Part shown: piece after piece, positions 1-64,000 of the stretch | Position numbering within the stretch: the stretch's first letter is position 1 | Layout of the letters: each line of letters opens with the position of its first letter | NCBI GenBank assembly: GCA_003971905.1 | Contig: RSEE01000072.1 | Coordinates: 62,001-126,000, forward strand | Direction: 5' to 3' | DNA from: Moniliella sp. 'wahieum' | Lineage: Eukaryota | Length of the DNA stretch: 64,000 bases | The notes under the pieces: generated by a model | Told to the model about the DNA's origin: nothing | The model's database searches: none | What the model saw: only the letters and a program-made list of their open reading frames with translations | Made by a program: the position numbers and the translations under genes

Positions 1-1400
1 ATACAATGACCATCATGATGATGGCTCAGGATGATGCATGATCTCATCTGAAATCCTGACATCCTGAGATCTGAGAGATCCGACGCCAACGGGGGCGGAT
101 ATGAGATCTGAGATCGAGATGCGCCGACCGGGACAGGGACCCGGGACTAGGAACCAAGGCTGCTCAACCACTCAGTTCTCAGTTCTCAGATCTCAGTACT
201 CAAAAAGCACAGGAGAAGCACGGTAGGGTCAGATCTCAGAGGGGGCATGGGAACAAGACGGTGGGATTGGACTCAAGTGGGCGTTGCACGACCGCGCTCG
301 TCAACGCCCCCGCCACATCAGGGGCGGAAGGCCACTGTGGTGGTACTGATGTCTGATATATGATACGGAGAGTGTGCCTCAATCCCACCGCCACTGGCAA
401 CGCCTGAATAAGCCAAGGACAGAACGGAGAGTTTTGGATCGAGAGCACGACCCCGCGTCGGAGGGCTGATGTACGCCAAAAATGCGCCATAATACGATCG
501 GGGGCGCAAGAAAAGAGACATTTTTTTTCGTTAACCAACTAGCGTTGCAGCTTCCCGCTTCAAGCTCTTCCCACTGACGCACTTACGCCTACTTGAGCTT
601 ATAGAAGAGCAAACTGGCTTATCAAGGTTCAACCGCTATCGTCTGTCGCACAGGAGAAACATAGATGAGCGCGGCGTCGACTATCGACTATCGATGATCG
701 ATTATCGATTGCCCAGCGCCCCTATTACAAGATCCTGCCCATAGGTACCATACTTAGCTTGAAGCTTGATGTGCCGGGGCTGCTGCCCCCTGTGTTAATG
801 CAAGCGATTGGTGATGCTGATGAGGCCTGAGGGTGGTGGTGGGCAATTTAATACAGCGCCCCGCGGGGGCGCAAGGTCGGATGGACAAGTGTGCAACCGA
901 GGCCTGGACGCCTGACGTTTTCGCCTCGGGGGCTGAGTCTCAGGGTGATGAGCTTGTGGCTTGAAGGAATGGACTGAGGCGGGGATGTAGGGCGGGATGC
1001 GGGGGATGCGGGGGATGCGGGGGAGCGGGGAAGGCAGTGGAGAATACACAGGCCCATGATGCATGATCCCTCTCAGTGGGGCAGATGCACATGCGATGGT
1101 TGGGTCCGGGATGTACGGGAAAACGCACAGACGAGCCAGGGAAAGGAGGAAGAAGGTTCCGACGACCAGGGGGAATACACGCTCCGCACCTTCGTCGCCT
1201 CTCCCCACCGATGGATGAGGTGAGGCAATTGAACCGAGCGCCATCCTAGATCTACGACAAGGGCGAGTTGGTACGCAAGTAGTTACCAGTCACTAGTTAC
1301 TGGTTACTGGCTACTGGTTACTGGTTACAGTCCAGCATTAGAGTAAAATATGGAATGGAATGAGACCTAGAGAGGCTGAGGGTTGAAGCTGTATGAGTGG

Positions 1401-3578
1401 CTAGACGGCCCACTTGCTTGCGCGTGTACCTGTTGCGCGCGGTGCCGATGAAGAGGAGGACGAAGATGAGGATGTGGGTGGGGGATGCTTGCCCCCGCGT
1501 TTGGTGGGACGAGAAGTGGGGCGAGAAGCGGGACGAGAAGCGGCGGGGGCGGCCGGGGCGTGTTTAGACGCAGATGGTAGCGAGTGCGAAGGGGCATTCG
1601 ACGCCAAAGGCAACACAGGCGAAAATACTAGCTCAAACGAAGCTACCAACGGAGACAAGTCCATTGGCATAGCACGAGGAATGTCCTGTTTAGTCGCATG
1701 GGGTTGAAACGCAATACGCGTCTGCGCATCGTACTGCACCACCAACAGTTTCCCATTCCCCGTCGGTCGAGGTAACACTTTTGCTAAACTCTCCAGAAAC
1801 GCCGTGAAGAGTAACATTGCTTGTGCCCGATCGTCCGCTTGGCCCGGGCCAGGGAACAAAGGTGCAGCCCCGATCGTCTTGAGTACCGTCCGGAGTTTTT
1901 TACGCTGCGGTTTGCTCATTAGTGCTCGTCCAATTCGTTCGTCTAGTCGTTGCCGTCCCCGCGGCCCAAAATACGTCGCGTCCAACTTGATCTCCCCTGG
2001 TTGCGGCACGAGGCACGGTGGTGAGTCTGCGATAGGGAGTAATATGGGCTCCACCTCTCTTTCTCTTTCTCCTTCCGGTTCTGCATTGCCTCGTCGTCAT
2101 CGTCGTCGTCATGATGAATCGAGAAAAATAACTTCCGTCCCGCTCGTTTGGACGGGGGCGAGAATCGACATCGTCAGGTCGCGAACGTTTGTTGGATATG
2201 GCGGAGGATTCGAATGCGGTGCAGGGGGTGGTGGTGGCGGAGGCGGAGGGGGGAAAGTCGAGGTGGTACGTCCGGCAATGGGCGGTGCACCAGTTCTATG
2301 TTTATCGCGAGATCGTTTGGGGAGGGGAGCGATTGCGCGTTGTGGCCGTTCCAACTGCGGTAGGGAAGGAGCAAATGTCGATGTAGAAGGGACGGAAGGT
2401 GGGTGAGGCGCAGGAGACGTGCGGGGGGGCACACTCGCGTTGAACGCACCCGACAAGGCGGGAGGGGACAAGAGCGGATCCAGGTCCGCCATCTCGGAAT
2501 CCTCATCGTCCAGAATCTCAATGACAGCATGCGCATCTTGGTTGCTATCGGTGCAGAGGCGCCATCCTTGGCCCTTGGTAGGTGGTGGCGTCGATCCAGT
2601 CGCCGAACCAGGAGGAGCTACTGAAGACACACCAAATCGGAGCGACCATTGGTCCACGAGGTGTTGTGCAAAGCTACGCACGTCCATCTTGGTCCGAGCC
2701 AACTGGTCTTGGATGTCAAACGTAGTGACCCCCTCGGCCTCGGCAGAGACACTGGCATTGACATCGTGTGTAAACAGCGCCACGGGATATTCCTCTTGAA
2801 TCGAGGCGGCGAGACGAACAATTTGATCATCGTTGCTCTGGTGGATTCGGCGGGGGTCAGTTCTCGGTGCTCAGTACCCAACTACTCCCCATACACAACA
2901 CAAACAAAAGACAGCAAGCTGGGGGGGAACGGGAGGGGACATACAAGAGATCGTTCGCGCTCGAGGGCATGCGCAATAGTTTGGACATGCAAGGACCAGC
3001 AGGCCTTGTCGACCTGCTGGCCGTTGGGCGGATGGCCTGGTTCTGCCACCGCAAGGCGGAGAGGACGAATCGACTACCGGCCTGGGCTTCGAGCGCACGC
3101 CGGACCGCAGCCCCGCCCTCGCGTCGCTGGGACTTGAGGTGGTCCAGCTCCTTGATGACGACACGAGGCACGAGGAGCGCAACGAGCGCAGCCGTCTTGC
3201 GGCCAGCGACGACAGCGCGGTTGTGGGTGAGGAGCACGTCGAGGAGCACGTGGAGCAGCTTGAGGCAGGGGGGCTCCATGAGCACGTTGGTGTCCAGGAG
3301 AAAGTAGGTGTGCAGGCGGCCGTCGCCGGCGGCAGGGAGCGTGGGCACCACGCCACGCGCCGAGGCTGCCGCGCCGGCAGAGGGGCGGCCGGGTCCCAGG
3401 ACGGGGGGGGCGTCGGGGGAAGCGTCGGGGGCAGCGTCGGGGACAGCGTCGGGGGCAGTGTCCATGAGGTGCTCGTGCTCCCACCCGGTGGCGGTGGCGG
3501 TCCAGCGCACAGGCCCCGCCGCGGGCGGATGGCCAGCGGCGTGGGCGCGTGCGTTGGCCCAGTCGGGTAGGTGGCCAT
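1401..3578 (-). CDS. PIN-domain (SWT1/PIN_4-like) RNA endonuclease; frameshifted, probable intron near 2885-2945
   Basis: PIN motifs in order across frames: YFLLDTNVLM, LLVPRVVIKELDHLK, SNDDQIVRLAA...VALFTHDVNASVSAEAEG. These are followed by a Pro-rich linker and a helical C-terminal ORF (1401-2054). Confidence 0.75.
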
Positions 3579-3786
3579 GGATTTAGGTAACAGAGTGCGT
3601 CCTGCCAGAATTTACTCCCATGGCGGTCATTAAGCAGCTAACATTCACACACACTGGACAGCGGAGGCCGCAACCCTAGCCGCCCCGCGTGCGTTCCGCC
3701 GGCGCAGTTCCGCCTGTCATTTAACACGCGGCGCGCAGCCCTGCGCTCCCTCGGCGTCCTCCCCTCCCCTCCTCTGCGCGCCCAGC

Positions 3787-5036
3787 ATGGTCAGCACGCG
3801 AGCCGCCACCGCCGCCGCGCGAGCCATCACCTCCACCTCCATCCCCACCCCCACCACCACCAGCACCACCACCACCACACCACCACGCCCACGCCGCCAG
3901 CCCGCCGCACGCCGCAAGGCCGCCCCCCGACTCTGCCCGCCAATGCCCGCGCCAAGAAGGCCAAGACCGCCCTGCGCCGGCCCACCCCCGCTCCTGCTCC
4001 CGGAGCTTCTGCCCGAGGCCACCATCGCACAGAACACGACCGTGCCTGCGCCCCGCCTGCCCTTTGACCTCCAGCACGCCCTTGCCCATCTGACCCAGGC
4101 CGACGCGCGCTTTGCCAAGCTCCTCGCCGGCACCACCCTCAAACCCTTTACCGACATGGACCAGGGCAAGGGTCCGAGATCAATGTGTACAAGTACGGGC
4201 CATTCCATCTTGGGCCAGCAGATCAGTTGAAAGCAGCACACACGAAGTGTCATATACAAGTTTGCCGCGTCTTCACCCCTCCCTCCCGGCCGATCCCGAC
4301 TTTGATACGGCGTCCCAAACGGGAAGACTGGCCGTGGCCGACGCCGCACCAGGTCTTTACGCGCCAAGGAGGAGGAGTTGCGTGCGGCCGGCCTGAGCGG
4401 ACAAAAAGTCAAGTACATCCGTGACGTTTCGCTTCATTTTGCCGATGGCCGCTTGGTGGCGGCTGAAATGCTGCGCTTACCGGAAGAAGAGGCGGTCAAG
4501 GCACTGGTTCAAATCAAAGGCGTAGGCATCTGGACCGCAGCAGAAATGCTTCTGATTTCGCGCTGCGTTTGCCTAACTTGCTCCCCGTTGGCGATTGGGC
4601 ATCCAGCGCGGCATGCTCCACTTCTTTACCGCCACGTCCCTGGACGAGATGGTGGTGCACCCCGGCAAGCTCCGCGCAGCCACTTCGCCCCAGAAAAAGA
4701 AGACAACCAAGACGAAGCCGATGGCCGATCTGGCGTCTCAACCGCAACAAGAACTTGGATCCCAAGAACTCAGCGTCGAGGCTACATTGGATGCAAGTGA
4801 GAAGGTTGAGGGGACATCGACCTACATGCCCATCAACCACCTCTCTCGCCAAGTAGTGCTGCCCGCCCTTTACCCCTCTGCCCGAGGGGATGACACTGAC
4901 GATGCTCAAGAGCCGCGCAAACGGCAACAAAGTCAAGGGACAGTACCTCACACCCGAGGAGATGCGCAAACTAGCTCAGCCTTGGGAACCCTACCGTAGC
5001 GTGGGCGCGTACTTGATGTACGCACTCAAAGATTGA
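3787..5036 (+). CDS. MAG1: DNA-3-methyladenine glycosylase (AlkA/HhH-GPD family); frameshifted
   Basis: SILGQQIS, LRAAGLSGQKVKYIRD, HhH motif LVQIKGVGIWTA, LLPVGD.GIQRG, C-terminal PYRSVGAYLMY; stop TGA at 5034-5036. Confidence 0.85.
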
Positions 5037-5376
5037 CCCCCCCCCTCCCCCCTCCCTCCCGCAGCGCGGTAGCCTCCTTTTTTCTCTGTTTGTTTTTGGC
5101 ACACAAAAAGACCGATTTGGCAATGGAACGGATAATCTCCAGTCGCTCGTCGTATACTAATGGTGCGCGCTTGGGCTGGCGAACAAAATCAAATCGTTCC
5201 CATCCGATCCGAAGGGGAGCAGGTGCGTACGCGACGCGTTTCTACTGAGCCGCTGATTGTTTCCTGGGCGGGAGTCCCGAGGGGGCCGTCTTGGGGCGGC
5301 TTTCTCGTTGATGTATCCAATGCGGACAGTAGTTAGGCTCTCGCCTGGGTAGAGCAGAGCGCTGCAGATTGAAGTG

Positions 5377-5827
5377 TGTGGTAAGCCGGATTAAGGAAGT
5401 ATTGGGGTTCAGGGACGGAGAGTTGTACGGTTTCGAGTTAAGGACAAACACGGCCGAGCTGGGACTTGGCTCTTGACTGCAGTGGGACTTGAGGCGACGG
5501 GTGCTTGAGGAAGGCTCCACACGCAGCTTGGTTCAGGTCTGAAGAGCTGAGAGACGACCGTGGATGGAGAGCGAGAACAGCAGCTACTATACAGAGGAGT
5601 CGAAGGTGCCTGTACGGGATGAATTGGCGAGGACAGGAGGGTGATGACTACAAAGGGCCGTAGGGGAAGCCCACGACCCTGGCATGGCTCACAGACAAGG
5701 ATACAAAGGGAAAAACGTACAAGAGAGGAAGAACTCGGAGAGGGCAGGGGAGACCAAGGGGGGCGGTTGCCGCTAGGACAACCTACTTGGACAGAGAAAC
5801 TTAGGTAAACAGGCAGGGGGGTGACTA
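5377..5827 (+). repeat. Dispersed repeat family A, copy 1 (degenerate solo-LTR-like, ~450 bp)
   Basis: Shares blocks CAGGGACGGAGAG, GAGCTGGGACT, GAATTGGCGAGGA, AAGCCCACGA and GGGCAGGGGAGA.CAAGGGGG..GGTTGCCGCTA with copies at 10907, 16329 and 30952. Confidence 0.7.
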
Positions 5828-6339
5828 TAGTATCGTCGCCCGCAAAAACGGTACTGACATTTCGGTGGCACTATTGTTGTGGCCACCAAACATTCGCTTT
5901 GGTATGGGGCAACTCCGAGTCGCTTCGCACGAATGCAACGGCATCACTCTGGCCACTGTACATGTACATGATTTGACCACGACGATGGTCGAACTTGGTT
6001 TTGGACGTTGGTCATTGGGATGTCTGGGATGGGGAAAATTGGTGAGGTAGGCGAAGGGCGCGTATTGGCTCAGCTAGGCTCGTCAGTCCATCTTGGCTCG
6101 TAACATGTACGAATCGTCAAAGCAAACGAAATGGGGAGCTCGGGTGCGGTCCGAAAGAATCATATATGGCGTAGAGAGAGAGGTAAACGGGTGGACTACC
6201 GCTGATGAGGAGGGTAAGACCGGAAGCCTCACCGCTTCCCTTTCTAAGCCCCCTCCAATCGCGAGGAGAGGGTGGGACGGTCTTTGGTGATCAAGGAGCA
6301 CGGGTGCGTACCGCGCATCTCAACCTCTCGTACTTTCAT

Positions 6340-9185
6340 GTGCGGAAACTGCCCGCTCAGTGGGTGGGGGGGGCAGACGGGACCGAGCTGTCGGTGATGT
6401 TGTGATAGATCAGGCCAAGCGACGCTTGCAGGGTCTTTTGGTTGACTGCAGAGCACCAAGGCTTCCACGCTTGATCTTGACGGATTGCACGACGACTACA
6501 ACAACCTGCATGCGAATGACGTACCAAGTGAGAGTGCCGCAGAAAGAGTATACTTCATCCTGTGTGTGTCAGGCAGCACGTGTGAGAACTAGGCAGTGGT
6601 CGAGTTGTGCGAAACACCCAACCGAATCCAGGGGAGAGGGGGGAAAGGGGGGGAGGTAGTACCTACGGAGCCAGTAGTTGCGCTTGACGCGGACGGTTGA
6701 AGCAGAATGAGAACACCAGGCCAAAGAAGACCCAGGAAGTGTAACTAATCGAGTTATTGGTGGTCCAGTTGGAAATACATCCAAAGATCACAGGCACAAC
6801 GATCCAAGCTGGTTGGAAGCGGTAATAGATCATTGGGCTCCAACGCGATAGGAATAGATAGGGATAGGCAGCAAAACACCATCAGGAACCCATACAAGGT
6901 CCAAGGTAGAATCGCAAAAAACCATCGTAAGGACCCACCCCGCCCCAGTACAAAATGTCGTTCTCGTATCCAAATAAATCGGATACAACTTCGTTGTTGG
7001 ACAAGTCGATTGACCTATCTTGCCTGGTAAGTTGTCTTGCATCGTCCAGAACCCAGCATGAGCCAGAACAGACAGCTGCACGCCAACTTGGGTAAGAAAG
7101 TTGACCCGAGGAGGAATCTTGAAGTAGTGGCACAGCTTGGAGCCACCGGAAAGAGTGCCGCTTGTGGACGACATTGTTGCTGAACAGGCTGAACAAGACG
7201 AGACTGGAGATGTTGTGCTTAAACATGAGGCCGCAAGGAGGCATGAAAAATGCCGAAGGGAAATTTGGATCCCTGTGATGCCCTGGACCAGACAAATCGG
7301 AACAATAAACACCACACCCACCAGAAGTGCAACAAGCAGGCCCCATACGGGCATCCCAGTTCGGTACGCATGAATCACAGGGATGCAACAGGCGACGCAA
7401 AGAGTAAACAGTACAAGGTTCCACCAAGCGGGTACCTGCTTATAGTTGGTGAGGATGGCACGGGTATGCGGATCGTACGCGTTAGCTGGTTTACGCCGTA
7501 CCCAGTGGAGGATATCTCTCCCATGGAAGAGCCCAACATGCACCAACACCGACGCCACCGCAATAAAGGAAAAGAAAATAGCCACAACAGACATGGCAGT
7601 CAGGTATGGGAGCGAGTGACGGTTGTACTCATCGGATGAAAACCAACATGGTTCCTCGAGGGTACGGTCACCCACATGGATGCTCGGGTACTGGTACGGA
7701 ACCGATTGGTATCTACCTCGTATGGATAGGAATAGGAAAATGGAATGTTGCCCATGTGCTGGGTATTGGTACACATCAGTACCACGCCGAGTACGCATCC
7801 ACCCAAAATCATCCCACCCAACACGCACACCAGAATGTATCGCGGTACAATCAGAGGCGACACGCCCATCGCCGTCACGACCTCGTACCAATCGAATGAG
7901 AGCATGTGCAAGCCCAGCCCACCGTCACCACCAAACATGAGGTTGACAGGGAACGAATGGGGGTGCAATCCAAGCTAAGAAGCTGAACGTCTGAAACGGT
8001 ATGAAAAACAATCGTGGTACCAATTCCCATACGGAGATGAGTCCCAGCGCACCCCAGAATACGTATCGTATAGGCCAGTGGGTAACCCGGATACCATGCA
8101 AAGCGGTCAGTACAGCTGCTGTCTCCAGCTGCACTGGCCAAACCATTGGCTCGGGCCAGACAAGTACTTTTGAGCCAGATTGGCAAGAGGGAAGCCGAGG
8201 AGAGGAGCGGTAATCGAGAGCAGAAAGAATAAACCCCTGTTGCCATTGCGTTGCCGCATTATCCATCCCTGAGTCATTGTCGATGGCAACATTGCGTGCC
8301 TTCGCCCAGGCTGTCAGCAACAAAAGTGTCTGGTTGGGGCCAGTGGTGATGCCAGCAATGACAGTAAGCAGCCTAAAAAAGCCAGGAGGGGGTTAGACAG
8401 TTGGCCGACTAGGAGAGGAATCATCTGGGGAGGAGTAGGAGATAAAAAAAGAAAACGTACGCATGTTCCTTACAATTGAAAGGCCCTGGATTGAAAAAAC
8501 GCTTGTAGGGCCAACGGTCCGGGTACGGGATCTTGGACAAGAGCAGGCCGAATCCATATGCAAAGGGCGGATAAGCACAGATCCTACCAACATCGAAGCA
8601 TCACCACTTGATAAGACAATGTCAAGATTAAAGTACGCGATCGAGAGACCGACGGTGATCATGGATCCAATCAACCAAACCCGCGCCGTATTAATTGGCA
8701 ATGAGGGATCGTTTCGTTAGGTACAGTGGCACGAACTTCCGGTCGAGAAGAGATACCTTGGATAGTCTCGGTGTCACTCTCGTCTCCACTTTCTTCCTCA
8801 ACCATAGAACTGGTGGTACCATCGCTGCAGGCCGTATCTTTGCTTCGGATACTGTCCTTGCCCAAATCCCCATCGTAACCACTGGGGCTGACAGGGGTCA
8901 ACTCCAAGAGCGATCGGTTATCAGGATTGGAGAGATCCTCGTTCGGATGGTGTGAAAACAAATACGCCTGGAAACTGCTCGCGTTGAAGGACCCAGGGTG
9001 GATGGAATCCTCCCCTTGGAGGGAGGATGGGCATCGTCAATCGGAGAAGGAACATCAGTGCTTCCCGTCAAGGGTGCTAGATCCAGGTCATCTGCATCTG
9101 ACAGACCCGACGGTGGCTTCCATGTGTTGGACAACGACGATAGTGAGCGCGTTGCCCCTGCGGCGGCCTTCTTGTCGCTCCACAT
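6340..9185 (-). CDS. OPT family oligopeptide transporter, paralog 1; many frameshifts (sequencing error or pseudogene)
   Basis: PEVRATVPN..PSLPINTARVW, VWPEPMVWPVQL, KLCHYFKIPPR; introns at ~8373-8460 and ~6560-6666; colinear with the paralog at 13-16 kb. 3' end approximate. Confidence 0.85.
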
Positions 9186-11268
9186 CTCGGGGAGGGTGGG
9201 GGTTCTTTTGTGTTGGAGGAGGGCGATGCACGAGAGACGGAGGCACAAATGAGCTGGGAAGAATGGTGGACACTCCGTGCGGGAAGATGGTGTGGAGGGG
9301 TTAAGGAAAAAGGCGGAGAGGGGGGACGTGCTAGTGAGCTCACTAGTAGTAGTAGTGAGCTCCTCACCCTCCACAAGGCTTTTCCTTTTCCGTTTGACCC
9401 TCTTTTCGTCCTTCTAACGCCATGTATGCCATGCTTGGCGCGAGTTACTTTGCGCTCTAAGATCTAATCTCAGTGGTGCTGGACTCGCTCCGCCGAGAAA
9501 GCGAGCAGCGCTGTACGTGATTAATTCAGGATTGGTTCTAATTCTCCATTCTCAATGCGAACATCCTCCGCCTCGCATCATGCATCATGCATCATGCATC
9601 ATGCATCAATAGCCTCTCTGAAAAGGCCTGCACCATGTCACGTGGCATCCCAATACGCCCGTAGGCAAAAACACCATTGCGCCCGCACGTAGAGATGGAG
9701 CCCAACGTTGAGCGCGCGTTGAGCACGGCGAGCGGGGGGGGTAGGGGGGCTTAGCGCTTATTCGCGTTCGTGTCGGGCGGACTGGGTGCCAGGGTTTTTT
9801 TCCGCTTCCCCGCACGAAGTCTGAGACGGCACAAGGGAAGAGAGCGCTGGGGCCAGCGCCACAAAGTAGGTATTGCTTTGATGTCGATGGATGATCGATG
9901 ATATATATGCTGTAGAGCCCCTGCAACGCGATGACGCGATGACGGATTACCGTTTTATGGTTTTAACGCTTATCCTGGTGGTTACGCGCCGGTTACGGAA
10001 GAGGGTGGCTGGACTTTTGGTCCAACACTTTGCAAAGCGAGAGCGATCTGGCAGTTAGACTTTGTTCCCACACATAACGCGTAACGCAGGACAGGTATAA
10101 GATCTAAGATCTAAGAGGAGAGCTTGCCTCCCTACGTCACTAACGCCATTGGCGAAGGAGGAAGGGGCGGCAAGACCGGTGAGATGGATGAATTCCATCC
10201 TGTGATTGATCGAAAGAGGTGTTGTCGCGCCGCGGGTATATAGCGCACCCTATATTCGACGCGCGGTTATTAAGCTGCGAGGCGGATCTGACGCGTGACG
10301 CGTGACGGTAGCAATAAGCAGCGGTAACGGGTTAACGCGGTAACGGGTAACGCGTAACGCGTAACGCGTAACCAGTAGCTAGAATAACTGTTGAGCTGGG
10401 TGCTGCTGGGTGGCTCGTGCTTTGGCCAATGTCCCTTCAGTTCCTCCTCAGGCGTAGGAGTTTCGCTGTTTTCCTCTCCTGATTTTCTCTTGTTCTGCCG
10501 CTTAGCCCCTGAGGCCTGATGGCGACTCGCTGCTTGATGTTCCTCTGTAGGCATTGATGGTTGCCACCACCACCACCTGTGCGATTGCATCACCCTCGAG
10601 GACCATCATGCATACATGTCGCAGGACCCAGGTCTCGATCTCATCAGTAACTAGTAACTAGTAACTAGTGATCTAGTAACCGGAAGCGTGTAACGAGGTT
10701 ATGAGTAGCGCGAAGAATGTGTGGCGGTGGCAAAGAGACGGCCGACTTTGTAGAACAGGGAGTAAGCGTAACGGAGAAGGAAAGGGGACGGCGCGCTCAC
10801 GCGGACGAGGAGCGGGCGCTGAGTACTGAGTGCCCCCGGCGGGTGCGGGTACTGCTCCAGCTATAGTAGGCAAGCGATCATCCATTCTACGTCCCATGCA
10901 CACCAGTGTCGCAAGGCTGCGTACGCACCAACTTGGACAGTATAGTATTAACGTGCCCTGAAACCTTCGGGGTTCAGGCTCAGGCGCAACCTGGCGCAAC
11001 CTGAACGTCCTGAACCCTGGAACCCTGAGGGACGGAGAGTTACTAGTTACTAGCTTACTAGTTACCAGTGACATATGTGGCAGCGGAGGACAAACACTGC
11101 CAGAGCTGGGACTGAAGTGGGAGCTTGAGAGGCAGCGTGGCTCGCGAGGGGGGACGCGACTTGTTTGTGAAGAGCTGAGAGAACAAGGATGGATAGAGGG
11201 ACGCGGCTAATTAAAGAAGAGACACTGGGGTTGTTTGTACGGGATGAGTTAGCGACGATTCCGAGGTC

Positions 11269-11310
11269 GTTCCCCCTGTCCCAGCTTAAGCTCTGTCATG
11301 ATATGGATTC
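11269..11310 (+). mobile_element. Very short 5'-truncated 3' end of the CRE-like non-LTR retroelement
   Basis: GTTCCCCCTGTCCCAGCTTAAGCTCTGTCATGATATGGATTC matches the terminus at 11996-12041; degenerate flanking duplication GATTCCGAGGT / GATTCTAGTGGT. Confidence 0.6.
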
Positions 11311-11415
11311 TAGTGGTGCATGTCGCCAAAAAGGACCATAGGGCAAGCCCACGAGACCCATTGCTTATCCTGACAGGGTCCCAAAGGGAAATAACGCGTA
11401 ACATACAATGGACGA

Positions 11416-12044
11416 GGAGGCCACCGGGTCTACGGTCCAGCCCGCCCAGCCACACTTGGCTCTCCTCCATTCCATCGGTCTCGTACCTCCGGCTCACGAC
11501 AAGCACATTGAGGTTGGTCTCCAGCTCCGCACGCTGTGCCGCTCCTCGCGCAGCATGTGCAAGTGCGGCCTCGAGGCGCAGAGCGCGTACCGGAGAGTGG
11601 CGCATGAGAGCATGGCGACGACGCCTTTGGAACGCCGGGAGAAGGAGCTGCTTCGGCTGCTGGAACAAGCAGAATGCGACAAAAAACGCCAAGTACCAGG
11701 GACGCACGCAAGAGCCGTTTTCACCCCTGGTTTTGATGACGCGAGGATACTACGGCACCAAGACAGCGGGCAAGATGTTTGCGCGTTGGAAGGATTTGGC
11801 TACTGAGTCTCAATAGAAATGGTTCCTCGCTCGGATGTCTACCACGTTCATCCGTGTCCACACGCGCTACCTAGGGTACGGGACCGGATGGCGAGCACCT
11901 GAGGGTCTGATATCCTGGCGATCCCCCTGGTTCCTTAACATTGGTAGCGCTACCAAGTAACTCCCGCAAGATGAACGGTTCGGTTTAGACACAGCGTTTC
12001 CCTGGCCCAGCCTTAAGCTCTGTCAATGATAGTATGGATGCAGT
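11416..12044 (+). mobile_element. 5'-truncated non-LTR retrotransposon, restriction-like endonuclease (CRE/Cnl1-like) C-terminus plus 3' UTR
   Basis: Translation LLEQAECDK(fs)NAKYQG...FSPLVLMTRGYYGTKT...FARWKDL...FLARMSTTFIRVHTR fits the RLE tail pattern E..K..KY...F.PLV...G...W...S...R. Target-site duplication AATGGACGA at 11407-11415 and 12045-12053; removing the insert restores repeat A. Confidence 0.7.
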
Positions 12045-13148
12045 AATGGACGAAGGATTCCGGGGCAGGGGAGATCAAGGGGGATGGTTGCCGCTATAGG
12101 GCAACCTACTTAAGACAAATAAAGGCAAACGGGCAGGGGGACCCAACGAAAGACACTCCTATAATAAACCGTGGGTCGGGCTCCCAGTTCGGGGCTCGCC
12201 CATGATGCATGACACCCCTCCATGCCATTTGTTGTCGGGCCGAGAACCCCCTGACAGTGGCCTGGGATTCTAGGGCTGTGCCTACGTGCAGTGGAGTTTG
12301 CGGATATTAGGCGGAAGGTTTTTGGAATACAAACAAGACGGACACTCGCTTTTCTTGGCCTTCCTTCACCTTTTCGTCTTATTGCTCTAGACTCCTCCGG
12401 TCTTCTCTTCGTCCTTTTTGTCAACGACGAACCCTTGCGGCTTCACTCCTCAAAGAATTGTCCGTTCCCTTCATTCTCCTTAGTTGCTGAGTCTTCGGGG
12501 CCCTGTGGGGTTTAGGCCCCTTACAAAGAAGTCCCAGCGTGAGTAGGACTGCCGGCAGCGTTTCTGCAACTGTGCCATCGACCTGTGGCCCCTCGTCCAA
12601 ACCCAAGAATCGCGCTTTTGTCGTTGTACACACAGAGACATATAGACGAACAGGCCTGTGCTCTGTGATGCCATTGAATCCAAGTTCTAAGTCTACTTTT
12701 CTCACCTTGTGATCTCAAACAAGGCGCGAAAATGGGATACATATCATAAAACCTCCAGCCTCCGCACTGGGTCGTTCGGTCCACAGGGAGAAATTCCGTA
12801 ACATCACTCCAGGGTTTTCAGGGACGTTTTCTGTCCTACCGTTGTGCCCTTGAGGATAACGGTCACAAAAAGATAACCCGCAAAAGAAATGGACAACAAT
12901 GACCACGTGTATCCTCACACGCGCAAGCCCAATACATAACAAAGGGTTGGAAACGGGAGAAGAACCGCCAGCGGGCTCAAAGAGAAAAATGGTGAATCAT
13001 ATCCGAAACAAATGGATGCCGTACGCGAAAGATTCATATACGCATATACTGAGGCGGAGGTGAGAGATGGTATGGCGTCACCCACCTTGTCAAACTCCCT
13101 CCAATCACATGCGGGGGGCGCTGGCGTTGGTGCTCAGTGGTACACACT

Positions 13149-16007
13149 TTAAAACAGAACTTCTTGGGGGTATTCGACACTCACACACACCGTCCCGTTG
13201 GGTGTCGGGGCAAAAGGGGGTTTATTTGCTGTTATTGAGATCGCGGCCGTTCTATTGACGTAGATCAGCGCCCCCGAAGCTTGTAGTGTATTCACGTTCA
13301 ATGCTGATTCAACGAGACCTCCATCCGAATCGTACGTAGGTTCCCGCACGATGCCCATAACGAGCATGCAAGTGATAGACGAGCCAATCGAGAGCGCACC
13401 AGAGAGGGTATACTTCATCCTGTTTCATACGCAGGGAGAGACAAAGTGAGCGTTAGTATGAAATGAAACTAACCGAGACGGGTGGGAGGGAAACGTACGA
13501 AAGCCAGTAGTTGCGTTGGTGGGAACGATTGAAACAGTAAGAAAACAGCAGACCAAAGAAGATCCAGGAAGTGTAGCTGATTGCATTGTTAGAGGTCCAG
13601 TTGGAGATACACCCAAAAATCACAGGCACAACGATCCAGGCTGGTTTGCAGCGGTAGATCATCGGGCGCCATCGGGATAGGGCATAGACTGGGAAGGGCA
13701 ACAAGGCACCAATCAAGAACCCATACAAGGTCCAGGAGTAGAGTTTCAAGAAACCAACGTAAGGCCCCACTCCACCCCAGTATAGAACATCGCTCCAGTA
13801 ACCAGCCGAATTAGAAGCATCATTGTTCGATACCATCACCATCATGTCGGATTTCTTTACGAACCTGCCTTGTTGGATCCAGAGCCCAGCATGAACCAAA
13901 CCACAAGCAATTTGCACACCGACTTGGGTAAGAAAGTTGACACGCGGAGGAATCTTGAAGTAATGGCATAGCTTGGATCCGCCAGCAAAGAGCGCCGCTT
14001 GCTGGACCACATTGTTGCTGAACAGGCTGAACAAGACGAGGCTGGAGGTGTTGTGCTCGAACATGAGTCCGGCAAGAAGGCATGAAAAGTGACGAAGGGA
14101 GACTTGGACTCCAGTTATACCCTGGACCAGGCAGATGGGAACAGCAAAAATGGAGGCCACAATAAGTGCGACGAGTAAACCCCATACGGGAAAACTAGTG
14201 TGGTACACATGAATCGCTGGGATGCAAATGCGCCGCACAGACTTAATACCACAAGATTCCACCAAGCGGGCACTTTCTTATAGTTGGTGAGGATGGCGCG
14301 GGTGTGAGGATCGTACGCGCTAGGTGGCTTACGCCGTAACCAGTGGTGGATATCTTTCCCATGGAAGAGTCCAACATGCACCAACACAGATGACACTGCA
14401 ATGAAAGAAAAAAAGATGGCAACCACACCCATGGCAGTCAAGTATGGGAATGAGTAATTGTTGTACTCATCAGATGAAAACCACAATGGTTCCTCCATCG
14501 AACGGTTATCCGCATGGAGGCCCAGGTACGTGTATACTTCCACTGTGAAGTCATACGGATGCGGATCCGAAAAGGGAATATTGCCCGTGTGCTGTGTGTT
14601 GGTACACATGAGAGCAACCCCAAGAATACATCCACCCAAAAGGACTCCAACCAGAACGCACAGCAACACATACCGCGGCACAATCAATGGTGATAGCCCC
14701 ATTGCCGTCACAACTTCGTACCAATCTGGGGTGAGCATATGCAGACCTAACCCACCGTCGCCACCAAAGATCAGGTTGGCAGCAAACGAAGTAGGCGCAA
14801 TCCAAGGAATGAAGCTGAATGTTTGTAGTGGTGTGAAGACCAAGCGTGGTACCACTTCCCATGCGGCGATGAGTACCAGGACGAGCCAGAACACGGTTCG
14901 CATGGGCCAATGAGTGACCCGGATCCCGTGCAGTGTGGTCAGCACCGCTGATGTCTCCAGCTGGACGGGCCATACAACCGGCTCGGGCCAGACAAGTACC
15001 TTGTGGGCTAGACTGGCAAGAGGGAAGCCGGTGAGGGGGGCTGCGATGGAGAGAAAAAGATAAACCCACTTCGCCATTGTTTCATCAGTTCGCTTATATT
15101 TCCATAGGTCGTGCCGACTGTCCAGCGTGTGCTTACGTCGGCTGTAAGCATCATGAGGGTCTGGTTGGGCCCAGTGGCGATGCCAGCAATTACGGTGAGA
15201 ATCCTGGAACAGACATAATGGGTTCGACTAAGTAGCATATAGCAGAGGAATGAGAGGGCGAGAGCAAGATCAAACGTACGCATGTTCCTTGCAGTTGAAG
15301 GGCCCGGGATTGAAGAAACGCTTGTAAGGCCAGTGGTCGGGGTAGGGAATCTTGGACATGAGCAGGCCTAACCCATAAGCAAAAGGCTGAATAAAGACGG
15401 ACCCTACCAGCATTGAGGCATCGCTTCTAGGGAAGACAACGTCTAGCTCAAAGTACAAGATCGATATTCCGGCTGTAATCAATGACCCAAGAAACCACAC
15501 CCTCACCGTATTGATTGGCAGTGAAGGATCATCTTGAGTGGGCACTGTGGCGCGAACTTTAGGGAGAGAAGAGATGGCTTGGTCAAGACCTGCATCGGTA
15601 TTGTCCCCCGTTTCTTGATCGGTCATCGAAGCGTTGGCAGCATGGCTCAGAATGCCGTCTTTGTTCTGGATACCGTCTGTGTCCATATCCGCAGAGTAAT
15701 CAGGTATGCGATGCATCATCTCCAGGAGCGATCTGTAATCCGGATCTGTCGCATCCTCGTCGTGCTGTTGTGTAGATAAATACAATGCCTGGAAGTTGCC
15801 TGTGTTGAAAGATCCGGGACGGATGGAATCCTGGCGGGTAGATGGGGGTGTGTCGTCAGTGGGGGGGCGACGAGCACCAGTGGTTCCGGTCATGGGCTCT
15901 CCATCCAGGTCTTCGGCACCGGTGAGACTCGGCGACGGTGGGTTTGACGACATGGACAACGACAATAATGACCTGGTGGCCTCGGCGGCAGCATTGGCGC
16001 TCCACAT
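13149..16007 (-). CDS. OPT family oligopeptide transporter, paralog 2 (most intact)
   Basis: SLPKVRATVPTQDDPSLPINTVRVW, NPGPFNCKEH, KLCHYFKIPPR; introns at 15204-15279 and ~13420-13498; apparent frameshift near 14265. Confidence 0.92.
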
Positions 16008-16328
16008 GTTTGGCAGAGCGGGCGGCTTGAAGACGATGAAGGAGAAGTGGAGACGCGGACGAGAACTGCAACTGTGGATGCCGTGGGGAAGAAGTGGTGG
16101 CGGGGAGAGAGGAGGAGGAGAGTGTCGGGTGAGCTGTTCTCTATACCGACAACTCTTGCTTCTGCGTTTGATCGTCCTTTTATATTTCGTGAAGTGCCCC
16201 TGATAGGGTGTCGCAAGTCCGGCGCCTCCATTCGGACAGGCTTGTATTCGTCTAATAAGAAGCCGCCGAGGATGGCTTCTAGAAGCGAAAAATCGACCCC
16301 TGGCGGCCTGCGGCTTGCGTATGATATG

Positions 16329-16610
16329 TGTAGCAAGGCTGCGTAGAACCGGCTTGGGCGGCAGTAGCGTGTCTGAAGCGTTCGGACTCAGGGACGGTGA
16401 GTGGCAGCGGATGAGGACTCACACTGCCGGACTGGAGCTGGACTGGGACTGGGGGTGAGCTGGGCTTCGGCGCAGCACTTGTGAGGAACGTGCGAACTGG
16501 GTTGTCTGAGGTACGGAGACCTGAATATTGGGGCGCGAGGAGCACCCACGAGGAGGAGTTGCCTGTCCCGGGCTGATCAACTCGCGAGGAGAGCAGAGAT
16601 CGACAAAAAG
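16329..16610 (+). repeat. Repeat family A, copy 3 (5' part), ~55 bp upstream of tRNA-Ser
   Basis: TGTAGCAAGGCTGCGTAGAACCGGCTTGGGCGGCAGTAGCGTGTCTGAAG aligns to 30952-31010; similarity continues to GATCAACTCGCGAGGAGAG. Confidence 0.7.
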
Positions 16611-16666
16611 AGACATCCTTCCGGCTGTGGGTACAAATAGGGATGCTAATAGCCGCACAACAATAA

Positions 16667-16780
16667 GACGGTTTGTCCGAGTGGTTAAGGAGACTGACTT
16701 GAACTTCTGTGTTCAACGCCTTCTGAAGGCGAGCGATCAGTTGGGCTCTGCCCGCATAGGTTCAAATCCTGTAGCCGTCG
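16667..16780 (+). tRNA. tRNA-Ser (anticodon TGA) with 32-nt intron (16704-16735)
   Basis: Acceptor GACGGTT/AGCCGTC+G, D-loop AGTGGTTAA, anticodon stem ACTGA/TCAGT, long variable arm GGGC-TCT-GCCC, T-loop GGTTCAAATCC, downstream T-run (Pol III terminator). Confidence 0.95.
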
Positions 16781-17464
16781 AACTTTTTTTGTCTTTTTTT
16801 TTGTATTGGCACAGCACATGGCATTAGTATGGGCAACGTTCAAAGCCCCCCAGTGCTGCTTGGTCGCTTGCTGTTCCGCCCACGCAGATCCCCGCAGTAC
16901 CCTCTGCCAACCGACATGTGGACTCTTGCCTCAGTTGGACTCGGTGGATGCGGCGTATGGATTTTCTTCTTGCAGCTACCCTTTGCCCGTCGCGCTAGCC
17001 CGCCCTGCCCACGGGGACAAAACGTGGTCGATGCCAGCAACGCCAATCCAAGCAAGATGAGCCAGATGCGAGGAGGCCCCCCATCGAAGGCGTCAGAGTG
17101 GAAGCAAATTCCCGTGTGCCAAAAGCAACCAGTCCTGCCGGGACGAGATTGACTCAACGCTCGGCCGTTCCACAGCCTTACCCTCCTCTACGCCAGCGCG
17201 CCTGCAATCAAGCATAAGCACAACCCCAACCCAGTTATAGACCAGGGTAACCTGTCTCGATGGCTGTCCCGCCCCCCCCCAATACCAATGATTGGATGGT
17301 GGGATTACCGTCCAGGCCTGTAGGCATGGTGTAGCCCACCCATGTGTATACCCTTCTGTAGTGCCCTAGTCCTGACGGGCCTGAAGGCATGATGCACCTC
17401 CCTTCCAAGCCCCCCATCATTGACAAGCAGGTAAGAACACAAGTCTGTTTCATTGCGCATACGC

Positions 17465-18265
17465 CTAGTACTCCATCTCCTCTGCGAGCTTGTACTCGGG
17501 CTCGTCGTACGAATGCAGCGAGATCTTCATCACCTCGTTTTCGAGGCCGTTCCGGACAAAGGCCTAAGCGAATCCAGCAGTCAGTACAACAATTCCCAAC
17601 ACAACCCAAACCCAAACCCAAACCCAAACCCGCACAGCCAGCCGACTCAAGACATACCCGATCCAACGCTTGCTTCTCGGGCGTCACAACGTAAACCAAG
17701 CCGCAGAACACAGCACCGACACCCAACGTGTACAACCACGGCTTGAACAAGTCCCACGCCGTCATGTGGCTCACCGGATCGGGAGCCCACATGGTGAGAA
17801 CTTCTTCTTCCGGGTGCATCTGCCCAACAAAGAAACGCATCAGGACTGATTGCCCTTGCGCATAAGGAGGAGGTAGGTAACTGGAGAGGGGGGAGGGACG
17901 TACCACTTGGTCAAACTGGAGGTGGAACTGGCTGTTCCAGTAGCGCGTAGTAGACTCGGGCTTGTCGCGCGCATGGATGCGAGGCACCTCGGGGTAGCCG
18001 TTGTACTGCACGTCCTTGCTCGGGGTCTCGCCCGGGTGGAGGAGGGGGACTTCGATCGGGTCGAAATCGGGCTCGCGGTCGTCCCGGATATCAGTGAGGT
18101 TGCCGGGGTAGTCCAACGGGTAGACCTTGGCGGCGGCTGACGCTCGTGGACCCAAGTCTGGCGCATACGAATGCTGATGTGGTGAGGCGCCAAGGGACGT
18201 GGCGGTGCGCGCGAGGAGGCGAGCAGCGGCCGCACAAGCGACCCCAGCACGCGGAGAAACGACAT
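17465..18265 (-). CDS. NDUFB8: NADH:ubiquinone oxidoreductase subunit NDUFB8 (ASHI)-like, two introns
   Basis: Arg/Ser/Leu-rich mitochondrial presequence, YNGYPEVP...YWNSQFHLQFDQV|MHPEEEVLTMWAPD, one TM helix, last exon AFVRNGLENEV...EY*. Confidence 0.75.
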
Positions 18266-18836
18266 GGACAGCACGCTCAACTAACCCTCGACGGTGGCAG
18301 CGACGGGCGCCGACCCAGCCGAGCCCCCACCAGGCCTCGCCCGACCAGACGAGCCAACGCGCCGAGCGTTGATTAATAAAGCACCACCGTTCCGCCCTGC
18401 CCATTCCGCTGCGCTGATGTAATCGGCCCTAACCCGCTTGGTTTGAAATGGATGCGGTTGGTTCTTAGTTACTAATCATCCATCGCCACTCATCGATCAG
18501 ACCAACGGGTTGTGCGGCTTAGATTGTGGCTCCCCTCGGGCTGTCTTCTCGCCCCCAACCACCACCACCATCTCCTGGGGGACGGAGATGTTGGGCCAGG
18601 TAGAGGGTGCAGCAGGCTCTCGCACGCTCTGCCCTCCTCCCGCGCCCCAACCGCCAAGCCCCACCCGAACTTGACGGCTCATCGAGCTCATCCGAGATCT
18701 CTGTACGTTCATGCGTTCAATATTCAACCAGAGGGACCACCCACCTAGCCTACGGCCCAGCTTGCTACCACCGATCCGCCATCCCACCGTAGCCACCGTT
18801 ACGCGTTACGCGTTAACCCGAAAGGCCCTGATCGAT

Positions 18837-18985
18837 GATTTCCTGGCGATTCCCCTGGTACCCTAAGCGGGATTGGCGCTAAGGCTTAGCGCTTAGCGCC
18901 AACAAGCAACACACGCCAATTGAACGGGCCCGTCTAGGCGTAGCGTTTCGTTGTCCCAGCCTTAAGGATGTCAATGATATATGGT
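18837..18985 (+). mobile_element. Degenerate ~150-bp 3' end of the CRE-like retroelement
   Basis: TCCTGGCGATTCCCCTGG...TGAACGG...AGCGTTTC..TGTCCCAGCCTTAAG..TGTCAATGATA aligns to 11910-12040. Confidence 0.65.
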
Positions 18986-21216
18986 TAGTACTTCGTACTT
19001 AGTGGGTGTATCCTTGAGTACCGGGGCACGTACCCTACCAGACCCTACCTAGAAGTCCTCGCCACATGCCCATGTCACAGCGGCTGTAAGATAAGACGTA
19101 AGAAGTAACAATACGAGTGATACACGTGTGGGGTATGCTGCGGAGACAATCGATAGTCAATAATCGGTGAATCATCGATTGTCGATAGTCGAAGATAGAT
19201 GGTCGAGTCAAGAAGGAAGATGGAGTCCTCGAGGGAGGAACACTGATTTTGAGATTCGAACCTTGGAAAAAATGTTGAGGTTCTTACCCGTTTTTTTGCG
19301 CTCTTCTTTCCTACAGTACACAGGCAGGGACCTGTTGAAACCGTTAGGTGACTTACATACCGTCTTCTGCACTGCTAGTAGACAGCCTGCTTCCTCCGCG
19401 CTTCCTCATATATTCGGATCTTAGTTGGGAGATCTCTGAATAGCTGGTGTCGTCCAGCGTTACTACCTCCTCTTTCTTCCTCATCGGCACCGTGGTACAG
19501 CGTCGTAGGGAGGTTTGGGGGGGGGAGGTTGGGGTAGTTCTTATAGCACCTGAGAAGCACTTGGTACTTGGTGGGATTCCAAATTTCAGGCCAACACACA
19601 GTTGTCCAGGAACACTTGGGTCCTCGCGCCTACGTATGTTGGGCATCCCTCATCGGCCTTATCGAATACCCATATCGCTGCTGGCCTACGATGGCCAGGG
19701 CTGGCCAGGGCTGGCCCCTTCGATCCAATTCCAAACCCAGCAAGCCTCGATCCAGCCGCCACGAGCTCCACCAGCTCCACATCCCCCACAGCTTCAAAGC
19801 TTCAAGCTTCAAGCTTCCAGCTTCAAGCGAGCCAAGCCGGGTACTAACCATATAAGTGCGCGTTACGCGTCAGGAAGTATTATTTAGGCAGTGGCCAAGC
19901 AGTGGTTAAGCAGAGCAGAACACGGCACAAGCCCAGCGCCCAGCATCCTTCCAATTCTTAGATCTTACGCGTTACGTCTCTGCCAAGTAGCTCGTAAGAA
20001 TTTTTACATCGTTCTCCACCCACGTAGGTGATGGTCACCTAGGCCACTCACGCCACCCTAGCCAGCCTAACTGGCTTATCACCGCGTCTCCAAGATCTCA
20101 GATCTCACCGGCTCACCGTCCTTGCCATCCTGCATACGGGCGTACTCTCACTGGGTCTCGATTGCACAGAGTACTGATGCACTGATGCACTGACGCAGTG
20201 TGACATGGGTGCCGAACGCGCCGAACGTTGAACGTATTGGACGTTAGTACTTAGTGAACGTACGTTGGACGTTGGACGCACTGACGAACGTACATTCCAG
20301 CCCCCCTTTTGTCCCTCCCCCCCCTTCCCTTCAGAGCTTCAAGCTTCAAGCTTCAAGTTGAAGCTTCAAGCTTCAAGCTTCAGGGCCGCAGGCCTCAGGG
20401 CAGGAATATTCTTTAGCTTCTGAAGCTCATGTGCAATGCAATACACCATCATCGACACATCTGCCTGCTCTTGGATCTTGAACACGTTCACTACGTACGT
20501 CACTAGTTAGCGCTCACGCGCTCACGCTCTGGCGCCTAGGGGCCTGGCACGCCACGAACGCTCTATGCCCTTGGTCCCTCGCGCGAGCGAGCCGGTACGT
20601 TCGGTGTCGATATATGTACTCAGTAACTCAGTACTCAGACTCAGTATTGAGATCATTAATTCATTGAGAATTGAGATCGATCATTGAGACTCAGTACTCA
20701 GTACTCAATTCTGAGACTGAATACCTCAGTGGTCAAGAATGGATGATGATCGATAAATCGTGGGGGGGCCGCGTGTCTACTATTTAGCTGCGGCTGCGGA
20801 TGGACGGCCTGCCACGCAAGTCCGATGCTTGAGATGGTTGAATACGGTGAGTACGTCAGTACTCAGACTGAGTACGTCCACCGAGACCAATGATTTAAGG
20901 ATTCATGATGAAATCTTGCGGCTTTTTGGCTCCAGGAAACACACTGGAGATGGCAACGCGCAAGCCGTCTTCCTCGGTTTCCAATCGCCACACCACCACA
21001 TCTTCTCTTCGTCTCGCTCAGTCCGGTTCTCGTGGACTTCTTTCGTGGTTGGCCTTGGTTTATTTGCTTGGGAGGCTTGGCAGCCTAGTCCGTTTTGGCG
21101 GTCTGCTCTTTTCCTAGCATCCCCACAGCACCTACCTCGTTTTGGTTCCCCGTTGATCGTGTGTTCTCTCTCTCCTGTTGGGGGGTCGGTCTGAACTCTG
21201 AACTGGTTGGGTAGTG

Positions 21217-24200
21217 ATGGTCCATGGTGGCAACCCAATGCACTGGGCCGAAGACGGCTCCGATTCGGCCGCTCCGGCGTTAATGCAAGAAGTGTACTAC
21301 GACGAAGCGCACTTATTTTACCTGCCCTCCTCCCCTGCACCCCCGCCGCCTCCTCCAACCGTACCTACTGCTAGTACGCCCTACCCACCCCGTGATGCGA
21401 CCTGGTACCCTTCCGATGCGCACGACGCAAGAACCACCTTGTTGCTCGAGCAACAGCAACAGCAGCAAGAGGAAGTGGAAGAGGAAGAGGACGTGGGTAT
21501 GATACGGCTACCAGCACAAGCACATTATTCCATACGTCACGACCCCGTTTCTACCCTTTTATCCGTTTCTCCCTTAACTTACAACACGGGCTCGGAGGCC
21601 AACCGTCTTTCGTCCCTGACCTCCCCCTCGTTGGACTCGATCTTGACCAAACGCCGCGCTGGGATCGAGGATGACGAATGGTCCTTGTCCAACGACCATA
21701 CCGCTGTGTCTGACGAACCGCTAGGTCTCAAGCGCGAGAAAGGAGGCCGAGGGTGAAGCTCGAGGAGGAAGAGGATCAAGATGAAAAACTACAACAACAA
21801 CAACATCGACAACTACAATTACAACTACAACTACAATTACAAGACGAGGAAGAGGAAGAGGGAAGGAAACAGAACGTCATCCTCTCTCTATCGTTCCTCC
21901 TGAAGTACGCAGAACGGTACCCAACGACGACGATCCCGACATGCCGTTCAACACATTACGCGTCTGGCTCTTAGCTGTGCCCCTCGGGCTCTTGCTGGCC
22001 GTCGCAACGTTTCAGTTGGACATCAATGTGACTCGAGGAAATGGCTCCATCATCGTAGGTGCCGTCCTGGTCCAACCCATCTGTTTTGGACTGGGAAAGC
22101 TGCTGTCCTACCTGCCCTACCCGGCACAGTGGCCCTGCGCTCGGTTTGTTAATCCCGGCCCGTTCAATTTGAAGGAACATACGTGCGTAGTTGCTCCTTC
22201 CATTTGTGTGTGGGTTGGGTTTAGGTTTGGGTTTGATATTGGTCTCTGGCCTGCGGTCGTCTGGGGAGATATGAAGGGGGGGGTTGCTAACCTGCATTTT
22301 TTGCTTTTTCTTTGTTCGGACATATTAGGATCATCACGATGGTGGCTACCGTTGTGACGGGACCCAACTTGACCATGCGCTACATTGGCATCATGAGCAT
22401 GGCACCTTGTCGCGTTGCGTTGGACCCCATCCAAGGTGCAAGCGAGTGCACGCAACAAGGTGCTTGGCCCCTCGGCTTTCTCGCGCTCATCCACCTCTCT
22501 TCGCCCTTGGTCGGACTGGCACTAGCAGCTTAACGGCTCGCATCTTGATCCGACCCGGTAAAATGACTTGGCCCACCCAGTTACAAACGGCAGCCATGTT
22601 GACCAGCTTGCATGGCGTTCGAAGACAACATTGGTCGCCTACCAAAGTATTCTACTCTATTGCGGTAGCCTCGTTGTCTGGGCCTTTGTGCCCCAACGGC
22701 TGTTTGTCCCGCTCAACAGCTTTAGTTGGCCCACCTGGATCGCGCCCAAGTCGTTCGGCGTCAACTTGGTCTTTGGCGGGATTTCGGGACTGGGACTCTC
22801 CTTTGTCTCGCTTGACTGGTGGAGCGTGACGGCCGCATTGGGCTCCCCATTGCTCCCGCCCATTTCGGCTGTGATCAACACATTTGTCGGGTGGCTGTTG
22901 GGCCCGTGCTTTGTAGCTGTGCTCTTGTTGTTTACCAACACCAAGGGCAGTGCCCATTTGCCCATCAATGGAGCCGAACCGTTTTTTGACAACCAAGGTC
23001 ACATCTACCAGTTCCAAGGATTACAACCTACCTTGTTGCCCAACTCTTCCGTCGCCAGTTTGCCCCACAGCGTCCAGTTTAACCAAACTGCGTTTGATGC
23101 CTACTCGTACCCGTACCCCACCCCAGGCGCTGTGGTTGGCATTGCATTTTCGTTCGCTGCCGCATCGGCTTTGATCGGGCACACGCTCTTGTTCCATTGG
23201 TCCGACGTCGGACCAAGGGCGTGGCGCACAAAGCGCAGACAGGAACTGGACCAACATGAACGCTTAATGCGTCGGTACCGCCCAGTACCCCTGTGGTGGT
23301 ACGTGGCCTTGTTCGTGGTCAGCATGGCCTTGGCCGCACCCATGGTGCGCGTGTACCATACGGGGATGCCCGTGTGGGGACTGGCGTTGGCAGTGGGGTA
23401 TGCAGTGGTGTTTGTGGTGCCGGTGGGTCTGTTGATGGCCTTGACGGGGATGCAGGTGACGGTGGACAACCCAGCCAGTCTGATTGCCGGTTTGGCGTTT
23501 GATCATGGTCTGGCTACACCCTTGTTTTGGTTGTACTCTACCGCGACGGTGCAACAGACCATGTTGTTTCTCGGCTGTGGCAAGCTAGGGCACTACTTTA
23601 AGATCCCGCCGCGCGTCACGCTCGCTGTGCTCGCCGCAACACAGGGCCTGACGGCGCTGGTGCAAGGGGGGCTGTGGGTGTTGCACGGGACGAAGCCCGT
23701 GCGCCAACGCAGTGGCTGCATGTCCAGCATGGCGGCCGAAGCGCTGTACTGGGGAGCCATCCGACCGCACCGGGCCTTGCTCCGCACGCATGCGTGGACG
23801 CTGTTCTTCTTTCTGGTCGGGGCCGTGCTGCCGCTGCTGGGGTACGGCGCACATCGCCTGGGCATCCGCCTCGGCAGCTGGCACATGCACCACATCTGTT
23901 TCCCGCTCGTCCTGGGCGGCGTGGTGGCGTGGCCGTCGAACTGGTCCATCTCGTTCACGTCGTGGGCCGCGGTGCGGGTGGGATTTGATGCGCTGTTTGC
24001 GCGCTCGCACCAGCTCAACTATTGGTGTGGGCTCGGCCTGCTCGTGTCGGCGGGCCTGTCGGTGGGGACGACGATGACGGTGGCGCTGGTGGGCTTGATT
24101 TGGCCGCGCGGGGAGTCTGCGTGGCACATGCCCTCGCCGCTGGACCGCGCGATGGAGGTGGGCACGGGGCCCGGCATTGTGTGGAAGCCGCTGGGCGCCG

Positions 24201-24237
24201 GACAGGTGTTTGCGCCGGCGCCGGGCGGGGGGACTAA
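21217..24237 (+). CDS. OPT family oligopeptide transporter, divergent paralog 3
   Basis: PEVRRTVPNDDDP.MPFNTLRVW, NPGPFNLKEH, KLGHYFKIPPR, YRPVPLWWY; intron ~22183-22329; long acidic/Q-rich N-terminus; several frameshifts; end inferred. Confidence 0.9.
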
Positions 24238-24558
24238 CAGGAAACTATGCATTGCATTGGACTCTGGATGGGGGGAAGATAGCCCATCCTGCGTGGTTTA
24301 TATAGATCGAGCAAGTCGTTCATCTCAACACGGCCTGAAAGATTTCAGAGACGATGGCAGGCGAAGCAACACAGCCCTGGCAGGCGCACGCGCGCAGACA
24401 GAGCAGTGGCCCCGTGCCCGTATCCCACACGGCGCCTGTGCCCTCCACGTCACCCGGGCGTGTGGCTGGCCCCATGCGGTGTGAGCGAATTGTGGTGGGA
24501 ACGAAAAGCGCGCAGAGCACGCTGGTGGCCACGCCAGTTCCTGCGCGCCAATTCCGCC

Positions 24559-27518
24559 ATGCGACCCCGCACCAGCCGCCGATAGCCACACCAGCACCGA
24601 AGCATCCTCCACGCCCCCATCACCTCATCACCCATCACGCCCATCACGCCCATCACGCCCATCACCCCCATCACGCCGCTGCCACGCGCCTCGGCCCTGC
24701 CCACACCCGCCGCCAGCAGCTTCGTGGCCAGCGCCCCGTCTTCGTCTTCGTCTCCATCGTCCTCTGCCTCGTCGCCGTCGTCCTCGCCGTCGCCGTCGCC
24801 GTCGCCACCCACCCACACCCCCCCGCTGGCCGCCATGCGCCCGCCAGCGCCCCGCCCTGCCTCGCCCCCCTTTGGCCTCCTCCCGCCCCACCGCCCCGCG
24901 CTCGTCCTGCCCTCCTACCCCGGCGACTGCCTCGCCCCCTGGCTCGCCTCCGAGAGCGCCGCCTTGGCCGATGCCCTCGCCCTCGCCCCCGACCCCGCCG
25001 CCGCCGCCAACGGCTGGCGTGGCCGCCTCCCCGGCGCCTACTTCCTGCCCCCCGGCCACGGCGGCCACCCCTTCTCCATCGGCTTCAACTTCCTCCTCCC
25101 GCCGCCCTACCGCGTCGTGATGCTCATCGGCGCCACCCTCCTCTTGTTTGCCGCCACGCTTGCCGTGCTCCATGCCCTCGGCATGGACCTCGCCCGCCTG
25201 CCCCTACGGCGCCTCGGCCTACGCTGCCGCCCACGCGCGTCGCCGTGAACGTGCGCCCCATGCCGCCCACTCTGTCGACCTTGCCCTCCAGCACTTTGCC
25301 CGCCCCAGCGGCGCTGATCCCGACCTCGATGACGGCGAGGACGATGTGCAGGCGCATCCGCTCAAGCGCAATCCTTCCTCCACCTCGTCTGGCGAGCGGG
25401 CGGAAACAGCGCTGGTGCTCGGCGTGCTGTACTTGGGCCTGGCCACGCTCTCGTGGGTGCTGTTCCGCTACTGGGTCGACGGCCCGGCCCATGGCGATCC
25501 GATCGGGCGGCATGCACAGCTGTACCAGGGCGTGGTGCCGGTGCTGGCGCTCGGCTTGCTGCTCTGGCCCGGCCAGCAGCTGGGCAAGCGGGCGCGGTAC
25601 GCCTACCTCCCTCCGCGCATGTGGGCGGATTGCGTGGCCGTCGCTGCGGCAGCGGATCGCGTTCGACGACCCTCCTCCTCGCCGACACGCTCACCTCGGT
25701 GGGCAAGGTGTTTGGCGACGTGTGGCTCGGCCTGTGCTTCCTCCTGCCGCGCAACGAACACCATACCTGGTACACTGGCCACGGCTCCTGGGCCATCCCC
25801 TGGGTTCACTCGTTGCCCTACCTCATCCGCCTCCGCCAGTGCCTCAGCGAGTACTACACCTCGGCGCCCTCGGTCCCCTGCGGCCCGCCCGACGCGCCCA
25901 CCAAGCGCCGATCGCGCAAGCCCTTGGCCAATGCGCTCAAGTACGCGTCCTCCCTCCCGGTCATCTGGCTCAGCGCGCTCCACGAGCACGCTAACGATTA
26001 CTCCTTCCTCGACATTGACGCCCGCGTCCGTCCGCCCGCGACGTACATGCATGGCGTGCGCCACTACGCCTCCCTCATCCACCAGCTCTGGTACGTCGTC
26101 GTCCCAGCAACACTCTGTCCGCTCTCTGTTGTTGTTTTTGTTTGTTTGCGTTTTTCTTCTTCTGACCCGCTGATCCGTGCCCCCCCCCCCCCCCCCCCCC
26201 TAACCCCCCACCAGGCTGCTGGCCGTGCTGGTCAACTCGCTCTTCTCCTTTTGGTGGGACGTGAATAACGACTGGGGCCTCAACCTGCTCCGGCCACACG
26301 TCTGCGTCGCCGCGCTCCACGCACTCGCACTCACCATCTGGGCCTACGCGTACCACGCCCAAACCGTCTTTCTCCGCTGGCTTACCCACCTCCGACCGAC
26401 CGTGCACACCGCCACCCTCGCCCTCCAGTACCACGTCCCACGTGCTCTTGCCGCCCTCGACTCCTGGGCCCAACACGCCGCCCCCGCTTACACATTGGTC
26501 TCCCCGTCCGCCGCTTGGTGCACCGATCCTGGCGTGCCCTCTATACGCTCTGGACCCAGTGCCAGCCTTACCTCTGGCTACCGGCATCACCGCCACCCCA
26601 CCATGACCCAGACCAAACTCGCCCGCTCCTCCCTCAACATTCCCGCCGCCAACCGGGCACGTCACCACCGCCCTCCCCCTCGCCCCCGTCGCGCTCGCCC
26701 TCCGAACTCCTCTCCGTCGGCATTCACCATGGTGGGTCCCTTTCTGCCATGACGACCGGGTTGGGCTTGTCTGTCGCTCCTGCCACTACTACTACCGAAC
26801 AAGTGACCACCGATGCAGCCATGGATGCCGCTACAGCCCCCGAGACGCCACTCGTGCTACCGACCGCTGCGTCAGAGGAGGCACCAACCTCGGGCCTTTC
26901 CTTGCCCGACACCAAGACGGCAGACGTAGCCGAGAAGAGTGGTTTCCCACCTGCTTCTTCCACCGCAGCTGGGACGGTACCGGACAAGGAGTTGATGGGA
27001 AGGGATACCGACGTGCGTGGGTCGTGGGAAGCGGCCAACGAGGCTCCCGCTCCAACGACCAGCGAAGTAGGTGCTGACTTTTCCTCTTCTCACCTTCCTC
27101 CTCCTTCTCCTTCTTCTTCCCCCCCCACTGCGCACAACCAAGGAATGGACCTTGTCCCGCTCACTTTCCTCGCTTGGCGCTACGTATCCCCCCTGCTCCT
27201 GAGCCCGCTGCTCGCCCGCCACTCTTACGCGATGTGGGACGCGGTGTGGCACAACGGTTACCAGGGTGGGTGTACGTCGTGGCAGTGGGCATGGACTTGG
27301 TCTTACGGTTTACCTGGTCGATCAAAATGTCCTCGCATCTGCACCACCTACTAGCGTTCGAAGGTGGGATTGCCCTCCTCGAGTTGGCAGAACTCGTACG
27401 CCGGTTCGGGTGGATGGTCGTCCGTGTCGAATGGGAGTTTGCTCGCATGGAACGCGCTCGTACTCCTCGTATACTTACGGGTACAGGCACGGGGTTGATG
27501 CCCCCACGTGCAGTTTGA
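24559..27518 (+). CDS. ERD1: EXS-domain membrane protein (ERD1-like); start uncertain (24559-24835)
   Basis: LLPPPYRVVML, LLADTLTSVGKVFGD, LPYLIRLRQCL, LANALKYASSLPVI, NSLFSFWWDVNNDWGL, DLVLRFTWSIK, LELAELVRRFGWMVVRVEWE; intron ~26091-26214. Confidence 0.85.
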
Positions 27519-28327
27519 GTCAGTGCGCGAGGGACGGGGGGGGCCGAGGGGATGCACATCCACATCCACATCCACATCCACATGCTCTCTATGGTTTTAC
27601 TCATGTGCTTTCCGGTGCACCTTGGGTATAAGCTCGTACGGGATGTTGTTGGATGTTGGATGCCCGGAAACGTTTGGTTTTAGATTTCCCCCCGCCGTGC
27701 TCCATCGCCTCAACGCCCCCCCCCCCCCACCCCTCACTCCGTGCCTCCTCTTCCTCCCCCCCAGCTAGCCCTTCCTCCACCCCGTATCTACGCTGCTTTG
27801 GTCTACCAAGCCAGTGTCGCACGGGGAAGGGAGGGTCCAAAAACGAATGAGATGCGACGCTCTACAGTTACGGTACATACGGTATACATACTGTACCCTT
27901 TCCGCCAAAAAGGCGGATAGAGAGGTCCATGAATGAGTTGAGTAATGAATAGAAGTGGGCACAGTAGTGGAAACCCCGGCGGTACCGGTTCCAAAACAGT
28001 AACGGGTAACCCTTACTGCTTCTGGACCCTGTGGCACAGCTGGAACCCCAGCGCCCAACAAAGGTCCCACAGGTGCCAAAGTATAGAGAAGAGAACGTAG
28101 GTAAGCTGTCTGACATACCACCCGGGGTGCCGTTACGTTGAAGTCCTGGGGCCTGCCCAGGGCGGGTGGGGTTAGGGGGGGGGGGGGGGGGTGGGGGGGG
28201 GTGGTGGGAAGCGCCAGCCCCCCAAAAAAAGATAGGCAGAAGGAAAAAGAAAGTAGGAAACAGATAGGGATGGAAGGGGATAACGCGCGAAATGCGACCG
28301 TAAGAACGGTGTGGCGACGAAAGAGAT

Positions 28328-29607
28328 TAAAAGTCGGCATCGTCATACTCGGGGACGGGATCGTCGACAAATCGTCAATCGGCACTGTGGGAACAAACTT
28401 GTCGTCAAGCTCAACCGGGCGAGCCGAGGCGTTGAAGGCAGACGCAGTGTCCAGCGTGTCCAACCCTTGTCCCGTCCTTGGCACTGCGCGTCACAGTCGG
28501 TCGTGTCCGTCACATTGTCCCAGTTCTCCCCGTCGTTCGGGTCGGGCTGGGCAGACGAGCAATAAGCGCCTCGTGCCGACGAAGTACACGCGAAGAAGAG
28601 CTGGCAGGGTCGAGCGAACGTTTGGAAGCAGACATGTACCGGTAGTACTTGCCCGCGAACGCAACTGGCCCGACTGGAAAAACGCTGCGTTTTGCGCCGA
28701 ACCAAAGCTGTCGGGAGGAGTGGCCCACATGCCAAAGGGAACGCACGCTTAACGTACCCCGTCGACATGAAAAATTCCGTCGCTTCAACCATGAACTTCT
28801 GGCTTGCGCCGCCGATGGACCAGAGGCGGCCGTAACACCGTACTCGGTGATCCAGATGTCCTTATCAGGAAGCGCTGGTGATGCCATGGACGTACTTCTT
28901 CAGCTTCTTGATCGACTTCCAACTTCCGTAGTCTGATCGATGGGGGTAAAAGTTAGCACGCGAAAAATGCCAGGGCAAATGAGAAAAGACGGAAAGGAAG
29001 AAGAAGAGAAGAAGAAGCAAACGTACAGTGGGCGCAACAATCGAAGTGCCCACCACGGTTGTGGAGGGACTGGGTGAACTGTTCGAGCCAGTTCACGTTC
29101 CAGCAGATTGCTGGGGAAGAGATCCGGGTACCGTATTTGCGCAGCGGCGCAAGTTCACGCTGGAACGCCGCCGCCGCATCCTGAGGCGAGTAGTTGGACT
29201 GGGACTCGACATCGGGCTCATTGTAGGCCAACAGGTAAGGGTAACGGTACTTGGGAAGAGGCTGCGCAAACGCGGCCAGTCCTTGTTCTTCTTGTACCCC
29301 AAACGTGTGGGCACGAATTGCAGTCCAGAGCGGAGAGTTGCGGGACATGGCCCATCTGTTTTTTTTTTTCAAGTGAAATGTGGATTGGAAAGTTAATAGG
29401 GGTTTAGGGGGGTTAGGGGAGGTGAGGGGCGACGGGTGGATAGGGGAGTAGACCTACCTCCCAATGGTGGTAGCTATTGACAGAGGGAGCGCCAACAAGC
29501 TGGTGAGCCCATTGGTTGTCCGCCGCCCAGGCCAGGCCGAGGTGGAAGGCGGCGGCGGACTGGGCCAGGACGAGGAGAGTGGCGAGAGAAAAGAGAGTGA
29601 GCTTCAT
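28328..29607 (-). CDS. Secreted glycoside hydrolase family 128 (Asl1-like beta-1,3-glucanase)
   Basis: Signal peptide MKLTLFSLATLLVLAQSAAA, GLAW, catalytic YNEPD and IWITEYG, ISSPA; two introns; frameshifts; 3' end approximate. Confidence 0.85.
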
Positions 29608-30951
29608 GGGAACGAGTGAGCGCGGCTTGGGGGACGAGCGGCAGTGGATGGGAAGGGGCGTCAACCAGGACGCGGTGAGCAGGTGGAGGGGTCAGGGAGG
29701 GGGAGGGCAACTCGCAGAGCTGGTGGTGGGGATGGGGATGGAGACGGTGTCAAGGATCATCGGTCATGGGGGTGCGGTGCCCTTGGGCGATGGACGATGG
29801 CCAAGGAGGCCAAGGCGTTTCGGCTCAGTCTCAGCGCCGAGGCACGACGCGTGACGCAGACGCAGCTGCAGGAACACGGAGGCAACACTGGCCCCATGCG
29901 GGGCGTGGGCGGCGATCAATGCAAATGCAGGACCATTCATGCATGCACATGGCGCTCCCCCAGGCAACGTGCACCGCACCCGGCCAGTGCCTCCGCACCT
30001 TACACCGCCGCCGTGCGGGCGCAGGCAGGCAGGTGGACGCTGGGCGCGGTGGCAGCGCTCTGGAGCCCACCGCGCCCTAACGCCGAGTACGTCAAGCTAA
30101 GCGCTAAAGCGTAACGCCGCCGCCGGCTGGCCGGTGGAGCAGCGCCACAGCGCAGCCCGGGGGCAGTGTTCTGCGCGCGCTGTGGGGTGGCGCTCGGCCC
30201 TCAGGCCCGACGCGTGACGCCTGAGCGCTGCGGAGCTGCCCCAGCGACTGCCGCCGTGCCTGTTGGGCATCATCGATCATCATACTCCCCTCTAGCAGAA
30301 CTGCCATCGACCCTCGACCACCCAGAATATAAATCCCCGGCTTCCCCCCACCGCTCTTCAATCTCATCAAGGAGCCGTAGCGAAGCCCAGCGTTTGCCTG
30401 CCCCCCCTCCCCAAGCAGCCGTAGTAGCCCCCATCGCATCGCCATAACGCGCAACGCGTAAAGGCGGATTGGCAGAACGCGCTGAACCCACAGGTTTGTT
30501 CTAGATCGTGTTTCCCCTTTCGTATAATATGCTCTCAAATCTCAGATCTCTCAGAACTCAAATATCTCTCTTGTCCGTGGGACTAGTGACTAATGACTCA
30601 GCTTGTTTGGTCGATGCTGTTGGACGGAGTGCTAGGGTTCCCCTGTGCGCGGCCCTCCTCAGCTGGTAGGTGATGCTTGCCTAGCCGGGAGGAAGAGTTC
30701 CGATGACAGGTTGCGCACTGCTGCGCACCCTCTGCTCGCGCCATCACCGGTCACCCTCCTCTCTCTCCTGTCATGTGCACGTCATGGGCGGGCGCCGCCA
30801 GGGGGCCCGCCGTGGGGGGGTTAAGAGGTACAATCCCTAGGAGGTCCTAAAGTCGACTCACGGTAGTTAACCGCTTGGGCCGGTTGGTGGTTTCGGAGCT
30901 AGGGACAAGGAGAGGCCTCTCGGCGTACAGCAGAGGCGACTGCGCACTGAG

Positions 30952-31403
30952 TGTGGCAACAAGGCTGCGTAGCACCGGCTAGTTGGGCGGCAGTAACGTG
31001 GCTGAAGTCTTCGGGCTCAGGTACTGGGAAGAGGCAGCGGAGGACCTACGTCGTTGGACTGAGGCTGAGCTGGGACTGGACTAAGACTGGGGGCGCCGTG
31101 ACTGTAGCCAGGATCACACACGGCTGAATGTGGGCTGGACTTGGGCTGGGGCAACTGAGAGCTGACGACCGAGGTTGGAGAAGCAACGAAGAGGAGGAGT
31201 GGCCTATACTCGATTGATCAATTGGCGAGGAGAGGAGGAGCGACGCCAATGGACCGTGGGGGAAAGCCACGAACCAGTGTTACAGACAGGGATTAAAAGG
31301 AAAACAAGGCAACAGCAGAAGAACAGGGAACAGGGGAAAACATTGGAGACGGCTGCCGCACGGGCAGCTTAGAAGGAAAAGGCAAACAGGCATGGGGCGA
31401 CTA
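30952..31403 (+). repeat. Repeat family A, copy 4 (apparently full length)
   Basis: Begins TGTGGCAACAAGGCTGCGTAGCACCGG and ends GGCAAACAGGCATGGGGCGACTA, comparable with GGTAAACAGGCAGGGGGTGACTA at 5805-5827. Confidence 0.7.
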
Positions 31404-32399
31404 GCATCGCAAAACAATGCAAAAGCAGGGAACCACGTCCCTTATCAGATAAAGCAGACGGGCCTTAGCTTGAAGATCGAATCAGATCGCATCTGACCCC
31501 TGACCAACCTGGGACGGGGTTAGGAAGGCAAAGGGAGCACATAATAGGCGCCGCCGGGCAGCCCGGTTTCGCCCGTGACATATCTCCTGTCTGTTTTCCC
31601 TTCAGACGTTGCTTGAAGATCATCCCCGGAGAGGGACCCACCAGCATTCTTTACGAAGCGAATGTCGGTGGGTCCTCTAACTCCCCTAGGGTTGGCTCAC
31701 AGCCTTGAGAGCCATGAGTATGAAGTCTTTCGACTCAGTCGGGGATCACGGTAACGCTTCGACGGTTTAAACGAGCGAGCACCGATGGGTGGGCCACGCC
31801 GACTCGCAGACATACCCCCCACGTTTCCCTTTCCTGCCGGATAGCGTTTAGGGGATTGGCTGATTCGTCTTGTTGTGTGAATTAATTGCATGGTGCACTG
31901 CCATGACAGGCGACCAGTGCCGCCGCAGCAGCAGTGTTTTTATCTTTTCCCTTCGTATGAATATTGGGAGCATAGCTCTTGTGGAAGCTATGCAGTGAAT
32001 ACTATGACTTTACCACTTCCATCTCCAGGTAGCTGCACAATACGTCTGAATGGCGAAACGCTTAAACAACTTGTACTATATGTACGCGTTGTGCCTAATT
32101 AATTTAAAAGGCCGAGTCCCTTCGGGTCGGCTATACAGCTGTGGATGAGCGGCGTGTTGCTTTTACAGTTCCCTCTTTTTTGTTTCACTAGATCCATTTG
32201 TTTCTGAGGGCCAGGGCTCTGAGTTGACCTTCGGGGTCTCAGTGGTTTATATTCCAACTGGCGAAGCTCTCCACTAATCCCTCAGCGTGCCGCGATGGTC
32301 TCTGCAAAGTACTAGAGCCTGCTCCTTCATTTCGTTCCTATCCCTTCGCTTAATAGTACTAGTCGCCATCGATTTCCTATAGGAGCAGTTGACCTATGT

Positions 32400-35300
32400 A
32401 CTCCCCAAGTCATATCGCCTATTTTTATTAACATGGGTTACATTCGCAACAAAATTAAACGTATATGGGCTTTCGGTATCACCCCCGACATGACATTGGA
32501 TTCGGTCTAATGCTTCACGTCTTCAGTGGTGTCTGCCCACAAACCAAGCACATTAGTTCCTGTTCTTTCATCACTGCGCACTGAGGGACCTCCCGCCAAG
32601 GCCCACTTTTTATTTCGGTGGTATGTGATAACGCCATGAGGTGATACCCGAACACATCCAGTGGCAAATCGACATAAATGGAGATAAAGAAACTACGAAG
32701 AAGGTGGCAAACCCAAGTTCTCAACACTTGAGAACGCAACATGAAAGTGACATATGCACCACACAGAAGTTTTCAATTAACCCTTATAGTATGGAGATGC
32801 TGGATCTGACCATGACGACCAAAACCTTGACATCACCTACAATACGGGCGCGTGGGTATTTGAATACAGTGTGAGGGGTGGACAGCACACACATTACAAT
32901 CGGTATCATTTAAGGCTGGTTGATGTCCCCACCTCGTCCAGACAAGCTTGATTTCTATACTATTCCATTGATAATTACCCTGTTGTATCCTCCATCAGAG
33001 CTTCGGCTTATGACAAAAACGTGCTTTGTCCAACCTGATCTTTCAAATGTGCTTGCTGGATTACGCAAAACGAGCATATAATCGGTGAACCCGCCCGGAG
33101 TCGAGAACCTATGCCCCCCATCGTTCGCTTGTGCCGGCGAATAGGATCCTATGCGTGTAATTTGCATGTAGACCAGTTATCCACATTTCAGAAAATGTAT
33201 CTATTCATGCTTGCAATACCAAATCATCTCGTCGGCCGACGCGGTAGTTTCCTCGCATGGTGATGACGAAGGAGAAGAACACCTTAACATGCACCTCGAC
33301 AATTTGGCGACAGCTTCGAATTTTCTGAAGCAAGTCCTACGGCTAGCTACATTCATCAGTGATCTTGCGTTGCTCGGGGGTTGCTGGGTAGAATGAAAAT
33401 GGAGTTCGCGGTGCAAAGCCTTACAATCGCTGAATGAGAACATAATTCATCGAATCAGCCGGTATGGTGAGCCGGGCAGAGTCCTGTTCCGAACTGGGGA
33501 AGGCGTAATGCACAACTTACGTGAAGCTGGAATCGCACCGTAAGGGGGCTACTGTCTACACTATTGTCAAGGGGAATTAATGCGACACCTCGTCGTGATC
33601 TTAATTGTTGCGCGCCGGGAGTTCACAGATTTTTTCTGCTCCGTACAACATCGTAGGTGGGTCTCTAGGAATGAGGTTGAAGGCTTTGCAGTGCAGGCTG
33701 GATGGAATGACACGCAATCATCAATCGGTCAATCTATCAATCACTTAATCATTTCGAGCTTAGATCCAACTCGTTCTTAAACTAAGGTCGATTCGGTTTA
33801 TAATGCCTCGAGTCCAGGTGCGATCCATAAAAAGGGGGAACCAAATACTGTGCGAAACGTATATAGTTCCGTCGTAATAAAAGTGAAAAAGTGGCCGCAA
33901 CTCAAAGTTCGAAAGTAGGGCGTGGATGTTCCTTCCATGCTGGCAACATGATCGACAACGGATGGAGATGCAGATGTCTTTTCTCGTTGAAGAGATCTAA
34001 CATCGTGACGGTTCTCGATGTGTATGACACTCGTGACCCGGACTAGAAGCACAGGTAGACACTCAAAATCTTCGTTACAGAGTGTATAAGCCATTTTCGC
34101 AAGATTTGTGGTTCTCATGGGCTGTACTATATGTATATGGCCTGTCGACTCCAAGTGGACTAGTTCCTTCAGTAGCGATTTTGATTTGCCTGTTAGAACA
34201 GGAATCGCAACATATAGTGTGAGTGGGGAAAAATGGATATCCTGTGTAGTCCTATCAAGTCAATTGGTCATTGCCTTCTAATACCCCGCGCGGTGAAGTT
34301 GCTGCTCATATGCCCGAGCCTATGTTCTTATCCTCAGGCATGGGTTGTGGTCCCTAAGTGCGTGCACGGCATGCCATGAAATTGTTCACGTGAGATTCAA
34401 CGCACTTAACAGTTCATGTCAAATAATTTACCGTCACAAGCTGCACGCTGTTCCAACCAGACGATCGGCGCCGTGTCATGTCATAAGTGTCCAGCTTACC
34501 CCTGAAGTGAAGATGACTACTAGACATACTCCCGGTATTGTTTTGACCAGACTTACTCTCAGTATTGTCTTCAAAAAACACGCAATGAGAAATATTTATC
34601 TCAATGTTTGAGATGGCACATCCGGGTTTAGGACTGATTACCCGGTATCATATCCATCAAGTGGTCGGCTGCAGCCATAAATATTTTGCAAGAATGTCCG
34701 CAATTGGTCTGGATGAGCGCGGCACGCCTCTTCCCCGCGGTAGCGAGCATGTGAGCGAGCAATTCACGGTTCCACGACAGGATGACCAAGTATTGTACAG
34801 CTAACTGGAGATGGAAGGTGGTGAAATCATACTATTCACTATATACGACCCAATAGCTTTTCTCACAGACTAGGAGCAAGGAGCAAAATAACCGCATAGT
34901 TGGCGTGTGCAACTGTTGGTCACATGTTACCAGTGCACTGGCACTACGCAATTCGTCCGCATAATGAGGGAGCGTCAACTACGGATCAGTACGAAGCCTT
35001 CGCAAAAACAAGCTTTTGGCCACATTCACCGTGAGGGTGAGCGCCCCCAGAATATGGTTGACAACTTGTGAAGTTTAACGTCCTTTACAAACTTCTCGGT
35101 CACCCCGTCTGGCTCGCTTGACCATTGACCCGACCGCCGCGCATGACAGACATGTCGATTTTTGGTGATCGACATCGCCTGAAGCTATGACACCTGAGCG
35201 TAAATCGCCTTCAGTCTGGATGTGTCCGCCAGTCACAGAGTTATTCGTCTTAATGCCACCAGCACAGTAGCACATAGCAGCGTCGTATACGCACCTCCGA

Positions 35301-36200
35301 CAGTCGGCCACGCCATTCCCATGTCATATGTGGACATTCATGCGCATAGTAATTGAAGCATCTCGTTGGTTGTCGCCCTTGATTATCCGCAACATGGATC
35401 GATCCCTCTGTGGTAGCATCCCACGTATGGATCAGGACCTCGTCGTGATACTTCCTGCAAGTTCGAAAAGACATTAACATATACTGCTCTTCCCGAGGAA
35501 TCACGAGACAACTTGACAAGCAACTAAATTCACGCCAGCTGTTTCATCAGCTGCGTGTACAACGGGAGGAGAGACTTTTGGCTGTTTCTGATGCATCCAG
35601 GAATGGATTTTGCTGGTCTGTGAATGTTTGTCCACAGCAGCAGGCTGTTCAGAGAGCTTGGCCCATTGGATACATTGTCTGCAAAACGTTCGGGTCCACC
35701 CCGTCCGCTGGAGACGGACCACAGATCTTGGCCACAGGCCTTAGCTCGGAGGTGGTTGACGCCCTTCCTTTGTCTTCCCCCGTCTCCCACGTGTCTTTGC
35801 CGTATACCAGGATGGAAATCATTAAGCCAAGAATTGCTGCTGCCCAGCGGAGAGCAAGAAAATTTATGGCTGGAACAGTCGTCGCCAAAAGGCGCAACTT
35901 GGTCATGTCCACCTGGGCAAGAAGGAAGGGGCGGGTCACAGCGGATCACGAAAAGAGAACTCATTTATGTTTATGATATAAAATACCTTCAAAAATGTCA
36001 GAGAGTAATTTGCCGCGGGTGAGGCAATTCTGTCAGCGCGCTGCAGGTCAGTGACGTCGTCGATATCACTACCCTGAACGTCAGATATGTCCTCGATGTC
36101 ATCCCCCTGCAGGTCAGTTATGTCGCCGACGTCACCCCCCTGAACGTCAGAAACGTCATTGACGTGCCCATGGGCGACGTATCTGACGAATCTGATCCTC
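32400..36200 (-). mobile_element. Possible decayed Mutator-like (MULE) DNA transposon
   Basis: Lower GC than the flanking genes, with stop-riddled frames. Motif remnants in MULE order on the minus strand: Cys-rich YCAGG/LLCWWH ~35260, SWHAVHAL ~34370, MRTTNLA ~34110, C...WYCKH ~33210. Confidence 0.3.
36041..36170 (-). repeat. 33-bp tandem repeat x4 encoding acidic 11-aa units
   Basis: Units like CTGCAGGTCAGTGACGTCGTCGATATCACTACC; the minus strand reads DVSDVQGGDVG/DITDLQGDDIE/DISDVQGSDID/DVTDLQ. Confidence 0.8.
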
Positions 36201-36293
36201 CTATGCCACGGGCGCTGGTGAAAAATTAATATTTCGCTTAGATGACCACATCACCCAAAAATGAGTACATTTTTCCGAATATTACCTTAGGCA

Positions 36294-36523
36294 CTTTGGC
36301 CACATGAGGTTAAGCGCTTTGGCCCAAGAGGTCAAGCCTTTGGCCACATGAGATCAAGCGCTTTGGCCACATGAGATCAAGCGCTTTGACCACATGCGTT
36401 CAATGGCTTTGGCCACATGCGCTCAATGGCTTTGGCCACATGCGTTCAAGCGCTTTGGCCACATGCGCTCAATGGCTTTGGCCAATACGCTCAAGCCCTT
36501 AGCCAAATGTGCCCAAACGCTTA
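36294..36523. repeat. 23-bp minisatellite, about 10 copies
   Basis: Head-to-tail CTTTGGCCACATG(A/C)G(A/T/C)TCAA(GC/TG)G with no spacers. Confidence 0.9.
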
Positions 36524-37797
36524 GCTGTTGATTGGATGCGTGCTTGTAGGCTCTCCAACCGGCTGGCTGGCATCGATCTAGAACTACTAGATTTATAGGC
36601 AGGGTAGTATTTTTAGGTATAGAATGCATTCGAAGATCGTGGGAAGCGATGACACGGCAACCACGGTTAGGTGTGATGTCAGACGGAAGCACCACAACAT
36701 AGTATAGAGCAGCGAGCGGTACAGAAAGTGGCAGGTTAGTGTGAGGGGAGCGCGCACTAGGGAGACGCTGACCAAGTCAGCAGCAGCATAGGGTTAGCGA
36801 GAGACACAGAAGATGTGCGACGGACTCAGGGGTCAGGCGATCAAGACGGCCAGTAGCGAGGGCAAGCGGATGAAGTCAGAATGTACACTGGTAGGGCGAA
36901 CAAGGTTAGGAACAGAACAGCGCTGGCATATAACAGAGAAGGGACGTACGACGGCGAAAACAGGTCAGATGAGTCGAGGCGAACAGACGAGACGAACCAA
37001 CCGTGGATTCCGTGCACAGCAGCTGGGCAGACAGTGTCAATGGGGCAGCCTAATCCAAGCGCGAAGTACGGGGGACGTACGATGGCAAGGCAGACCAGCC
37101 AAGCGAGAGGACCACAGGCGAGGCAAAAAAAAGGAACCAGACGGACAAGGCCGAAGGTGAGCGAAACGGTGCATGCACGTCATGCATGCGACCCACAAGG
37201 TCAGAGAAGGTGGGGAATGCGGAGGAAGCGGGCACGTACGATGGCGCTGCGGATCAGGTGGAGAGGGCAAGATGGCCTGCTAGGGGGAGTCTGTGTACGG
37301 AGGTCAGCAGCAGAGCGCAGGCGGGCAAGAGAACAGTACGACAGAAGCAATTCAGACAGTGAGAGGGCGACGGGGCGAGAGGCAGAGGGGTCGTCCAACA
37401 GCGATACTGACGAGGCGAGGAGCGAGGAGGTAGCAGGAGAGGGAATGGAGACGTACGGCAGCAATGCAGACCAGGCGAGGAGAACCAAGCGATGGGGGGG
37501 GGAGGAGGAAGGCGGGCAGTAAGAAGGCAGGCAGCAACGATGGTGATGTTGATGTCCAGGGGAAGAAGATGGTGCTGTTGCGCCGTGGCACAGGCATCTG
37601 CGATGTTGGCTGCAGAGATGGGATACTGGTTGCTACGGGCGCAATGAGAGGGGCGGTGGTGAGAGACGACAGGATGCAACCACAGAGGAGCAGGAGTTTA
37701 AAAGAGGCGCGTGTGGCGCAGCCAATCTGTGCGCACAGGCCATCTGGGCTACGCCAGGGGCCTATAGGTAAGCTATTGTATCTGTCTAACGCCTCAA

Positions 37798-40700
37798 CAC
37801 TATAGCGGCCCCTGCAGCAGTGTTCGAGGGTCTAATCATCAGAGCGCCATTTTGACTTTGCCTATTTGCGACTTGCTGTAGTAGTTGTCTGTTGCGACGG
37901 TGACTGGCTTCACCGAACGCGGCGCACTTGCGGCCTCTCTAGCCCCGAGACTCCAAGGGCTCCCCGAAGATTGCCGATGCGCGCGTAAGTCAACGACTAG
38001 TAGCCTTGTCCAGTAGCCCTCGTCCAGCTTCCTACCACCAACGCTTATCTCTCGCCCGCAATCGATCGCCTACGCTACTGTTCCAAACGCTTCAGCATCC
38101 ATTGCGGTCTCCATAGCCGGGGTGAATCGCTATACAGGTCACGTTTATCCTCACTTGAGCTATACTAATAGTGATTAGTGACTAGTGTGACCTATACGGT
38201 GTTACATCTTACATCAAAGTCAAGGCGATAGCCCCTGGTCGAGGTCAAGGAGCTCCGATGTTGTAACCATTCCATTTAGCTTTTGTGTTGGCTTTGTCCA
38301 TGATCCGCAGCCCTAAGATAATAGCCTCTGTTGCTCTTTCATGCACCCTTGTATTAGGCGTGTCGTTGGCTGGCGTATTCGACCACCACACTCCCAACAC
38401 TATATAGTGCTACCGCATCACCCATCAGGGTGGCCATCTGGACTGCGCCACTCTTATCTTCAGATAGGGATCATCGATCACGAATGTAATACGCCTTGGA
38501 AGAGCATCAAATAAGCGGGAGAGCGTGCGTCTCTGGGAGAGGGGGCAAGTTTTAAGGTTAGAGGGGGGCGCGATCGTCTGCCGGACCTGGGACAAAAAAA
38601 GCACCCACCAATGCATATCATGTGTACAACCCATCTCGCCCGTCCTTTTACCAAGTCGCCACCGCCATGTTTCGACGTCGCGGCTCACCAAAATGCCGAC
38701 CGATGGAACGAGCCGCACACGTGCACAATAGGACAGACACATCTGCTGTACCTTTTCCCGCGGCCTGGTCCACGGTGAAGCAGGACGAGAGGTTGCTGTA
38801 CCAGTTCCTGCTTGCCCGGTTCGACCGATGTCCGGTTTCATGCACTCAAGCACACGAAGGTGCGCAGGTACAGCCACAACGTGGTACTGGGTGCGAGGAT
38901 GGGGGCCAGTCATGCCATTGACGAGGTGGCCGAAGATGCGAGCATGCCCCAGCCACCTGACGCATGCTCGCCTCTTCTCCTGCTTCCGTGCCTCCTCACC
39001 TGTAGACAGTACACCATGGCCGAGGACGAGTTACGCCAGACGCAGACCAGTGTTTCCTGCGGGCCGAATCTCCATCTCCTCCTGGCGCATACGTCTGATA
39101 CGCTCTAATTGTTCGGCCCTCTCCAGAACACGGACGCTGCCAGATTCAAGGGACGCGTGAAGCACATCTGTGTGCGTCCGTTGCCCATTGCAACTTCCAG
39201 AACCTCCCACGTGATACCTTGTACAACGTCATGGTCGCTGTAACAGTCGGGGCTAACGAGGGAGACCAAAGTCCTGTCAGAGGGGGGGAAAGGCAAGATC
39301 GTTCGTGGGAGGAAACAGAAGGCATCAGGCAGAGAACAGAAGCAAAAGGGAAGGGAAGAGCGAGAGACACAGGATGCGGAATTGGAAATTGGAGCGAGCT
39401 TAGTCATTCGGTGACAGTCGCCGAGAAGATTCTACACCACTCTTCACCGGGGTACGATGTGTCTAGTGACGGCTCGTATATGGCTCGGCTGCGGCTCCTC
39501 CTGGGGTGCTGGAGCAAAAGGGGAGGATGAGCCCGACTACGACTCTGATGGCATGGCTATTCCACGAGTAGTGCTGGCCCCAGCCAATAACATGGTTGCA
39601 ACGAACGGTGCCATGCACCTGTGGGACAAGCGCGCCAAGAAGAGACACCTTCTGCCGTAGTCGCTGTGGGGGGGGGGCAACAATGACGACTCTTCGGACA
39701 GTGATATTAGTGATTGATGCGAGCATCAAATGGACATATGCGTTGCGCGATGAGGATGAGTATAGGTTTGGTGTCAGTAGTCAGTCGTCAGTAGCCAGGC
39801 CATAGGGTGGTGCGCATCCCGGACCCATCAGCCGGAACCTCTCGAGACGTGAGATGGGGCGATGGGCTGCCCTTTGATATGATGCGCATGCGCACATAAA
39901 AGCTTCTTTGCCGGCAAACGTGCCAGGTGACGGATGACTGTCATGCGTCCCACGCGCAGGGGCATGGCCGAAGGGAAGGGGCGGTTATGGAGCAAGAGGC
40001 CAGACGGTGAGGCGTGGGTTGCAGCCCCAAATGGATATCGCCACAATGGTCGGATCTCTGCCAGGTACCTCCCCAGCCCCACTCCGCTTATCCAGCCCAT
40101 CTACCCATTTTCCAATCCCGCCATGACCCATGTTTCAATTTTTCACACCCGCCCGTGGCATTTTATACTACTACTCATTCTAGCACCATCGAATGCAGTG
40201 CAATCGTCTTCGAGGGTACTTTTTCGCATTGCGAGGGTCAATATGGAGTTGGGGCTTGCCATAGAGAGGTCTTCGGACGGTGTTTCTTTAATTTTTACCT
40301 CTGTCACTGAGTGTGGTGCTTTTTTTCGGCGGCGGGGTTGATCCCGATCTGGCTCCACGAGTCGCTGTCAGCGTCATGTTGCCCACGACGGAAAGATAGG
40401 CGTGGCAATGCCAGCAGGTGATCAGGTTCGCCGAGGTACATGTGGATTGGGGGATCGCACGACCGGTGCTTTATCATCGGCTGGGGTCACTTATGTCGTC
40501 AGCTCGTGAATTCGATCAGATCCCATCTCGTCCCGTGTGGTTTTTCAATGAAATCGTCCATGAAGTCATAAACCATTGCCTTGGGGGACCGGGACTGGGG
40601 ATATTAGTGGCATATTGGAGCGGATGGACGGGTTCGAGAACATGAGCTGAACAATGCGGTCGGCCGAAGTGCAATGCACGTCGGATCCTGAAAAAAACTG

Positions 40701-42680
40701 CCCGATGCATGAGGCTGGTGCACCATCTCGATTGCCTTGTTGAGCGAGCAGAGAGACAGTTCTGCTGGCACGAATGTGGTCTTCTTACTCACATGTGCAC
40801 AACACAAGAAGAACGATAACATATGTATAAATGTAACACGAGGAAGTGCTATCGGATGATATTCTTAGTCCCTTCGCAGCCTCATCCGCTTGCATCTGTT
40901 GGGGTGGTAGTGTTAGGCCTCCTGCACCCCTCAGTGAATCGGTGACGCTCTCGCTTAGCAGGTCGAAAGAGTTCTGCTGGCAGGGGGCGCGCGCCCTGCG
41001 CGCTTCATCTCCTTCTCTCTCTTGTCTCGTCCCTTCAATTCAGATGTTGTTGAACTTTGCCTTCACGCCTTGTCTGACGGTTGCTTTGCAGCTGATCCAT
41101 CTAGGATCGTGAGCGCTCCCAAATCGCACTCAGTAACAGCGTCGTCTGTCGCTCTGTCAAACATCTACCCAGTGCGATGGGGCTTAGACAGAAGGGGGTT
41201 AACAGGAGATGGAGATGGCGGAAAGGATAGGCATCATATTCATCGAGTGGGATGGGAGCGAGGTATATATACCTCGGAGAGAGGAGGACGAGGGAGCTGA
41301 GTCACACGGAGAAAAACAAAGGGAGCATAGAACCAAAAGGGGAACAGGGTTAGAACAAAACAGGGTCAGCAAAACTGGTGAGCATCGGTGAAAGGTGAAT
41401 TGGTCCCGACAGGGGTACCAAAAAGGGGCCAACCAACAGCCAGCATCCTTGATTGGTGGGAATCCTTTATCCCACCTTCCGTTCTCGTCTCTTCCGCCTT
41501 TCCTGTTCAACTCCTGAACGTTTCCAGCCAATTGATTCCGTAATACAGGCAATCTCTCGTCTCCACTTAGCTGCATCATCTTCATCATCCAACCTCGTCC
41601 CCCGCTTTCCATCTGCCCAGTCGCGCGAGCCTTCCATCAGCCGCGTCGGCCGCCCTCTGGTCCATCGATCATCCTTGCTCCATCCTTCCACCAATTCCCT
41701 TTGCCCCCCCCTCTCTTATTTCCTCCCCCCCTCTTCTTGTCCTTCCCCCCACACCTTATTTTTGTCGCAAAGACCCCAGTTGCTTTCCACATCTCTCCTC
41801 CTTGCTCCACCGCTCCGCGGCGGCCTTGTGGCCAGACCGACGGAAGTGGGGGCACAACCGTGGGCGTGGATTGAGGGGGCACCTTGAAGCAGTGTGGTCG
41901 ATGGTGCCGCAAGGGGGACACCGGCGGTGAGTACGGGTAGGGGGCATTTTAAGTGGGTGGAGGGACGCGTCGACGCGACTCTGTCATATGCCCGATTATT
42001 GGCGAGCCAGCCCCACCCAGCCAGCAGTAGGGTTGGAATCGGGGAGCAGTAGGGTTGTTGGCAGATTTTGATGCCTACTCCGATATGGAACTAAAGGAAA
42101 TAAATGGTCGGGCAGCACGGGGTCGCAGTGAGCTGGCAGTGGCTTGGGCACACTAGCGCCGTGCGGGTGCACCACCGCTGGCTGCGCCGATCCCCTCGCC
42201 TCTCGGCTACCCACCGCCGCAATCGCCTCTCTCTCGCTGTGGCCACACTGCTACCTGAGATAAAGCCATGTGCGAGGCTCGTGCCAACAACTGCGCACGA
42301 GCACTTCCATGCCCCACGCTAATGTGCCTCTAACCTCTTGGCATATATCCGCACCTCTCAGTGCGGTGATCCCTGTCGTACTGACACTGGCATGGGCGCA
42401 GCAACCGGAACCGAGTCAGCCACGTCTGGCAGTGGCATGGTCTTGCCTGGTACCCGTCGCATCAAGATGTCCATCATGCCTCCCAACAGGAACGAGTTGA
42501 AGGTCAACGACGGGGGCGCTTCGAGCGGACGGTCGACGATGACTGTTGCCCCTGCCGGGGCTCGACGACGGGTACCTGTGCTTTGTCCTTGTCCACCGCA
42601 AGATTATGGAAATTCTGTTGTGATATAGTCCAGCGGTATTCAACAGATAATCTTGCCGGGGGGTCCGCGATGCTATAGTG
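37798..42680 (-). mobile_element. Possible decayed CACTA/En-Spm-like element
   Basis: Termini CACTATAGC (37798) and GCTATAGTG (42672-42680), with further GG-CCCC similarity; flanks CAA/CGA. Internal minus-strand remnants IVQLMFSNPSIR...EKPHGTRW...PMI...HMYLGEP (~40400-40670) resemble basidiomycete CMC-type transposases, from recall. Confidence 0.35.
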
Positions 42681-43163
42681 CGACTTGGGGAGAACTCAGC
42701 GATCTATGGATCAGCTGCCAAGCAGCCTTCAGACAAAGGCGTGAGGGCAAAGCCGTGAGCCACAAGGATGGATGCGAGCGGAAGAGATGGAGGTGCGCGG
42801 AGTTATTTTGATCGGACTGATGTAGAGGAATGCTTCTCGTATAGATCTTAGATCTTAGCGGCGCACCAATTCGCTGCGCCACAACGGCGACTGCTAACCG
42901 AATGGGAACGCACCAGAGTTGCGGCAACGGCACGCCTTCATCAGGGGTGTTCGCCACAACAAATAAGGCCTAAGGGGCCACTATGATAATGATGAAGCGC
43001 ACGCACGGTTGGTATGTATAGGCCACGTGGCCACTTTTACCTCTTTCCGCTTCACCGCCCCACCACCTCTATCCCACGGGGGGCGTTTCTGTCACCAGCT
43101 GCGGAAACACACCGCTACTTCTTCCCGTTGGTTGCCTCCAGAGTACAACCACTCCTCCTGCCC

Positions 43164-45905
43164 ATGTGGACGCCACGCCCGCTGCCAATGCTGCGCCGCG
43201 GCGTCGCACCTCTCGAACGACGACTTGATCGAGAGCCGCTGACAGAAAACGGAGATGGCATTATTCACGTTGAAACGGCGTCAATTGGCGACACCCCTCC
43301 TCCCATCCGCCCTACTTCCGTCAACCCAAGCGACTTTCATGGGTATAGGCTTGCAGACTGGAACGAACAAGATATCATGGACCTTGACTGTGGATCATCC
43401 TTCGAGATCCCTTGGCGTTCTGCATCCGATGCGAAAACGGGCCAGAGCAGTTGCTCGAGCAAACACACCACCCACGATGGAACCACCCCCATCCCTGTGG
43501 TCGACGAAGAAAATGGATATGATACCGACGGTGATCTTAACCAAGCCATTTCCTCTCTGCCCGAAGTTCGCTCTACAGTGCCCAACCAGGATGACCCGTC
43601 ACTGCCCATCAACACGGTACGTGTTTGGCTGATTGGATCCACGCTTACTGTCGGGCTATCGGTATTGTACTTTGAGCTGGACATTGTCTTTACCCGTGGC
43701 GATGCTTCGACGCTGCTGGGGTCCGTCTTTATACAGCCTTTCGCATATGGGGTGGGCCTGCTCATGTCCAAGATTCCCTATCCCGACCACTGGCCATACA
43801 AACACTTCTTCAATCCGGTCCCTTCAATTGCAAGGACATGCGTAAGCTCGATCCTCTCCTATTCTGCATCTCAAGCTTCTCTGCTCTATATTAGTGACTC
43901 TAACCCCCTTGTCATTGAAGGCTCCTTACCACCATTGCTGGAATCACAACGGGCCCTAACCAGACCCTTCTGATGCTTGCCGCCTTGTCGAACGCGCATT
44001 GCCAAGCCTCCGTGCATTGCCACAGCTATCAACCAGTACCATGGCAACATGGATTTATCGTTCTTCTCTCCATTGCCGCTCCTCTCATCGGCTTCCCTCT
44101 TGCCAACCTGGCCCACAAGGTGCTTGTCTGGCCCGAGGAGCTCGTCTGGCCCGTGCAGCTTGAGACGTCTGCTGCTGTGCTGACTGCGTTGCACGGGATT
44201 CGGGTTGCCTATTGGCCTATGCGAACAGTATTTGGGGCGCACTAGTGCTTACCTCCGCATGGGAGTGGGTGCCACGGTTCTTTTTCACACCATTGCAAAC
44301 ATTCAGCTTCTACCTTGGATGGTTCCCGATTCGTTCACCGTCAACCTCATATTTGGCGGCGATGGTGGTCTGGGCCTGCACATGCTCTCCCTCGACTGGT
44401 ACGAGGTTGTGACGGGCATGGGACTGTCTCCCTTCATTGTCCCTTCGCATGTTCTTGTATGCGTATTATAGGGGTCATTTTGGCTGGATTGTGGTCGGGG
44501 TGGCGCTCATGTGTACCAATACTCAGCACATGGCCAATATCCCCTTCACTTCTAGGGATCCTTTTGATTACGTTGCAGGGACGTACCAGTACCTCAGCCT
44601 CCACGCAGAGAACCATTCCCTAGAAAGCCAATTGGGTTTCATCATTAATGACTATAACGATTATTCGTTTCCGTACTTGACCGCCATGGGTGTTACGGCC
44701 ATTTTCTTCTCCTTTATTGCGGTTTCATCTGTGCTGGTTTATGTCGGACTTTTCTATGGGGCTGATATCTCTACTGGCTACGACGCAAGCCACCTAGCGC
44801 GTACGATCCTCACACTCGTGCTATCCTGACCAACTACAAGCGTGTACCTGCATGGTGGAATCTTGTGCTCTTAGGTCTGTGCCTCGCCTTTTCCATTCCA
44901 GTAATGCACACGTACCATACAGGTTCCCCGTCTGGGGCTTGATCGTCGCTCTTCTTCTGGCCTCCGTGTTTCTCGTTCCGATCTGCCTAGTTCAGGGTAT
45001 CACAGGGGTCCAAATCTCTCTTCGTCCTTTCATGTCTCCTTGCAGGCCTGATATTCGAGCACAACACTTCTGCTCTCGTTCTGTTTCAGCCTATTCAGCA
45101 GCAATGTGGTCCAGCAGGCGGCGCTCTTTGCTGGCGGCTCCAAACTGTGCCATTACTTTAAGATCCTCCCCGTACCAACTTTCTTGTCCAAGTGGGTGTG
45201 CAGTTTGTCTGTGGCGTGGTCCATGCTGGGTTCTGGATTCAGCGAGAGAAACGACAAGGCATGATAAATCGGGGTATTTGGCACCCAACAGTGCTGCATC
45301 CAATCTGTTTCCGTACGAGGCCGATGTGGATACTGGGGCGGTGTGGGCCATACGATGGATTTCTACGTCTCTACTCTTGGACTTTGTATGGTTTCTTGAT
45401 GGGGCCTTGCTACCCCTCTCAGTCTATGCTTTGTCGCTATGGCGGCCGATGATTTACCGCATCAGACTAGCCTGGATCGTTGTGCCATGATATTGGGTGC
45501 GTCTCCAACTGGACGTCCACAATGCGATTAGCTACACTTCTTGGTCTTCTTTGGCCTACTGTTTTCCTACTGTTTCAACCGTGCGCAGCAAGGCAACTAC
45601 TGGCTCTCGTCGTCCTCCCTCCCCTCCCTCAACGAAAATTGGCTATCGTCTTTTCTCTTACTGATAATTCCCTCCGCCGCCGAGGTATGTGACAGGATGA
45701 AATATACTCTCTCTGGTGCCCTCTCCATCGGCTCGTCGCTCACTTCCGTGCTCGCGATGGGCATCTTGCAGAATACTCGCACAACCGAGACACGGATTCC
45801 CGATTTGGTGCATCAGCAGTGAACGACAAGACGCTGCAATTCATGGGTTGGTATATGAAAAAGATTGGACAGGAGCCGTATTTGCGCCCACACCTAATGG
45901 GACGG
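43164..45905 (+). CDS. OPT family oligopeptide transporter, paralog 4 (close to paralogs 1 and 2); heavily frameshifted
   Basis: SSLPEVRSTVPNQDDPSLPINTVRVW, VWPEELVWPVQLETS, FAPTPNGT; first intron at the same position as in paralog 2 (~43842-43920). Confidence 0.85.
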
Positions 45906-46700
45906 TGTGTGCAAAAACGACACACCTTATGGTGGTGGTGTGTACCGCTGATCACCAACGGCAGCATTGCCCACGCGTGATTGTAAGGGATACTAGAGGA
46001 GGAGAAGGTGAAGTCGCACTTTCCCTCTCTATGCCACACGAGTATACGTTTTTTGTGTAGGCTTTTTGGGCCCGCGTATTACCTTCCATTCTATGGTGTT
46101 CGACCACTGGAATTCCCTTCCGGAGATTTTGACAATCGCCGTTTCGCTTTCCTACACCCCTACTCTGCCAGGGGAGGTTCATTGTGAAGAGTCAAATGGG
46201 CGTGGTTTTTGTGTTCCGGCTTTTTTCCCTTATCCTGTGGATTATACCACACTACGGTTGGGTAGAAATGGGGTATACAACCAGTTTTATTACGGGTGTC
46301 ATCGTTTGACTGAAGTAGAAAAGGCCCCTGTCAATGAGGCTTTGTTTGGAATGTGATCGATTTGTATGCCGGACGAAGAGATGGAGGGGCAGTCAAAGTT
46401 GTCATGAGGGAAGATAGGCCGGCGATCCTAATAGAGAACTAGTAGTCCATCTATTTTTTCCCTTTTCCTCCTTTTACAAACACTTGAAGTGGTATTCCTT
46501 TTGCCCCATTAATACCCTTCTGCAACGAAATGCCTCTCATATGCGAGCTATCTTTGTACAACGAAACAATTCAAGGATATGAGCTGGGGAGAGAGAAGAG
46601 AATGGATATAGAGATCACAAAAGCAGTGTGTGAAGCAGGCCGGGCATGATAGTTTTTTCGTGTTGGTCTGGAGTTCGTTGGATGCGTCAAAGGGGGGGGT

Positions 46701-48734
<2,034 letters not shown>

Positions 48735-50654
48735 GGCGAATTGGGGGGGTGCTGTTGGTAACACGCGAGTGGTGCTGGTGGGGTGGGGATGGAGGGAACG
48801 GGGGACGAGGCAGATCAGTGGGTCTCTTATACGCGGACGGCGTAGTGGATGCGATCGCCGCTGGTGTAGATGTGAAGGCTGCTTAGTGCGTATTGCTTGC
48901 TCCTGCTGGCCATGAAGCCCATGAAGCCCACAGGGCCCTGAGGTGCCCAAAAGTAACTGATGGGGGTGGGTCGACCTGCACTGAGACTGGCGCCGTGCCC
49001 CACCCGAGGTGTAGTTTAATTTTGGTTTGAGATGGGCGGTGCAGCACAGGGCCAGTGTGTAGCATCGAGGGCTTGTCCAGCGCTGGCGCCATGCGGGCGC
49101 AAGTTGTGAGCGCATCGGCATCGACCTTGCGAATTCATGTACTCGCCGCCGTCCCCCTCAAACTGACTTCCGCCGCTGTTCTTGCGGCCCAATGCCTGCA
49201 GGGGCTGGACGGTTGCAAACGCCCAGCTGGGCTGAGGATGTGACGTTCAGGTGCTCAGCCTCGGGCCTCAGTCCAGCGCCACTCCTAGACGCTCAGGCAC
49301 TCCTGCCACATCATGTGGACGGTGTAGAGAGGACCACGGCGCGCATATTTGGGTCCCAGCACAGTCCTCAACGGCCTCAACAGCGCCACTATCGGTCATT
49401 CTCAGGAGGTCCGAAACGCCAATCCAAATCCAGTAGCCCCTAGCCTCACAAGTTCTTAGGTTCTTAGGTCTTAGGCCCTTAGCCTTGGCGCATTGGTCCT
49501 CGGCCACAACGTCGCAACGTTCAAGTTGAACGTTGAACGTTGAGTTCAACGTTATTCAACGTTAAAGCTGTAACATCCGGGACTCAGAGATTCGTCACCG
49601 GTCACCAAGGATGGTGTCCTGAGGCCTGACGCCACTCAATATTCAATGCATCCCCTGTGCGTCGTTGAGTTTGTTGACGCGCGGGCTGATGATATTGATC
49701 ATCGATGGCGCGTTACGCGTCACATGTCGCAAGGAGATCAAAATAATCAAACTTGGAATCTGTAGCAATGCGTGACACGTGACGAGGGGGTACTCAGTAC
49801 TCAGATCGAATGGAGAGGCCTTGGCCGCAGGGATCAATCTAGTGGTGCATGATGCATGATGCATGATGCATGATGCATGATGCATGATGTATCAAACTCG
49901 GCAAACCACCCAGTCTCGAAGGCGTGTCTCTGGGCACCAGCGAGTCGGCCGAGCCCAGCTTATCCATGGCTTCGATGGCCGATGGTCGATGGTCGATGGA
50001 CGATGGCGGCGCTCTTGGGCCATGCCTGGTTCCGGCTTCTTCCGCAAACTCGGACGAATCCGGCACACGAGTTTGGAGTGTTCAACTTGAACGTTCAAGC
50101 TTCAAGCTTCAAGCTTTGCGTTGAAGCTCCCAAGTAATACGAGACCTGCAGCGCCTATAGTACAGGCTGTCGATAGCGCCCCATGATGGTGTCCAGCACA
50201 TGCGGTGCTGAGCCACTGAGCTCACTTGGTGCCCAGCAACAGATCCATGAAGCTTGTGAGGCATGCACCACCCTGGTCGAAATCCAGGCTGCCGCCTTCC
50301 TCATGCACATGCCGTGCCGTGAGATGATAGATCGATGAACATCATGTAGTTGTCACCATCACCAAAGCCACGCCGCCCACAGCGCTTGCACCAATGGCAA
50401 TAATCAGCTCAATCAAACAATCAATTGAATCAATGCACTCAAAGCTCAATATTCAATTCCCTCAGGCTCACCGTCCTCAACGTTCAAAAGCTCAAGAGCT
50501 CAATCCGCACCCGTTCTCTCTCCTAGACCGCTTTCCCCAGCGCCATCTGCGTCAGCTCTGCGTCACGCGGGCTTAGCGCTAAGCTGGCAAAACAAACAAA
50601 AGGCAGAGAGAAAGAGGTCAGTAGGATTGTAGGAGCAGAAGTTCAGTACAACAA

Positions 50655-50737
50655 GCCTCTTTGGCTCAGTGGTAAAGCATCTCACTAGTAGAAAATCTGG
50701 TATGAGAAGATCGGTCGTTCGATTCGGCCAAGAGGCA
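50655..50737 (+). tRNA. tRNA-Thr (anticodon AGT) with 11-nt intron (50691-50701)
   Basis: Acceptor GCCTCTT/AAGAGGC+A, D-arm GCTCAGTGGTAAAGC, anticodon stem TCTCA/TGAGA, T-loop GTTCGATTC, T-run terminator. Confidence 0.95.
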
Positions 50738-51204
50738 ATTTTTTTCTCCAATGCTGGACCTGGAATGGTTGTGCCCGTTGGCCAAGGTTTAACGTTTACC
50801 TGTTACCCACAGTCCACTGCATTGTGTCCTGTCCAGCCTATGGATATGGGCTACGAAATCCGCGCAATATCAACATTCAACGTTCCACGTTCTACGCCAG
50901 CCACGCTCGCCATCCTCCGGCCTTGCCTGGTGCCCACCCCGTAGAGTCCCATGCAGAGTCCAATGCAATCCAATTTCGAGGCAGCACACGCACGGGAGAT
51001 GGGAAGGGAGGGGGGACAGAAGAGAAGCGAGAACGAGAACAGAACAGAAGAGACCAGAAGGGCCGAGAAGAGAGAGGAGCAAGAGCAGGCACCGACGCAC
51101 CCTAACCGCCCCACCCCGAGCCCACTCTCATCGCATCCAATTGTCTCGTCTCCAAACTGGGCCCAAGTGCAGTGCAGCACGTAGTCCTAGTCCTAGTCCT
51201 AGTC

Positions 51205-54200
51205 CTAGTCCTCCTCCTCTTCGGCGTGGTAGCCAGCGCGACGCATGGCACCCAACTTGCGCCGAGCCTGGGTCAACTCTTTCTCCAACTTGAGTACTTC
51301 GACTTGCTGTTCCATCTCCATCACCTTAAACTCGTGCGTGGCCATGGTAGAGTAATCCGACTCGCCTTCCAAAGCCGACTGTTTCTCGGTGATGGTCTTG
51401 ACCTGGCGCACCAACGCCTTGCACGCCTCCGTCACGGCCTTAGCCGCGCGTTCGAGACGATCTTGGGTCTTACTCATCAACTCGGCCTTGACGCGGGACG
51501 CAGCGACCAACTGGGCCGTGGCGGCTGACACCTCGTTGGATGCGACAATCAGTTGCTCGAGCGAATGTGTGCCGGAGATCACTCCGTCCGCCGCTTCGAT
51601 CAGCATGGTAGTGGCAAATGCGACAGCGCGGGCGGCCGAGATGAGTCCCTCGGTCCAACGGTTGTTCTTCTTGTAAAACTGTTGGTTCGTCGACGATCCG
51701 CGGCCCATGGCGACAATCTCATGCTGCGAGTCGGTCGCAGCCTGGATCAAACCAGCAATGGCACGGGTAATGGCCAGCGAGGCGGCCAAGATTGCATCGT
51801 GCACGGCCAAATCCGTAGGACTGTACTTATCTTTCGGCCGGCCAATGAGCATTTGCAATCGCTGGGTCGCGGCTTCGATCGCCTGAGCCGCATTCATCAT
51901 CTCGTTTTCCACCAGGTCCCAATGTCATTCGAGTTGAGCAGTTTCTTGTCTCCTGTGACTTGAGCATGCCCTCCACCAACGTGCTCAGATCGCCCAAGGC
52001 CGAACGGGTTTGCATCGTTTGGGTCGGCAAGCCAGCTTGTCTCTGGGCGGGGGGACGATAACTCTGCAGGTTCTCAAAGAACCGGATCACCGTCGTCCCG
52101 GCCGTGCGGCCCGTTGAGACAATCGTGTCTGCCACATCGTCGCTCTGTGCCAAGCGAGTGATGCCCTTTGTACTCAGCAGCACGTCCGCCGCCGTTTGAG
52201 CAAACTGGTTGGCCTTCTTGATCACCTCGACGTGCTCCCCACCCCTTTGCCATCCAGGAACAGACTAAAGGTCGACGAGAAGTCCATCACGCTCTCCACC
52301 CCCTTTTCAATCATCGACAGCACATACTCGGGCGTGGCCGTATTGTTACCATGTGCCGCAGGCGATTCTAGCTCGTACAGTGCATCGTCCACCTTGTCCG
52401 CCATGCACGCAAAATAGAGTCGATGATGGAGTTGAGTTTCTTGGTGTTGTCCAAAATGATCGTATCAATCTGGGCGTTGACCGCGTCGTCGTTGTTGCCC
52501 TGGTTGACCGACAGCGCATTCATCTGCTGAATCGTCTCGTCCATGCCCTCCTGCAGAATGGCAATCTCGGCATCCTTTTCATCGCGCAACCGCGCCATCG
52601 CATCCTCCCACTCGCGCAGCTGCATCGCATTTCCCTCGGTTTCCCTCTGCTTTTGGCGTAGGGATTCTTCCAGCTCGGTAATCTGGCGATTGAGCGTATC
52701 CATCACGTTGCCCATCTCGGACGATCGAGCGCGCGACGCATCTTCCGCCCGCTCATTGGCAAACATCAAGTCGCGTTTCAGACGGTCAAACTCTTCCTTT
52801 TGCGAATTGCGAATCTTGTCCAGCTCAAAGCGGGCACGGTCGCGTTCCCGAATCATATCTGCCAATTCGAGGTTCTTTGCCCGTACATCTTTTTCCATTC
52901 GCTCCATCTTATCGATCGATTCCTGGGCACTGCCGGCCTTGAGCTGGAACTGCTTGTACTTGCCCAGCATGTCCAGGTGCTCGGTACGCAGTTGACTGTA
53001 AAGCTTGGCCAACGCCTCGTACTTGGACCGCCATAGCTGGACCTGCTCCTGCAGCTGACGGATCAAATCATCCTTGGCGCCCAGCTGGGCTTGCACATTC
53101 GCCCCCACCGACGCCATCTCCATCTCCAGCGCCTTGACACGGCGATCGTACTGTTCCAGCATGAGCTGGTCGCGCTCCCACTGTCCACGCATGGCCAGCA
53201 ACTCGCGCTCCAATTCAGCCTGGCGACCGCCAGCGGCGGCGGCCAACTGTTGCTGCAGCAGCTGCTCTTGGGCCAGTCGTTGTTGCTCTGCCTGCTTGCG
53301 CTGTTCTTCCTCGAACTCGCGCTGCTGTTGCGCTTGCAACTCGGCTTGACGCTTACGTTCAGCTTCCTCTTGTGCCTTGAGGGCCTTTTGCTTGTCCTCG
53401 TAATGCTTCAAGAGGCGCGCCTGCTCATCAATTTCCGCCTGCGTGGGTCCCGCTGGGGTGGTGTCGCGCGGCGGGGTGGGCGGCGGCGGGGTGGCGGGCT
53501 TACGCATGGGCAAGTCCGGTGCATCGGGCGATTCGAGCAAGTTGGGTGGGTCGCGGTTCAACTTGGGCACCTGGATCAACGAGGTCAAGTACTTGAGGTT
53601 GACACACTCGTTGTAAAACCGTCGGAGGTTGTGGTGCTGGTGGTTGTAGCGTTGGCGTAATGGCTCAATCGCCTCCTCGGCGCCCGTGCGACGGTACATG
53701 GCACGCAACATGGATGTCAGGAACTTGTAGATGCCATACGACTCTTTCACTTGCGGCACCAAGGCCGCGATCCGCGCCTCGTTGTTCGTCCCGCCGCGGA
53801 AATGGGCAAAGACCATCTTTGCGAACGAGTCAATGTTGTCCTGTAGGTTCATCAGGTCGGAAATCGTTTCGTATCTGTAGGGTGGACAGCGTCAGTACAC
53901 ACATGCACACACACATTTATACACACACACTGTGCGAGGGGGAAAGCAAAGGTAGTACCACATACCCCTCATCGGGATTGTCAATGTTCTTGAGGGAAAT
54001 GTACTCCTCGTACTCAAACAGGCCATTGAATTCGCGGTGGGTGCGGTGGAAGCGGAGTTTGGCGAGGATGAGGCGGACATAGGCCTGGATGAGCGGGACA
54101 TAGTTGATGGACCCGGGCGAGGTGGACTCGGCCATGCGGGCGGCGGTCTCGAGCCAGACGGTGTGCTGCTGCGCTTCGCGGAGGACAATGGGGTGGCCCT

Positions 54201-54456
54201 CCTGGAGGACCTTGTGGACGAGGATGAGCGCTTTGAACGTCTGGATCTCGTCGCCGAGGATAGGCTGGACACGGAGGCCGGTCCAGAAGGAGACGGAGGT
54301 GTGGTAGTCCCAGGTGTAGACGATGCACTTGCGCACATGCTTCTGCTTGGGCGATGTCTCCTCGGGGCTGCACGCTTTCTTGATGTGCATGGCCAGCTCG
54401 GACTCGGCCTTGTCGCGGTCGACGGGCCGGGAGGGCAGGTGGTCCGCGTAGGGCAT
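51205..54456 (-). CDS. SLA2: Endocytic adaptor Sla2/End4 (ANTH, coiled coil, I/LWEQ domain)
   Basis: KACSPEETSPKQKHVRKCIVYTWDY, HKVLQEGHP, long coiled coil, FYKKNNRWTEGLISAA, EMEQQVEVLKLEKEL; intron 53875-53965; frameshifts around 51.9-52.4 kb. Confidence 0.97.
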
Positions 54457-55575
54457 GGCGGGCAGGCGGCGGGGCGAGAGAGATGGGATGGGACGAGATG
54501 GGATGGGAGTAGATGGAGATGGAGGCGCCGCAAGCGCACGGCGGCTGCGCTCCCCGCTGCCTGTCGCTGCGATGCGCAATTGCATGCTCTGAGCGCTGAG
54601 CCTCAGCGCTGAGCTAAGCCCCACCCGCCCAGCTTCCGCCCCACACTGGCGCCCTGCCCGCCCGCGCACTCTGTGCGGTGGCTTGCGCCGTGCGCCCTCC
54701 TCGCTCTGGCTTAGGTCAGCGCACCTGGCCACGTCACCGTCGGCTGACTCGGGTCTCTTCGTTGACGCTCTAGTGTTGCTTGCCCTGGATGGGTTCGATG
54801 CGTAGCTAGCTGGATGAGAGATGGTCGGCAAGGCAGATAGATTCCCAGCCCGTCCCCGGCCATCCAGCGCGCTGCCCCACGCTACCCCACACAACATCCC
54901 GCCGGCACGTCCCCATCAGCATCCCCAATCCCATGTCCCATGTCCCCCCCTCCGTTGCTCATCACCCGGTCACATCCCCGATCACTCGACCAATATCACC
55001 GGGCATGCCAGTGCCTCCTGTTTTGCCGGTTGGCCCGCATCACACTCGATCGAGCCGACAAAGAGAGCTAGTAGGACCGAGTTGGTGCCGTTGAACCAAC
55101 ATTGTCTCATGGACCCCTGTTGACAGCAGTCCTTTGTCCCCGAGGTGTCCAGTCTGCCGTTGTCCCTCCGTCCCCGGGAGCAAGAGACGCCCGGATGGTC
55201 GATGGGATGAGAAGGGTAGGTCGCGACAGTGTCTCCGCGCCTGTGTTAGAGCTTGCTTGTGTGTAGCCATGCACTTGTACCCCCCTCGGTTCAGTTCAAT
55301 ACCGCCTCGTTTCAATGTAGAGCAGTGTCCTATACCCTGTTCACTCCCTGTCTGACGGAGGTGCTGTCAGGCGACGGTCACATCGTCCCCAAGGAAAGCT
55401 CATGCAGCAGTGGTGGGGGGGAGACCGGCCAGAATCCCAGCGACGGATCATCTATATCCTCTAATCTGAATGATCAGAGTAGAGTGTCGTACCCCGACCG
55501 AGTGACAGATGGGATGCTCTGTACCCTAAATTTTTTCTGTCCGGCGTTGCTACCAAAAAAAGGATCTCTAGATCA

Positions 55576-55770
55576 CATCCATTTCATTGACAGAGCTTAA
55601 GGCTGGGACAGGAGGAACGCTACGTCTAAACCTAACTGTTCATCTTGCGGGGTTCCTTGGAAGCGCCACTAAGGTCAATGAACCAGGGGGATCGCCAGGA
55701 TATCAGGACCCTCCGGCTCTCGCCATCCGGTCCCGTACCCTAGGAAGCGCGTGTGGACATGGATGAACGT
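55576..55770 (-). mobile_element. 195-bp 3' end of the CRE-like retroelement, fused to the SLA2 fragment
   Basis: Reverse complement of ~11844-12040 (TFIHVHTRFLGYGTGWREPEG...CCCAGCCTTAAGCTCTGTCAATGA). Confidence 0.8.
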
Positions 55771-56814
55771 AAGTTGGGTGGATCGCGGTTCAACGTGGGC
55801 ACCTGGATCAACCAGGTCAGATACTCGAGGTTGACACACTCGTTGTAAAACCGTCGGAGGTTGTGTGCTGGTGGTTGTAGCGCTGGCGTAATGGCTCAAT
55901 CGCCTCCTCGGCGCCCGTGCGACGGTACATGGCACGCAACATGGATGTCAGGAACTTGTAGATGCCATACGACTCTTTCACTTGCGGCACCAGGGCCGCG
56001 ATCCGCAACTCGTTGTTCGTCCCGTCGCGGAAATGGGCAAAGACCATCTTTGCGAACGAGTCAATGTTGTCCTGCAGGTTCATCAGGTCGGAAATCGTTT
56101 CGGATCTGTAGGGTGGACAGCGTCAGTACACACATGCACACATTTATACACACACTGTGCGAGGGGGAAAGCAAAGGTAGTACCACATACCCCTCATCGG
56201 GATTGTCAATGTTTTGAGGGAATGTACTCCTCGTACTCAAACAGGCCATTGAATTCGCGGTGGGTGCGGTGGAAGCGGAGCTTGGCGAGGATGAGGCGGA
56301 CATAGGCCTGGATGAGCGGGACATAGTTGGTGGAGCCGGGAGAGGTGGACTCGGACATGCGGGTGGCGGTCTCGAGCCAGGCGGTGTGCAGCTGCGCTTC
56401 GCGGAGGACAATGGGGTGGCCTTCCTGGAGGACCTTGTGGACGAGGATGAGCGCTTTGAACGTCTGGATCTCGTCACCGAAGATAGGCTGGACACGGAGG
56501 CCGGTCCAGAAGGAGACGGAGGTGTGGTAGTCCCAGGTGTAGACGATGCACTTGCGCACATGTTTCTGCTTGAGCGATGTCTCCTCGGGCTGCATGCCTG
56601 CTTGATGTGCATGGCCAGCTCGGACTCCACCTCGTCGCGGTCGACGGGCCGGGAGGGCAGCGGGCCCGCGTAGGGCATGCGGGCGGGCGGCGGTCGGGCG
56701 AGAGAGACGGATGGGACGAGGTGGGACGAGATGGGATGGGAGTAGATGGAGATGGAGGCGCCGCAAGCGCACAGCGGCTGCGCGCTGCGATGCGCAATTG
56801 CATGCTCCCTGAGC
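55771..56814 (-). pseudogene. SLA2: Partial duplicate of SLA2: upstream ~135 nt, exon 1, intron 1 and start of exon 2 (ANTH domain only)
   Basis: Colinear copy of 53539-54594 with the intron retained (56106-56190), several amino-acid changes (DHLP>GPLP, DKAE>DEVE, ILGD>IFGD) and small indels. Confidence 0.92.
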
Positions 56815-56835
56815 CCAGTGAACTATCTCCCTTTC

Positions 56836-56879
56836 GAATCCTTATCATTGACAGAGCTTAAGGCTGGGACAGGGGGAAC
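56836..56879 (-). mobile_element. 44-bp 3' end of the CRE-like retroelement
   Basis: Minus strand reads GTTCCCCCTGTCCCAGCCTTAAGCTCTGTCAATGATAAGGATTC, with the same boundaries as 11269-11310. Confidence 0.65.
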
Positions 56880-58266
56880 ACATAACGCAGACCCCATGTT
56901 TCTTACGTCATGCTTACCTATTTGTTTGCGCAGGCGGAATACACGACGAGCCTTGAGGGAGCCCGACCCACGCAAGGAGGGAGACAAGGGAGAACGTGCC
57001 CCCCCGCTCTCCGTGACAGACGACGGCCGAGGGACACGTACGACTGTGTGAAGATACTCTACCTGGTTAGAATCTGTAAGAAAAAAGCGAACCCCGTAGC
57101 GAGTGCACTCGCGATAGCAAGCGGTGTGCAGTGGTTCAAGTATTGAATCCCTTTCTATTGCACTCTGGCTTGTGCCAAGACGCTGGCGACGACGCAAGCG
57201 ACGGTCCTGTGCTTGACATCGTTCGGCTGATCTCACTCCCATTTCCAACTTCTTCGTCCATGAGCGTCTCGTCTCGCACTACCGTCCCTGTTCTTCCCAT
57301 TAGCACCATCCAGTCTTCTGCTCTTGCTTCCTCCCCACGAACGATTGCTACGTCCCTTGGCCTAGGACCTTGTCTTGACTCTGGTTTTACTCGCCTTATA
57401 ACCCCGTCGGACCGCGTGACAGAGGGGGTACTGCTGATGTCCAACAGACCCTCATATAATACGACAACTGCTCTTCCTGCTGGACTGTGGATTGATATCC
57501 AGCCATCTCTTCTCTTGTCTCTCGTGTAGAACCGGCTACCAAAATGGAAGCTTCCCCCCCCCTTCCGCGGCATAGTGCAGCCGCTCTGGACCGGCCGACC
57601 GTCGGTGATGGTAACCCACGATGGATCGTATCGGTGCTAGCGGTACACTGATCCGACAACTGGTAATCCAGTCTTCTCTGGGTAGCCTATCCGTCTTGAG
57701 AGGACGTGGTTGAGCAACTAGAACCGAAGCACGGAATGTTGGGGTTCCGGTTGCGTGACAGAGCTTTACTGAACAGGGACGGTATACCCCCCCCCCCCCC
57801 CCTCGCTATGAAATCCAAAACCCCGAATCCAACAGCACAACACCACCCGACGCTTTCTTCTGCATCAGTGCACTAGTCGAATTCAATGAGCCTGATTCTT
57901 CGAATACCCACGATCTTTGCCCTGGGAGTGGCTTCTGTGGTGGGCTCAGTGCTCATGCTCATATCGAAGGAAAAGTGTGGGTATAAACAAATGCTAAATC
58001 TCGGTTGCCAGATGCTCGGGCAGTAGGGTTAGGTCCCTCAAGAGCCTGTCAACATGTCAATACGCTAGGTTGGCCTGTCCGTTCCGCCCTCGCGCTGAGG
58101 CGGTCCCAAAAAAACCTCCCCCCAAAACCAAATCTTGAGGACGAGAATAGAAGCCGTCCCCCGCCCCTCATCACCCACTACCAACCACCACCACCACCAG
58201 CAGCTCTACCCTTTGTCCCCAGCCACTTTTTGCGTGGCATCTGTACCTACTTTTGAGCTACGTGCC

Positions 58267-59509
58267 ATGTCCAGTACCGACTCGAGTATCCCGCGTCGGG
58301 GTTTGGCGCGCCGGCTGAAGATGCGCCCATCCCGCCCGAGGCGCAGCCCCTGGCCGAGACGTACGACCCGTTCCCCCAGTTTAATACACGGGCGCGCTGC
58401 GCGCCGTCTACCCGCTCACGCCCAAGTCCAAGATCCCTTCCTCGGTGGTGAAACCCAACTACCAGCGCGAGTACCTGCGTGAAAGTGTACGCTCTTCTTC
58501 CTTGGTGTGGCGTGAACTTTTGGGTGGGGGTCTGGCGCTTGCGCTTGCGCTTGAACTTGAGCTTGAGCTTGCGCTTGCGCTTGAGCTGATGTGGGGTTGA
58601 GTTTGAGTTTGAGTTTGAGAGAGAAAGTACTGACTGACCTTGGTTCAGATGCCCACCAAGGCGATCAAGATCAACACGGAGGAGACGATTGCCGGGATGC
58701 GGAAAGCGTGTGCGTTAGCGCGCGAGGTGTTGGACATTGTGGCTGCGCATGTGCGACCGGGGGTGACGACGGACTACCTGGACCAAATTTGTTTTGCGGA
58801 ATCGATCAAGCGGGACTGTGCACCGTCTCCGCTTGGGTACCATGGGTATCCCAAGAGCATTTGCACCTCGGTGAACGAGGTGATTTGTCATGGGATTCCC
58901 GACCAGTACGTGCTACAAGATGGGGATGTGATTAATTTGGATGTGACGCTTTTCCACAAGGGCTATCACGGCGACTTGAACATGACCTACCCTGTGGGAC
59001 CTAAGGCGTGCGAACGAGCAGGCCATGACGCTGATCAAGACGGCGCGGCAGTGCTTGGACATTGCGATTGCGCTCTGTGGTCCTGGCATTCCGTATGGCG
59101 CGTTGGGACATGTGATTGAGCCTGTTGCCGAGGCACGCGGGTGCTCCGTCGTGCGCAACTATACCGGCCACGGTATTGGTAGGGACATGTTCCATGGTCC
59201 GCCTACTGTGTTCCACCACCGCACCAGAAGGCGTATGGCGTCATGCAGCCAGGCCACATCTTTACCATTGAACCGATGATCAACTTGGGATCGGACTGGC
59301 GCGACGTGAGCTGGCCCGACGACTGGACTGTCGCAACCGCTTCGGGTCAGTGGTCGGCCGCGTCGGAAGAGACGCTGCTCATCACTGAAACGGGTGTCGA
59401 GGTGCTCACGGCCCAGGGAGGCGCCAAGGCCTACGATACCACCAAGCGGCGCCAAGCTTGGGCGCGTGCCGAGCACGCCAAGGCCGAGGCTAAAAAGCAG
59501 GCCAAGTAA
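58267..59509 (+). CDS. MAP1: Methionine aminopeptidase type I without N-terminal zinc finger
   Basis: [61 protein letters not shown]; intron ~58485-58648; frameshifts. Confidence 0.92.
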
Positions 59510-59711
59510 AATCGCCTGCTTGCGCTATGGCACCAGCTGCGTCGCAGCATGGGAATGGATCTCTGTGTCGCATTTGGAACCAAGAGGAGGAAAAGGGATG
59601 CGCGGACTCGAATACAGAGGTGGATCAGAGAGAAGACCCGGGTGGAGGAGCGTGGTGGACAGAGACGCGGTGCGCGTGGGCGTACCAGGAAGGAAATGTT
59701 GGGGGGGGGGG

Positions 59712-60089
59712 TTAGCGCGACTGGGCCTTGTACTCGGACATTTCGCGCTCGGATCGCGCTTGTCCTGCTCAGCCAGGGCGCGGAACGACTTTTTTTCGCG
59801 CTCGTTCAGCCCTTTCCATCTCTGGCCGAGTATGCGGCCTATATCGCCTAACGCCCAGGGGGAGGTGAGCGACCATGAGCACGAAAGGGGTGAGATACCG
59901 TGAGCACGAAAGGGAGGGGTAGCATACTGAAGGATGCGCCTGGATGGTCCTGGCGGACGCGTGACGGGCAGCGAGGGCAAAGAACATGTAGGCGGTGCGC
60001 GCGCGCTTGGGCTTGTGTGGGTCGCGGGGGGGCTTGGAGCTGGCCGACACGTGTTTCTTGGGCGGCGGGCTGGGCTGGGAGGGCGGCAT
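59712..60089 (-). CDS. NHP6: Small HMG-box chromatin protein (Nhp6-like), one intron
   Basis: RDPHKPKRARTAYMFFA...DHPGASF|GDIGRILGQRWKGLNEREKKSF..LAEQDK. Confidence 0.85.
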
Positions 60090-60440
60090 GGGCGTGAGGG
60101 GACGGCGTGGTGTGAGGGGGGGGGGGTGGGGTGGGTTGTGGTGTTGTGGTTGGCATACACTCTTGCTTGAGTATGCCCACCAATGCGCTCGGCCTGCTTC
60201 CCTCACAGACAGCCGCCCCGAACGATTAATGAGGTGAAATGCAGGCACCACTAACCCTAAGGTCACGTGCCCAGTTGCACCGATGCACCCTGGCTTTGGA
60301 GATGGGTTTGTATTTTTTTGTATTTTGTTGTGGCCGCCGTATTTTGATTTTTCTTTTTGCGGCTGTGGGCCCAGCTGCTCCCACTCGAGCTGCTGCTCCC
60401 GCCTCATCACCACCGCCCACACCCGTCTCGGCCATCCACC

Positions 60441-62374
60441 ATGTCGCCTCCGCCTTCTGAGCAGGCGCCACCCGCCGCTGCCGACGTCTCCAGCACCCCT
60501 GCCCTCCCCCCCACCCAATCCTCTGTCCCCCGCCCCGACGACGTCCAGGTAGCCCAGCCCAGTCTGGAAGAACTGCGCAACCGGGTGAAAGCAACCATGG
60601 CCCAGCGCAAGCCTGCTCCCTCTGCCCCCGCCCCCCACGCTTCTTCTTCCTCGTCTTCTTCCTCGTCCTCGTCATCGTCCCCTGGGTCTGACTCGGACTC
60701 TGACTCGACCTCCGATTCGGACTCGGACTCGGACTCCAGCACCATGTCCGCAGGCAAGGCTGGGGACTACAAGTCGCTTGTGCGTCGGCGCGCGCAGCTG
60801 GCCAAGCTATTGGCCGAGGCGCAGGAGCAAGGGGAGAGCGAGAGTGAGAGTGATCCTGAGCCGGAGCTGGACGTGGAGCAGGTGGAGGAGGTTCCCGGTG
60901 GCGAGTCGGACGAGGAAGATGGTGGGTCACGGAGCAAGTTGCAGGGCGCTGCCCACGCCTTGTTCCATGGTCCGGCAACTAAGAACGAAGTACACGACGT
61001 GCCTGTGGGCGGGGTGAATCCTGTGCCACTCCCAGCTGGCTTGGCTCCCGGTGACCGAATTGCCGACCGCACGCGGCTGCATTACCTCGGACAACTGCTT
61101 TCTGTGATTGACGATGCGGTGGTGGTGGTGAAGCAAGATGTGGAGGGGGGAGGGGGCGCGCTCCCCCGTGCGCGTCCGGGTCAAAACGTGTTACCATATG
61201 GAGGCAAGCTGCGTGCTGCCGGTCCGCATGCGGAGGTATACGCTGTGATTGATACTGGTTCGACGTTGACGTTGGAGGATGGGACGGTGGTAGGGGCAGT
61301 GTTTGAGACGTTTGGCTCGTTGCAAGAACCGTTTTACTCGATTCTCTTGCCACCGACCAACCCTTCGTCTCAGGCACCTACGAATCGATCGCAAGAACCT
61401 GCTCCCCTCCCCCCCGCATCGGCCGAAGCTCAGCACGCGCAGGGGCAAGCACCACCTCAACCGCAGCAAGACTCTTCCACGGCGGATCCGGTGCCTGTGG
61501 AGGACACCACCATGCCCAAGGAGAAGCAGTCCACGACAGAACCAGACGAGGCACCTGTGCTCGCTTCAGGTACTGCCCCAACCTCCTCGGTCGATCCTAC
61601 GCCCCCTGCTGTGCCAGCTTGCAGTCCGCCTGCGACACAGACCGCCTTCCGCGCAATCGATTTGCCGATGGGAACCAAGATCTACTTTGACACGCAGACA
61701 TGTTCGATCGTGGAGACGGCGGCGCTCAAGTTACTACCCAAGGGCAGCGACGCTAGTAACATCCACGACGAGGAGGTGGGGGAGGAAGAGCAGGAGTACA
61801 GTGACGACGAGGCGGAACAACAAGCGCGTCGAGCGCGCAAAGCGCACAAACGTCCAGCGCAAGGCACTCTGCCACGGGAAGAGAAACGTGCACCGTCAGC
61901 CCGCGAATATTCTCTCCCTGGCGCGCCCTATGACCATCCTATGACCACCTACCATCCCAGCGCGGGACGAGGGGGACGCGGTTCGGCCCGGGTCGCGGTC
62001 GTGGCCGTGGCGGCAGAGGAGGAGGAGGAGGAGGAGGACCAGCACCGGGACCTTATTCTTATCCTCACCAGGCGCACGGGGCGCCCTCTGTACCCCCTGC
62101 ACCGGGATACGGGTATGCGCCGTTAGCCTACCCTGCTCCTGCTGTGCCTGGCGGCGCTCCTTGGCCATACTGGCCCGCACCGGCGGCCGCTCCTCAATGG
62201 CCCGGCCCTCCACCGCCATCTGCATACCCGGGCTACGATCCGGCTGCGCCAGGTTACCAGCCTGCGTCCGCAGCACCTCCACCAGGTTACCAGCCTGCGT
62301 CAGCAGCATCTCCACCAGGCTACCCCCCGCGCCTGGTGCGCCCCCGCCGGGCAGCTACTGAGCTCGCTCACTAG
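60441..62374 (+). CDS. NAF1: H/ACA snoRNP assembly factor Naf1 (Gar1/Naf1 domain)
   Basis: Ser/Asp-rich N-terminus, TKNEV, VGAVFETFGSLQEPFYSI, KGSDASNIHDEEV...EYSDDEAE, RGG then Pro/Tyr-rich tail (frameshifted). Confidence 0.9.
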
Positions 62375-63405
62375 TAACTATTCAATCGAGACCCACGCGA
62401 CCGTGGCAATGGTGCATGGCAATGCCACATGGCAGGATTACATGGCTTTGTTCTCGCTTGGCGAGATGGGAGGGGACTGGACAACTTGTGTTTCTGCGCG
62501 GGCTCAGGACCAGGCCCAGGGCAACCGGTAACACACACAGGGTAGGTTGTAGACCCCAACGCTGATAGAGCGGATCAGTGCGCCGTTCTTCGGGTGCGGG
62601 GCAGCTGGCATGACGGATGATGCATGAGATGCGCCATGTGACGTGTGACATCCAGGGAAGCTTCACACACCTCGTCCCCAGCGCCTTTCCGGATATTTCA
62701 GGCGTCTCTGACCTCCCCGCCTCGGCCACCCCGCCTGGAGCACGTGTGGGGCTGCGGGATAGTCGACGTATAGTGCAACTAGCTGTGGTTATCTCGAGCT
62801 GGCCATCGATGCTCATTACCATTGGGGTCTGCCCAGTGCGGCCTGTTTGGAAAGCTGCTGGTGCGAACAAGATCAGCCGGATCGATGCGTCCATCGTCCA
62901 ACTGAACGTTCAAATTCAAACGAGGGAGGGTGCAACCCTAGCACTGAGCCTCGGCTCGGCTGCTGCGTTTGGCCGCGCCCTGCCGCCCAGCGCCCAGCAG
63001 GGCTGTCGCGGGTGGCGCAGTGGCGGCACGGCGTACGGCACAGCGCCAGTGTGGCGCGCAGACGCGCGCGCGGCGCGTCGCAGGCGCGCGCACCGCCCGG
63101 CACAGCAGCAGTGTGCGCCCCGACACTCGTCACACGCCGTGGCTGCTGTGGGATGTCACCGATCGTCTCACCACTCACCGCCCAGCGCTCCTCTCCTTTC
63201 TCATCGATCAGCCATCCTCTCTGCGGAGCGAAGGCTTACAGCAGACACCGCCTCGCCATCACCATCGCCTGCTCCATCTCCATCTCCATCTCCCCCTCTG
63301 TCTCCACCACCACCACCACCACCTCCACCGCCACCTCGCATCCCCCGCCCGCCCTTCTCCCTCGCGGCCCCACGCCCTGCCTCGTGCGTGCGTCCGTTGT
63401 CCCCG

Positions 63406-64000
63406 ATGAGTAGCAGCGCCGACGTGATCACCCAGGTCGCTCCTGAAGCCAGCGCTGGCCTCCTGCCCCTCCGTCGTCCTCTCCCGCTCGCCGCTGCCCT
63501 GCCCTCGCCCGAGCAGACACAACAAGCCATCCACGCTGCTGAACATGCTGCCCGCGCGCACCTTTACCAGCAGCGCCGCCACATCTGTCTTGCTCAGCAC
63601 CTTCCACCTCCCTCCACTCCACCGCCCACTCCGCCCACTTCCCCCCCGTCCGCCCTTGCGTCGTCAGCGCCTCCACCGGCGCCCCGTCCGTCCGACTCCA
63701 CCGCCACTGCTGCCCCCTCGTCTTCCCGTACCACCATCGCCTCTCCGTCGGTACATCCACCGCCTCCCCGTCCGTCCGATTCCACGAGCCCTGCTGCGCC
63801 CTCGTCCTCCCGTGCCACCATTGTATCCCCTGCACAGGCCAACCAGGCTTGCTCCGATGCCGATGCCGTGCCTGATCCTGCGCACCCCCCAACCTCGGGC
63901 CCTACACCCGTATCTTCTTATCGCACCCCGGGTGCACCATTGCGTGGTCAGGCTCAGGCTGGGCCAAAGGACGCCTACGCCTCCTCGCCGCCGCTGTCGC
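63406..64000 (+). CDS. Possible 5' part of a low-complexity Ser/Ala/Thr/Pro-rich protein running off the window
   Basis: ATG after a pyrimidine-rich leader, coding-like composition, internal ~60-bp duplication (~63683 and ~63768); no recognisable motif. Confidence 0.3.
   Translation, partial: MSSSADVITQVAPEASAGLLPLRRPLPLAAALPSPEQTQQAIHAAEHAARAHLYQQRRHICLAQHLPPPSTPPPTPPTSPPSALASSAPPPAPRPSDSTATAAPSSSRTTIASPSVHPPPPRPSDSTSPAAPSSSRATIVSPAQANQACSDADAVPDPAHPPTSGPTPVSSYRTPGAPLRGQAQAGPKDAYASSPPLS

Follow-up and report, generated by a model that had tools for sequence, protein, structure and literature searches.

What generates the many 7-bp tandem arrays of this locus, whose units differ in sequence and share one symmetry? 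The original prediction for the 64,000-nucleotide stretch of Moniliella sp. 'wahieum' DNA analysed here (the window) was that the units are palindromes centred on TNA, and that a symmetric enzyme, perhaps a transposase, makes 7-nt staggered cuts at nnTNAnn that are filled in, duplicates 7 bp and hits its own products again. All 17 of the quoted array intervals hold the expected units within a few bases, each with one to six perfect xyTNAy'x' heptamers. Among exact runs of at least two copies, the unit was palindromic in 21 of 46 runs of period 7, and all 21 were centred on TNA; palindromic units numbered 0 of 10 runs for period 8, 3 of 80 for period 6 and 18 of 100 for period 5. When two TNA triplets were spaced 4 bp apart, the spacer was palindromic in 77 of 129 pairs, while same-triplet pairs of the other 15 classes had a palindromic spacer in only 3–11%. 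In the non-gene DNA of the window, T-N-A followed by a 4-bp palindrome and T-N-A occurred 76 times, compared to a mean of 1.62 and a maximum of 5 in 100 first-order Markov simulations. The predicted clustering in promoter-like intervals, with scarcity in coding and relic DNA, also held: 55 of 57 sites lay in non-gene, non-relic DNA (1162 TNA), one in gene spans roughly estimated from ORFs and Pfam hits (829 TNA), and one in the relic block at 30.8–42.1 kb (592 TNA). The mapped features are collected in Table 1.

Table 1. Scar clusters, single scars and arrays in the window.
Feature	Position	Strand	Description
Footprint cluster 1	31..1329	.	11 exact tracts plus decayed arrays
Tract in cluster 1	1055-1067		missing from second haplotype
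Footprint cluster 2	9456..11402	.	arrays 9575-9608, 10098-10116, 10289-10307, 10347-10372, 10646-10669, 11038-11065
+11 form	9980..9997	.	heptamer GGTTACG, then CG, CC (two inverted bases per side), GGTTACG again
+9 form	11000..11015	+	CCTGAAC, GT, CCTGAAC; full 7-bp duplication, two inverted bases
Footprint cluster 3	18490..20866	.	arrays 18797-18815, 18884-18899, 19797-19817, 20335-20382, 20626-20707
+9 form	18677..18692	+	GCTCATC, GA, GCTCATC
Single polymorphic footprint	20244..20255	+	TTAGT-AC-TTAGT; one TTAGT in second haplotype
Footprint GATCA-TC-GATCA	38469..38480	+	within CAC-ended TIR element
Mirror outcome TCACG-CG-TCACG	same site as 38469..38480		other element copy, L093
Array	42842..42858	+	second haplotype shorter by one 7-bp unit
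Single polymorphic footprint	42964..42975	+	TAAGG-CC-TAAGG; one TAAGG in second haplotype and in paralogue
Footprint cluster 4	49366..50798	.	between pyruvate-decarboxylase-like and SLA2-like genes
+9 form in cluster 4	49366-49381		
Longest exact array in cluster 4	49846-49889		44 bp
tRNA gene in cluster 4	50655-50737		
GCTNAGC array	54589..54618	.	upstream of SLA2-like gene

The view of the arrays as repeated palindromic 7-mers stood only in part. The alternation of TNA, 4-bp palindrome and TNA is real, but the building block is a 12-base unit (5+2+5) and not the whole 7-base palindrome. The lengths of 341 exact tracts were 5 mod 7 in 122 and 0 mod 7 in 33, and single events measured 12 bases in 104 tracts versus 14 bases in 26. 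Two mirror classes were about equally frequent (59 and 50 of the 341 tracts), and the full-palindrome class held 14.

The event itself is visible in a second haplotype contained in the assembly. As the original prediction anticipated, haplotypes differ by exact 7-bp indels at these sites: over 164,828 aligned columns, 17 of 58 seven-base indels obeyed the rule, 13 of them with exactly five duplicated bases, while 41 were of other kinds; another four, at CNA or TNC, shared the 5+2 build. The event converts a heptamer xyTNApq to TNApq-q'p'-TNApq or xyTNA-y'x'-xyTNA, that is, five bases are copied and two inverted. All 17 polymorphic events began at a non-palindromic heptamer, and the central base was kept. 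The palindrome (P-like bases) is created by the event and does not characterise the target. The repeat copies show that the seven-base differences are insertions, with copies lacking the seven bases outnumbering carriers, by up to 17 to 0, at 12 of the 15 positions listed for multi-copy sequences (some of these positions are alleles of one event). At one site, both mirror outcomes were found in different element copies; there, six unexpanded copies read TGA and three expanded copies TCA, with no exact empty allele. A flip of the central base during the event, considered on account of this site, was rejected: paired haplotypes retain the base, and TNA sites show no excess of central transversions. 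Scars lie within transposon and LINE-like copies, and many are common to both haplotypes.

The pattern extends over the genome. One 19-mer array had 1559 matches genome-wide, and its reversed control had none; in 200 kb of contig C1, taken without selection, there were 194 sites, compared to 15, 17 and 6 in controls, and all 16 possible cores were used. Scar density in intergenic DNA is about 1 per kb, which extrapolates, from 264 kb, to roughly 60,000 for the whole assembly. When 27 duplication-plus-inversion geometries were scanned without bias on 264 kb, period 7 stood out. On both strands of 495 kb, the +7 class numbered 580 at TNA versus 3–57 at other centres, and two rarer forms, in which a complete heptamer flanks the inverted bases on either side, were also concentrated there: the +9 class with 29 versus 1–8, and the +11 class with 4 (two sites) versus 0–1. 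Plain 7-bp duplications, on the other hand, were not enriched (80 at TNA versus 82–278), and neither were shorter and longer analogues at TNA. Among the metagenome matches listed, at least 123 loci carried one 19-mer, other-core sites numbered 28 in 269 kb with at most two per locus, and the grammar was not seen. A literature search found no published description of such a pattern, in keeping with the earlier statement that no described fungal system is known to have this signature.

We consider it probable that the scars were left by the excision of a cut-and-paste (DDE) element that makes a 7-bp TSD, with flank hairpins opened 2 nt past the tip and 4-nt overhangs joined flush. The element would insert at xyTNApq and duplicate those 7 bp, as the +9 and +11 forms suggest. 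On excision, each flank would be sealed as a hairpin exactly at the element boundary; zero-spacer, even-centred inversions point to this step, and the scars carry the spacer-free inverted bases, templated by the adjacent flank, that mark hairpin-type excision footprints. A Pso2/Artemis-type host nuclease could then open each hairpin 2 nt 3' of its tip, the position at which Pso2 and Artemis cut hairpins according to the available text of PMC3299998, and leave pqq'p' and y'x'xy as 4-nt 3' overhangs; the genome contains a DRMBL-domain gene. End joining would mostly keep one overhang and drop the other, which yields the two mirror +7 forms with 5 of 7 bases of the TSD remaining; less often the overhangs would overlap by two bases (+9) or by none (+11), and all seven bases remain. 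The whole +7/+9/+11 series would follow from two fixed 4-nt overhangs. Once round one has made the heptamer palindromic, the next round should give two identical self-complementary overhangs, whose clean rejoining would add exactly one unit per round, so that arrays grow; slippage may contribute to the long ones. The targets appear to be mostly open intergenic DNA. The geometry of a symmetric agent that duplicates 7 bp at nnTNAnn and re-hits its own products is retained in this scheme, in line with the +9 and +11 forms; the cut plus fill-in is not.

The most likely catalyst would be an EnSpm/CMC-like transposase. EnSpm-like (PF02992-like) DDE transposases with CxxC and H motifs, in at least five lineages, are the only cut-and-paste class detected in this genome. 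The C34 gene, a single hit with no allele among the search hits, agrees with the profile at each of the three acidic catalytic positions and carries a frameshift in the assembly; in the C17 gene, H replaces the first catalytic D, and the C17/C62 genes are frameshifted as well. Further decayed transposase-like hits lie at C20:588.9 kb, C98:98.4 kb, C108:90.5 kb and C52:370 kb, while one on C27 proved to be glutamate synthase. Elements flanked by 7-bp nnTNAnn duplications, which the original prediction led one to expect, were absent from the roughly 810 kb searched, about 1% of the assembly. None surrounded six transposase-like loci, and no TIR pair with a 7-bp TSD was found in the DNA examined around those at C17/C62, C34, C44/C127, C131 and C15. 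Scans for TIRs plus TSDs in the window and further contig DNA gave only array self-matches or noise, two junction patterns (TSD plus CACG) had 68 and 49 matches with no pair about 4.9 kb apart, and the 165 kb that hold the 17 polymorphic scars contained no nnTNAnn-TSD insertion polymorphism. The CAC-ended element at 36207-40157 was rejected as the source, its TSD being 2 bp. In the multi-copy CAC-ended family, the two copies with both ends known each have a TSD of 2 bp, and apparently autonomous CAC-family copies lie on C82, C153, C16, C19, C20 and C3; a second CAC family had no TSD in the one copy checked. A 155-bp inverted pair at 11.8/55.7 kb, considered as a MITE, belongs to a LINE-like repeat, of which it forms the 3' end. 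Five other family searches of the genome, three of which had no control hit, returned nothing: hAT dimerisation (PF05699; 0 matches of 2 candidates, control genomes also without a hit, low power), KDZ (PF18758; 0 candidates, no control hit, low power), MULE (PF10551; 0 candidates, control positive in 3 of 14 genomes, with hits liable to be hidden by introns), DDE_Tnp_4 (PF13359; 0 candidates) and Plavaka (no match).

How do the scars compare with known systems? The duplication made by Transib and RAG is 5 bp, and plain 5-bp duplications at TNA were not enriched (30 versus 72–433), nor was inversion on the TN side, unlike the 7-bp forms. RAG/V(D)J coding joints, Transib and the MULE Muta1 share with the scars short inverted additions templated by the flank, and a hairpin sealed at the element boundary whose opening is left to a host nuclease, as far as the available text of PMC5499845 describes them; the Muta1 hairpin there measures 43+43 nt, and Muta1 excision in yeast is more than 90% precise. 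The scars differ in being 7-bp and TNA-centred, with one outcome dominant, at about 1 per kb, and in seeding tandem arrays. The hAT elements Ac/Ds also leave TSD remnants plus P nucleotides through hairpin opening and end joining, but in their palindromes the centre is the complement of a single bordering base (an odd centre), and 28 footprint types were found among 128 in the portion of PMC5873905 consulted. The joins here are even-centred, with no extra base and the central N of TNA kept, which is not the hAT-type centre, and the product is far more uniform. In the accessible part of PMC12730594, fungal hAT7 has a 7-bp TSD, the length that the scars imply, as do the Kyakuja (KDZ) elements of Agaricomycotina, which are likewise of basidiomycetes, although the low-power search gave no KDZ candidate in this genome. 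The same source places EnSpm/CACTA of the CMCT clade, the transposase class present here, as kin of Transib/RAG1, but reports TSDs of 2–5 bp for CMCT elements and not the 7 bp implied by the scars. PIF/Harbinger does not fit: with a TSD of 3 bp, the copied pq or xy bases would have no source.

The same chemistry might need no mobile element. A host-encoded (domesticated) transposase-like enzyme could make a strand transfer or cut with a 7-nt stagger at nnTNAnn in open chromatin, resolved at once through hairpins without lasting insertion. Scars are orders of magnitude more numerous than any candidate element, their form varies very little, and EnSpm-like genes without TIRs sit among host genes at C34 and at C17/C62 (alleles, syntenic). 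Against this stand the replaced catalytic D of the C17 gene and the frameshifted C34 gene without an allele among the hits; moreover, at 17 scars per 5701 substitutions between haplotypes, as many scars could have been left by a small number of active copies given enough time. On balance this reading is unlikely, with a small but real chance of being right, and we are a shade more doubtful that a domesticated, element-independent EnSpm/RAG-like enzyme acts as a standing, sequence-programmed promoter mutator, which would go on cutting open intergenic DNA at nnTNAnn, insert stereotyped 7-base palindromes by way of hairpins, and so create further tandem targets for itself and each of the 16 six-base palindromes A-n4-T. 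Template-switch and end-joining repair make short direct and inverted templated insertions, and a polymerase template switch or synthesis-dependent end-joining error at TNA, copying five bases forward and two backward, would need no transposase; that the enzyme was not found speaks for it. The distinctness of period 7, with no enrichment of shorter or longer analogues, speaks against it, as does a series explained by two fixed overhangs, and a loop-free inversion should be impossible by snap-back synthesis. We regard such an error as improbable.

The excision reading also has to be set against three far less likely accounts. A 7-nt staggered cut at palindromic nnTNAnn with fill-in and blunt rejoining would explain growth of already palindromic arrays, and one +7 difference (42842-42858) is of this type. 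It fails because it predicts plain duplications of any nnTNAnn and cannot make the arms palindromic, whereas plain duplications are not enriched, the polymorphic events start from non-palindromic heptamers and single events are of 12 and not 14 bases. Fill-in is refuted as the way arrays arise and may have a part in their growth; as a full account it is very unlikely. We give equally little credence to an origin from protein-binding sites under selection (bZIP-like palindromes) that slippage multiplied: the intergenic, promoter-side location is strong, but every one of the 16 cores occurs and is predictable from its flanking bases, and events occur inside transposon and LINE-like copies and as haplotype differences, so that a binding-site origin is contradicted. 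The scars were read from the assembly, of which 165 kb show 1591 1-bp indels, but an assembly or sequencing artefact is scarcely credible for scars that avoid coding DNA and the relic block, are often common to both haplotypes and follow a flank-templated rule; we know of no read errors that do so.

Taken together with the proposed mechanism, the scars suggest that short tandem repeats can be founded by cycles of breakage and healing and not by slippage; each product is better suited than its precursor to regrow exactly, so that repeated scars would build new short repeats next to genes. At about 1 per kb, and with 1 polymorphic scar per 335 substitutions, they would be a leading source of 7-bp change beside genes. 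The combination of even-centred joins and a 7-bp TSD was not found in the families compared, as far as their published descriptions in the sources cited go. The scars may also serve as a natural genome-wide read-out of hairpin opening and end joining, with overlaps of 4, 2 or 0 bases. At position 92748 of C72, the haplotypes differ by an 8-base inversion, the outcome expected if a hairpin is opened at a distance from its tip.

Alignment of the two haplotypes over 164,828 columns revealed 58 seven-base indels, 17 of which follow one rule: a site xyTNApq (any central base N) gains five copied and two inverted bases, in either of two mirror forms, as when AGTAA becomes AGTAA-CT-AGTAA or TAAGG becomes TAAGG-CC-TAAGG. 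Thirteen of these carry five duplicated bases, three carry six, and one lies within an array; four further indels are built alike at CNA or TNC sites; the remainder are of other kinds. No comparable class was seen among indels of 4-6 and 8-22 bases in this alignment. Exact 7-bp polymorphism, which the original prediction called for between strains or sister species, is present between the haplotypes. True empty alleles in the haplotype pairs are non-palindromic with the central base unchanged, and in several pairs the TNA of the unhit allele has been lost through substitution. The direction of change follows from repeat copies, since those without the seven bases outnumber carriers at 12 of 15 listed positions (at most 17 to 0). 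The scars represent a real, ongoing, rule-bound insertion process.

The same unit was recovered from tract lengths. The commonest exact tract was 12 bases long (104 of 341), with one end two bases beyond TNA and the other flush (59 and 50 tracts per orientation), while 14 tracts had the full-palindrome form; such dominant lengths with fixed ends show that tracts do not end at random. When duplication-plus-inversion geometries were scanned without bias, period 7 emerged, the TNA bordering the five duplicated bases. In 495 kb, both strands, the +9 form xyTNApq-q'p'-xyTNApq (primes, inverted complement) occurred 29 times for TNA versus 1-8 for other centres, and the +11 form, which carries inverted bases of each flank, 4 times (two sites) versus 0-1. 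Plain 7-bp or 5-bp duplications, TN-side inversion, and shorter or longer analogues of the scar were not enriched at TNA in the same sequence. The sequence of these forms indicates an underlying duplication of 7 bp. At one site within the CAC-ended element of the window, some copies carry one mirror +7 outcome and others the opposite one; a caveat is that the six copies lacking the expansion have another central base.

Re-reading of the window bore out the positions of the predicted palindromic arrays, and their proposed TNA centre was present in all 21 palindromic runs among 46 exact period-7 runs. Among pairs of identical TNA triplets spaced 4 bp apart, 77 of 129 had a palindrome between them; in the other 15 triplet classes the share was 3-11%. 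With complementary central bases, just 6 cases were counted. Non-gene window DNA held 76 such 10-mers versus a simulated mean of 1.62. Genome-wide, one array 19-mer gave 1559 matches and its control 0, and an unselected 200 kb contained 194 sites with all 16 cores represented. With gene spans roughly estimated, 55 of 57 window sites were intergenic, one lay in a gene span and one in the relic block (30.8-42.1 kb), in keeping with the expected clustering between genes; a chromatin preference may be involved.

We hypothesize that an element inserts at a TNA site, and the earlier 7-bp duplication is most simply its target-site duplication (TSD). On excision, a hairpin would close off the extreme end of the flank, as happens with hAT, Transib, RAG, and MULE enzymes (PMC5499845). 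Opening would follow two bases 3' of the tip, the position cut by Pso2 and Artemis (PMC3299998); a DRMBL-domain gene is found in the genome. The resulting 4-nt overhangs, pqq'p' and y'x'xy, would overlap by 4, 2, or 0 bases, giving the three forms, and end joining would heal the donor site, so that all scar classes are accounted for. Round one would leave a palindromic heptamer; the next would produce a pair of identical overhangs, each self-complementary, whose clean ligation should lengthen the tract by one unit. Such regrowth could build the arrays, and hits at neighboring TNAs the mixed ones.

The scars are probably transposon-type footprints, unusual in density and uniformity. The scar works as P-nucleotide formation does at RAG/Transib/MULE-type flanks. 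It differs from the Ac/Ds-type footprint, whose palindrome centers on one bordering base (PMC5873905), whereas the joins here are even-centered, and that identity was rejected. Basidiomycete 7-bp TSDs are given for hAT7 and Kyakuja, and TSDs of 2-5 bp for CMCT elements, in PMC12730594. None of the compared families combines an even-centered hairpin, a 7-bp TNA-centered TSD, and one dominant product. The grammar was not seen among the 123 metagenome loci listed, all chosen by one array, and a literature search covering papers outside subscription returned no description of the pattern.

Genome searches did not find the enzyme behind the scars, and low-power searches of this genome returned zero KDZ, hAT, MULE, Harbinger, or Plavaka domains. 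EnSpm-like transposases do occur. The CAC-ended element of the window belongs to a family with such a transposase, whose transposase-bearing copies appear to lie on C82, C153, C16, C19, C20, and C3 (contigs of this assembly), and has a 2-bp TSD in the two copies with both ends identified; a second CAC-ended family had no TSD in the single copy examined. Two TIR-less EnSpm-like genes (C34 and C17/C62) are possibly domesticated. Both sit between host genes, and the DNA upstream is scar-rich. We regard excision footprints as the probable origin of the scars. That a host-domesticated enzyme makes them is unlikely, polymerase error is more doubtful still, and all other explanations together carry slightly less weight than that.

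Features of the window and related contigs
Feature	Location	Remarks
Four OPT oligopeptide transporter genes	window 6.6-8.9, 13.5-16.4, 22.6-24.5, 43.0-45.7 kb	clustered
tRNA gene	window 50655-50737	ARAGORN, without anticodon assigned; probably intron-containing
Partial second copy of SLA2 5' part	window 55771-56814	absent from C123 haplotype; begins at LINE-like fragment end
Non-autonomous TIR element	window 36207-40157	CACGGGCG ends, 2-bp TSD, 23-bp subterminal repeats, dozens of copies
5'-truncated 3' ends of very abundant repeat	window about 11440-12050, 18836-18984, 55561-55770, 56825-56940	
Solo-LTR-like insertion	window about 30770-31585	missing from second haplotype
Intergenic insertions, 0.2-1.2 kb	C154:76.5-76.8, 65.6-66.4, 72.2-73.4 kb; C72:156.3-156.5 kb	captured repeat pieces, without clear TSDs
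EnSpm-like transposase gene, TIR-less	C17:555.9-559.2 kb / C62:280-284.5 kb	first catalytic D replaced by H
EnSpm-like transposase gene, TIR-less	C34:513.4-516.7 kb	D, D, E positions matched; frameshifted in assembly
EnSpm-like remnants	C44/C127 and C131	
Larger CAC-ended EnSpm-like family	around C15	

The genes of the window, which include OPT transporter, pyruvate decarboxylase-like, and SLA2-like genes, are fungal, and the best SLA2 match groups with Acaromyces ingoldii (71% identity), which points to a smut-related basidiomycete host. The 69.5-Mb assembly includes a second haplotype (C154, C123; block identity 86-95%, 3.6% substitutions). Gene copies across it group near 94%, 85%, and 77% identity, a spread suggesting that the assembly is hybrid or polyploid; 17 matches were obtained for pyruvate-decarboxylase-like genes, and an additional OPT copy lies at C72:161-167 kb. 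The abundant 5'-truncated repeat has 663 candidates in the genome, and translation of a longer copy (C15:817.4-818.0 kb) gave a putative C-terminal endonuclease of non-LTR retrotransposon type. The captured repeat pieces suggest frequent capture at breaks. The C154 block allelic to the solo-LTR-like insertion region holds a Ty3-type element with a chromodomain, and a glutamate-synthase-like gene at C27:86.4-91.4 kb carries an intein-like insert, as judged by eye from translations.
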